Assembly (NCBI RefSeq): GCF_004010195.1 | Contig: NC_057719.1 | Coordinates: 8,357,788 to 8,411,424 of the forward strand | DNA from: Chiloscyllium plagiosum | Taxonomy: Eukaryota | Reading direction: 5' to 3' | Length of the DNA: 53,637 nucleotides | In this document: in pieces, positions 1 through 53,637 of the stretch | How the letters are laid out: each line of letters opens with the position of its first letter | Position numbering within the stretch: the first letter of the stretch is position 1 | Notes under the pieces: model-generated | Told to the model about the DNA's origin: nothing | Databases searched by the model: none | Seen by the model: the letters and a program-made list of their open reading frames with translations, nothing else | Made by a program: the position numbers and the translations under genes

Positions 1-490
1 ACACACAACATGCATACACAGACACATAGCGTGCACACACAGACACATAACACGCACACACAGGCACATAACATGTGCACGCACACACACATACACATAA
101 CACACACACACAGACATACATAACACATGCACACACAAACGCACACACACATAACACACAGACACATGCAGACATGCGCACACACACACCCACAGAGTCA
201 AGAGTGTGGTGCTGGACAAGCAGAGCAGGTCAGGCAGCATTTGAGGAGCAGGAGAATCGACGTTTCGGTCATAAGCCTAGTCCTCGGGTGCTGCTGGACC
301 TGCTGTACCTTTCCAGCACCACACTCTCCACTCTGATCTCCAGCATCTGCTGTCCTCACTTTCTCCACATACAGAGACACACAGATACACATAACGCGCA
401 CACGCATGCACAGACACGCATACACAGACAAACACACACATACATAACACACAGACACAGACAGACATACATACATACACAGACACACAC
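1..490. repeat. Degenerate (CA)n/(CACAGA)n microsatellite, interrupted at 195-367
   Basis: Low-complexity CA-rich run; explains the His/Thr-rich and Val/Cys-rich ORFs here. Confidence 0.95.
195..367. mobile_element. Fold-back Penelope-terminus-derived element (family A), internally deleted
   Basis: AGAGTGTGGTGCTGGA... mirrored by ...TCCAGCACCACACTCT, plus tail CTCTGATCTCCAGCATCTGC..CCTCACTTTCTCC. Partial minus-strand hammerhead (ATCGACGTTTCGGTCATAAGCC). Confidence 0.85.
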
Positions 491-546
491 AATGCTGGAG
501 AAACTCAGCAGGTCTGGCATTTTCAAGTTTGATATGAGTTGTCTTG

Positions 547-925
547 AGTGGCACCGCAGCTCAGTGGTTAGCACTGCTGCCTCAAGTGCTAAGGACCTGG
601 GTTTGATTCCAGCCTTGGGTGACTGCCTGTGTGGAGGTTGTACGTTCTCTCTGTGTCTGCGTGAGTTTCCCCCAGGTGCTCCAGATTCTTCCCACATTCC
701 AAAGATGTTCAGGTTAGGTAGATTGGCCATGCTAAATTGCCCAAAGTGTCCAGGAATGTGCAGTCTAGATGGGTTAGCCGTGGGAAAGGTAGGGTTATGG
801 GAATAGTGTGTGTGTGTGTGGGGGAGGGGGGTGGGGGGATGGAGTCTAGGTGGAATGCATGTTGAAGAGTCAGTGTTGGCTTGTTGGGCCGAATGGCCTG
901 TTTCCACATTGTAGGGATGCTATGA
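547..925 (+). mobile_element. tRNA-derived V-SINE (HE1-like)
   Basis: A box-like GCAGCTCAGTGG, B box-like GGTTTGATTCC, body ending GGATTGGCCATGCTAAATTGCCC-type; about 10 related copies in the window. Confidence 0.9.
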
Positions 926-932
926 ACCCTAG

Positions 933-1035
933 AGATTCGGCAGAAGAGTCATATTGAACTCAAAATGTTAATTCTGTTTCTCTCTCCACAAATACTGCCA
1001 GATCTGCTGAGTTTCTCCAGCACTCTTTGTGTTTC
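933..1035 (+). mobile_element. Family C Penelope-like terminus remnant with decayed hammerhead; inverted partner arm at about 485-520
   Basis: GAAGAGTCATATTGAACTCAAAATGTTAA followed by CTGCCAGATCTGCTGAGTTTCTCCAGCA, whose reverse complement lies at 493-518. Same family as 41288. Confidence 0.65.
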
Positions 1036-1279
1036 CTGTGAATTGCACTCTGACAATAATCTGATAATGTCAAAGTGGTTTTGTGAGGTTGATCAAGTGT
1101 TAAATATTTGGCAGAACACTAGAGATGACACCTCAGATATTTTTAAATGGTGCATCCAAAACTTTACTATCCACTTGAGAGGGAACATGGGGTTTTGTAT
1201 TGTTGCATCATCCTTGAGATGACACCTCCAATGGAGGAGCAGCACTCTCTCATCAATCACTAGGGGATCTGCCCTTCAT

Positions 1280-1680
1280 TTTTATATTCATTTTGTGAGA
1301 TGTGGGCATCGCTGCATGGCCAGAATTTAATGCCTGTCCCTAGTTGCCCCTTGAGAAGGTAAGCTGTCTTCTTAAACCACTGCAGTCCACCTGCAGTGGG
1401 TTGACCCACAATGCCATGAATGAGGGAATTCCAGGATTTTGACCAGCGACAGTGAAGGAACGGTGATATATTTCCAAGTCAGGAAGGGAAGTTGAAAGTG
1501 GTGGTGTTTCCATGTATCTGCTGCTCTATCACTATGTATTTCCCATGGCTAATCCACCTAGCCCGTTCAACTCTGGACGCTACTGATCAAATCCAGGTCG
1601 TGTTTTGGAAGGTGCTGCCTGAAGATCTTTGACAAATTTATGCAGTGCATCCTGTAGATGGTCCACACTGCTGCTACTAG
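1280..1680 (-). mobile_element. LINE 3' fragment (clade not assigned)
   Basis: 3' tail is shared with the SINEs at 13025, 27395 and 47503 (GATGTGGGCATCGCTG..GGCCAG.ATTTA.TGCC). Confidence 0.6.
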
Positions 1681-1922
1681 ATCAAGTGCTCAAGTCTCTG
1701 TATTGTGACCATCTCCCCACACATTTCTAATTCATCGGTGAGAGTTCTTCCAACTGAGCCTAGCTTACAATAAGCCGATCATCTGCTTTTTTCAGTGATG
1801 CTCTTTGGGAGATAAATGTTACTTCGGACCCTGGGGAGCATCTTTGATATGGCTCCTGGGGATCTTCAACCTTGAACTGAATAGAAACGGTATAGTGGTG
1901 TTAAACTATATATGATCACAGC

Positions 1923-2082
1923 GTGTCTGTGTGTGTGTGTGTGGATGTGTGTGTGTCTGTGTACGTGTATGGGTGCGTGTGTGTGGGTGTCCATGTGTGT
2001 CTGTGTGTCTGTGTGCGTGCGAGTGTCTGTGCATGCAGGTGTCTGTGCGTGTCTATGTGCGTGTGTGTGAGTGTGTGTGTGT
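1923..2082. repeat. (TG)n microsatellite
   Basis: Direct inspection. Confidence 0.95.
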
Positions 2083-2754
2083 TTTATTCCTGTCGCTGTA
2101 AATTATTTCCTGCACACTACAAAATATCAGACTCCTCCCTTATAAAAGGAAATGTGATTAGTTAGTCAACCATTATGGGTTTTTGGATATACTGTACATA
2201 ACCTGCCCAGAGTAATCCAGTGAATTTGCATAAGATTTGCTATTTTCTTTCTAAAAAAACAGTTTATTAGCAATATGATTATGATCTGTAATTTGTACCT
2301 TCGCTTAGTTCACTGGCCCATTGCATCTAATGAAAAGCTCTTGCAGATCTTATTGCATGCTATCTGCACATAAATAGCGGGTTCAATTCAGTGGAAATGG
2401 AGCATAGCTTCTGCACTAAAGATCATTTGGATAGTTTCAAAGGTGCTTTATGCAGGAATCTGAAGCAGCAGGGAAGGCTCATTAGGGCTCGACAAGCCAT
2501 ATCTCCATTTGACTGATCAGGATGTTGGTTGCAGAGATTAAAACAAACCATTATGATTATTCAACTCCTTATCCATTTTATTTCCAGAAATGTATCCAGC
2601 CTGTGGTGTAGGTCCAGTTATCATACTTGAATCTATGATTCAGATTTGGTTTTAGTGAGGCTATCAGCAAAATTCATTGAGAGACTTAACTTTATGTGGA
2701 ATGGTATTGCCATACCTATCAGTAGAAAAATGAACTTAGGGAAACATGTGGTGC

Positions 2755-4650
2755 TAACCACCAACAGGTTCCCTGGACCTGATGGGATGCACCCTAGGAT
2801 TTTAAAGGCAGGAGCTACAGAAATAGAACATAGAACAGTACAGCTCAGGAACAATGTTGTGCTGAACATGACGCCAACTGAACCTAATCCCTTCTGCCTG
2901 CCCTTGGTCTATATCCCTCCATTCCTTGTATATTCATATGCTTATCTAAAAGTCCCTTAAATGCCGCTTTCGTATTTGCCTCCTCTACCACCCCTAACAG
3001 TGTGTTCCAGACTCCTGTCACTCTCTGTGTAAAAAAACCTGCCCCTCACATCACTTTTGAACTTTCCCCCCTCATCTTAAATGCATGACCCACAGTATTA
3101 GACATTTCAACTCTGAGAAAAAGGATTCTGACCGTCATCAATGGGCAATTTTCAGGATGGCGACCTTAGTGTAAGCAGTGGTGTGCCATAAGGATCGTTC
3201 TGGGGCCAGTTATTTATAATACACGAGTGAGGGAAGTGAATGTTTTGTCTCCAAGTTTGTGGATGATACCAATGTAGGTGGGAAGGCATGTGGAGATGAT
3301 GACTGAAGTAGTATACCCCGGAGGGAAATAGACAGATTAAGCGAGTGAGCCAAAACTTTGCAAATGGAAACAGACCCTTAGGTCCATGCTGAACATAATC
3401 CCCAACTAAACTAGTCCCATCTGCCTGTTCCTGGCCCATATCCCTCCAAACCTTTCCTCTTCATGGAATTATCCAAATGATTTTTATTTTTTATACTTGT
3501 ACCCACATCTACCACTTCCTCACATGAACCACCCTCTGTGCAAAACATTTGACCCTCATGTTCTTTTTAAGTCTGTCTTCACTCATCTTAAAAATGCGTC
3601 CCCATTCCTGAAATCCTCTATCCTATGGAAAAGACAACTCCCATTAACCCTAACTCTACTCCTTATTATTTTATAAAATTTGATTAGATCATCCCTCAAA
3701 CCTCCTATGTTCCAGTGAGAAAGGTCCCAGTGTGACCAGTCTTTTTTTTATAACTCAAACCCTCCATTCCTGGTAACATCCTGGTAAATCTCTTCTGAAC
3801 CCTCTCCAGTTTAATAGCATCCTTCCTATAACAGGGCGACCAGAACTGGACACAGTGCTCCAGAAAAGGCCTCACCAATGTTTTATGATGTGGGAAAATG
3901 GGAGGTTATACACTTTGGTAGGAAGAATAGAGAAGCTGACTATTATTTAAATGGAGAAAGATTACTTAAAGCTGCAGCAAGAGGAATTTGGAGGTGCCAG
4001 TGCCTGATTCATGAAAAGCTAGGATCCAAACTCAGTGTGAAATAGGGATTTTGAATGGGATGTTGTCCTTTATTTCAAAGGGAATGGAGTATAAAAATAG
4101 AGAGATCTTGCTAAAACTATACAAGGGACGAATTAGACCACAGCTGGAATACTGTGAGCAGTTTGGGTCCCTTATCTAAGGAAAGGTGTGTTGGCATTGG
4201 TGGTAGTCCAGGGAAGGGTCACCCGACTGATTGTGGATATGGAGAGACTGCCTTTTGATGACAGGTTCATTAGGTTGGGCCTGTACTCATTGGAACTTTG
4301 AAGAATGAGAGGAGACCTCATTGAAACATAACATTTTCTCAAGGAACACAACAGGATAGAGAGGATGCATTCCCTTCAGGGAGAGTCTTGGTTTGGGGGT
4401 ACATTAAGGAATTGAGGCAGAATTCCTTCTCTCAGAAGGTCAGCCATGTTTGGAATTCTCTCCTCTCAGTGAGAGGTGGAAGCTAGGTTGTTGAATAGAT
4501 TCAACATTGAATTAGACGGATTTTTGACCCAAAAGGGAGTCAAGGGTTATGAGGGGACAGGCAGGAAGTTAAGCTCTTCATAAGGTCAGCTCTCATCCTG
4601 TTGACTGGCAGAAGAGGGCTGAGAGACCTAATACTCTAAATACCTGCTCA
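2755..4650 (+). mobile_element. Decayed CR1 ORF2/3' mosaic, interrupted by minus-strand CR1 3' fragments (about 2825-3135 and 3365-3885)
   Basis: PGPDGMHPRILK, decayed SGVP.GS..GP, HFGRKN and RPQLEYC motifs on +; (AGAACAT) tail and reverse CR1 3' UTR in the inserts. Confidence 0.8.
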
Positions 4651-5094
4651 TGTTTCATACATTGTTAAACAGGAAGCATCATTCCACAGATGTGACTTGG
4701 TGCTGGTGTGACACTTCCCTGCCGTATCACTGCACCAATACTTCACTGCACTTGGGTAAAGCTTTCCCTATTGCTCACAAAGATCTCCAAGCCACACTGC
4801 TCTGCAGCTTGAACTTGTGCCAATCTAGTGAGAAAATATCGTTCAATACTAATTCAGCATTTCCTAATTGGTTTGCAATGATTTGTTTCAGGATAAAGCA
4901 ATACATCACCCTAATGCATTTTGAATAGAGAGATGTTAAAAGCGGTCAGGATAACTTTGTCACTGGCAGAAATGTTTGTAAGAACCCTTTCGTTTAATGA
5001 CATTGCTTGAGATCCTGTTGACAACAGAATGATAGGAAAATGCAGAGTCACTCAAATTCTCTGCCCATTTGCATCATTGGTAAGGGAAGTTTAT

Positions 5095-5702
5095 TTAAGG
5101 AAAGATATTAATTCATTGGAGGCAGTTCAGGGAAGGTTTACTAGATACAGATGGATTGTCTTATGAATAAAGGTGAAAAAGTTTGGGACTCTCCTCACTG
5201 GAGTTTAGAAGAATGAGAGATGATTACATTGAAAAATACAGGATTCTTTAAAGGCAAATACTGAAAGAATGCCTCCCTCCATAGCAGAGTCGGGGACCAG
5301 AGGGTATGGTCTCAGAATAAAGAGGCACAATTTCAGACTGAGATGAGGAGGAATTTCTTCTCTCAGAGGATTGTGGGTCTTTGGAACCCCTTTCCACAGT
5401 TAGAGCTGTGAGGGCAGAGTCCGAGTGTATATTTGCAGTTGAGATAGATAGATTCATGATCAGTTGGGGGATCAAGGGTAATGCAGGAGAATGGGGTTGA
5501 GAAACACATGATTGAATGTTGGAGCGGACTGGATAGGCTGAATGGCCTAATTCTGATCCTTTATCTTAAGGTCTTATGGGGAAATGGCAGGAAAATGGCT
5601 GTGAAGAATGTTGGATCAGCCACGATCCTATTAAATGGTGGAGTTGGCTCAATGGGGTCAAATGGTCTATTAGTTTTACTATTTCTTATACTCTTATGGT
5701 CT
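5095..5702 (+). mobile_element. CR1 LINE 3' end(s)
   Basis: SLEFRRMR and NFFSQR motifs, followed by CR1 3' UTR with TCTTATGG tail. Confidence 0.85.
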
Positions 5703-6454
5703 AAGATTGCTAAAGTCTTTTGTAGCCAACTCTAGATACCCTGAGAAAGTAATAATACAATTGAATAGCTGAAGCTGCTTAAGAGGACCATTCAGAATCA
5801 ACCATGATAATATGGGACTGGAGTCACATATGGGCCCAGACTAGGAAGGACAGCAGCACTATTCCAGAGGATGTCCCTATTGAAGCAGTTGGTTATCACC
5901 TTCACCACTACTTTTACTGAGACCAACAGCTTAAAAATAGGTTAAGGTTCACAATTTGAGCTCTTGTTCTGTGAATTATCAGTCCTCATCTCCTTAATAT
6001 GCAACCACACCCCGTTGGGTTTAGATCTTTGCTATTGCTCTGCCCAGGGCATTTCCAACTAGCTCCTTTGCTGTGGGAACTGAAGGTCAGATTCATTCCC
6101 ACAGGGCTGGTTGATGTAAATTGTTCATGAACTGGTCTTGTATCCCACTCCTAGTGAAGGCGGTTGGGAGCAAGCGTGTTTTTCCTCCACTCCCTCTTCG
6201 GTGCAGTCTATATTTGGTTCAGTGAAAGAAAAGAGGAAGTGCTGCACGTGGAGGTGGAAAAGGCAAGGAGAGTTAAGAGATTTCATATTGAGGGAGTGCT
6301 GCCTGTGCAGAGATATCATTGCTCGCATTAAGCCCAGGTCCCACCTACTGCTTCAGAAATTCCAAAGCACGACTTTGAAAAGGAACCGGGTAGTGATCCC
6401 TCATGCACTGGCCAACATTTCTTTCTGAGCTATCATCACTGAAACAGATAATCG

Positions 6455-7200
6455 CTGGTGGTTCAGTGGTTAGTACTTCTGCCTCACAGTGTCAGGGACC
6501 CAGGTTTGACTCCACCCTCAGGTCACTGTCTGTGTGGGGTTTGCACGTTCTCCTTGCGTCAGCGTGGGTTTCCTCTGGATGCTCCGGTTTCCTTTCGCAG
6601 TCCAAAGATGTGCAGGTCAGGTGAACTGGCCGTGCTAAATTGCCCATAGTGTCCAGGAGTGTAAAGGCTATGTGGATTAGCCATTGGAAATGCAGGGTGA
6701 CGGACGTAAGTCAGGGGGCTTGGGTCAGGGTGGGATACTCCTTGGACAGTTGGTGTGGATTTGTTGGGCTGAATTAGAAGCAAAAAAAGCTGCAGATGCT
6801 GGAATCCAAAGTAGACAAACAGGAGAAGAAGGCAATGTTTTGGGTGTAAACCCGTCTTCAGGACTGGCTGAAGAAGAGTTATATCTGAAATGTTGACTTT
6901 GCCACCTCCTGAAGCTGCCTGGCTTGCTGGGGTGTGTTCTTTCAAGATTAGAGTGGTGCTGGAAAAGCACAGCAGGTCAGGCAGCATCGGAGGAGCAGGA
7001 AAATCAAGATTTCAGGCAAAAGCCCTTCATCAGGAATTCTTGGATGCTGCCTGACCTGCTGTGGCTTTTCCAGCACCACTCTAATCTTGACTCTGATCTC
7101 CAGCATCTGCAGTCCTCACTTTCACCTGTGTGTTCTTTCAGCCTCCTGTTTGTCTTCAATGGGCTGAATGGCCTCTTTCTGCACTGTACGGATCCTACGA
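6455..7200 (+). mobile_element. V-SINE whose 3' end is split by nested fold-back elements
   Basis: SINE body 6455-6774 resumes at 7160 after TSD TGGGCTGAAT. Confidence 0.85.
6775..7159. mobile_element. Family B fold-back element with head-to-head decayed hammerheads; hosts a family A fold-back at 6945-7127
   Basis: Outer TSD TGGGCTGAAT (6765-6774 / 7160-7169); inner TSD GTGTGTTCTTTCA (6932-6944 / 7128-7140). Confidence 0.85.
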
Positions 7201-7751
7201 TCACACTAATGCTTGTGAAAGCTTGCAGGGCATAAATTGAACATTGGGTTCCATCCGTTGTAGCAGTGTTATGACCTAGAGACAGACAGATAAACCAAAG
7301 CAATCTGTTTATCTCTGTATTTGTAAATTAAATCCTGAATAGTCCCTCCAGTGGGTCCTAACCAGACTTTTGAATAACCAGTCACAGTCTTTGTGAACAA
7401 TTAATTTCCAGGCACCCTTTTTTGTACCTGGAACAAAAGCCTTAACAATTTATTAAATACAAACTGACATGAACGGAGTGAAAATTAAGCAGCATGGAAG
7501 CTGATTATCATCTGCGCTTTAAACCTGAAACATTTGCTTTCAGTTCCATTTGGACAGACAGACAAATGAACATAGTTAATAAATAAATAAAATTGCTTAA
7601 GTGGCTTTCACAGTGAATTGTTTTCCAGGCATAAATGTGGACTCCTTGTTGGTTTATCCTGAAACATTGATCAGAGTCACCTCAGTTAACCCAGGCAAAG
7701 GCAGAAAGGTCTGAAGCAGCCAGCTTTCCTCTCTTTGTGCTTTCAGAAGCT

Positions 7752-8055
7752 TAGATTAGATTCCCCACAGTTTGGAAATAGGCCCTTTGGCCTAACAAGT
7801 CTATACTGGCCCTCCAAAGAGTAACCCACCCAGACCCATTGTCCTACCCTATATTTACACCAACTTGGCAATTTAGCATGCCCCATTCCCCTGATCTGCG
7901 CATCTTTTGGGTTGTGGGAGGAAACGGGAGCACACCCACACAGACACAGGGAGAATGCGCAAACTCCACACAGACAGTCACCCCAGGCTGGAATCGAACC
8001 CAATTCCCTGGCGCTGTAAGGCAACAGTGCTAACCACTGAGCCACCATGCCACCC
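7752..8055 (-). mobile_element. V-SINE (HE1-like)
   Basis: Reverse complement of the SINE at 547; head CAGTGCTAACCACTGAGCCACC. Confidence 0.9.
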
Positions 8056-8269
8056 CGAGTGTAGCAGATTAAGCACGGAGCTTTCAATTCGTCGTGTAGC
8101 CTCTGCAGTATTCCAGAAAGCATAGTACTGAGAAACAGTTTTAATTCTGGTTCCTCTCTGATTGTCTCTCCCCAAGAACCTCGGACCACTATTTGATGAC
8201 TGGCATCTGCTTGAATCTGCCTTCAGATTGACTGGCGCCAGCTACTGCCAACCTCTGCTATCTGTTTAA

Positions 8270-8690
8270 ACGTCAACTGCACCTGGAGGACCATCAACTC
8301 AGTGAAAGATGTCTCTTTGGTCTGCCCAAAGCTTGTTGGTCTTCCGTTGTAAGGGGTTGATCCTGACCGGGTCACACATTCCAAGCTTCACGACTATGTG
8401 CTGAGGGACGTATCCCACTGAAGCTTGAAGTACCTGCTGCCAAGGAGCAGTGGGGAAAGACCACCGTCTGAGATCTTTCTGCCAAAGTACAACCAGAGTT
8501 GCTTTCGTTGTCAGACTCCACTCTTCGTTTCAATGTATAGAAATAGTTTCCTGCCTGAGTAAGAAATGCCTTTGGTTTCTGCAACTGCAGGGAATGTCAA
8601 ATTCCAATGGTCCGCAAAGACTGTACAGAGCTGCTTTAATACTTGTGAATGTAGATAATCGTTTTTTATGAATAAAATATATTTTTGCAA
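8270..8690 (+). mobile_element. Tx1/L1-group LINE 3' end
   Basis: NCTWRTINSVKD..HSKLHDYVLRD..AAKEQWGKTTV* followed by 3' UTR ending TTTTTATGAATAAAATATATTTTTG; second copy at 15558. Confidence 0.75.
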
Positions 8691-9134
8691 TAACATAAGA
8701 TTCTGTTTAAATGCAACGCACTTCCCGGGGGGGTCACTGTGTTTGTTCGAACCTTTTTAATTAACGCTCAGCACACAATTAGCCTCTGGGCCTGCCCTCA
8801 CACACAGACAAAACTTGTGTGGTCTGTTCTTTGCTTTTTAACTCAGGCTGTCCCATAGTCCATCACTCACATCTGGCTCATAAATCAACATTGATAAAAG
8901 AATAAACTAAAAATCATGAAAACTTAAGATTCTAACGACAGTGATTGGATTCCAAAAATCTCTGTATTGTTTGCAAAGCACTTTAAACTAGAGATAAGGG
9001 CAAGATTAGGCCATTTGGCTTATTGACCCTCCACATTCAGTACAATTGCAGCTGATTTTAGGATTCAACTCCAATTTCCCACCAACTGTCCTGATCCCTT
9101 GATTCCCTAAGAGACCAAAAATTTGTCTATCAAG

Positions 9135-9890
9135 GAGTGTGTGTGAGAGAGAATGTGTACATATGAGTGAGCAAGTTTGTGTTTGAGACGGTGTGTGTGT
9201 CTGTGAGAGAGCATCTATGTGTGTTTGTAAGACTGTGTGTATGTGTGCGAGAGTATATGTGTATGTGCGTGAGAGAGAGTGTATGTTTGTGTGCATGTGA
9301 GACAGTATATGATTAGATTACATACAGTGTGGAAACAGGCCCTTCGGCCCAACAAGTCCACACCGACCCTCCGAAGAGCAACCCACCAGACCCAGTCCCC
9401 TACATTTACCCCTTCACCTCACACCATGGACAATTTAGCATGGCCAATTCACCTAACGTGCACATTTTTGGACTGTGGGAGGAAACTGGAGCACCCGGAG
9501 GAAACCCACGCAGACACGGGAAGAATGTGTAAACTCCACGGAGACAGTTGCCTGAGGCGGGAATTGAACCCAGGTCTCTGGCGCTGTGAGGCAGTAGTGC
9601 GAACCACTGTGTCGCCCATGTGTATGAGTGTGTCTGTGAGAGAGTGCATATGTGTTTTGAGACTATGTATTTGTGTATATGTGTGCATGTGAGAGATTGT
9701 GTGTTTGAGAGAATGTGTGTGAAAGAGTGTATGTGTGTATGTAAGAGAGATTGTGTGTTTGAGAGATAATGTGCGTGTGTGAGAGAGTGTATGTGTGTGT
9801 GTCTGTGAGAAAGAGAGTGTGTGTGTGTGAGGGTGTATGTATATGTGAGACAGTGTGCATGAGAGTGAATGTGTGAGAGAGAATATGTAA
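9135..9890. repeat. Degenerate (TG)n/(GA)n microsatellite with a SINE inserted
   Basis: Direct inspection. Confidence 0.9.
9311..9617 (-). mobile_element. V-SINE (HE1-like)
   Basis: Reverse-complement SINE body and tRNA head. Confidence 0.9.
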
Positions 9891-10996
9891 CCAGTCCACA
9901 CGTGTGAATCAAACATATGTGCATGCAAACATTTTTGGACATCTTGTGCTATCCTGAGTTTGTGACAGTTGCTATATAACTGTAGTGAGGCCCCACAGAG
10001 CTGACTAGCAGATGCCAACTTTGGGTTCCTTAAAGAGGCTCTGACTAACGCTGACTGACCGGCCACACTCCTGACAGTACAGCACTTCCTCAGTCCTGCA
10101 CTGGAAAGGTCAGGCTGGACTGGGGATTGAACCGGTGACTTTCTGACCCAGAGCACCATCCAGTGAGCTATAGCCAATTCAAAGTGGGCACTGTGTGGGT
10201 GACCCTCGATATAGCAGGTGACTTGGCAACATCAGCAGGCGATGTGGTAACATATGATTAAAAAGGGAAACCATCAGAGCTTGGACAGAAAATTTCCAAC
10301 CTCATAAAAAATGGATTTCAATTGCAATTGAGGTCTTTGTACAGATTGCTTTCAAAGGCATTTGCCTTCATGCAATAGACAAACCAAGGTTATTTCTCCT
10401 GCAGCTTTATTTATATGTTAATGCTGTCTATCTGTAGCAGAAGCCTGAATTAGGGGCCTCATTTATTCTACAGATATATTTTTCTTGCAAATATCTGAAC
10501 ACCTCTGATATATTAACAGGAGAGAGAGTGTGAGCGAGCGAGAGAGAGAGAGAGAGATCTGTTACTGAACAGAATGCCACAATACAGGTAGAATTGCTGA
10601 GGTGGTTTACTGGGGACATCACACAGTTTGCAGGATTCCTGCACAACACTGTTCCATCCTTTTCTGATGATGATTCAGGAGAAGTCGAGACCTCTTGATG
10701 CAGCTTCTTGCGTCGAAGTATGAGATTGACCTTTGGAGCCTGGGAAGGGTGATTGCTGGAAAGGGTTTTGTCTTTGGGAGACTGCAGGATGTAAGAAAGA
10801 AGCTAAATGTGCCGAGCTGGTATTTTAGCAAAGGAAGGCTCCCATTTATTCAATGTCTTCCACAACCTGAAGACGCCCTAAAGTTCCCTTCAACTGGTGA
10901 AAACCGAGGGAAACACAGCAGCCAGTTTGAGCACAGCAAGCTCCCTTGCACAACAATGATTGGAAAATCACAGATCTGTTTTGTGTCACAGATGCA

Positions 10997-11630
10997 TTGA
11001 GTTGAATTGAATTGAATTGAATTTATTGTCACATGTACCAAGGGACAGTGAAAAGCTTTGTCTTGCGAGCAAAACAGGCAGATCACAGTTATGTAACATA
11101 AATAAGTAAATAATAGGTAAACAGCGGCAAAAACAAAAACACAGGTACAGGCGAATGCTCAGAGTTTGTGAGTCCATTCAGTATTCTAACAACAGTAGGG
11201 TAGAATTTTGAAACCGCTGGTGCGTGTGTTCAGGCTGCTGTACCTTCTCCCTGAAGGTAGAGGTTGTAGAAAAACATTTCCAGGGTGGGATGGATCTTTG
11301 AGAATGCTGGCGGCCTTTCCTTGACAGTGGGCCTGGTAGATGGATTCTATAGATGGGAGGTTGTCCTTTGTGATTGTCCAGGCCAAGTCCACCACTCTCT
11401 GTAACCGTCTCCGATCTTGAATGGTACAGTTGCCATACCAGGGAGTGATACATCCAGACAGAAATCTCTCGATGGCGCACTTATAAAAGTTGGCAAGGGT
11501 ATTTGCCACCATGCCAAATTTTCTCAGCTGCCTGAGGAAGAAGAGACATTGTTGGGACTCTGTAACCAGTGCATCTATATGAAGAGTCCAAGAAAGCCTG
11601 TTGTGGATGACCACTCCCAGGAACTTGACA
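10997..11630 (-). mobile_element. Rex1/Babar-type LINE 3' fragment
   Basis: ORF 11186-11614 LSWTLHIDAL..QCLFFLRQLRKFG..FYKCAIERFLSGCITPWYGNC; AATAAA plus (ATTCA)n tail. Confidence 0.85.
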
Positions 11631-12780
11631 CCATTTGGCCCATCATGCCTATACCTGTTCTATTCCCCAGTGCCAATCTCTTCACTTTTCTCCCCATATC
11701 TCTTCACACTATTTCTATCCAAATAATCATCCAATGCGCTTTTGAATTGACCCTGCTTCCACCACGTTTCTGGGACGTTGACTCCATACTCTAGTGACAC
11801 GCTGCACAAGAAAGGTTTTTCTCACAGCACCCTTGTTTATTTTGCACATGACTTTCAACCTACGCCCTGCCATTCTTGCTCAAATCTCCTTTTTCAGTCT
11901 GTCGTGATAATGAAAACTGCGATCAAATCTCCTCTCAGTCTTCTCTCCAGGGAGAACAGTCTTAACTTCTTCAATCTTTCCTCATCGTTGTCGTTTCTCA
12001 ATCTTGTAAATTGATTCTTGGTTTCAAATTGGTTTTTAGTGATGTTGGTTAGACCATAAATCAGTAGTAGGCCACTTGGCCCATTGAGACCACCTTGCCA
12101 TTCAATAAATCCTGACCATTTTGATAATCCTCAATTCCACTTCTCTGCCTTTTACCCTTAACCTTTGATTCCCTTATTGATCAGAAAATTAATGGTTCTG
12201 GGATAAGTATTGGCCACAACGATTAAGAGCAGGATTAAGTCATCTTCCTTCCACCATTCAGCAAGTTCACGGCTGATCTGATTGTGGCTTCAACCCCACT
12301 TTCATGTGTGGCCTCCATGATCTCTGACACCTGAGTTGATCCAACTAATTCAGCCTGAAATGTACTCAATGATGTAACCTCCATTCCTCACTAGGGAGGA
12401 GTGTTCCAAAATCTCTGAGAGAAGAAATTCCTCCTCAGCTCTGTTTTAAATGGAAAACCACCCCCATTTCTTTAAACTGTGACAATGGGGAGAACTCCCT
12501 GGCACATCTGCAAACAGCGTCATGAAATCTATTATTGATCACCCAAGAATAGATTCCGGTTTAATGTCTTATTGGATGGATGTGACCTCTGACAGTGCAG
12601 CACTTCCTCAGTACTGCTCAGTCATGCAGCATGGAAACATACCCTTCGGTCCAACTAGTCCACGCCGACCATGTTCCCAAACTGAACTAGTCCCACCTGC
12701 CTGCGTTTGGCTCATGTCCCTCCAAATCATTCCTTTTCATATGCTTATCCAAAGGTTACTTAAACACTGTAACTGCTCTT
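11630..12780 (-). mobile_element. Several decayed CR1 3' fragments and a DeuSINE remnant
   Basis: Reverse CR1 3' UTR motifs such as CTGAGAGAAGAAATTCCTCCTCA and CCCTTCGGTCCAAC. Confidence 0.6.
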
Positions 12781-13024
12781 CAATTGGTGGACACCGCCTC
12801 TTCTGTGGCAGTGTTGAGCACATCGTAGCTGCCCCAAGGCCCTGATTCTAGGGGGTGGACTTTGCCTGTGTGTTTGCTGTGTGATTCAGTGCAACCTCTT
12901 GGAAGGGGTGAGGTGGGGGAGTTTATCTAATCTCTCGTATCAAGGAAGATTCCACCCTGTGTGCTCCTATGCTTCTGTTGGCTCTGAGGCCAAAGATCAG
13001 TAGCTAAAGCCCAAGTCTTGGTCT

Positions 13025-13370
13025 TTTATTCATTCACAGGATGTGGGGCGTTGATGGCTCGGCCAACATTTATTGCCGTCCCTAACAATTCAGAAGGCAG
13101 TTAAGAGTCAACCACATTGGGTCTGGAGTCACGTGTAGGCCACATCCGGTAAGGACGGCAGTTTCCCTTGCTAAAGGACATTCGTGAACCAGATGGGTTT
13201 TTCCGACAATCAACGATGGATTTTGGGGTCATCAGTAGTTTCTCAATTCCAGATTCTTAATGAATTCAAATTCCACCTTCTGCCGTGGCAGGGTTTGAAC
13301 CTGGGTCCCCAGAATATTACCTGGGTCACTAGTTTAACAGTCCAGCAATAAGACCACTAGGCCAGCACCT
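13025..13370 (-). mobile_element. tRNA-derived SINE, second family (LINE-derived tail)
   Basis: Reverse complement of the copies at 27395 and 47503 (GGCCTAGTGG A box, GGTTCAAACC B box). Confidence 0.85.
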
Positions 13371-13389
13371 CATCAATAGCAAAAAATCT

Positions 13390-13710
13390 AAATTGACAGT
13401 CCCGGAGCAGTACGGGGGAGTGTTGGGTAAAAACAAAACCCCAGTTGCTTGCTTAGGTAGAATAGGAAGATCCCATGGCCCTAGTGGAGCAGGGAAGACC
13501 TCCCTTTGTCCTGTGCAACATTTCTTCCTCAACCAATGTTATGTGGAACCAGATGGAGTAACGAGTTTTTATCGCCTTGGATGCTTGCTGTGCATAAGTC
13601 AGTTGCCCCATTTCCTACATTCCAACAACAGTTACACTCTAAAAGAAATGACTTAGTTGTCTGTAAACCACTTTCTGAGGACATGGCTGGTGCTATGTGA
13701 ATGCAACTTC
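13390..13710 (+). mobile_element. DeuSINE/SacSINE-like remnant
   Basis: GCAGTAC.GGGGAGTG..GATCCCATGGC..GCTTGCTGTGCATAA..TTTCCTACATT..AATGCAA; matches 41675. Confidence 0.6.
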
Positions 13711-14079
13711 CAGCTGGTGGGAGGGTAGAGGCAGGTTTATCAGGGAATGAGTTCCCAATGAGAAGGCAATGAACTTAGCAGTCTCTGTTAAAAGTTAAAA
13801 ATCACACAACACCAGGTTATAGTCCAACAGGTTTATTTGGAAGCACTAGCTTTCAGAATGCTGCTCCTTCGTCAGGTCGTTGGGGAGAATAAGATTGTCA
13901 GACACAGAATTTATAGCAAAATTTACAGTGTGATGTAACTGATATTATATTGAAAAAGATCTGGATTGTTTGCTAAGTCGCTCATCTTTTAGAATGACCA
14001 TGTTGGTTTCAGTTCTTTCATATGTAAATTGCAGAATATTTTTTTAGAAGTAACATTCTCATGTGAACTTTAACAATTG

Positions 14080-14257
14080 GTTAAAAATCACACAACACCA
14101 GGTTATAGTCCAACAGGTTTAATTGGAAGCACACTAGCTTTCGGAGCGACGCTCCTTCATCAGGTGATATCACCTGATAAAGGAGCGTCGCTCCGAAAGC
14201 TAGTATGCTTCCAATTAAACCTGTTGGACTATAACCTGGTGTTGTGTGATTTTTAAC
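14080..14257. repeat. 178-bp loopless palindrome (89-bp arms, 2 mismatches); second copy at 14557-14733
   Basis: Centre GGTGAT|ATCACC at 14168/14169; arms pair GTTAAAAATCACACAACACCAGG with CCTGGTGTTGTGTGATTTTTAAC. Confidence 0.95.
14132..14166 (-). ncRNA. Minimal type-I hammerhead ribozyme motif (intact core)
   Basis: Minus strand CAC-CTGATGA-A-GGAGC-GTC-GCTCC-GAAA-GCTA-GTG: stem I CAC/GTG, 5-bp stem II, palindromic AGCU, CUA cleavage triplet. Confidence 0.8.
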
Positions 14258-15557
14258 TTTGTCCACCCCAGTCCAACACCGGCATCTCCGAATCAAGTCC
14301 AACAGGTTTATTTGGAAGCACCAGCTTTCAGAGCGCTGCTCCTTCGTCAGGTCGTTGGGGAGAATAAGATTGTCAGACACAGAATTTATAGCAAAAATTT
14401 ACAGTGTGATGTAACTGAAATTATATATTGAAAAAGACCTGGATTGTTTGCTAAGTCGCTCATCTTTTAGAATGACCATGTTGGTTTCAGTTCTTTCATA
14501 TGTAAATTGCAGAATTTTTTTTAGAAGTTACATTCTCATGTGAACTTTAACAATTGGTTAAAAATCTCACAATACCAGGTTATAGTCCAACAGGTTTAAT
14601 TGGAAGCACACTAGCTTTTGGAGCGCCGCTCCTTCATCAGGTGATATCAGGTGATGAAGGAGCGTCGCTCCGAAAGCTAGTGTGCTTCCAATTAAACCTG
14701 TTGGATATAACCTGGTGTTGTGTGATTTTTAACTTTGTACACCCCAGTCCAACACCCGCATCTCCGAATCAATTTTAACAATTGGTGTCATGTCGTCCCA
14801 GATAATGCATTGAAGGTGTGAGTTTCCCTGTGTGAGACTGTCTGTGCCACAATGGTCAGACTGATTCTCATCTAACAAACGGATTTACAGAATCTTACAT
14901 GGACTCATGCAGTTTTTGAGCAAAATAAAATGTAATTCTGCAAAATCAAATTCACCGCACAAACCTATATGTGTGTGTGTGTGTATGTGTGTGTGGCAGG
15001 GGGTAGGGTAAGGTTATGAGGGTCTGTGAAAGAGTGTGTGTATCCGCATGTAAAGATGTATACAGCTGTGAGAGGGTGTGTGCGAAAGTGTATGTGTGAG
15101 CGTATGAGAGAGAGTCTGGGTGTGTGTGTGTGTTTATGTGTATCTGTAGGAGAGTGTGTGTGTGTGTAGGAGTGTCTGTGTGTGTCTGTCTATCTGTGTG
15201 TATGTAGTGCAATGGGGTCACCTGTAGTCTGACCTGGTTCAGGCCATCCTCATGGGTACTGTTGAAAGTAACATTGTTCCAAGCAAATGACCTTTGCACT
15301 CTGGCTGTAATTGGTCAAGCATGACCCAGACAAAGAAAAAATAGTCTGCAGCATCACTGTATTGTATTCAAAAACAAAACCCACAAAGAGATTGGATTGA
15401 TGTGGCAATTTCTGATATGTAATATAGAATTTCTTTGTAGCTTTTATTGATTAACTTTACACTCTAAAGAGGGAGGAGTATGTTAGTGCTCAGAATGCAG
15501 TGGGTTTTGACCCGAAGTCAGAAAGTTCTGTGTTCAAGTCCTACCTGAAGATTTGAG

Positions 15558-16065
15558 AACAAGGAGTTGACCCTGACCGGGTGTTGCAGACTGGCACATT
15601 CCAAGGTCCAGGGCTACGTGCTGAGGGATGCAGTAAAACTTGGGGCAGCTGCTGCCAAGGTGTAGTGGGGAAAGACCCCTGTCAGAGGTCTTTGGGCCAA
15701 AGTTAAATGGGAGTCCGTTCAGTTATCAGACTCTCCCAGTGCCTCAAATATATGTAAATATAATCCTGCACAGTTAAGAAATTCCTTGGGCTTGTTCTGT
15801 TGGATGGAGCCAAACTCCAATGTTTCTTTCTCAGAACAGGAGGAAGGGTCACCAGACATGAAATGTTAACTCTGATTTCTCTGCACAGACCTGCTGAGCT
15901 TTTCCAGCACCTTCTGACTTTGTTTCTGTTTTACAGCATCCACAGTCTTTTCAATTATTATCCTTTGTTTCTCGATATGCTACTATACAGAATCGAACTG
16001 TGTTTGCGACTAAGTACATATACAAAGATATTTTTATGAATAAAATATATTTTTGAAATAAAAAA
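15558..16065 (+). mobile_element. Tx1/L1-group LINE 3' end, with a family C remnant inserted at about 15835-15950
   Basis: KELTLTGCCRLAHSKVQGYVLRDAVKLGAAAAK and the same 3' UTR end as 8270-8690, plus an A-tail. Confidence 0.8.
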
Positions 16066-16587
16066 AATTGAGCCCAAAAGTCAAGTTAGAGACTCTAGTA
16101 GGGGACTGCATGGGTGCTGATGAGTTGGAATTGCTGCCTTTTGGATAACGTGATAAACCAAGAGTTAGTCTGTCCTGCCCTTGGATGTACATGATTCATC
16201 CCATCAAAGCAGATTTAACTGGGAGTGGTAATGTCTCTGGCACATTCTAGGGATGCTGTTCAAATCTCAACATGATACGTGGTGAAATTTGAATTACATA
16301 AAAATCTGAAACAATTGGTGATCAAGTGTCAATTATCATCAGGTAAAAAACCCCACCTGGTTCACTCATGTCCGACTGGCAAGGATATCTGCCATCCTCA
16401 CCTGGTCTGGCCTACATGTGACTCCAGACCCATAGCAAGATGGTTGACACCTCCTCTCTGAGCTCTGGGCAATTAGAGAAGGGCAATATTTGCCAGTGAT
16501 TCCCATATCCCAGGAACAACTTTATAAAAGAAAAGGGCAGAGGAGTTATCCCAGAATTCTCACCCAACCAATACTTATCCTCCAACC

Positions 16588-17222
16588 TGTGATGGAGCTG
16601 CTCCTTTAACAAGGTTATGCTGTCCTTGACTTTTTCATTCAGAGAGGTCGTAAATGACACAGATTCTGAAAAGTCTGAGGCTGAAGGGTTGTAGGGCCAA
16701 GTTGATTATAGCTAACAGATACTGCCTTAGGTAGAAGGCTTTTGAGTTAAAAAAACACACTTGGACAATGAAAGGGGAATGGCCAGTTCTGCCAGCTCAG
16801 CTTCCCTCTGGTTTGGTTTGGTTTTTAGCAGTAGTATAAAAAAAGCTGTTGGACCCAAAGGAGCAAGTCCAGGCTGGTACTCTCCCTCTGTGACTTCTTT
16901 CCTGTGAGATCCTGTGTTTGGTTTTAGCTGTTGTGCCAAGGGGTGTTTATGAGGATTATTGGAAGTATTTGGAACAGTATCATTAAGATGGGATGATCTG
17001 TTGGATTTTTGGATAGGTTAAGTAATTCGGTATCTGTTTTCTGTTGTTTGTGTTTCATTCAGTAATCTTGGAAATAAATTCTGTTTTGTTTAAAGCTAAG
17101 TGGTTGGCCCAGCAGCATCTCTCCTGAAATATCCACCTTACATCTGCTTCCTGCAACTAGCAAAGTTAGGGTCTCGGCTGCCTTCTTGAAATGTTTGGAG
17201 GGGTTCTGGCCTGGTCCATAAC
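16588..17222 (+). mobile_element. Putative solo LTR inserted into a DeuSINE remnant
   Basis: Begins TGTGATGG and ends CCATAAC; TATAAAA at about 16835 and AATAAA at about 17073; SINE sequence resumes on both sides. Confidence 0.55.
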
Positions 17223-17261
17223 CTATTGATATCAGAAAAAATAGATTATTGGCTCATTGAA

Positions 17262-17555
17262 CTAGAATCCCTACAGTGTGGAAACAGGCCCTTCAGCCCA
17301 ACAAGTCCACAGCGACCCTCTGCACAGTAACCCAGACCTCTGTCTAATGCACCTAGCCTACACATCCCTGGACGCTATGGGCAATTTTGCATGGCCAATT
17401 CACCTAACCTGTACAGCTTTGCGATTGTGGGAGGAAACCCATGCAAACACAGGGAGAATGTGCAAACCCCACACAGACAGTCACCCGAGGCTGGAATTGA
17501 ACCCAGGTCCCTGATGCTATGAGTCAGCAATGCTAATCACTGAGCCACCATGCCA
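17262..17555 (-). mobile_element. V-SINE (HE1-like)
   Basis: Reverse-complement SINE. Confidence 0.88.
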
Positions 17556-18024
17556 CTCGTTAGCGCAGTGGTGCTGGTAAAGGTTGTCTGGCTGCTTACT
17601 TACAAAACTGATTGCACTACTTGAATGGTTGCAAATCATTTTGAGATGTGGGTGTGAAAGGCGTTATGTAAATGCAAGTCTTTGCTTCTTGTCCTCCCTT
17701 TTGGTGGAACACGGTGTTTTGGACAACCCTGAGAGAAGGTTTCTCCAGTGGTGAAGACCCAGGAGGGAGCAGCCACATGAGTATGGGGTCATTCCAAAAC
17801 GTGTAAAGCCAGAGTGGAGGCATTCAATGGTCCAGGCACTCGGTATGTTCAGATGGGTTTAGATTACCAGTAAAAGCTGAAGGGTCACATGATGAGAAAG
17901 GGCAAGTCAGAGAGATTGCCAGGCACCAGAACTGTCCCATTCTGGCAATAAGCCACCAATTGTATATGCAAGGGTTGAGGCACCTACCAACCCAATCTAC
18001 CCAAGTCACACAACCAACATGGTC

Positions 18025-18655
18025 ATCGTACAGTACGGAAACAGACCCTTCAGTCCAACCTGTCCATGCTGACCAGATATTATAAATTAATCTAGTCCCA
18101 CCTGCCAGCACTTGGCCCATATCCTTTTAAACCCTTCCTATTCATATACCCATCCAGATGCCTTTTAAATGTTGCATTTGCACCGGCCTCCACCACTTCC
18201 TCTGACAGTTCATTCCACACATGCACCAGCCTCTGTGTGAAAATGCTGCCCCTGAGGTCCCTTTTAAATCTTTCCCCTATCACCTGAAACTTATGCCCTG
18301 TAGTTCTAGACTCCCCTACCCTGGGAAAAGACCTTGTCTATTTATCCTATCCATGCCCCTCATGATTTTATAAACCTCTATAAGGTCACCCCTCAGCCTC
18401 TGACGCTCCAGGGAACACAGCCCCAGCCTGTTCAGCCTCTCCCAATAGCTCAAACCCTCCAAACCTGTCAACATCCTTGTGAATCATTTCTGAAACCTTT
18501 CAAGTTTCACAACATTCTTCCTGGAGCAAGGAGACCAGAATTACATGCAATATTCCAACAGTGGCCTAATCAATGTCCTGTACAGCCACAACATGACCTC
18601 CCAACTCCTGTACTCAATACTCTGAACAATAAAGGAAAACATACCAAATGCCTTC
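18025..18655 (-). mobile_element. CR1 LINE 3' fragment
   Basis: ORF 18092-18283 FKRDLRGSIFTQRLVHVWNELSEEVVEAG..TFKRHLDGYM. Confidence 0.9.
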
Positions 18656-18848
18656 TTTGACCCTGAATGAAGTAATCCCAGAAGTTGCTCACTCTGAAGA
18701 CAATATGCATAAACCTTAATGCGATTGGAGTAGCATTTTTATCACATGGACTAAAGCTCTGCATGAAGTGGGCACATTACAGCTGGGTAACTAGGGATGG
18801 GCAAAAAAAATACCTGCATCCAAAGAACAAATATATTATCATTTTGAG

Positions 18849-19160
18849 TGCTGCTGAGAAAAATGATACACTGTTAAGGTTTCTCATCTTGCACTTCTCA
18901 GGACATAATCGCAAGAACACCAAACCTCATGACAATGCTTTGAGCAATCTTGCTTGGTTGAAGTTTAAACAAAAGCTTGGCAGTTAACTGTTTCCTGGTG
19001 CCTATCTGTGGCAAGATCGGGACCAATGAGAGCCCACATGCCGACCAGTAAATCCCTATATCTCATACAGTATAAATTGTTATTCTCTTTGTGATTTGGT
19101 ATTCTTGTGTCTGTCCTGATAAGTACAAGGTGAAGACCGTTGACAAAGCATTTTTCCAGC
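18849..19160. mobile_element. Old element with inverted ends, each carrying a decayed family E hammerhead-like motif
   Basis: + arm TTTGGTATTCTTGTGTCTGTC-CTGATAAG-TACAAG..GACA; - arm TTTGGTGTTCTTGCGATTATGTC-CTGAGAAG-TGCAAG; related to 29050-29213. Confidence 0.55.
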
Positions 19161-19541
19161 GGTGTTTAGTAATCCCTTTCTCTCCAACTGTTTTTAATCT
19201 TCAGTTTCCTTGCAATTGCTTGACATTTCCCTCAGCTCTAGTCGAGTTAAAATCCCATGGGATGGCAGGAGCACAGCCTGATGTGCTTGGGTGCAGACAA
19301 GAGAAAGAGTTTATGTTACTGTGACACCGTTCATATAGTCAGCACATCGCGAAGCATTTCTTCAAACTAACACGGGGAACACAGCAGTGAACTTGTGCAC
19401 AGCAAGCTCCCCTATGAATAGCAACTTGGTAATGACCAGCTAACTTGTTTCAGTGATAAATAATGGGCAAGTCACTGGAGGAAACCGATTGCTCATGCTC
19501 TCCTTCAATGCAGTATTGTTCGATCTTTTATACTCCATTTA

Positions 19542-19875
19542 GGGGTGGCTCAGTGTTTAACACTGCTGCCTTACAGCATCAGGGACTCAGGTTCAATTCC
19601 AGCTTTGGTTCACTGTGTGGAGTTAACACATTCTCCCAGTGTCTGTGTGGGTTTCCTCTGGGTGCTCCGATTTGCCCCTCAAAGTCCAAAGGTGTGCAGG
19701 TGAGGGTGTTTTGGCCTTGGAAAATTGCACATAATGGCCAGGGATGTGCAGGTTAAGTAGATTGGCCACAGGGAAATGCAGAGTTACAGGGTGGGGGGAG
19801 GTGAGTCTGGGCAGGGTGCTCTTCGGAGGGGTGGTGTGGACTTGTTGGGCTGAATTCCACACTGTAGGGATCCAT
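19542..19875 (+). mobile_element. V-SINE (HE1-like)
   Basis: GGTGGCTCAGTG head and SINE body. Confidence 0.88.
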
Positions 19876-20120
19876 GGATGTGCGCATGATTATATTTTGG
19901 TCTCTGACCCACAGCTTTCAGCTTCTGAGAGAAGGGCACTCCTCATTGCTCCACTGTTCCTGGCTATATTTGCATTCGACAATTAACTGAGTGAAATTAT
20001 CCAAAATATTCTGATTTTATGTTAGCGTTTCACCTTTCACCCACTGTGGTGAGCTGGATTCTGTTAATATTTGCATCGAAGTTAGTGTCATTCGACTGCA
20101 GCCCGGGGAACGAGGATGAA

Positions 20121-20344
20121 GAGTCGAGAGCATAGTGCTAGAAAAGCACAGCAGGTCAGGCAGCATCCGAGGAGCAGGAGAATCCACGTTTCGGGTAAAA
20201 GCCGTTCATCAGGAAGGGCTGATGAAGGGCTTATGCCTGAAACGTCAATTCTGCTGCTCCTCAGATGCTGCCTGACCGGCTGTGCTTTTCCAGCACCACA
20301 CTCTCGACTCTGATCTCCAGCATCTGCAGTTCTCACTTTCTCCA
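20121..20344. mobile_element. Family A fold-back element with head-to-head hammerhead motifs
   Basis: + core CTGATGA-A-GGGC-TTAT-GCCT-GAAA-CGTC at 20219-20246; decayed - core at 20184-20214; about 90-bp inverted arms plus tail. Confidence 0.88.
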
Positions 20345-20539
20345 ACGAGACTGGAGAGGCAGGGTCAGCAGAATGAAGGTTGTGTGTGGGTTGTGCTGGC
20401 AGTCCACTGGCAGGCAGGTTGTGATAGAGCTTGGCTTTTCATGGGAACAGAGTGATGAATTATGTGGAGCCCTTCGATTCTTCAGCACGTGGCTGGAGAG
20501 CTGTGTGCACTACCTCTTCTGACCAAGGTCTATCAAATC

Positions 20540-20990
20540 CCTTTCCCTGCCCCTCCCCGCTCCCTTCTACTCCTCCCAGCCACCAACTGGATTCCTTCCT
20601 CCCATTGGCCAACCAGGTTGTACCCTCTACCTGTCTTCACCTATCCCCACTTCACCATCCTGCCCCTGCCACCCCCTTTATCTGCAGCTCCCCCCACCGC
20701 CCACCCCAGTCCTGAAGAAATGTTACACCTGAACCGTTGACTTCTCTACCTCCTGATGCTGCCTGACTTGCTGTGTTCCTCCAGACTCCTGCCTGTCCCT
20801 CCTGATGCTGCCTGGCTTGCTGTGTTCCTCCAGCCTCCTGCCTCTCCCTCTGATGCTGCCTGCCTTGCTGTGTATCCCCAGCCTCCTGCCTGTCCCTTCT
20901 GATGCTGCCTGACTTGCTGTGTTCCTCCAGCCTCCTCCCTGTCCCTCCTGATGCTGCCTGGTTTGCTGTGTTCCTCCAGCCTCCTGCTTG
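20540..20990 (+). repeat. Family B Penelope 3' terminus ending in about 5 copies of a 48-49 bp tandem repeat (20752-20990)
   Basis: C-rich UTR, decayed hammerhead GTC-CTGAAGA..GAACCGTTGAC at 20709; unit CCTGATGCTGCCTGGCTTGCTGTGTTCCTCCAGCCTCCTGCCTGTCCCT. Confidence 0.85.
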
Positions 20991-20992
20991 TA

Positions 20993-21430
20993 GAGAGTAC
21001 AGAGTAGAGTAGCCTTTATTGTGATTTCTACCATATGCAACTGAGACAGCATTCTTCCAGTACCAAGGGTGCTACATGGACAGCACAAACTACACAATAG
21101 TACACGGCATAATGTGCCTAAGAAGTGCAAAACACCCAAGTTACAGTGTTACAGAAGAATGATGAATAATAGACATTTTTCCAGCAGCAAAACGAAATAA
21201 TATCAGATGGGCAAGAGTCCCATTATACTGTGTTAAAGAGCCTGATGGCTTGGGGGAAGAAACTGTTGCACAGTCTGACTGTGACAGACCAAATGCTCTG
21301 GTATCTTCTGCCAGATGGCAGGAGGGAGAAGAGTTTCAGTGAGGGATGTGCGGGGTCTTCCTCAATGCTCTTAGCCTTTCCGATTGCGTGTGGAGTAAAT
21401 ATCTGAAATGGAGGGAAGAGAGACCCCGAT
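20993..21430 (-). mobile_element. Rex1/Babar-like LINE 3' fragment
   Basis: (AGAGT)n tail with TTTATT; minus strand LFSLLPSGRRYQSI and NSFFPQAIRL. Confidence 0.7.
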
Positions 21431-21460
21431 GTCTACTCTCAGTTGGTTGGTTGGCTGGTT

Positions 21461-21719
21461 TGTGATGCAGGAAGATGTCAACATCAGAAGAAGAACACCA
21501 GAAACAGGAATCGCTCTGGTTGAACAGAGTCGGTTTATTAAGGAGCACTTGTTTAATAGCTAGGGACACCACATCTACGGGATCACTGTGCTTGGGTTGG
21601 GAATGGGAGTCTGGAGCCAGGTTATGTGCAGCATCAGGGCCTGTGATATCTGTCTCTGCCCCTGATTGTACTTACACTGTGTGGGCAGCACAGCATCAAG
21701 AAGACGTCCCACCACCACA
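21461..21719 (-). mobile_element. Possible short solo LTR
   Basis: TGTGATG...CACCACA inverted termini; AATAAA on the minus strand at about 21535; no TSD seen. Confidence 0.4.
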
Positions 21720-21837
21720 TTCTCGATATCAGTTAGGAATGGCTAATAAACACTGGCCTGGGATTTATAAACTGAGGCATGGAGTACAAGGATGATATAG
21801 TTCCAGAGGATGATTGGGCTGCTCTCTCATTGGAGAG

Positions 21838-21947
21838 ATGGAGAGAGAGAGAGAGAGGGAGGGCAAGAGAGAGAAATGGAGAGAGGGAGAGTGAGGGAGA
21901 GTAAGGGAGAGGGGGATAGAGAGAGAGAGAAAGAAAGAGAGAGAGAG
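21838..21947. repeat. (GA)n purine-rich microsatellite
   Basis: Direct inspection. Confidence 0.9.
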
Positions 21948-22069
21948 GTTAATCACATCTCAGGTGATGTTGAGAATCAGCATGTTCATGGTAATCTCAG
22001 TTGGTGTGGAAATTGAATCCATTGCTGATCACATCATGCTATTAATCAGCTATTTGAATGAACCAACTC

Positions 22070-22562
22070 TTCAATGTTACTATGAACATCTACAAAACAT
22101 TGGCTTGGCCTCAACTGGACTGTTTCTCCAATTCTGGATATTGTGTTTTAGGAATGCTGCGAAGGCTTTTGGAAGGTGGAGAGCACAGTTACAAGAGTGG
22201 TTTTGAGATTAGGGGGTTTATTTACCAGTACAGATTGGAGAAGCTAGGACTGTTCTCCTTGGAGAAGACAAGGTGGAGCAGAGATTTGACAGAGGTGTTC
22301 AAAACCACGAAGGATCTGGACCAGGTAGATAAGTAGAAATTATTCTTTCTGGTGAACTGTTCAAGATCAGAGGCCACAGATTGAAGATAAATGGTAATAA
22401 GGAAATGGGGTAAAGAGTTTTAGGCAGAGAGAATTTAGGATCTGGAATACCCTGTCAGAGGGTGTGATGGAAGATCATAATGTTTGCAGGGCTACAGGGA
22501 AAGGTTGAGGGAGTGGCTCTGAAAAGGAGTTGGCATGGTTACGATAGGCCAAGTGGCCTCCT
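22070..22562 (+). mobile_element. Decayed CR1 3' fragment
   Basis: YKTLAWPQLD..RLEKLGLFSLEK..DLTEVFK. Confidence 0.8.
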
Positions 22563-22572
22563 TGAATGCATT

Positions 22573-23473
22573 AGAGCTGAAAAATGTGTTGCTGGAAAAA
22601 CGCAGCAGGTCAGGCAGCATCCAAGGAGCAGGAGAATCGATGTTTCGGGCATGAGCCCTTCTTCAGGAGTGAGGAGGGTGTGCCAAGCAGGATAAGATAA
22701 AAGGTAGGGAGGAGGGACTTAGGGGAGGGGCGTTGGGAATGCGATAGGTGGAAGGAGGTTAAGGTGAGGGTGATAGGCCGGAGAGGGGGTGGGGGCGGAG
22801 AGGTCGGGAAGAAGATTGCAGGTCAAGAAGGCGGTGCTGAGTCCGAGGGTTGGCACTGAGATAAGTTGGGGGGAGGGGAAATGAGGAAGCTGGAGAAATC
22901 TGCATTCATCCCTTGTGGTTGGAGGGTTCTTAGGCGGAAGATGAGGCACTCTTCCTCCAGGCGTCATGTTGCCATGGTCTGGCGATGGAGGAGGCCAAGG
23001 ACCTGCATGTCCTTGGCGGAGTGGGAGAGAGAGTTAAAGTGTTCAGCCACAGTGCGGTTGGGTTGGTTGGTGCAGGTGTCCCAGAGGTGTTCTCTGAAAT
23101 GTTCCACAAGTAGGCGGCCTGTCTCCCCAATGAAGAGGAGGCCATATCGGGTGCAGCGGATGCAGTAAATGATATGTGTGGAGGTGCAGGTGAATTTGTG
23201 ACAGATATGGAAGGATCCCTTGGGGCCTTGGAGGGAAGTGAGGGGGGAGGTGTGGGCGCAAGTTTTGCATTTCTTGCGGTTGCAGGGGAAGGTGCCGGGA
23301 GTGGAGGTTGGGTTGGTGGGGGATGTGGACCTGATGAGGGAGTCACGGAGGGAGTGGTCTTATCGGAACGCTGATCGGGGAGGGAAATATATCCCTGGTG
23401 GTGGGGTCTGTTTGGAGGTGGCGGAAATGACGAAGGATGATACGATGTATCTGGAGGTTGGTGGGGTGGTAGG
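22573..23473 (-). mobile_element. Neptune-type Penelope-like element, 3' part (Cys linker, GIY-YIG endonuclease, terminus with hammerhead)
   Basis: Minus strand PGTFPCNRKKCKTCAH, IIYCIRCTRYGLLFIGETGR, VAEHFNS..HSAKDMQVLGL; hammerhead CTGAAGA-A-GGGCTCATGCCC-GAAA-CATC at about 22638-22669. Confidence 0.9.
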
Positions 23474-24593
23474 TGCTGCCTGACACGCTGTGCTTTTCCA
23501 GCACCACACTCGCGACTCTGATCTCCAGCATCTGCAGTTCTCACTTTCTCCAACGAGACTGGAGAAGCAGGGGCAGCAGAATGAAGGTTGTGTGTGGGTT
23601 GTGCTGGTAGTCCACTGGCAGGCAGGTTGTGATAGAGCTTGGCTTTTCATGGGAACAGAGTGATGAATTATGTGGAGCCCTTCGATTCTTCAGCACGTGG
23701 CTGGAGAGCTGTGTGCACTACCTCTTCTGACCAAGGTCTATCAAATCCCTTTCCCAGCCCCTCCCTTCCACTCCTCCCAGCCACCAGCTGGATTCCTCCC
23801 TCCCATTTACCAACCAGGTTGTACCATTTACCTGTCTTCACCTATCCCCACTTCACCATCCTGCCCCTGCCACCCCCTTTATCTGCAGCTCCCCCCACCG
23901 CCCACCCCAGTCCTGAAGAAATGTTACACCTGAACCGTTGACTTCTCTACCTCCTGATGCTGCCTGACTTGCTGTGTTCCTCCAGACTCCTGCCTGTCCC
24001 TCCTGATGCTGCCTGGCTTGCTGTGTTCCTCCAGACTCCTGCCTGTCCCTCCTNNNNNNNNNNNNNNNNNNNNNNNNNNNNNNNNNNNNNNNNNNNNNNN
24101 NNNNNNNNNNNNNNNNNNNNNNNNNNNNCTGCCTGTCCCTCCTGATGCTGCCTGGCTTGCTGTGTTCCTCCAGCCTCCTGCCTGTCCCTCCTGCTGCTGC
24201 CTGGCTTGCTCTGTTCTTCCAGCCTCCTGCCTCTCCCTCCTGATGCTGCCTGGCTTGCTCTGTTCTTCCAGCCTCCTGCCTGTCCCTCCTGATGTTACCT
24301 GGCTTGTTGTGTTCCCCCAGCCTTCTGCCTGTCCCTCCTGATGCTGCCTGGCTTGCTGTGTTCCTCCAGCCTCCTGCCTCTCCCTCTGATGCTGCCTGCC
24401 TTGCTGTGTATCCCCAGCCTCCTGCCTGTCCCTTCTGATGCTGCCTGGCTTACTGTGTTCCCCTAGCCTCCTGCCTGCTCCTCCTGACACTGCCTGCCTT
24501 GCTGTGTTCCTCCAGCCTCCTGCCTCTCCCTCTGATGCTGCCTGCCTTGCTGTGTATCCCCAGCCTCCTGCCTGTCCCTTCTGATGCTGCCTG
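23474..24593 (+). repeat. Duplicate of 20266 to at least 20850, with the 48-49 bp minisatellite expanded (about 13 units, including the gap)
   Basis: Near-identical unique spacer AACGAGACTGGAGA..CCAAGGTCTATCAAATCCC at about 20345 and 23552. Confidence 0.9.
24054..24128. other. Assembly gap
   Basis: Run of N inside the minisatellite. Confidence 1.
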
Positions 24594-24986
24594 CTGGGAC
24601 ACCCGCACCAACCAACCCAACCGCCCTGTGGCTGTACACTTTAACTCCCCCTCCCACTCCACCAAGGACATGCAGGTCCTTGGCCTCCTCCATCGCCAGA
24701 CCATGGCAACACGACGCCTGGAGGAAGAGCACCTCATCTTCAGCCTAGGAGCCCTCTAATCACAAGGGATGAATGCAGATTTCTCCCACTTCCTCATTTC
24801 CCCTCCCCCCCACCTTGTCTCAGTGCCAACCCTCGGACTTAGCACCGCCTTCTTGACCTGCAATCTTCTTCCCGATCTCTCCCCCTCCACCCCCTCTCCG
24901 GCCTATCACCCTCACCTTAACCTCCTTCCACCTATCGCATTCCCAACGCCCATCCCCCAAGTCCCTCCTCCCTCCCTTTTATCTTA
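24594..24986 (+). mobile_element. Family A Penelope fragment, inverted copy of 22693-23084
   Basis: WDTRTNQPNRPVAVHFNSPSHSTKDMQVLGLLHRQTMATRRLEEEHLIF followed by the C-rich UTR. Confidence 0.9.
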
Positions 24987-25471
24987 GCCAGGCCAGCATT
25001 CATTACTCACCTTAATTGGCTAGAAGGTCATTCATTTTACTGTAGGTCTGGGATCACATGGAAGCCAGATCAGGTAGGGAGAGCAGATTTCCTTCACTCA
25101 CGGGGCAGTACTGAACTAGATGGCTTTCTATGGCAACTGACAGTGGTCACAAGATTGCTACTAGACTCACTCTTTATTCCAAATGTTTTTCATTGAATTC
25201 TGATTGCATCATATTCAATGGCAGAATTCAACCACATTGACCTGGCCTTCTGGATTATTACTCCAGAGACATTACCACTACACCACCACCTCCTGTTAAA
25301 TATATATTGCAAATGCAAGTCCTATGGTTTTTGGTTATGATACTGAATTATAAGTAATAAGATCCTGCTTGTAGTCCACCCAATGTGTACTGGAGTTACA
25401 TGCTGACCCTTATTTAGGGTCTTTGGAAGGATAACATCTTGACCAGATTAGTTTTTATTTTGTCTTCAATA

Positions 25472-25690
25472 CAGTCAGTTCTGATATAACGCATTAATTC
25501 CATTCCCGTGCGATCCTGCATTATAAGAAAACCACGTAATAGCAGCACCATTTAAACTAATGGGGCCAGACTTGTGATATAGCCAACCCAGGTAAGGCAA
25601 GTTCACATTCTACAAATAATGCTGTAAATTCTTCAGTCATGTTCAAGCCAAATTGTGATGAAGAGATGCGCGTTCGAGCAGAACTGCCTG
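25472..25690. mobile_element. Tc1/mariner-pogo (Tigger-like) MITE
   Basis: TA|CAGTCAGTTCTGATATAACGC ... GCGTTCGAGCAGAACTGCCTG|TA: imperfect TIRs starting CAG, with TA on both flanks. Confidence 0.75.
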
Positions 25691-25935
25691 TATTGTATGA
25701 GCACTGAAGCATGTTCAAAGATGACATCATGTCTTACAATGATGCAGTGACCAGTCTTCCTGAATTCTTTCCCCAGTCTTCAGAAGATTCTAGGCTAACT
25801 CTGGAGTATTGGTGACTTTAACCATCCCCTTTTAACAGGAGAGTGGGTGATTGTGATACTGAACCAATAACCCTTTCCTGACTAAATCCCCAGTATTTAT
25901 GGTCACATATGTCTATTCTACTAGACATGTAGCTT

Positions 25936-26085
25936 AGAGTCGTGAGTGTGGTGCTGGAAAAACATAGCAGGTCAGGCAGCATCTGAGGAGCAGGAAAATG
26001 GACGTTCCTCGGATGCTGCCTGACCTGCTGTGTTTTTCCAGCACCACACTCTCGACTCTAGCATCTGCAACCCTCACTTTCGCCT
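25936..26085. mobile_element. Family A fold-back element with the hammerhead core deleted
   Basis: GAGTGTGGTGCTGGAAAAACATAGCAGGTCAGGCAGCATC mirrored by GATGCTGCCTGACCTGCTGTGTTTTTCCAGCACCACACTC. Confidence 0.85.
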
Positions 26086-27059
26086 GTGCAACTGAGAGTC
26101 CAGGACGACAGATCTGGTTATGCAATTCCAACCACAACATGGGAATTTAAAAGTAATGACATATATTTTGGACTAAACCGCTTGCAATGGTTAGATTATT
26201 CTTAAAACCTTAGTCTTTCTAGCCCGATCTGACCTCCATGTGACTCCGAACCTGCAGCAATGGCCTCTATGTTGTAGTTTAACACCATTGTCTCAAGGCG
26301 TTTTCCCTAGGGATATAACTTCTTGTGAAACCCACATTCTGTGAATGAATTGACAGAAAAGGCAGCTGGTGAAACTCAGTTGAATGATGTCCGCTGTCCA
26401 TGGGCTGCCAATGGATACAAATGTTCATTTGCTCCATCCCTGCATTCGCACACTGTCTCCAGCAGCGTTTGCAAGATAGCAATTTGGCAAACGACGCCCC
26501 TTGAAAACCACTCTCAGAAAGACATGAAGGCATAGAGACAGTTAATTAAAATTTCACGGGAACGGTTCCTGGGATGAGGAATTCCACATTTGTAGTCAAT
26601 AAGAAAAGTTTTACCTGGGGAATGTTGGCAGGAAACTCAATGGAGATTTTCAAAATTACAATGGCTCTCAACAGAGTAGAGGGTAAAAGGTGTTCCTCTT
26701 GGTGGAAGAATCAAGAACAAGCATGTGCACATTATAGGTAACTGGTAATAGGAGGAAGTGAAGACAGGAGGAGAAGCCTTTTTATGCAGCGGTTAATTAA
26801 GGCCTGGAATGTGTTGAGAGTATGACGGGGGCAGGTTCAATCAAAGCAGTTAGGAGGAGATTAGAGTATTCTCTTGATAGAAACATTGTTTATTTTCTTT
26901 GCATGGGACAGTGGGCATTGCTGTTTAGGCTGGCATTTATTGAACACCCCCATAGCCCTTAAGAAGGTATTGGAGAACTATCTTCTGAAAGTGTTACAAT
27001 CCATGAGCAGGGTACGTTTATAGGTTCAGTGCTTCTGCAAAGTCAGACATCTACAGTCA

Positions 27060-28080
27060 GAATCGTAGAGTCATAGAGATGTACTGCACGGAAATAGACC
27101 CTTTGGTCCAACTCGTCCATGCCAACCAGATATCCCAACCTAATCTAGTCCCATTTGCCAGCACTTGGCCCATATTCCTCTGAGCCTTTCCTAATTCATA
27201 TATGTTCTGATTTGGAGATGCCGTTGTAAAAATTTGATGTCTGTGTCGATATGTGCGATCTTCTTGGAGATCCTCTCCACTTCAAGCCGAAAGCTAGTGC
27301 TTCCAATTAAACCTGTTGGTCTATAACCTGGTGTTGTGTGATTTTTAACTTTTAAGTGTTGTAAGTGTAAGAGCCTCCACCACTTCCACTGGCAGGGGAG
27401 ACAATGGCCTAGTGGTGTTGTTGCTGGACTCTTAACTCAGCGACCCAGGTATTGTTCTGGGAACCTGGGTTCAAATCCTGCTGTGATAGATGGTGGAAGT
27501 TAAATTCAATAGATATCTGGAATCAAGAGTCTATGATAACCAGGAATCTATTGCTGATTGTTGGAAAAATTCATATGGTTCAATAATATCCTTTAGGGGA
27601 AGGAAACTGCCATCCTTACCTGGTCTGGCCTACATATGACTCTAGGCCCACAGCAATGTGGTTGACTCCTAACTGCTCTCTGGGTAATAAATGCTGAGTG
27701 ATGTCCTCATTTTGTGAATGAGTAAAAACAAAGCTCATTCCATACATGCACCACCCACTGTGTGAAAAAAATGCACTTCAGGACCCTTTTATATCTTTCC
27801 CCTCTCACCCTAAACCTATGCCCTCTATTTCTGGACTTGCCCACCCCAGGGAAAAGATCTTGTCGATTTACCCTATCCATGCCCCTCAAAATTTTATAAA
27901 CCTCTACAAGCTCATCCCTCAGCCTCAGACACTCCAGGGAAAACAGCCCCAGTCTATTTAACGTCTTCCTATAGCTCAAATCCTCCAACCCTGGCAACAT
28001 CCTTGTAAATCTTTTCTGGACTCTTTCAAGTTTAACAACATCTTTCCCGTAGCAAGGTGACCAGAATTGAACACAGTGGA
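27060..28080 (-). mobile_element. CR1 3' fragment with a nested family D piece (27207-27351) and a SINE (27395-27730, +)
   Basis: ORF 27707-28000 LNRLGLFSLECLRLRDELVEVYKILRG..FFTQWVVHVWNEL. Confidence 0.85.
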
Positions 28081-28519
28081 CATTGCCGTGTAGTCAGTTT
28101 CTCCTTCAGACACTGAGTGTCTTCCTTCTGTGCTGTAACCACTCTGTGATTCTGAGATTGCAGATGATAATCCTGGAGGTTTGATGGCCATCTATGAGTC
28201 AGTTCAGAAGGTGTGTAATCCTTTTGGCAACAGCATCTACTCATTCTCACTTGGCTGGGGGAGAGGCAGGGCAGTGGGGTGAGGGGAAAGGAGCAAAATC
28301 CTTTGAGTTCTCTACTATCTGGAAACTTCAGTGATCACATCGTGCCTTCAGCCATGTTGGCATCCCTGATTATACTTTGTGTTGTATTATGTTGAAGGTA
28401 TGATGTACTCATTGTTTCAGACACCAAGCTTCTCTTGAGCATTTCACGTAATGTCTGTCACACAGTTGCCCTTCCCCTATGATCACATCTCACTGACAGA
28501 CACACATAATGTAAGGCTT

Positions 28520-28945
28520 GTATGAAGAATTCAAGGTGGAAGACGAGAGGACCTGGGACGGTTCTCTGTGCAGAGAACAAGGCTGAGAAGAGACTTAATT
28601 GAGGTTTTCACACAAGCAGATTGGATAGTGTAGATAGGGGGAAACTCTTCCCGTCATTAAAAAGGAAAACAAAATAACAAGAGGGCACAGATTTCAAGTG
28701 ATGTGCAAACAAAAAGAGGGTGATGTGAGGAAAAAAGCTTTTTTTTAAAATTAGACTATGGAATGCACTGCCTGGAAATGTCAGGCAGGCAGCTTCATTT
28801 GAGGTACTCAAGAGGGCATTGGATGGTTATATGGATAAAAATTATGTATAGGGCTATTGGAAAAGGCAGGAGATTGGTATTTGGTAATAGAGCTAGTGCA
28901 AGCTCAATGGGCTGAATGGCCTCCTACTGCTCTGTACAGTTCTAT
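28520..28945 (+). mobile_element. CR1 3' fragment
   Basis: RLRRDLIEVF and WNALPG motifs, followed by the CR1 UTR GGGCTGAATGGCCTCCT. Confidence 0.75.
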
Positions 28946-29049
28946 AACTGTCATACTGTCAACCTTCAAGGAAAGAAAGTGCAGGGGAGAGTTGATAGCA
29001 GCATCCAAGGTCATGATTGCTTTTGATAGAGTCAGTAAAGGAGGTTAAG

Positions 29050-29213
29050 GAGCCTATCATTCCCTATTACTTTATCCATGGTCACGCATTGGTCAATCAG
29101 AGTGTCCTATACTATAATTTGCTATGATCATATGAAATTTGGCATTCTTGCATTTGTCCTGATGAATGCAATATGAAAAACTTTGCTAATGTGCCTCTAT
29201 TTTCAGCAATACT
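29050..29213 (+). mobile_element. Family E remnant with hammerhead-like motif
   Basis: CTTGCATTTGTC-CTGATGA-ATGCAATAT-GAAA-AACTT at 29147-29183. Confidence 0.55.
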
Positions 29214-29893
29214 TAAGAGAAAATAATTTCACTGGCCAAGAGGACATGGATTTAAAAGAATTTGCAAATGAACCAGGTGAGAAATGAGATTTTCTTTCCA
29301 ATGTAACAAATAATTACATTGCTATGGGTTTCATTGCAAGAGCATAGACTCAAACTGAATCGATAAAAGTAAATGGCACACGATAGTGGGAAAACTGCGG
29401 GGAAGGAGGACTAATTGGAAAGTGTTTTCAAAGAGCTAGCATAAGCAGGGTGGGCCAAATGGCTTCTTGCTGGTCTACACTATATATAATGCACCAATCT
29501 AGGAAGGTGAAGAACAATTGTATCACATAGATGTTTGCTGTCAATCGCTGTTGCTCACTGCTTCACATTGCAACTGTTTCTCATAGACAACGACACTCTG
29601 TGTTTCCTTCAAGATTGAATAAACTGTCTCATAACCCATCAGCTTCTCTGACAGATAGTGACATTAATCCTTTCAGTTTACAGTCTGATAAAAAAGATAC
29701 AAATAACCTGCATTGATATAATGCCATTCATAACCTTAGCGTGTGCTGAAGCATTATGCAGAAATCAGGCTGCTTTTGGAATATTGTGATTTTTATGATG
29801 TGGGATAAAAGGGCATAGTATTTATGCACAGAATGATCCCATACACAGCAGCATGATTACCAAAGATTAGCGAAGAGTAGTTCTTAATAGTAA

Positions 29894-31110
29894 TGTACTC
29901 CTTGCGATGAAAAGTGTGTGATCTGTATATTACATAAGAAAGTTATTTTAGAGTTTGGATTTTGAACTAGTGGCATGGGGGTTTTGTTCTATGTATATGA
30001 AAGGGTTTAATGATTAACTTGCTAGCATTTCTGGAGCTATGACTTTTTAAAATCAGTACGAAAGTGGGAGTCCATGGATGTTAATGGTAATTTATTTGAA
30101 TTGGGAGAGTTTGATGAATGGGCAGTGTAAACACTGAAGAGCATTAGCTGGCTTTCAGTTAGAAGAATCAGGAAGTTCTTTTTGCTGAAGGGAAAATTCC
30201 ATAGCTTAGAAAGTTTCGTTTTTAATTGACAGGTGGCCTGGTTGATGTTAGATGTATGAAACAGTTTCTCCGAGAGAAAAGAATGAATTTGAAAAAGTTA
30301 CGAAATAAGTTACTTCCATATAAGTGCTTCAGTTGCAAGCACTGTACCAGAAGTATTTAGGTAAGACCATGAAGGTGATTATTTGGATCTGAGGAAGTCT
30401 AAGCTCAGTTGTATGAATAATCGAGGAAGAGGCTATCAAGCCCTCAACAGCTAAAATTGAAAGGAACCATTAAGTTAAACCTATAGTGCAGGATGGCTTA
30501 GTGGTGAGCACTGCTACCTCACAGCGCCTGGGATTCCAGCCTTGAGTGACTGTCTGTATGAAGTTTGCACATTCCCCCTGTACTTGTGTGGGTTAGGTGC
30601 TCCGGTTTCCTCCCACAGTCCAAAGGTGTGCAGGTTATGTGGATTGATCATGCTAAATTTCACATATGTCCAGGGATGTGCAGGCTAGATGAATTTGCCA
30701 TGGGAATATGCAGGGTTACAAGGATAGGATAGGGGCATGGGTCTGGGTGGGATGCTCTTTGGTGGGTCAGTGTGGATATGATGGGTCGAATGGCTGGCTT
30801 CCACACTGTAGGGATTCTATACATGTGACAGAAATTCAAACTCTCTTTGCTGTTTGTGTATTGTGAAGTGATGGTGTTGGGATAGATGTGACTGTGTATT
30901 CACTCTGTGTTTTGAAATGTGTTTTATATCAATCACATGTTTTATTCTGTTTTAACTCCATTGTTTTCACATAATAAAACCCAAATCAAATCTCCGTAAT
31001 TCTGTGGTTTTATTTCAGTGAAAGATGACCTTGTTAAATAAAATCAATCAAGACAGGTTTCAGACTGGGATCTGACTTGTCCTGCAGTAACATTAGTTGT
31101 GGTTATCATA
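29894..31110 (+). mobile_element. Possible old solo LTR with a V-SINE nested at about 30490-30820
   Basis: The SINE is clear; the LTR call rests only on a TG start, AATAAA at about 30973 and a ..ATCATA end. Confidence 0.4.
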
Positions 31111-34100
31111 TCCTCAAATGAATAAGATTCTCAAAATTGAAAAACAGGATGCCATAAATTTATGAAGGTGGCAGGTTATATAATTGCCTTACTTGCACTT
31201 AAAATACAATGTTTACAACAAGACTAACCCATGGACAGTTGGGTTGTGAATTAAAACTTATTTCTGGTTAGGTCCTTGGGTCGATACAAATCCAGATACC
31301 TACGGTAAACAGCCAGCTTTTCCATACCTTCCTCACTATCTCATATATAATTCCGCATCGCATGATCATAAATAAGTCAACATGCATTCCTTGTTAGAAG
31401 ATTCAGTTTGAAAACAGCAGGACAGAGATTGATTTTTGTTGGGTAAGGGATAAGTCACCAATGTGGGTAGATGAAGTTAAGATACAAATCAGTCATAGTC
31501 TAATTGAAGTGTAAGCTCAAGGGGCTGAATGGCCATCTCTAGTCCCTATGCATTTAATTGTCTTTCCCTAATCGATAGGCTACATTTCCTCAGTGTGCAA
31601 GTTTGTTTTTTGAAAGACCAGTAGGACTCCCTTACTTTGTTATCATGTCGATATTTTCACTCTTGTTACATGTAATTGCTATTCTACCAAGTGTAACTTT
31701 CCATTATAGGTCGGTCAATGATTCATACCAGTTAGTCTCGAGCCTCTACAGAAATCCCAATTGTAACAAAGGTTGTCTATCCAGATGTTTCCATTTGCGT
31801 TTTAACTTACACTGATTCAGTGATAATCTTTAGTTAAACCCCTTATTTCTGGCCATTGCTGCAGGGTCAGCTCTGAATCAATAGCCCAGCATGTCTTTAG
31901 ATTGGTTTAAACCTCTCTGCTTAACAGAAGGAGGCCAAAGGTTAACCTTGCCTCAATGGATAATCAATAGCAGGATAACTTTCATAGCAATCAGGTCAAA
32001 CTGATTAACTGTTTCCTTTCAAGATAATGACCATATAATCTGTATTACTGATGTAGATTGAGAGATAAATATTGGCAAGGGCATAAACTTACATTTATAA
32101 CTTTTCTTTTTATACATAGTTGCACAGATCTTTTACTAGGTATCTAAAAATGCCCCTTCCAACAGGCAACACCTTATTGTTTCTTCCTAATCGCACAGGT
32201 GAGACTTAAGAGTCAACCACATTGCCAGGAGTCTAGAGTCACATGTAGGTCAATTTATCTGTCCCTAACAGGCATTAATGAAACAGATGAGATTTTAAAC
32301 AAGAATTTACAGTGGTTATTTGGTCACAATCATCCAAGTTTTTAATTTCCAGATTTTCATTGAATCCAATTTTTACCATCTAACCTGGTGGGATTTAAAC
32401 CCATGTCCCAGACAATTAACTGGGATTCTGGATTACCTTGTCCAGTGAAATTACCACAGACTCCCACCTCCCTTAGTACTGCATTAAATCATCAGGCTAG
32501 AATTTGTGGTATACTGTCTCAGGAGGTGGGAGTGCTATTAGAGAAGACCAAACTCAGTTAAAGTATAACCAAACAAAAAAGGGGAAGAGGTAGAGAAACG
32601 TGCTACTGCAGAATTGTTGGTAACAGAGTAAATAGTTCAGGACTGGAGCTGAGTGGAAGCAAACAGAGAGCAGCCTGAGAAGGGAAGAGACTTTGATTCA
32701 AAACGGTTTCCAATGAGGGGAAGCTGAAAAGTGACTTCACAAAAGGGCTTTGGTAAATTTGAACCTGTGTTAATTGTGTCTTGTTAATTTATTGGTTACA
32801 ACTTGCATTAGCAGAGATACAAAAACAGTAAAAAATTTACAAAAAAAAAAATTTAATCTAATTAAATAAAGTCATGATGGAAGGTCAGGTAATGTGTTGT
32901 TTCAGCATGATGTGGGAACTGGTTGACCCTATTGTGGTTCCCAGTGACCATGTCTGTAGTAAATGTTGGTTGCTGGAAGAAGTCGATGAGCTGGAGTCTG
33001 AGCTTCAAACATTGTGACACATCAGGAAGGAGGAGAGTTATCAAGATGCTGTGTTTCAGGAGACAGTAACACCCCTTAGACTAACTAACTTGAATTAAGC
33101 CAGTGGTCGGGAGCAGGAGGTTGTAGCTGTGAGTGAGGCAGGTGGAGGAATCGAGGAGGTAAAATTTGCTTGAGCCTCAGCCCTTGTCCTTGTCCAACAG
33201 GTTCAAGAGTTTATGTGTGGGCAGGAATGGGGCCTACAGGGAGGATGAGCTGACTGACCACAACACCGCGGTGCAGGGATCCTTTCAAGTGGGGGGAGAG
33301 AAGAGAAATGTTGTAATTGGGGGATGGTGTGGTTAGAGGCACAGGCAGTGTTCTCTGTAACCAGGATCGAAAGTCCCGAAGGTTGTGTTGCCTGTTTGGT
33401 GCTGGGGTTCGGGATATCTCATCTGGGCTGCAGAGGAACTTAGAGTGGGAGGGTAAAGATCTCTCACTACAAGGTCGCAGTCCTCGTAGGTACCAACGAC
33501 AGAGATAAAACTATGGCAGAGGTTCTGCTAAGGGAGTATGAAAAGCTAGGATCTAAATTGAAAAGCAGAACCAAAAAAATAATAATCTCTGGATTACTAC
33601 CTGAGCCATGAGCTAATTGGCACAGGGTCAATAAGATTAAGCAGCTAAATACATGGCTCAGAGATTGGTGTGGGAGAAACGGGTTCTAATTTATGGAACA
33701 TTGGCACCAGTATTGGGGAAGAAGGGGCCTGTTCTGATGGGACGGTCTTCATCTGAACCATGCTGGGACCAGAGTCCTAGCAAATCGCATAACCAGGACT
33801 GGAGACAGGGCTTTAAACTAAATAGAGGGTGGGAGACTCAGTTATAGGGGAAATTAGAAAAGCTGAGTTAAAGGACAAGGACAAGGCAGAACTCAGGAGA
33901 GGTTATTAAAATCTCCAACACAGACACAAAAAAGCCGGAGTGTATGGAAAGGGTTAGCACTCAAACTCGAAGCACGTTGGACAAATCAGTGAGAAGAGGG
34001 ATGGTTAATACAGGACTGAAAGTGTTATATCTGAATGCACGCAGTGTAAGGAATAAGGCAAATGAACTTGTGGTGATGATTGAAATTGGCAGGTATGATG

Positions 34101-35118
34101 TGGTGGGTACCACAGAGACATGGCTGCAAGGGGATCAGGATTGGGAGCTGAATATTCAAGGATATCCATCCTTTTGAAATAATGGGCAAAAAAGGGGTGG
34201 GTTTGCCTATGAGTAAGAAATGAAATTAAATCAATAGTAAGAAACAAAGTAGGGTCAGATGATGTAGAATCTGTGTGGGTAGAATTGAGGAACTGCAAGG
34301 GTAAAAACAAAATACAGTTGCAGTTATGCACAGGCCTCCAAATAGTAATCAGGAGCTGGGCCGCAACATACACCAGGAGATACAAACGCAGTGTAGGAAA
34401 GGCAAAGTTACAGAGATCATGGGGGATTTCAATATGCAGGTGGACTGGGAAAATCAGGTTGGCAGTGGATTGCGAGGAAAGGAATTTGTGGGATATCTAT
34501 GAGATGGCTTTTTGGAGCAGCTTGTGGTGGAGCCCATTAAGGAACAGGCAATACTGGATTTAATGTTGTGCAATGAGACAGACTTGATAAGGGAGCTGAA
34601 GGTGAAGAAACCCTTAGGAGGCAGTAATTATAATAAAACAGAAACAACGGTAATGGTATTTCAGCTGAGTACGGGCATGAGGGAGGAGCTGGGTAGGATT
34701 GACTGGGAGAGAGGAGCCTAGCAGGTAAAACAGTGGAACAGCAATGATGGTAGTTTCTGGGAGTAATTCAGGAGACTCAGCAGACATTCATCCCTAGGGA
34801 AAAGAAGCATGTACAGGGAGGATGAGGTAACCATGGCTGACTAGGGAAGTCAGGGATAGCATAAAAACAAAAGAGAAAGCAGATAATGTGGCGAAGGGCA
34901 GTGGGAAAGCAGGGGATTGGGAAGCTTACAAAGATCAACAGAGTCTAGATTAGAGTGGTGCTGGAAAAGCACAGCAGTTCAGGCAGCATCCTTTATACCT
35001 AAAGATCAACAGAGGGCAACAAAAAGAGAAATAAGGAGGGAGAATATTAAATATGTGAGTAAGCTAGCCAGTAATATAAAGGAAGACTGTCAGAGTTCTT
35101 TAGATATAGAAAGGACAA

Positions 35119-38100
35119 AAGAACATAGAACATAGAACATTACAGTGCAGTGCAGTACAGGCCCTTCAGCCCTCGATGTTGCGCCGACCTGTCATACCAA
35201 TCTGAAACCCATCTAACCTACACTATTCCACGTACGTCCATATGCTTGTCCAATGACGACTTAAATGTACTTAAAGTTGGCGAATCTACTACCGTTGCAG
35301 GCAAAGCATTCCATACCCTTACTACTCTCTGAGTAAAGAAACTACCTCTGACATCTGTCCTATATCTATCACCCCTCAATTTAAAGCTATGCCCCCTTGT
35401 GTTCACTGTCACCATACTTGGAAAAAGGCTCTCCCTGTCCACCCTATCTAACCCTCTGAATATTTTATATGTCTCTATTAAATCACCTCTCAACCACCTT
35501 CTCTCTAACGAAAACAGCCTCAAGTCCCTCAGCCTTTCCTCGTAAGACCTTCCCTCCATACCAGGCAATATCCTAGTAAATCTCCTCTAAACCCTTTCCA
35601 AAGCTTCCACATCCTTCTTATAATACGGTGACCAGAACTGTACACAATACACCAACTGCAGCCGCACCAGAGTTTTGTACAGCTGTACAAAAATCTCATG
35701 GTTCCGGAACTTGATCCCTCTATTAATAAAGGCTAAAACACTGTATGCCTTCTTCACAACCCTGTCAACCTGGGTGGCAACTTTCAAGGATCTGTGTACC
35801 TGGACACCGAGATCTCTCTGCTCATCTACACTACCAAGAATCTTACCATTACCCAGTACTTTATATTCCGGTTACTCCGACCAAAGTGAATCACCTCACA
35901 NNNNNNNNNNNNNNNNNNNNNNNNNNNNNNNNNNNNNNNNNNNNNNNNNNNNNNNNNNNNNNNNNNNNNNNNNNNNNNNNNNNNNNNNNNNNNNNNNNNN
36001 NNNNNNNNNNNNNNNNNNNNNNNNNNNNNNNNNNNNNNNNNNNNNNNNNNNNNNNNNNNNNNNNNNNNNNNNNNNNNNNNNNNNNNNNNNNNNNNNNNNN
36101 NNNNNNNNNNNNNNNNNNNNNNNNNNNNNNNNNNNNNNNNNNNNNNNNNNNNNNNNNNNNNNNNNNNNNNNNNNNNNNNNNNNNNNNNNNNNNNNNNNNN
36201 NNNNNNNNNNNNNNNNNNNNNNNNNNNNNNNNNNNNNNNNNNNNNNNNNNNNNNNNNNNNNNNNNNNNNNNNNNNNNNNNNNNNNNNNNNNNNNNNNNNN
36301 NNNNNNNNNNNNNNNNNNNNNNNNNNNNNNNNNNNNNNNNNNNNNNNNNNNNNNNNNNNNNNNNNNNNNNNNNNNNNNNNNNNNNNNNNNNNNNNNNNNN
36401 NNNNNNNNNNNNNNNNNNNNNNNNNNNNNNNNNNNNNNNNNNNNNNNNNNNNNNNNNNNNNNNNNNNNNNNNNNNNNNNNNNNNNNNNNNNNNNNNNNNN
36501 NNNNNNNNNNNNNNNNNNNNNNNNNNNNNNNNNNNNNNNNNNNNNNNNNNNNNNNNNNNNNNNNNNNNNNNNNNNNNNNNNNNNNNNNNNNNNNNNNNNN
36601 NNNNNNNNNNNNNNNNNNNNNNNNNNNNNNNNNNNNNNNNNNNNNNNNNNNNNNNNNNNNNNNNNNNNNNNNNNNNNNNNNNNNNNNNNNNNNNNNNNNN
36701 ATGATTATAAATCCTATCTCTTATAACCTTTTCCAACACTTTACCAACAACTGAAGTAAGGCTCACTGGTCTATAATTACCAGGGTTGTCTCTACTCCCC
36801 TTCTTGAACAGGGGAACCACATTTACTATCCTCCAGTCTTCTGGCACTATTCCTGTAGACAATGACGATTTAAAGATCAATGCCAAAGGATCGGCAATCT
36901 CCTCCCTGGCTTCCCAGATGATCCTTGGATAAATCCCATCCTGCCCAGGGGACTTATCTATTTTCACACACTGCAGGATTTCTAATACCTCTTCCTTCTG
37001 AACCTCAATCCCACCCAGTCTAGTAGCCTGTATCTCAGTATTCTCCTCGACAACATTGTCGTTTTCTAGAGTGAATACTGTCGAAAAATATTCATTTAGT
37101 GCTTCCCCTATCTCCTCTGACTCCACACACAACTTCCCACTACTATCCTTGATTGGACCTAATCTTACTCTCGTCATTCTTTTATTCCTTGAGTATCTTT
37201 AGAAAGACTTAGGGTTTACCCTGATCCTATCCGCCAACAACTTCTCATGTCTCCTCCTGGCTCTTCTGAGCCTTGACCAACAATGCCACACCTCCCCCTC
37301 TTTTACCATCTTCTCTGTTCTTACTGAAACATCGAAATCCTGGAACCTGCAACAACCATTCCTGTCCCTGCTCTATCCATGTCTCCGAAATGGCCACAAC
37401 ATCGAAGTCCCAGGTACCAACCCATGCTGCAAGTTCACCCACCTTATTCCAGATGCTCCTGGCATTGAAGTAGACACACTTCAAACCAACTTCTTGCTTG
37501 CCAGCGCCATCTTGCATCCCTGAAACCTGATTTCAGACCTCCCTACTCTCAACCTTTTCTATACTCGAACTACAATTTTGGTTCCCATCCTCCTGCTGGA
37601 TTAGTTTAAACCCACCCCATTAGCCTTGGCGAATTTCCCCCCCAGGATATCGGTACCCCTGTGGTTCAGGTGAAGACCATCCTGCTTGTAGAGGTCCCAC
37701 CTACCCCAGAAAGAGGCCCAATTATCCAAGAATCCAAAACCCTCCCTCCTGCACCATCCCTGTAGCCACGTGTTCAACTCCTCTCTCTCCCTATTCCTCG
37801 CCTCACTAGCACGTGGCACGGGCAACAAACCAGAGACAACAACTCTGTTCGTCCTACCTCTAAGCTTCTATCCTAGCTCCCTGAATTTCTGCCTTAAATC
37901 CCCATCTTTCTTCCTACTTATGTCGTTGGTGCCTATGTGGACCATGACTTGGGGCTGCTCCCACTCCCCCTTAAGGATCCCAAAAACACGATCAGAGACA
38001 TCACGAACCCTGGCACCTGGGAGGCAACATACCAACCGTGAGTCTCTCTCGTCCCCACAGAACCTCCTATCTGTCCCCCCTAACTATGGAGTCCCCAATG
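35119..38100 (-). mobile_element. Younger CR1 inserted antisense, 5'-truncated in ORF1, with an internal deletion at about 37270
   Basis: ORF1 esterase WCRREGFGFLDNW..DGLHLN; ORF2 YFNARSI..ISETW, DKSPGQDGIYP, GNYRPVSLTSV, FFTQRVVRVWNALP; (AGAACAT)n tail at 35119-35140. Confidence 0.93.
35901..36700. other. Assembly gap
   Basis: Run of N inside CR1. Confidence 1.
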
Positions 38101-38428
38101 ACAAGAGGCAAGAGTAGATATTGGGCTGCTGGAAAATTACACTGGAGAGATTAGTGGGGAACAAGGAAATGGCGGAGGAACTGAATAATTACTTTGCATC
38201 AGTCTTCATGCTGGAAGACATGAGCAATCTCCCAAACGTTCAAGAGAGTGAGGAGGCAGAGCTGAGTATGGTGGCCATCACCAAGCAGAAGGTGCTGAAG
38301 GAGGATAAATCACCTGGACCAAATGGACTACACTCCAGAGTTCTAAGGGAGTTAGCTGAAGAGATAGTGGAGGTGTTAGTGGTGATCTTTCAGGAATCAC
38401 TAAAATCAGGGAACATCCCAAAGGACGG

Positions 38429-39036
38429 ATGATCCCTGGAATGACAGGTCTAACATATGAGGAACGGCTGAGGATACTGGGATTGTATTCGTTGGAGTTT
38501 AGAAGATTAAGGGGAGACTTAATAGAGACGTACAAAATAATACATGGCTTGGAAAAGGTGGATGCTAGGAAATTGTTTCAGTTAGACGAGGAGACTAGGA
38601 CCCGTGGACACAGCCGTAGAATTAGAGGGGGTCTTCCTGAAGAAGGGCCTGTGCCCGAAACGTCGAATCTCCTGTTCCCTGGATGCTGCCTGACCTGCTG
38701 TGCTGTTCCAGCAATAAAGTTTCAACTTTGATCTCCAGCATCTGCAGACCTCACTTTCTCCTCATTTCAGAACAGAAATGCGGAGACATTTCTTCAGCCA
38801 GAGAGTGGTGGGCCTGTGGAATTCATTGCCACGGAGTGCAGTGGAAGCCGGGACGCTAAATGTCTTCAAGGCCGAGATTGATAGATTCTTGTTGTCTAGA
38901 GGAATTAAGGGCTACGGGGAGAACGCTGGTAAGTGGAGCTGAAATGCGCATCAGCCATGATTGAATGGCGGAGTAGACTCGATGGGCCGAATGGCCTTAC
39001 TTCCACTCCTATGTCTTATGGTCTTATGGTCTTATG
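38429..39036 (+). mobile_element. 5'-truncated CR1 nested in the host CR1 RT
   Basis: MIPGMTGLTYEERLRILGLYSLEFRRLRGDLIETYK; ends (GTCTTATG)3; host resumes with DWK. Confidence 0.9.
38634..38667 (+). ncRNA. Minimal type-I hammerhead ribozyme motif (intact core) at the 5' end of a 130-bp family A insert (38634-38763)
   Basis: TTC-CTGAAGA-A-GGGC-CTGT-GCCC-GAAA-CGTC-GAA: stem I TTC/GAA, palindromic ACGU, GUC triplet. Confidence 0.8.
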
Positions 39037-40742
39037 GACTGGAAAATCACTCATGTGATATCCCTGTTTAAAAAGGGAGTAAGGGGCAAAAGACAGAAAA
39101 TTACAGACTGACTAGCCTAACCTCGGTCTTAGGTAAGACCCTGGAATCCATTGTGAAGGGTAAGATTTCTGAATACTTGGAATTGTATAGTAAATAGGAC
39201 AAAATCAGGATGGCTTCATCAAGGGAAGGCCATGCCTGACAAATCTGCTAGAATCTTATTTAAGGACATAATGAGCAGGTTAGACCAAGGAGAGCCAATG
39301 GATATTATCTACCTGGACTTCAAGAAGGCCTTTGACAAGGTGCCGCACAGGAGGCTACTGAATAAGGTCAGGGCCCATGGTGTCAGAGGCAAGGTGCTAG
39401 CATGGATGGAAGTTTGGCTGTCTGGCAGAAAGCAGAGAGTAGGGATAAAAGGGTCCTTCTCAAGACGGCACCTGGTGACAAGTGGTGTTCCGCAAGGGTC
39501 AATACTGGGGCCACAGCTTTTCACTTTATACATTAACGATCTAGGTGAAGGAACTGAGGTCATTCTGGCTAAGTTTGCAAATCATACAAAGATAGGTAGA
39601 TGCTGCAGAAGGATTTGGACATGTTAGGAGAGTGGGCAAGAAAGTACATTGTGGGAAAGTGTGAGATCATGCACTTTGGTAGGAAGAATAGAGGCATGGA
39701 CTATTTTCTAACTGGGGAGAACATTCAGAAGTTTGAAGTACATAGAGACTGTGGAGTTCAATTCCAGGATTCTCTCAACATAAACTTGCAAGTTGAATCA
39801 GTTGTTAGGAACGCAAATGCAATGATAGCATTTATTTTGAGAGGACTTGAATATACAAGCAGGGATATTCTTCTCAGGCTCCATAAGGCTCTGGTCAGAC
39901 CACATTTGGAGTATTGTGCACAGGTTTGGGCCCCATATCTCAGGAAGGATGTACTGGCCGTGGAGTGTGTTCAGAGGAAGTTCACAAGAATGGTCCCAGG
40001 AATGAAAAGCTTAACATATGAGGAACGTTTGAGGACTCTGGGTTTATACTTGATGGAGTTTAGAAGGATGAGGGGGAATCTAATTGAAACGTACAGAATA
40101 CTGAATGGCCTGGACAGAGTGGAAGATGTTTCCATTGGTAGGAGAGACTAGGACCCGAGGGCACAGCCTTAAAGTAAAGGAAAACCTTTTAGAACAGACA
40201 TAAGGAGAAACTTCTTTAACCAGAGAGTGGGGAATCTATGGAATTCATTCCAACAGAAGGCTGTGGAGTCCAGGTCATTGAGTATATTTAAGACTGAGAT
40301 CAATAGGTTCTTGAGTATCATGGGGATCAAGGGTTACGGGGAGAAAGCAGGATATTGGGTTGAGAAACTTATCAACCATGATTGAATAGTGGAACAGACT
40401 CAATGGGTTGAATGGCCTAATTTCTTCTCCTATGTCTTATGGTCTTATAGTTCCATGCAACTCTTGGGAGATATCCAACACTCCTGTCTCCTCCATAGCA
40501 TTGGGGCATGGAGAGAGAAGAGATTAACATTGAACAAGGGTGAGGAAAGATTCCCACTTTATTTTTAAGGCAGAGGTAAGTCAAAGAGAATGAAAGATTA
40601 TCGGGGTATGCTGTCATGTAGAGTTGAGGTTAACATCATATCAGCCATGATCTTACTGAATGAATGACTTTTCCTTTTGTTTGTGTGTTCATATGTAGCT
40701 CATGACATCACCCATGTCTTGTATGGATTCGGGTCAGTGCTG

Positions 40743-40866
40743 GGTAAAAACGAGGACTGCAGATGCTGGAAACCCGAGTCTAGATTAGAGCAATGCTGGA
40801 AAAGTACAGCAGGTCAGGCAGCATCCGAGGAGCAGGAAAATCGACGTTTCGGGCAAAAGCCCTTCA
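40743..40866 (-). mobile_element. Family A terminus, truncated inside the hammerhead core, with a 14-bp flanking direct repeat
   Basis: TCGGGTCAGTGCTG at 40729-40742 and 40867-40880. Confidence 0.88.
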
Positions 40867-41287
40867 TCGGGTCAGTGCTGTCCATTGTCTTCAAAGGAAC
40901 ATGGAGGCAGGGATCTCTGCTGGGTCAGTGATGAGATAGTGGCCCTTTGGGTGTATCAGTTCTATAACACTGTCCAAGGTTTAGAATTATCCTGAGTGAA
41001 TGGAGAGTTGGATGTTGGAGAACAATCAGAGTGTGTTGAAATAAATTAAGTCAGAAGTGAGCAAGGTATTAATGAGTGTTTCAGGAGCAGATGAACTGAG
41101 ACTGGACAGATTTGGGTGATGTTGTCGGGCTGGAAATAAGTGGCCTTAGTGACAGTGTGAATCAGAGGTGAGAAGGTTACCTCAGGGTCAAATACAATAC
41201 CAGAGTAATGTACAGATGCGTTCATCCTCAGACTGTTGCCAAGAAGAGACAGTGGCAGAGACTGAAAACAAGAGGCTAACCCGACAA

Positions 41288-41410
41288 TTCTGAAGAAGTG
41301 TCAAACCAGACTTGAAATGTTAATCCGGTTTCTCTCTCCACGGAAGCTGCCAGAGCTGCTGAGTTTCTCCAGCATCCTCTGTATTGTTTCAAATTTCCAG
41401 CATCCACAGC
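41288..41410 (+). mobile_element. Family C terminus with hammerhead motif
   Basis: ATT-CTGAAGA-AGTGTCAAACCAGACTT-GAAA-TGTT-AAT followed by CTGCCAGAGCTGCTGAGTTTCTCCAGCA. Confidence 0.7.
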
Positions 41411-41674
41411 TCTCAAGATTTGATTGGAAGAAATTTCTGCTTATATGGTACAGATTACTGTACAAGCAATCTGATAATTTCCAAATAGTGGGGTGGGGCG
41501 GGGGGGGGGCGCTAAGAAATGTGTCAGTCAAAAAACCATTTTTGTTTGCAATTTCTCCAGTCTGTCCACATCCTTTCTCTCATATAGAACCCAGAACTAT
41601 TAATTCCAAGTGCGTGAGAAAAAGATTGAACGTGGGTTTAATATAACCTTTTAATGAACTTATTGTAGGGCATA

Positions 41675-42075
41675 TTGGGTAGCACTCTCCCCTCTCACTC
41701 ACAAACCTCTGGGTTCAAAGCTGATAGTTCAGGGCAGTACTAAAGGAGTGCTGCACTGTCAGTGGACCACTTTTCAGATAATTAAGGGGCCTGCTTGAGT
41801 GGATGTAGGACATCCCTTAGTGACTATGTTGAAAAAGAGCAGGGGAGTTCTTCGTGGTGTCCTTGTCAATACTTATCCCTCAATCAATATCACAAAAGCA
41901 TATTATCTGATTATTTCACACTATGGTTTGTGGGAGCTTGCTGTGCATAATCTGGTTGTTACATTTCTTACATGGTAACAGTGCCTACACTTTTTAAAAA
42001 CACTTCACTTGCTTCAAGGCATGTTGAGATAGCCAGCTGTCATGAAAAGCGCTAAATAAATGCACCACTTTCCTT
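41675..42075 (+). mobile_element. DeuSINE/SacSINE-like SINE
   Basis: GGGTTCAA B box, GCAGTACTAAAGGAGTGCTGCACTGTC, GAGCAGGGGAGTTCT, GTGGGAGCTTGCTGTGCA, 3' GCGCTAAATAAATGCA. Confidence 0.75.
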
Positions 42076-42079
42076 ATTA

Positions 42080-42990
42080 GAGTCTAGAGCCATACAGCAC
42101 AGAAACAGACCCTTTCGTTGAACTCTTCCATGGCAACCAGATATCCTAAATTAATTTAGCCCCATTTGCCAGCACTTGGCCCATATCCCTCTAAAGCCTG
42201 CCTATTCATACAACCATCCAGATACATTTTAAATGTTGTAATTGCACCGACCTCCACCACTTCCTCTGGCAGCTCATTCTATACACGCACTAATGTCTGC
42301 ATTAGTTTGGACTCCCCTACCCAGGGTAATAGATCTTGACTATCCGTGCCCCTCATTATTTTATAAACTTCTATAAGATCGCTACTCAGCCTCCTATTCT
42401 CCAGGGAAAACAGACTCAGCCTATTTAGCCTCTGCTATCGCTCCAACCATCCCACCCTGGCAACCTGTAAAATGTCTTTGAATTCTTTCAAGTTTCGTGG
42501 TGGCTCAGTGATTAGCACTGCTGCTTCACAGCACCAGGGACCTGGGTTTGATTCCAGCCTCGGGTTACTGTCTGTGTGGAGTTTGCACATTCTCCCCGTG
42601 TCTGCGTGGGTTTCCTTTGGGTGCTCTGATTTCCTCCCACAGTCACTAAGATGTGTAGGTCAGGTGAATTGGCCATGGGAAATTGCCCGTAGTGTTAGGT
42701 GCATTAGTTGGAGGGAAATGGGTCTGGATGGGTTATTCTTCGGAGGGTTAGTGTGGACTTTTTGGGCCAAAGAGCGTGTTTCCACACTGTAGGAAAACTA
42801 ATCCTTCCAAAGCAAGGAGACCAGCATTGCACGCAATATTCTAGAAGGGGCCTCACCAATGTTCTATAGAGCCACAACATGACCTCCCACTTCCTACACT
42901 CAGTGCACTGACCAATGAAGGCAAGCGTACCAAACACCTTTTTCACTGCCCTGTTTACCTGCGACTCTGCTTTCAAGGAGTTATGAATCT
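42080..42990 (-). mobile_element. CR1 3' fragment with a nested V-SINE (42495-42795, +)
   Basis: ORF 42704-42976 VKKVFGTLAFI..LYRTLVRPLLEYCVQCWSP. Confidence 0.88.
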
Positions 42991-43679
42991 GTACCCCTTA
43001 TTGTTCTGTAGCATTAATTTTAGCAAATCCTGCACCTCTATTGCCAGATACTCCTGCTTCTCCCATTCCCTCCTGGGGAGACTCTCTTTTTTATTCTGAA
43101 GGGTCTCCTTTATTCGAAATATAAGATGATGAGTAATCAACATTGATCTATAGTTAGACCAATACTTATTCCTACAATTGCTGTCCCTTTGCAGTGTGTC
43201 AATCTCCCAATATTTAAATGGAAAAATCCATATTGCTTCATATCTAAACCAGCTCTAGCAATAAATTACAGGTCAGGCAGGGTTTCTTATTCATTTCAAT
43301 ACAATTTATCATGTTTTTGTGTCATAATGTGATTTGTTTAATATTGGATAGTTTTATTAATTCCTTGGTTTACCTCAATAACTTCAGATAGAGTATTTCG
43401 TGTTGCTGTTATTAATTTTTTGCAACAAACATATTGCCGCATCAATATCTTTGACCTTTAATGGCTTATCACTTTTTTATTATCTTTCTGAAAATGTCTC
43501 TGCCTTGTTCAATAAGGTGAAAGTAATCTAAAATATGACTATCACTGTCTGAAAATAGTCAAGTGATCTTTTCAGTCCAAGTTCCTAATTTTGTCAGAAT
43601 GGGTTCAAGGGATTACAGAGCCACTTAGATAAATGTGTAAACATAGGAACATAGGGAACATAGAATCGGGCTCAGGTTA

Positions 43680-43970
43680 TGGGTGACATGGTGGCTCAGT
43701 GGTTAGCACTGTTGCCTCACAGACCCAGGGACCTAAGTTTGATTCCAGCTTCAGGCCACCCACTGTGTGGAGTTTGTGCGTTCTCCCTGTGACTGCTTGG
43801 GTATTCTCCGGCTGCTCCGGTTTCCTCTCACAGTCACAAAGATGTGCAGGCCATGCTAAATTGTTTTAGGTGTATTAGTCAGAGGGAAATGGGTCTGGGT
43901 GGATTCTTCTTTGGAGGGTCAGTGTGGACTTGTCGGGCTGAAGGGCCTGTTTGCACACTGTAGGGAATCT
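43680..43970 (+). mobile_element. V-SINE (HE1-like), followed by a second-family SINE remnant to about 44240
   Basis: GGTGGCTCAGTGGTTAGCACTG head. Confidence 0.88.
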
Positions 43971-44375
43971 AATTAATGTAACTGGGCTAGTCATCCAAAC
44001 CCCAGGCTGTTGGGCTGGAGCACGGGTTTCATATTCAAATTTGAATTCAATAAAGTTTGGAATAAGGAGCTGGCTCAGTAGAGGCCATGTAGCTATTGTA
44101 AAAACTCATCTGCTTCACTAATGCAGTTTCGATAAAAAACTCTGCTTGCCTACACGTAACGCCAGACCCATAGCGTTGTGGTTCACTCTTAATTACCATC
44201 TAAGCATAAATGCCAGCCTCGCCAACACAGCACACATCGTACTTATGTGATAGGCCATTCAGCCGTTAAGCCTGCAAATGTCTCAGTCTCACTCAGTAAA
44301 AATAAAAATATATGAAAATGGTCATTATCTTTTGAGTTCATCCTGAACTAAGCTCCTCTGTGCTGCGTCCCTTTG

Positions 44376-45310
44376 TGGATGTTCTATAGGAAAACAAAAC
44401 ATATGGACCAAATATTGAACTACAGAAGCAATCATCCCAACACCTACAAACGAAGCTGCATCAGAACATTATTCCAACGAGCCAACACACACTGCAGCAT
44501 AGAGGAACTACGCAGAGCAGAGGAAGTTCACCTGTACAGTGTATTTAAAAGAATGGGTACCCAATGAACACAGTCCGCCGATTTCTCAGCAACAAACCCA
44601 AACAAGCAGACAAAACATGTCAGAAAGCCTAGCCACCCTCCCTTACATCAAAGGCATCTCAGAAATGACTGCCAGTCTACTCAGACCCCTTGGCCATCAC
44701 GGTAACCCACAAACCCACCAACACACTAAAACAGCAGCTAATGAACTTAAAAGACCCTATACAGACAACAAGCAAAACTAATGTCATTTACAAATCACTG
44801 TGCAAGGACTGTAACAAACACTACATTGGACAAACAGGCAGAAAACTAGCCACCAGGATACATGAACATCAACTAGCCACAAAATGACATGACCCCCTCT
44901 CACTAGTATCCTCCCATACAGATAAGGAAGGACACCACTTTGACTGGGACAACACATCCATCCTAGGACAAGCCAAACAGAGACACGCACAAGAATTCCT
45001 CAAAGCATGGCATTCTGAGCTGAACTTTATCAACAAACACATTGACTTGGACTTGATCTACCTCCCCCTGAGAAAAAGAACAGGAAATTACATCACCATA
45101 TGGTATGACATCACCAAAGGAAATGACATCACAAACCCAAACATATAAATAGAAGGCAGGAATCATCAGCAATGCTTCGTTTGGAAGCCCACTGAAGATG
45201 TTACCTAGTATGGTGACGAAATGTCTGAACATGAACCTCCCAGCTCAGCGAGCAAACCTACATCCAGAACCTTAACCTGAGCTACAAATCTTCTCAAAAC
45301 ACGCTGAACT
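44376..45310 (+). mobile_element. Poseidon-type Penelope-like element, 3' part (RT C-terminus + GIY-YIG), frameshifted
   Basis: YRKTKHMDQILNYRSNHP, TLPYIKGISE, NVIYKSLCKDCNKHYIGQTGRKLATRIHEH, HHFDWDNTSIL. Confidence 0.92.
45190..45227 (+). ncRNA. Minimal hammerhead motif in the Poseidon 3' terminus
   Basis: CA-CTGAAGA-T-GTTACC-TAGTAT-GGTGAC-GAAA-TGTC-TG; ACGT appears decayed to ATGT. Confidence 0.72.
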
Positions 45311-45314
45311 AAGA

Positions 45315-46010
45315 ATGCTTTACTTCAGCTTTACTGGTATTGGTGCAATCAGATCTCAAATACTATGTGCAGTTTTGGTCTCCTTCTGTTAGGATGGTTG
45401 TAAATGCATTGGAGGCGATTCAGAGGATGTTTACTCGACTGATTCTGGGAATGCGCAGACTCTTTTATGGGGATAAGTTCCATCAGCTAAGCCTATTTGC
45501 ATGGGAGTTTAGAAGAGTGAGTGGAAGAATTGATGGATCCCAAATGTTCTTGGCAAGATGAACATGGAGAGGATGTTTACTCTTCTGGGTCAGTTTAGAA
45601 ATAGGCTGGGGTGTGGGCACTATATTAAAATGAGGGATCCCCAAAGGAGTGAAGAATATTTTTCTCTCAACTGTTGGAACTCTCTGCTCAGAAAGACGTG
45701 GGGGAGGAGGTTGTAAAATATATTTAAGACAGTGTGGATAGTTTCTTGCTAAGGTGTATTTGAATTAAGTTTATTGTCACATGTACTCTCACATGAGTAC
45801 AGTGAAAAATTTACAACTCTCAACTCACAATGCCATTTTAGGTACGAAGGTACCTAGGTAAAGGAATCAAAAATTATCAGGCTGGGACTGAGGTAAATGG
45901 GAATGTGAAATTCATAAAACCAAACAGACCTGCCATGATCTTATTTAATGGTGGGCCAGTTACTAGGGCCCAAATTGTCTACTTCTGCTCCATTTTTGTT
46001 TCTTCCTATG
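45315..46010 (+). mobile_element. Decayed CR1 3' fragment
   Basis: LKYYVQFWSP..ALEAIQRMFTRLILGM..EFRR. Confidence 0.8.
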
Positions 46011-46329
46011 TATGTTGTATTTAGGTCACTGTTCCAAATTGGCTTTCTGACCCTTTTAAAACAGTCTTTGTAGAAAATGTCTCTATTTTGAAATCCAAAT
46101 ATAAAAATATAACATTTATCATAGACCTTCAGCGAATAGTGAGTATGGTGTGATGGAATTCTCTGTTAAGTTTGAAACTATTGTAGTTCAATCTGAAACA
46201 AGGGTCTTAAATCTAAACAAGGACAATGACAGAGTTATGAGGAGGATATTGCCTGTGGTGGATTGAAAAGAATATGTCAAAAGACTTGATGCCCAGTAGG
46301 TTACAGCTTTCAAATCTGACAATTATTTT

Positions 46330-48960
46330 CTAAACATACAGTAATGGTATCTTTAACAACAGACTTCAGTATTTCCTCTACCACTGATAATAGGCTAACT
46401 TCTCTATCATTCTTTGTTTTCTCTCTCTCTCTCCCTCTTTGCTTAAACAATGGGATTACATTTGCAGCCTTCCAATCTGTGGACTCTGTTGCAGTATTAA
46501 TACAATTTTGAAAGATGAGAAGAATACAATCTGTTTTAACACTCTTGGTTGAAGGTCATTGGTTTCAGAGAATTTGTCAGATTTCAGTCCCCTTAACTTC
46601 TTATAAACTATTTTTAACAACTAACTACCTTTTTACTAGTTTCTTTCAGTGCCTCACCCTCACTCGACTGTTGGGTCTTAATTATTCCATGGAGTCTTCT
46701 TGTGTCTTTCTCAGTGAAGGCAGACACAAAGCATTTATTTAGCTTCTCTGCAATTTCTCTATTTGCTATTATATAATGTCTTCTCTCTGCTGGTATTGAA
46801 CCTACATTTGTCTTTACTAACCTTATTTTTACAAACTTAAAAATGACTTTAAAGTTTGTTTTTACCATTTTCTGCCATTTTACATTCATTTGCAATTGTC
46901 TCTTTTTTTTCAATCAAATGCTTGACAATTCTTGGCTGAATTCTAAAATTCTCCCAATCCTCAGGCTTATAATGTTTTGGGAACTGTATTGGCATCTTCC
47001 TTTAGTCAAATACTTTATTTAACTTCACTTGTTAGTAATGGCCCCCTTGCCTTTCCTGATAGTTATTTTTGCCTCAGAAGAGCGCATATTTTTTGAAAAG
47101 CAAGCAATACAAAATACTGGCTGTAACCTATTGAGCATCAAGTCTTTTAACATATTCTTTTCAATCCACCACAGGCAACATCCTCCTCACAACTCTACAA
47201 TTGTCCTTGTTTAGATTTAAGACTTTAGTTTCAGATTGAACTACAGCTTTATCAAACTCAATGGAGAATTCTATCACACTGTGCTTACTATTCTGTAAAG
47301 GTTGTTTTACAACAAGATTATTTATCAGTCCATTCTCATTGCATAATACAAGATGCAGGAAAAACCTGTACCTTACTTCACCATATTAGATAAAAAGTTC
47401 AAACACATCGTAGGAATTCTTGCTCCACAGCATTGGTGCTCATTAAATTTACCCAGTCTATCTGTAAGTCAAAGTTTCTCAAGGGGAGGTGATGGCCTAG
47501 TGTTATTGTCACTGGACTGTTAACCCAGAGACCCAGGAAATGTTCTAGGTTCGAATCCTGCCATGGCTGATGGTGGAATTTGAATTCAATTTAAAAAAAC
47601 AAGTCTGGAGTTAAGAGCTTCGTCATGATCATGAATCCATTTCCAGTTTTTGGGGAAAAAAAACCCATTTGGTTCACTAGTGTTCTTCAGGGAAGGAAAC
47701 TGCCATCCATACTTGGTCTGGTCTATCTGTGACTCCGGACCCACAGCAATGAGATTGACTCTTAACCCCCCTCTGGGGTGGGCAATAAATACTGGTCCAG
47801 CCAGTGACACCTGAATCCCATAACTGAATACAAAATACTGCATTCCCCTTGCTACCTGCAATATAATTGCTTGAATCATTCTGTGCCCTACATTACCACA
47901 TCAGCTCGGTGGCTATGAACTATTCCTACAAATGTCCCTTAGCTGTTTCACAGATCCACTCAAACAGATTCTGCATCCTGTTCTTTCAGTTAGAGATTAG
48001 TTCTCATGAATACTGATGCTGTCTCTTATTACCCATACTATTCTGTTTCCTTTTAGCTTATACTTCCTAAATGTCAAATACCTTTCAATATTCAGTTTCC
48101 AGTCTTGGCCATCCTGCAGCCAAGCCTCTGTAACACCAGTTAAATCATACCCTTTATGTGTACTAGCGCCATCAATTGACCTAACTTATTGAAAATGCTT
48201 TTAATTCTGCTTTTTAAAATATGTTATGACGTTTGATGCTGGTTGATCCTAGGATCTATTTCTGTTGATTTCCCCCTTTATTTACAGTTTTTCTACTTCT
48301 CAGAAGCAGCTTTGATAGTTTTCTATTGAATTCCCTCTCAAACACCCCCTCCCAAATCTCTGACCAACTGTTTTAAGCCCTCCTTAAAATCTTCCCATGG
48401 GATATTAGTCCAGCTCCTGCTAAGGTGCAGTACACCATTCACCTTACACTGGAAACACTTGCCCCAGAGCCAGCTCCAATGTCCCAGAAATCTAAAACCT
48501 GCTTCCAGCACCATTCTCCCAGCCACATGTTCATTCACTTCATCATCTTATCTCTACATTCGCACAAGTGTGATACCGGATGTAATTCTGAAATTACTGC
48601 CTTCGAGGTCCTGCTTTCCAGGCTCTTGTCTTGCTCCGCAAATGCAACTTTTCTGGATCTCATCCCTCTTTCTACTAATGTAATGGATGCCAAGGTAGAG
48701 AATGGCATTTGGTTCTTCAGCCTCCCCAAACGAATGTCCTGAGGTAAATATGACATCATTGGTACCAGGGAGGCAACCTACCATCCCGGAGTTACATTTC
48801 CAGCCCCAGAAACCACTGCTTATTCCCATATCAAATCACTTATCACTAATGCTGTTCCATTGTTTTTCCTCCCTGTCCATCCCTGCCCTCACATCTCTGC
48901 AGTTATGCCACTTGCAAGCTTGGCTCTCTCTAAAATCCTCTGATAAACCTCCACCCTCAC
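46330..48960 (-). mobile_element. Old, heavily decayed CR1 (ORF1 esterase to ORF2), with a nested SINE at 47503-47830
   Basis: Minus strand GFRFLGHW..LHLS, ESRTSKAVISEL, NREIAEKLNKCFVSAFTEKD. Confidence 0.7.
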
Positions 48961-48969
48961 CAGTTTCCA

Positions 48970-49240
48970 GGGCAGCATGGCGGCTCAGGGTTAGCACCGC
49001 TGTCTCACAGTGCCAGGGACCTGGGTTCGATTCCAGCCTCAGGCAACTGTCTGTATAGAGTTTGCAAGTTTTCTCTGGATGCTCCGGTTTCTTTCCATAG
49101 TCCAAAGATACCCATTGTATTTGGGTAGGTTCAGGCTAGGTAGATTAGCCATGGGAAATGCAGGGTTACAGGGTTTAGATGGGAATGCTCTTTGGAGGGT
49201 TGGTTTGGACTGAATAGCCTGCTTCCACACTATAGGGATT
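48970..49240 (+). mobile_element. V-SINE (HE1-like)
   Basis: GGCGGCTCAGGGTTAGC..GGTTCGATTCC head. Confidence 0.85.
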
Positions 49241-49944
49241 CGATGATTTGAAACAGAAAATGGGTTATTGAGTGAGAAATAATCAGCACTCTACCTATCT
49301 GCTTTTTCCAGACTGACTGCTGGTCACCCATTCCCTTTTGGCTGCCTGATCCTAATATAAAGTGTGACCACTTTGTGAAATGTTCTTTCAAAGTAGATGT
49401 TACCTTCATGAACATACCTCAGTGACTCCACGTAGCACTCAAGTTCCAAAACTCTCAGTTAAAGATTTTTCAGTTAGAGCCACTTGCTCTATATGTGATT
49501 ATTGAAGCATCCAAGACTTCTCACAGGGTGGGAATTCTATGCAGCTGAGCTATCCTGCCATTCCCGAAGGCTAAATTTAGGCTATTTACCTTAAGCTGGA
49601 AATAGAAGATCAGAGAATAAAATTACTCATCAATCAACTCCAATGAATCTAGTTTTGTCTTTGACTGCCTGCCTTGGGGTTTAATTTTCATTTATTCCTT
49701 TAGGTGATGCTGATCACCCATCGTAGGCTTCTCACCTCGCCATCACAATGCTGACTGCCTGCCTTGGGTTATTGTCTTAGCTGCTCTTCTGGGTGCTTTT
49801 GGCGGCCTGTTGCAGGGTTCTCATCTTGCCTGCAGCTCAGATGTACAGATTGGCTATCGTCAAATCAAATTGCATAATAGACCGGAGGCACTGAATGGCC
49901 TCTTGATCCTCTGTTTCACGTTTGCATTTAAAGACAAGGAAGTA

Positions 49945-50452
49945 AGTTCAACTCCGTCAAACCTTTACAGATGCACCATAGAAACCAAACTATCTGGGTG
50001 CATACCAGCCTGGTACAGCAACTGCTCTGCCCAGGACCGTAAGACACTACAGAAGGTGGTGTGCACAGCCCAGACCATCACAAAAGCCATCATCCATGCT
50101 CTCCGTTTATACGCTTCATTGCCACGGAAAGGCTGCCAACATCATCAAAGACCCCTCCCACCTGGTAATGCTCTCCTACAACTTCTTCTGTCAGGCAGAT
50201 GATACAAACGCTTGAACACACGCAAACTGCAGGTTCGAGGACAGCTTCTTCCCTGCTATTGTTAGACTGATGCATGGACTCTCTAACTTCAAACAATGCT
50301 GATCTTGTTAATGTTGACTTTGCTTCATGCATCTCCTATTCAGTGTAACCTGTATGCCTAACTCTGTCCAAACACCCTATGATCTATACGTCCTTGCTTT
50401 CTATAAGCTTTTCACCGTGCTTAGGCGATTACAATAAATGAAATCAAATCAG
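49945..50452 (+). mobile_element. Rex1/Babar-type LINE 3' fragment
   Basis: NLYRCTIETKLSGCIPAWYSNCSAQDRKTLQKVV, DSFFPAIVRL, AATAAA + (AAATC)n. Confidence 0.85.
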
Positions 50453-51303
50453 GTGACAGAGGTGCAAAGAACAATCAGTTAAATGGATAGACAGAGTAAC
50501 CATACATTTAATTTATGCTTGAATGTATATAAAAATTAACTTCTGACCATCAAAGTTTTCATCTTTCGTATACTTGTTCGAATCTGTTTCACAATTTCTT
50601 TTTTCCCACTCGAGTATCAGAAACACTGGGAGACATCCTGGTCCAAGGCGTGCCCTGCACATTTCAGGACCATGGTCAGCGACCAGCGTTACGAGTTTAT
50701 CCACGGTCCGGCACTTCCAAGGATCCTGACAGGATCTCAACGCCTTGAAAGTCTTGCTCATCAAGTTTCAATCCCCTTTCCAAAGTCTTCCCTACAATTT
50801 GGTTTGAAAAAACAATCAGACTTTTACATCAGGAATTGGAATGGGCCTGTTAATTTGAAATGAAACAGAGGAGGGGTGTGAATTTCTTGGACGATACAGA
50901 GCGATGATGATAATGTGAGTCAAAGGCTGCAGAAAGACAGCAGCAAGATCGAAATGAGGTGAACTTCCATCCGCAGGAACATCCACAATTGGATATAGAA
51001 ACATACACAATCCTTGATGTCACAAGGAATTAAGGGCTACGGGGAGAATGCGGGTAAGTGGAGTTGAAATGCCCATCAGCCATGATTGAATGGTGGAGTG
51101 GACTCGATGGGCCGAATGGCCTTACTTCCGCTCCTATGTCTTATGGTCTTATGAACTGGTCCTCACCCTGAACAACTTCTCTTTCCAATCCTCCCACTTC
51201 CTCCAAACGAAAGGAGTAGCCATGGGCACCCGCATGGGCCCCAGCTATGCCTGCCCCTTCGTAGGATATGTGGAACAATCCATCTTCCGCAACGACACTG
51301 GCC

Positions 51304-52178
51304 NNNNNNNNNNNNNNNNNNNNNNNNNNNNNNNNNNNNNNNNNNNNNNNNNNNNNNNNNNNNNNNNNNNNNNNNNNNNNNNNNNNNNNNNNNNNNNNNN
51401 NNNNNNNNNNNNNNNNNNNNNNNNNNNNNNNNNNNNNNNNNNNNNNNNNNNNNNNNNNNNNNNNNNNNNNNNNNNNNNNNNNNNNNNNNNNNNNNNNNNN
51501 NNNNNNNNNNNNNNNNNNNNNNNNNNNNNNNNNNNNNNNNNNNNNNNNNNNNNNNNNNNNNNNNNNNNNNNNNNNNNNNNNNNNNNNNNNNNNNNNNNNN
51601 NNNNNNNNNNNNNNNNNNNNNNNNNNNNNNNNNNNNNNNNNNNNNNNNNNNNNNNNNNNNNNNNNNNNNNNNNNNNNNNNNNNNNNNNNNNNNNNNNNNN
51701 NNNNNNNNNNNNNNNNNNNNNNNNNNNNNNNNNNNNNNNNNNNNNNNNNNNNNNNNNNNNNNNNNNNNNNNNNNNNNNNNNNNNNNNNNNNNNNNNNNNN
51801 NNNNNNNNNNNNNNNNNNNNNNNNNNNNNNNNNNNNNNNNNNNNNNNNNNNNNNNNNNNNNNNNNNNNNNNNNNNNNNNNNNNNNNNNNNNNNNNNNNNN
51901 NNNNNNNNNNNNNNNNNNNNNNNNNNNNNNNNNNNNNNNNNNNNNNNNNNNNNNNNNNNNNNNNNNNNNNNNNNNNNNNNNNNNNNNNNNNNNNNNNNNN
52001 NNNNNNNNNNNNNNNNNNNNNNNNNNNNNNNNNNNNNNNNNNNNNNNNNNNNNNNNNNNNNNNNNNNNNNNNNNNNNNNNNNNNNNNNNNNNNNNNNNNN
52101 NNNNNNNNNNNNNNNNNNNNNNNNNNNNNNNNNNNNNNNNNNNNNNNNNNNNNNNNNNNNNNNNNNNNNNNNNNNNNN
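51304..52178. other. Assembly gap
   Basis: Run of N inside the Penelope copy. Confidence 1.
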
Positions 52179-52412
52179 TGGGGTGGGGGCGGAGAGGTTG
52201 GGAAGAAGATTGCAGGTTAGGAAGGCGGTGCTGAATTTGAATTCAGCACCGCCTTCCTAACCTGCAATCTTCTTCCCGACCTCTCCTCCCCCACCCCAGT
52301 CTGACCTATCACCCTCACCTTGACCTCTTTCCACCTATCACATTTCCGACGCCCCTCCCCCAAGTCCCTCCTCCCTATCTTTTATCTTAGCCTGCTGGAC
52401 CAACTTTCCTCA

Positions 52413-52446
52413 TTCCTGAAGAAGGGCTAATGCCCGAAACGTCGAT
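52413..52446 (+). ncRNA. Minimal type-I hammerhead ribozyme motif (intact core)
   Basis: TC-CTGAAGA-A-GGGC-TAAT-GCCC-GAAA-CGTC-GA. Confidence 0.78.
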
Positions 52447-52933
52447 TCTCCTGTTCCCTAGATGCTGCCTGACCTGCTGCGCTTTTCCAGCAACACATTT
52501 CCATCTCTGATCTCCAGCATCTGCAGACCTCACTTTCTCCTTATGGTCTTATGGTCTTATGATGGGACTGGACAGGCTTGTTGAGTGTTCCCGATGTAGG
52601 GAAGTCCAGAACTTGCAGTCACAGTCTAAGAATAAGGGGATAAACCATTGAGGAGTGAGCTGAGGAAGAATTTCTTCACTCCACAAGTCGTGAACCTGTG
52701 GAATTCTCTCCCACAGAAAGCTGTTGGGGCGAGTTTGTTAGATATGTTTAAAAGGGAATTGGACGTGGCCCTTGTGGCTAAAGATCAGTTAGGAAGAATG
52801 GACAATAATTGCTGGCCCAGCCATCCACATACTATGTATGAATAAACAAAAATGTCTCTCTATTCAGGGGTAGGCTATCTTCCATGATGTTCTGGTCAAT
52901 ATTCATCCCACACTAAGCAACCAAAACTGCAGA

Positions 52934-53164
52934 GACCAAAAAAATCTGCAGATGCTGGAATTCAAAGTAAACAAACAGGAAGCTTGAAGAACACAGTAAG
53001 CCCAGGGTCATCAGGAGGTGGAGGTGGTTTCAGGTATAACCCTTCTCCAGGACTCAGAGAGCTTGAGTCCTGAAGAAGGGTTAATATCCAAAACATTGAC
53101 TTCTCCACCTCCTGCTGCTGCCTGGCTTGCTGTGTTCTTCCAGCCTCCTGCTTGTCTATCACTA
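52934..53164. mobile_element. Family B fold-back element, decayed hammerheads
   Basis: TSD AAAACTGCAGA (52923-52933 / 53165-53175); centre CAGGACTCA..TGAGTCCTG. Confidence 0.82.
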
Positions 53165-53299
53165 AAAACTGCAGACTGCTCATTATCAATTGTTGTTTGA
53201 GCGAAAGCTGGAATGGGATACTAAGTTGGATGATCAGCCATGATCATATCGAATGGTGGTGCAGGTTTGAATGGCTAATGGCCTACTCTGCACCTATTT

Positions 53300-53637
53300 C
53301 CTAGAACAATACAGCACAGAACAGGTCCTTCGGCCCACGATGTTGTGCCGAACATTTGTCCTAGCTTAAGCACCCATCCATGTACCTATCCAATTGCCGC
53401 TTAAAGGTTACCAATGATTCTGACTCTGCCACTCCCACAGGAAGCGTATTCCATGCCCCCACCACTCTCTGGGTAAAGAACCTACCCCTGACATCCCCCC
53501 CATACCTTCCACCCTTCACCTTAAATTTATGTCCCCTTGTAACACTCTGTTGTACCCGGGGAAAAAGTTTCTGACTGTCTACTCTATCTATACCTCTGAT
53601 CATCTTATAAACCTCTAGCAAGTCACCCCTCATCCTT
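53300..53637 (-). mobile_element. CR1 3' end running off the window
   Basis: ORF 53361-53633 MRGDLLEVYKMIRG..FFTQRVVGAWNTLP. Confidence 0.92.

Follow-up and report, generated by a model that had tools for sequence, protein, structure and literature searches.

The region analysed here, referred to as the window, is the whole stretch of 53,637 nucleotides from Chiloscyllium plagiosum (NC_057719.1, positions 8,357,788 to 8,411,424). It contains short two-arm inverted elements (fold-backs) at all eight starts recorded in an earlier note on this DNA (195, 6775, 6945, 14080, 14557, 20121, 25936 and 52934), as well as remnants of both GIY-YIG and reverse transcriptase (RT) coding sequence. As had been proposed, the arms are Penelope termini with minimal hammerheads, one arm being inverted and one carrying a tail. 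All eight elements, and a further one at 52179, show a head-to-head inverted copy truncated at its 5' end. The eight listed fold-backs measure 151-231 bp, apart from that at 6775, which spans 385 bp only because the element at 6945 is nested within it. The unpaired tail was observed to be one-sided as claimed, on exactly one arm in 7/7 independent insertions, but its length of about 35-40 nt had to be widened to 27-40 nt: it is 33-40 nt in seven of the eight fold-backs and 27 nt in 25936, where an internal deletion has shortened it. Nor are the eight elements all independent, since 14080 and 14557 lie within one 477-bp tandem duplication, leaving seven insertions.

Four of the listed fold-backs belong to family A and lie on the plus strand. 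Taking +1 as the first base of the hammerhead core, the element at about 194-367 (start quoted as 195) has a tail-less arm reaching in to +10, a tailed arm beginning at +40 and about 3 filler bases; it is embedded in a CA microsatellite and has neither a complete core nor a target-site duplication (TSD) of at least 10 bp. The element at 6945-7127 is nested in a family D arm and flanked by a 13-bp TSD (6932/7128), its tail-less arm reaching in to -3 and its tailed arm to about +40 to +46, with a single core on the minus strand. At about 20120-20344 (start quoted as 20121) the corresponding inner ends are -2 and +1, with 3 bases between the arms, cores on both strands and no clear TSD; at 25936-26086 they are +23 and +38 to +40, the arms overlap by 1 base, and both core and TSD are absent. 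The tail-less arm thus extends further upstream than the tailed one by 30 nt in 195, about 45 in 6945, 3 in 20121 and about 16 in 25936, and in these same four elements the subfamily-type segments match between both arms. A longer family A fold-back (52179-52541, plus strand), whose left arm continues into an N gap, pivots at about 52238, some 175 nt upstream of the core (inner end about -175). Single A arms were also found: a tail-less one at 34941-34991 (minus strand), which begins at +46 and has no TSD; a tailed one at 38634-38762 (plus strand), which begins at -2 within a LINE-type (CR1-like) remnant, again with no TSD; and a tailed one at 40743-40866 (minus strand), which begins no more than a few bases from the start of the core and has a 14-bp TSD (40729/40867).

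Family D is represented by two fold-backs on the minus strand. That at 6775-7159 lies within the 3' end of a SINE and is bracketed by a 10-bp TSD (6765/7160); its tailed (left) arm has an internal deletion and both of its cores are decayed. The other, at 52934-53164, has an 11-bp TSD (52923/53165), 7 bases between its arms and arms that are 76% alike. Its left edge was also found in a second species, and the insertion therefore probably predates the split between the two. The family B fold-back (14080-14295, plus strand) sits in a family B Penelope end with upstream body (13791-14970, right limit approximate, minus strand) and pivots symmetrically 5 nt upstream of the cores, of which the minus-strand core is intact and the plus-strand core mutated. 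The stretch 14296-14772 (plus strand) is a tandem duplicate of 13821-14295 and carries the second copy of the B fold-back (14557-14773); the duplicates agree in 457/479 columns, and in 250/260 over the host part. The duplication breakpoint falls at the tail end, and TSD copies are found at 14067-14079, 14546 and 14774, the right-hand one being common to 14080 and 14557.

A tail-less A arm of about 900 bp (22572-23470, minus strand) is continuous with a GIY-YIG coding remnant at 22964-23359 on the same strand, which shows 84% identity to a Chiloscyllium protein and 47% to the RT+GIY-YIG protein P0005, its own Pfam match being weak (E 0.067). The termini of family A are thus continuous with an open reading frame of the type found in Penelope-like elements (PLEs), with RT and, at the C terminus, a GIY-YIG domain. 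A separate RT coding remnant (51141-51302, plus strand) has 58% identity to P0005. Family D is connected to Penelope only through its similarity to family A. The elements form a size continuum, from single arms through longer fold-backs to the arm of about 900 bp with its GIY-YIG coding sequence. A 19-base arm motif gave 48 matches in metagenome contigs, none of which extended beyond 26 bases, and these were set aside as chance; the same motif had 0 matches in viral contigs.

The earlier note had taken the elements to insert as units, and the flanking repeats bear this out, with the Penelope RT and GIY-YIG activities as the most likely agents. Each of the five direct repeats quoted in the note is exact at its coordinates, the lengths being 10, 11, 13, 13 and 14 bp. 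Exact TSDs of 10-14 bp occur at 5 of the 14 boundaries scanned in the window, far above chance, an exact repeat of at least 10 bp having been obtained at 0.2% of 3000 random boundary pairs. One TSD pair encloses both arms in 4/7 insertions; the remaining three (195, 20121 and 25936) have no TSD of at least 10 bp, the best exact repeats being 6, 6 and none. Support for two of these repeats comes from 'empty' paralogues within the window: the 6765/7160 motif or a variant of it is single-copy in the seven other SINE copies, and the 6932/7128 motif is single-copy in intact D arms. An empty-site joint for 52934 was not among the 15 of 813 joints listed. Because the TSD at 52923 is similar to the element's own tail end, its independence is lower than it seems.

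Core boxes and stem II were recognised in A, B and D arms. The claim of cores on both strands held for five of the eight elements (6775, 14080, 14557, 20121 and 52934) and failed for 6945, with its one core, and for 195 and 25936, which have none. None of the five both-strand elements has two flawless cores, most cores being decayed, and no element carries more than one core per strand. The predicted probability of stem II was 0.00 in the whole elements 20121 and 14080, against 0.92-1.00 in their single arms; among 20121, 14080 and 6945, stem II was predicted to fold in the whole element only for the one-core 6945. On this modelling the hammerheads of 20121 and 14080 are locked within the hairpin. 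Hammerhead cleavage was considered as the source of the inner ends but finds no support, as the predicted cut follows +28 and arms begin either between -3 and +1 or between +38 and +46, and none begins at +29. An Rfam search gave no hammerhead family match, only sub-threshold matches to miRNA-type hairpins.

The central junctions were found to differ in 7/7 independent insertions of the window, with the outer ends (tail start and tail end) nearly fixed; the sole shared junction, that of 14080 and 14557, belongs to the local tandem duplicate. The census was extended to genome contigs, for which 15 of 813 joints are listed. None of the listed strand-change joints at family A pivots exceeded about 10x single-copy depth, a depth to be read with the caveat that near-perfect hairpins are poorly retained in assembled contigs, and among the joints listed from read-level data neither family A nor family D has an abundant shared pivot. 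A few listed joints near the core, their orientation not given, recur in two samples at about 5-8x single-copy depth. In two samples a single contig at single-copy depth spans the flank, left arm and pivot of D52934. Outer ends joined on opposite strands recur in 40, 5 and 27 contigs of three runs. A search across sequencing runs listed no RNA run with these elements, an outcome that says nothing about expression. In a polyA single-cell run 3957 reads matched, 94% of them continuing into unlike sequence, and none supported the three listed strand-change joints; molecule starts and ends did not cluster in these reads, from a library type that cannot show RNA ends, circles or small RNAs. Taken together, we are confident that these hairpin repeats are the 3' ends of PLEs arranged head-to-head, with a different joint in each independent copy.

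This architecture, an inverted copy with a tail and hammerheads on opposite strands, is already published. The available text of PMC8557442 describes the canonical insertion of an EN+ PLE as an inverted 5'-truncated copy with a 30-40-bp tail, and that of PMC3846280 reports inverted pLTRs, 9-10-bp TSDs and palindromic junctions. The shark fold-backs resemble the EN+ PLE units of these accounts in the head-to-head inverted copy, the tail at one end, TSDs near 10 bp in length, junctions that are palindromic or variable, a hammerhead in the repeat and heavy 5' truncation; the canonical features observed here include a predicted minimal hammerhead, a one-ended tail (30-40 bp in the canonical units) and a short TSD that is not always present. 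They differ in that their arms are only 50-130 bp long and extremely abundant, whereas the published drawings show longer units and the consulted text of those papers contains no census of junctions. As far as the consulted text of PMC4209133 goes, metazoan PLEs carry minimal hammerheads with a stem II and almost no stem III; in Schistosoma, motifs that are mostly single, along with opposite-strand pairs about 100-700 bp apart, are ascribed to truncated PLEs. The minimal cores predicted in the shark are alike but closer, about 5-20 bp apart, and the word 'shark' is absent from the main text of that paper. Our literature search, which took in few subscription papers and no supplements and had Repbase and Dfam outside its scope, returned neither a description of these shark elements nor one of a replicating Penelope hairpin family.

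We propose that the head-to-head ends most probably arise by two-ended priming, with truncated cDNAs joined anew at each insertion. The GIY-YIG domain would nick both strands 10-14 bp apart, giving rise to the TSD. Priming would begin from one DNA end at +125/126, where the tail ends, and from the other at an internal start about 33 nt further 5' (+93/94), and these two priming sites would account for the one-sided tail and the fixed outer ends. The two cDNAs would terminate prematurely and independently of each other, frequently just 5' of the hammerhead or around +40 to +46, and would be end-joined with a 0-1 base overlap or a few filler bases, occasionally with copied nearby DNA. Such fold-backs would be dead on arrival, with the hammerheads as passengers, one per strand, each base-paired with its own antisense where the element has both. 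By analogy with the lizard Poseidon element PAc (Anolis carolinensis), two-ended priming is the most likely step for the shark families as well. In the parts of PMC11167929 consulted, both strands are cleaved and extended, the tail is bounded by two RT start sites and the hammerhead is not required in vitro; the two start sites and the both-strand cutting and extension match the shark outer ends. PAc differs in host and family, and those parts do not show two cDNAs being joined to form a fold-back.

In a one-off insertion the second arm could also have come from self-priming, a single cDNA or RNA snapping back on itself, with trimming by the endonuclease. Palindromic junctions are interpreted as self-priming in the available text of PMC3846280, the B pivot is perfectly symmetric, the arms of D52934 reach equally far and in D6775 it is the tailed arm that reaches further. 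However, in 195, 6945, 25936 and, slightly, 20121 the tail-less arm has upstream sequence that the tailed arm lacks. As the tailed arm in turn has the extra tail, neither arm is a copy of the other, and the longer tail-less arm of these four elements cannot come from one cDNA simply snapping back and being copied. We therefore consider this origin unlikely. That the junctions cluster, as well as the symmetry of the B pivot, also fits the self-priming model of that source.

The earlier note had suggested that MITE-sized hairpin derivatives may form a non-autonomous, retrozyme-like system; on such a reading, MITE-like or retrozyme-like hairpin families would be transcribed and then re-inserted as units in trans by Penelope proteins. 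The unit-like TSDs agree with this, as do the great abundance of the arms (summed contig depth of about 1.5e7 against about 29 for single-copy sequence), the finding in the accessible text of PMC3846280 that pLTRs suffice for mobilisation in trans, the breakpoint of the B duplicate at the tail end and the few recurrent joints near the core. By the note's own standard, however, a unique junction in each copy speaks against a replicating family, and all seven independent junctions differ, the one shared junction being a tandem duplicate that includes 260 bp of flank. An abundant pivot joint is likewise missing among the joints listed, and the three strand-change joints listed found no RNA read.

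MITEs have symmetric terminal inverted repeats and the fixed-length TSD of a DDE transposase partner. The portion of PMC8969392 consulted is a further source on MITE terminal repeats and TSDs. Here the tail makes the ends asymmetric and TSDs are 10-14 bp or absent, and many dispersed copies with the same internal structure and junction were not found in the window nor, for families A and D, among the joints listed from genome contigs. Metazoan non-LTR retrozymes, as described in the available text of PMC7229834 and bioRxiv 10.64898/2026.07.22.740005, are also small, non-coding, pLTR-related and hammerhead-bearing, but consist of directly repeated tandem units whose ribozymes lie on the same strand and release circular RNA; in the shark fold-backs the pairs are inverted and neither strand has more than one core. 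As two cores never share a strand, the retrozyme arrangement of direct tandem units with two or more hammerheads on the same strand does not occur among them, and the 49-bp tandem units of family D lack a hammerhead core. With the cores masked by the hairpin in 20121 and 14080, their ribozymes are predicted to be unable to fold and release a monomer or circular RNA. The replicating-family reading is thus unsupported and, in our opinion, very unlikely.

That the B tandem has its breakpoint at the tail end is a hint of occasional re-copying of a fold-back. It is quite doubtful that some fold-backs, most plausibly of the symmetric family B type, were re-copied by Penelope RT starting at the tail; if true, this would be the first hairpin-shaped non-autonomous PLE family, its opposite-strand ribozymes silenced by the antisense arm. 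An origin after insertion, by a second PLE landing adjacent in the opposite direction or by recombination of nearby inverted copies, is extremely unlikely: insertion of one PLE into another does occur here (6945 lies in a D arm and 14080 in a B body) and the opposite-strand outer-end joint does recur, but a single TSD pair brackets both arms in four of the seven insertions, the arms agree in subfamily type and exactly one arm is tailed in every insertion.

The short fold-backs are therefore most likely one-off truncated insertions of an already described shape rather than a self-copying ribozyme mini-element. They represent ordinary PLE architecture in miniature, and their importance lies mainly in annotation, as such hairpins, several of which have the sub-threshold Rfam matches, can be mistaken for MITEs or microRNA precursors. 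The fold-backs also constitute a large natural record of how the second end of a PLE is joined, a step called unresolved in the PLE papers as far as their consulted text goes. Two-ended priming and self-priming can be told apart by which arm is the longer, by where the arms end with respect to the hammerhead and by the filling of the joint.

Two inverted arms were present at all eight positions listed in the earlier note (195, 6775, 6945, 14080, 14557, 20121, 25936 and 52934), forming fold-backs of 151-231 bp. The one-sided unpaired tail it described measured 33-40 nt in seven of them, and 27 nt in 25936. We identify the arms, from their sequence, as 3' ends of Penelope-like elements (PLEs). 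The family A arm at 22572, about 900 bp long, runs into a coding remnant. Its closest relatives are an 894-aa protein with reverse transcriptase (RT) and GIY-YIG domains and proteins of Chiloscyllium (84% and 69%), Rhincodon and Leucoraja, which marks the host genome as shark-type; an RT remnant was found at 51141. Family D arms (6775, 52934) were 71-80% similar to A, and the assignment of family B (14080, 14557) to PLEs rests on its hammerhead, tail and common architecture. The RT remnant, an 875-base N gap and a long fold-back (51141-52541) are flanked by copies of a short tandem repeat, the end of a LINE-type remnant, in a layout obscured by the gap.

Family A fold-backs had fixed outer ends and variable inner ends. 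Counting from the first base of the hammerhead core (+1), tailed arms ended outwards at +125/126 and tail-less arms at about +93/94, that of 6945 being about 5-10 nt short. Inner ends of the tail-less and tailed arms lay respectively at +10 and +40 in 195, -3 and about +40 to +46 in 6945, -2 and +1 in 20121, and +23 and +38 to +40 in 25936; the long family A fold-back at 52238 pivots at about -175. The two family D junctions were unlike each other. Arm joints had 0-1 base in common or 3-7 extra bases, and both arms matched in subfamily type in four A elements. Single arms (34941, 38634, 40743, 27287) and long arms accompany the fold-backs in a size continuum. In all three families many arms stopped no more than about 6 nt 5' of the core (52412-52416, 14160-14172, 6862-6868, 53055-53068), and in family A stops were also concentrated at +38 to +46.

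The earlier note proposed a replicating hairpin family, but all seven independent junctions were unique, a pattern which that note had itself named as contradicting the idea. The only shared junction, 14080/14557, lies within a 477-bp tandem duplication (457 of 479 columns identical, with 260 bp of host sequence copied along), and was therefore counted as one insertion. The duplication breakpoint (14295/14296) coincides exactly with the point where the B tail ends and RT presumably starts, a hint that the duplication may be the work of PLE RT. It is also the only sign of possible re-copying of a fold-back, but the flank was included and the copy landed in tandem.

Insertion as a unit with a target-site duplication (TSD) held in part. 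The five direct repeats quoted previously were exact and correctly placed, and one pair brackets both arms in four of seven insertions; the boundary scan found no exact 10-14 bp flanking repeat for 195, 20121 or 25936. Such repeats occurred at 5 of 14 element boundaries scanned, compared with exact repeats of at least 10 bp in 0.2% of 3000 random boundary pairs. Two of the five TSDs are supported by empty paralogues within the window: the 6765/7160 motif (or a variant) is single in seven other SINE copies, and the 6932/7128 motif is single in intact D arms. The 52923 repeat resembles the tail end of its own element. Two of the five TSD-flanked insertions had PLE sequence as their target (a family A element in a D arm, 6932-7140; a family B element in a B body, 14067-14786), and an insertion preference for related PLE sequence is possible. 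We take a repeat of about 300 bp, in about ten copies (546-923, 6456-6774, 7754-8055, 9311-9609, 17263-17556, 19543-19871, 30491-30834, 42498-42803, 43681-43978, 48975-49259), to be SINE-like and many further fragments to be CR1/L2-like, both usual in such genomes.

As to their formation, we propose that each cut end would prime its own cDNA, one per RT start site, that both cDNAs would end prematurely, in many cases immediately 5' of the core or around +40 to +46, and that repair would link them. A lizard PLE is reported to cut and extend both strands and to begin reverse transcription at two sites bounding the tail, with the hammerhead dispensable (PMC11167929). Self-priming (snap-back) could instead make the second arm (PMC3846280), and is possible for the symmetric B pivot, the equal arms of 52934, and 6775, which fit self-priming and two-ended priming alike. 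However, each arm contains sequence that its partner lacks in 195, 6945 and 25936, and to a marginal degree in 20121: upstream sequence in the tail-less arm, the tail in the tailed one. Neither arm can therefore have arisen from its partner by snap-back in these elements. Ribozyme cutting fails to explain the stops, since no arm begins at the predicted cleavage point (+29).

Hammerhead cores on both strands, as reported earlier, were recognisable in 6775, 14080, 14557, 20121 and 52934, each with at least one damaged core; 6945 retained one core, and 195 and 25936 none. The predicted probability of stem II was 0.00 in whole 20121 and 14080 versus 0.92-1.00 in their single arms; folding predictions retained it in 6945. 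Rfam returned sub-threshold hairpin matches only, and no hammerhead family. Non-LTR retrozymes are described as direct tandem repeats needing two ribozymes (PMC7229834; bioRxiv 10.64898/2026.07.22.740005), whereas these elements are inverted arms and none has two cores on a single strand, so the suggested retrozyme-like nature was not borne out.

We mapped three contig runs and one RNA run to 52243-53370, containing one A arm and the 52934 element. Summed contig depth over the A arm was about 1.5e7 in sample X1 (counts incomplete) versus 29 for single-copy sequence; although a depth sum does not give the number of copies, the arm is plainly very abundant. Among the 15 best supported of 813 joints, three change strand, none with RNA-read support: 52413-52507 (depth 163 in sample X5, about ten times the single-copy depth of 17), 52984-53134 (one contig) and 52500-52541 (40, 5 and 27 contigs in the three runs). 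The last links outer (3') ends rather than a central pivot, and its recurrence suggests that arms are arranged tail to tail at other places in the genome. Among 12 of 341 further rows of joints, 52446-52413/52412, of unspecified orientation, had a depth of 135-137 in each of two samples (5-8 times the single-copy value). For 52934, contigs running from the flank through the TSD and left arm to the pivot were at single-copy depth in two samples, and its left edge also occurred in a second species; the bin with this pivot was 3% as deep as the one next to it. These comparisons are limited by the poor preservation of near-perfect hairpins in contigs and by the expected divergence of old sister copies. 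RNA-read depth was about fourfold lower in the bin upstream than in the core bin, and loose ends just before 52412 were heterogeneous in 205 RNA reads. Both agree with many copies beginning just 5' of the core; subfamily differences could contribute.

Positions 23474-24593 hold a second copy of the stretch from 20263 to about 20900, which comprises a tailed A arm, unique flank and a D end; up to the N gap, 564 of 590 aligned columns agree. On one side of this copy is a long inverted A arm (22572-23470), on the other the matching sense arm (24594-24989; 369 of 396 alike). It looks as if a Penelope inversion had taken up neighbouring DNA at its joint, although an artefact of assembly is possible. 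A minisatellite of 49-bp units (20744-20991, 23945-24593) derives from the core-less part of a D arm. Its joint stepping back 49 bases was found in contigs of two samples and 6 RNA reads, a pattern that may stem from repeated template jumping by RT.

PLEs are described as typically showing an inverted copy, truncated at its 5' end, and a tail of 30-40 bp on one side (PMC8557442), and pLTRs in inverted orientation, with TSDs of 9-10 bp and palindromic junctions, are reported from a rotifer (PMC3846280). Opposite-strand pairs of minimal hammerheads at distances of 100-700 bp have been ascribed to truncated PLEs (PMC4209133). A literature search covering mainly open-access papers returned no account of these shark elements or of a replicating Penelope hairpin family. 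We regard such a family as very improbable; the fold-backs are a real feature, a shark instance of a known PLE insertion architecture.

What the first reader, a model, noticed from the sequence alone, without database searches (positions are those of the whole stretch)
933..53100. At least five sequence families share the same minimal, dimer-type hammerhead architecture
Seen: A = TTC-CUGAAGA-A-GGGC-nnnn-GCCC-GAAA-CGUC-GAA (38634, 52413, 20219, 22638 on minus). B = GUC-CUGAAGA..(G)AAACGUU-GAC (decayed; 6865, 20709, 53067). C = AUU-CUGAAGA..GAAA-UGUU-AAU (41288, 937). D = CAC-CUGAUGA-A-GGAGC-GUC-GCUCC-GAAA-GCUA-GUG (14132 on minus). Poseidon = CA-CUGAAGA-U-GUUACC..GGUGAC-GAAA-UGUC-UG (45190). 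Stems I and II differ in sequence between families but stay paired, and stem III is reduced to a 4-nt palindrome (ACGU or AGCU). Known: such PLE hammerheads are thought to cleave as dimers through this palindrome. More than 15 motif copies in 54 kb is a high density.
Basis: partly seen in the sequence, partly recalled or inferred. Interest (0 to 1): 0.7.

Follow-up and report, generated by a model that had tools for sequence, protein, structure and literature searches.

The report
Shark Penelope-element minimal hammerheads
The window is littered with tiny hammerhead-ribozyme motifs that belong to the ends of Penelope-like jumping genes in a shark genome; the motifs are real but mostly decayed, and this kind of motif is already described in many other animals.

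Summary
Real, but a known kind. 23 motif copies are recognisable (4 are local duplicates); 10 of 23 keep the core and 5 of 23 keep core, stems and a self-complementary tetramer. A strict descriptor gives 7 hits against 0 in each of 30 shuffles. The five families are three sequence lineages: A, B and C are homologous, D/D2 and Poseidon are separate. A and Poseidon sit 3' of Penelope-like RT/GIY-YIG remnants; D is linked to such an ORF through its tail. Stems covary. C and Poseidon carry AUGU, self-complementary only through G-U pairs; no B copy is intact. Cervera & De la Pena 2014 described this architecture, with 6-8 families per vertebrate genome; no shark is in their alignment. Dimer cleavage is untested here, and the active dimer is not the favoured fold. 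Side result: truncated copies start at the 5' edge of the motif, not at its cut site, so the copied RNA was uncleaved. The scan noted both points before on other pieces of this genome.

The parts
38634..38761 (+). Family A short copy: intact minimal hammerhead (core C3 38637, predicted cut after 38664), downstream block and tail; sits inside a CR1-like LINE remnant
   Evidence: CR1 label of the flanks is my recognition of the ORF text, not a database hit
51153..51302 (+). PLE reverse-transcriptase fragment upstream (across an N gap) of the 52416 motif
   Evidence: tblastn 90% over 50 aa to P0002, E 8e-23
52243..52540 (+). Family A pseudo-LTR with intact motif (C3 52416, predicted cut after 52443) and tail
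22859..23474 (-). Neptune-type PLE 3' end: Zn-finger-like linker and GIY-YIG endonuclease remnant
   Evidence: E 7e-70 to P0002; Pfam GIY-YIG only E 0.064
22582..22858 (-). 3' pseudo-LTR of that element with family A motif (C3 22666; tetramer decayed to ACAU)
24595..24989 (+). Inverted arm of the same Neptune 3' end (EN end and upstream pLTR, no motif)
20115..20343 (.). Head-to-head family A pair (C3 20212- and 20219+), tail on the + arm only; both motifs defective
6945..7127 (.). Head-to-head family A pair (C3 7033-; + arm starts at +45), 13-nt target duplication, inserted in a B copy
40743..40866 (-). Family A short copy with 14-nt target duplication; its first four 'core' letters are target DNA
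6780..6941 (.). Head-to-head family B pair (C3 6861- and 6868+), decayed
20708..20991 (+). Family B motif (C3 20712, decayed) with C-rich upstream pLTR, followed by a 49-nt tandem array
23909..24593 (+). Duplicate of the B motif (C3 23913) and longer 49-nt array
52934..53164 (.). Head-to-head family B pair (C3 53050- and 53070+), 11-nt target duplication, decayed
41286..41408 (+). Family C copy (C3 41290): core intact, stem II with one U-U, AUGU tetramer
934..1033 (+). Family C copy, 3 core mismatches
15838..15945 (+).
14080..14296 (.). Head-to-head family D pair (C3 14163- intact, 14174+ with a G8 change), axis 5 nt upstream of the cores, tail on the + arm
13794..13878 (-). D2 motif (C3 13875), same strand and 288 nt downstream of 14163; end of a longer pLTR into which D inserted
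   Evidence: 13-nt target duplication around the D block
14297..14780 (.). Tandem duplicate (94%) of the D pair plus D2 (C3 14350-, 14640-, 14651+), all three defective
27224..27355 (.). N-terminal piece of a shark PLE ORF (minus) joined head to head with a truncated D motif (plus, from 27287)
44382..45265 (+). Penelope/Poseidon-type PLE 3' end (RT thumb, GIY-YIG) and pLTR
   Evidence: E 4e-105 to P0017
45190..45227 (+). Intact Poseidon motif (C3 45192, predicted cut after 45225), 6-bp stem II, AUGU tetramer, ATG starting at core position 9

Best explanation
These are the minimal type-I hammerhead motifs carried in the pseudo-LTRs of endonuclease-bearing Penelope-like elements of a carpet-shark-like genome: one Neptune-type lineage with subfamilies A, B, C, a second probably Neptune-type lineage (D, D2) and one Penelope/Poseidon element. 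Shown: the motifs, their place 3' of PLE ORF remnants, target duplications, head-to-head pairs with one tail, compensatory stem changes. Inferred: the fold was kept by selection on active master elements; the genomic copies are dead products of target-primed reverse transcription that starts 85-125 nt downstream of the core, copies an uncleaved RNA and often stops at the 5' edge of the motif; they then decay neutrally. Cleavage, where it happens, needs two motifs (tetramer and stem I pair across copies) and probably the element's protein, and is weak in bare RNA.
For: Counts above chance. PLE context for A and Poseidon; the D tail translates to a peptide matching 5 of 8 residues just upstream of the ORF start in P0023, whose family aligns to RT-GIY-YIG proteins. 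Target duplications of 11-14 nt in 4 of 14 inserts tested. Covariation within A/B/C: 82% of 84 cells paired, 11 cells with two-sided change, 0 of 500 shuffles reach that; slid controls 20-42%. Across five representatives stem I pairs 14 of 15 (1 of 120 permutations) and stem II 19 of 20 (2 of 120). In 124 unrelated metagenome matches where stem I was not in the pattern, pairs 1-3 hold in 120, 114 and 90. Same architecture and consensus in PMC4209133. Uncleaved template and internal initiation as in PMC11167929; 5' ends at the motif edge.
Against: No cleavage was tested. 18 of 23 copies are defective. B and C have no ORF remnant next to them in the window (membership by homology to A). The EN remnant upstream of D2 is only a few residues by eye and gave no tblastn hit. 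With second-choice representatives stem I pairing falls to 12 of 15 (4 of 120); representatives were picked as the best copies and A/B/C are related, so the permutation counts are not probabilities. Two of five measures do not beat the shuffles (70/500, 380/500). 8 of 14 inserts show no duplication or only 5 nt. No Rfam hammerhead hit.
Confidence: 0.9

Rival explanations
1. The motif is kept as a non-cleaving RNA signal (5' cap of the pLTR transcript, protein-binding or RNA-RNA pairing site) and cleavage is vestigial in these lineages.
For: Copies retain the whole uncut motif and none of 18 truncated arms starts at the cut site (top loose ends). Active double hammerhead is 11-15 kcal/mol above the best dimer fold for the intact A, D and Poseidon copies. 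Catalytic mutants did not affect insertion in vitro and no reads ended at the cut site in Anolis (PMC11167929).
Against: The catalytic core letters are kept across three unrelated lineages, which a mere hairpin would not need; low but real cleavage is published for dimers and for a protein-assisted Poseidon motif. Nearest-neighbour energies ignore the tertiary core.
Confidence: 0.3
2. The short copies are self-standing non-autonomous families (SINE-like or retrozyme-like) that spread through self-cleaved circular RNA.
For: Short 85-130 nt copies with target duplications are the commonest form; D and D2 form a same-strand pair 288 nt apart; retrozymes are proposed PLE derivatives (10.64898/2026.07.22.740005).
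Against: No tandem array holds a motif in every unit (the 49-nt arrays lack it); no canonical 6-bp helix I or helix III; copy ends lie at the motif's 5' edge and at the tail, not at the cut site; the D-D2 pair is explained by insertion of D into the D2 pLTR.
Confidence: 0.1
3. The shared look is an artefact of a loose pattern applied to a repeat-rich window.
For: The motif is short; Rfam does not score it; most copies break the pattern.
Against: 0 hits in 30 shuffles; position in pLTRs; compensatory changes.
Confidence: 0.01

Closest known systems
Minimal hammerheads (min-HHR) in pLTRs of metazoan Penelope-like elements (Cervera & De la Pena 2014, PMC4209133)
   Same: Type-I topology, CUGANGA-H-G...C-GAAA core, one unpaired base before stem II, G10.1-C11.1, short helix I, no helix III but a palindromic tetramer; several families per genome; mostly solo copies; opposite-strand pairs.
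   Different: Host: no shark among the species named in their Fig. S3 alignment or Table S1 and 'shark' is absent from the main text. Local density is higher than their genome totals imply (7 strict hits in about 52 kb, one reader-selected window).
Poseidon element PAc of Anolis (Frangieh et al. 2024, PMC11167929)
   Same: [quoted passage not shown]
   Different: Only the 45192 copy is Poseidon; A/B/C are Neptune-type with a candidate ATG about 45 nt after C3. The parts read do not report 5' ends clustering at the motif edge.
PLE insertion architecture: inverted 5'-truncated copy and 30-40 bp tail (Arkhipova et al. 2013, PMC3846280; Craig et al. 2021, PMC8557442)
   Same: Head-to-head arms, tail on one arm, target duplications of about 8-14 nt, Zn-finger-like linker in Neptune.
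   Different: Here many inserts are only the last 85-130 nt of the pLTR.
Non-LTR retrozymes (Cervera & De la Pena 2020, PMC7229834; Li et al. 2026 preprint)
   Same: Type-I hammerheads, dimer-dependent in vertebrates, PLE-related.
   Different: Retrozymes are tandem arrays with (mostly canonical) hammerheads in each unit and give circular RNAs; not seen here.

Membership tests
PLE minimal hammerhead (Cervera & De la Pena 2014) | Conserved core CUGANGA, GAAA and NUH cleavage triplet in type-I order | tested here: met
   10 of 23 copies, in all three lineages
PLE minimal hammerhead (Cervera & De la Pena 2014) | One unpaired base before stem II and G10.1-C11.1 closing pair | tested here: met
   G-C in 38637, 52416, 14163, 45192; G-U in 13875 and most B and C copies
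PLE minimal hammerhead (Cervera & De la Pena 2014) | No helix III; self-complementary tetramer at 15.1-16.1 | tested here: met
   ACGU (A), AGCU (D, D2), AUGU by wobble (C, Poseidon, one B); broken in 7 of 23
PLE minimal hammerhead (Cervera & De la Pena 2014) | Short helix I and helix II with compensatory changes between families | tested here: met
   helix I is 2-3 bp in the intact copies, shorter than the 4-5 bp given for Schistosoma
PLE minimal hammerhead (Cervera & De la Pena 2014) | Located in the pLTR of an RT + GIY-YIG element | tested here: met
   Direct for A and Poseidon; through the tail peptide for D; by homology only for B and C
PLE minimal hammerhead (Cervera & De la Pena 2014) | Self-cleavage as a dimer or with protein help | not testable with these tools
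   Folding energies do not favour the active dimer; the RNA run does not preserve native ends
Neptune clade PLE (lineage A/B/C) | C-terminal GIY-YIG with a Zn-finger-like Cys motif in the RT-EN linker | tested here: met
   Cys motif just before the EN in ORF 22964-23359 and in P0002, P0005, P0007; feature from PMC8557442; no tree was built
Neptune clade PLE (lineage D/D2) | RT/EN sequence placing it in Neptune | tested here: inconclusive
   Linked proteins P0023 and P0025 align better to Neptune-type P0005/P0007 (E to 1e-17) than to Poseidon-type P0018 (E 4e-4); no linker seen
Penelope/Poseidon clade PLE (45192) | C-terminal GIY-YIG without the Zn-finger linker; ORF start at stem II as in PAc | tested here: met
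   clade name rests on these features and on my knowledge, no tree was built
Non-LTR retrozyme | Tandem units each with a complete hammerhead | tested here: not met
   Arrays in 13500-25200 lack the motif; one same-strand pair only (D, D2)
Non-LTR retrozyme | Unit-length linear and circular RNAs | not testable with these tools
   One polyA single-cell run gave no joints in the listed rows, which is no test
Rfam hammerhead families | Covariance-model match | tested here: not met
   None among 23 matches at E<=1

The most novel reading that the evidence does not exclude
The minimal hammerhead marks the very 5' end of the pLTR transcript (an initiator-like sequence with its A four bases before the core) and works mainly as an RNA-RNA coupling: tetramer plus stem I pair two templates of the same lineage (ACGU/AUGU versus AGCU are mutually incompatible, and stem I strands are lineage-specific), so that the dimeric PLE protein primes both target ends and joins the two cDNAs head to head at the motif edge. 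Cleavage would be a late release step or vestigial.
Probability: 0.12. Interest if true: 0.65.

Novelty: new member of a known kind. Interest (0 to 1): 0.22.

Why it matters
As stated, it extends a described motif class to cartilaginous fish and shows three PLE lineages side by side; a specialist would expect it. The useful by-product is a footprint of the PLE life cycle: most short copies hold the complete uncut motif and begin at its 5' edge, which bears on the open question of what PLE hammerheads are for and gives simple tests (5' RACE, cyclic-phosphate mapping, mixed-lineage dimers).

Tried and rejected
Rfam scan: no hammerhead model hit; only hairpin-like miRNA matches below gathering score. 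No whole genome is held, so no genome-wide count. No RNA holder listed on record. Laying reads: run X22 laid nothing (no test); X21 shows both strands and no place where many molecules begin or end, but the library cannot show native ends. Metagenome scan gave 120 loci that by eye lack the shark downstream block: used only as an outside check of stem I, not as shark copies; 4 of 128 matches lacked flanks and were dropped. Short-element folds are not more stable than shuffles (z -1.9 to +1.6 for 6 of 6). Cis double hammerhead of the natural D-D2 pair costs 15.5 kcal/mol over the best fold. Initiator-like match at -4 holds for 3 of 5 copies with upstream sequence (two A, one B, all related), not for D2 or Poseidon: weak. 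Rejected: five independent origins; retrozyme array; chance pattern. Literature searches for a shark report and for 5'-end clustering found none, in a library that lacks most subscription papers and Repbase/Dfam entries.
Full report
Setting. The window is repeat-rich vertebrate DNA with three N gaps. The best protein matches of its transposon remnants are named from Chiloscyllium punctatum and Stegostoma tigrinum, so a carpet-shark-like host is likely. No whole genome is held.

Observation. A strict type-I minimal hammerhead descriptor finds 7 sites and none in each of 30 dinucleotide shuffles; with one core mismatch 11 sites against a mean of 0.43 (ignore the 'pal' sums there, a column error). 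Two plain patterns give 7 and 3 matches against 0.02 and 0.01 expected. I tabulated 23 recognisable copies by hand (A 7, B 6, C 3, D 4, D2 2, Poseidon 1, correcting five out-of-register rows). Four are local duplicates. Ten of 23 keep the core and cleavage triplet; five keep also stem II, at least two stem I pairs and a self-complementary tetramer (38637, 52416, 14163-, 13875-, 45192). No B copy is intact. C and Poseidon have AUGU, self-complementary only through G-U pairs. One counted copy (40870-) borrows its first four core letters from the target duplication. Rfam has no hammerhead match.

How many families. A, B and C align over about 125 nt through motif, downstream block and tail; their downstream parts score above all 300 shuffles, whereas the 7 pairs with D or Poseidon do not. 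So there are three lineages with five or six subfamilies.

What carries the motifs. Family A at 22666- follows a GIY-YIG remnant with a Cys-rich linker (23474-22859; E 7e-70 to a shark protein, and matches to RT + GIY-YIG proteins P0005, P0007), and at 52416 follows an RT fragment across a gap: Neptune type by the linker (feature from PMC8557442, passages). The 45192 motif follows a GIY-YIG remnant without that linker, with an ATG at core position 9, as in the Anolis Poseidon element (PMC11167929, parts 1-2 of 4 read). D has no adjacent ORF, but its tail translates to a peptide matching 5 of 8 residues just before the ORF start of P0023, and a piece of that ORF lies head to head with a truncated D motif at 27224-27355; these proteins align to Neptune-type RT proteins. 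B and C are assigned by homology to A only. Inserts show PLE hallmarks: head-to-head arms, a tail on one arm, and target duplications of 11-14 nt in 4 of 14 tested (6 nt in 3 more, 5 nt or none in the rest).

Covariation. Within A/B/C (11 of the 16 A/B/C copies aligned, 8 pairs): 82% of 84 cells paired, 11 cells changed on both sides (0 of 500 shuffles), slid controls 20-42%; two of five measures do not beat shuffles, and relatedness inflates such tests. Across one best copy per family stem I pairs 14 of 15 and stem II 19 of 20 (1 and 2 of 120 permutations); with second-choice copies 12 of 15 (4 of 120). In 124 of 128 metagenome matches to an A-like pattern that did not specify stem I, pairs 1-3 hold in 120, 114 and 90; over 13 clusters 28 of 39 against a shuffle mean of 17. 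Those loci are not shark copies by eye and were not shown to be PLEs.

Dimer reading. The tetramer cannot close a stem within one copy, so stem III must form across two copies; this is anatomy plus the published model. ViennaRNA puts the active double hammerhead 11-15 kcal/mol above the best dimer fold and above two monomers for the intact A, D and Poseidon copies; the natural D-D2 pair (288 nt apart, same strand) pays 15.5 kcal/mol (no tertiary terms). That fits published behaviour: no cleavage for a monomer and low cleavage for dimers (PMC4209133), cleavage only with protein and no need of it for insertion in vitro (PMC11167929), 1 of 9 Xenopus dimers cleaving (10.64898/2026.07.22.740005, parts 1-3 of 5 read, supplements closed). 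ACGU and AUGU can cross-pair, AGCU cannot pair with either, and stem I strands of D and Poseidon do not match the others.

Side result: where copies begin. Of 18 truncated, non-duplicate A, B and D arms, 11 start between -6 and +4 of core C3, 7 start between +9 and +47, none at the cut site (+28) (my count). Laying public data on 22500-23400 at 80% likeness: the best-supported 5'-side loose end is 22668 (two bases before C3) in X1 (1103 contigs), X9 (951) and RNA run X21 (330 reads), with low agreement of the loose letters (0.33-0.37), as expected for unrelated flanks; the next ones (22661, 22651) read on to about the same edge. The cut site is not among the six ends listed per run; 2427 further rows were not shown and X1 and X9 were not fully counted. 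Depth falls about 4-, 8- and 9-fold across the motif and then stays within about one order of magnitude along the ORF; the tool warns that this is no copy number, and B and C add to the downstream side. So the templates were uncut. A transcript start at -4 would explain it (initiator-like match in 3 of 5 copies, all of the A/B lineage; the consensus is recalled), but in D. virilis the start lies 46 nt before an intron that ends at helix I (PMC2377424 passages; PMC4209133), and stalling, template switching or self-priming (PMC3846280 passages) are open rivals. X21 shows both strands, consistent with passive read-through; X22 laid nothing.

Comparison. Cervera & De la Pena 2014 (main text parts 1-2 of 4, supplement parts 1-2 of 3) give the same consensus, 56 motifs from 40 animals, 6 and 8 families in coelacanth and Xenopus, solo copies and opposite-strand pairs. 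No shark is named there. Searches for a shark report found none beyond a review that mentions the shark only as a shape (PMC6155905 passages); PMC7229834 has no shark mention (passages); the 2026 preprint includes one chondrichthyan for tandem retrozymes. Repbase and Dfam were not available. Earlier notes of this scan on other pieces of the genome reach the same readings; I consulted them after and they are not independent evidence.

Verdict. Observation largely right with corrections; interpretation right in kind; a new host example of a described class. Interest 0.22. Boldest open reading: the motif as transcript 5' end and lineage-specific RNA coupling for twin-primed insertion (probability 0.12).

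Noticed in passing
window 20749-20991 and 23950-24593: 49-nt tandem arrays born from the block just downstream of the family B motif; the motif itself is not in the unit.
   Followed up: partly
window 20263-20850 and 23471-24051: A 588-nt composite (A tail, unique DNA, B pLTR) is present twice at 96% identity; the second copy sits at the junction between the two inverted arms of a Neptune 3' end (22582-23474 and 24595-24989), as if captured during or after insertion.
   Followed up: partly
window 13794-14780: D palindrome inserted into the pLTR of the related D2 element, then tandem duplication of about 480 nt, leaving two intact same-strand motifs 288 nt apart: a natural dimer test construct.
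   Followed up: yes
window 6780-7155: A family A palindrome inserted into a family B palindrome with a 13-nt duplication; with the D case, a hint that these elements target pLTRs of their kin.
   Followed up: partly
window 52179-52298: 120-nt near-perfect hairpin inside the Neptune pLTR next to an N gap; may be an inversion junction or an assembly artefact.
   Followed up: no
window 25937-26084, 195-366, 34944-34991: Family A palindromes or fragments truncated inside or after the motif (starts +9 to +47).
   Followed up: partly
window 567-649, 6470-6552, 19557-19639, 42512-42594, 43703-43785, 48991-49073 and inverted copies: Abundant tRNA-like SINE copies (resemble shark HE1; label recalled, not tested) and many CR1-like LINE fragments.
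   Followed up: no
L001-L120 (e.g. L006, L016, L067, L109): Non-shark metagenome contigs hold the same minimal motif with other stem I strands, several as head-to-head pairs close to the motif.
   Followed up: partly
window 11189-11659 (-): LINE-like ORF end with a Pfam ALKBH8_N match (E 4e-7).
   Followed up: no
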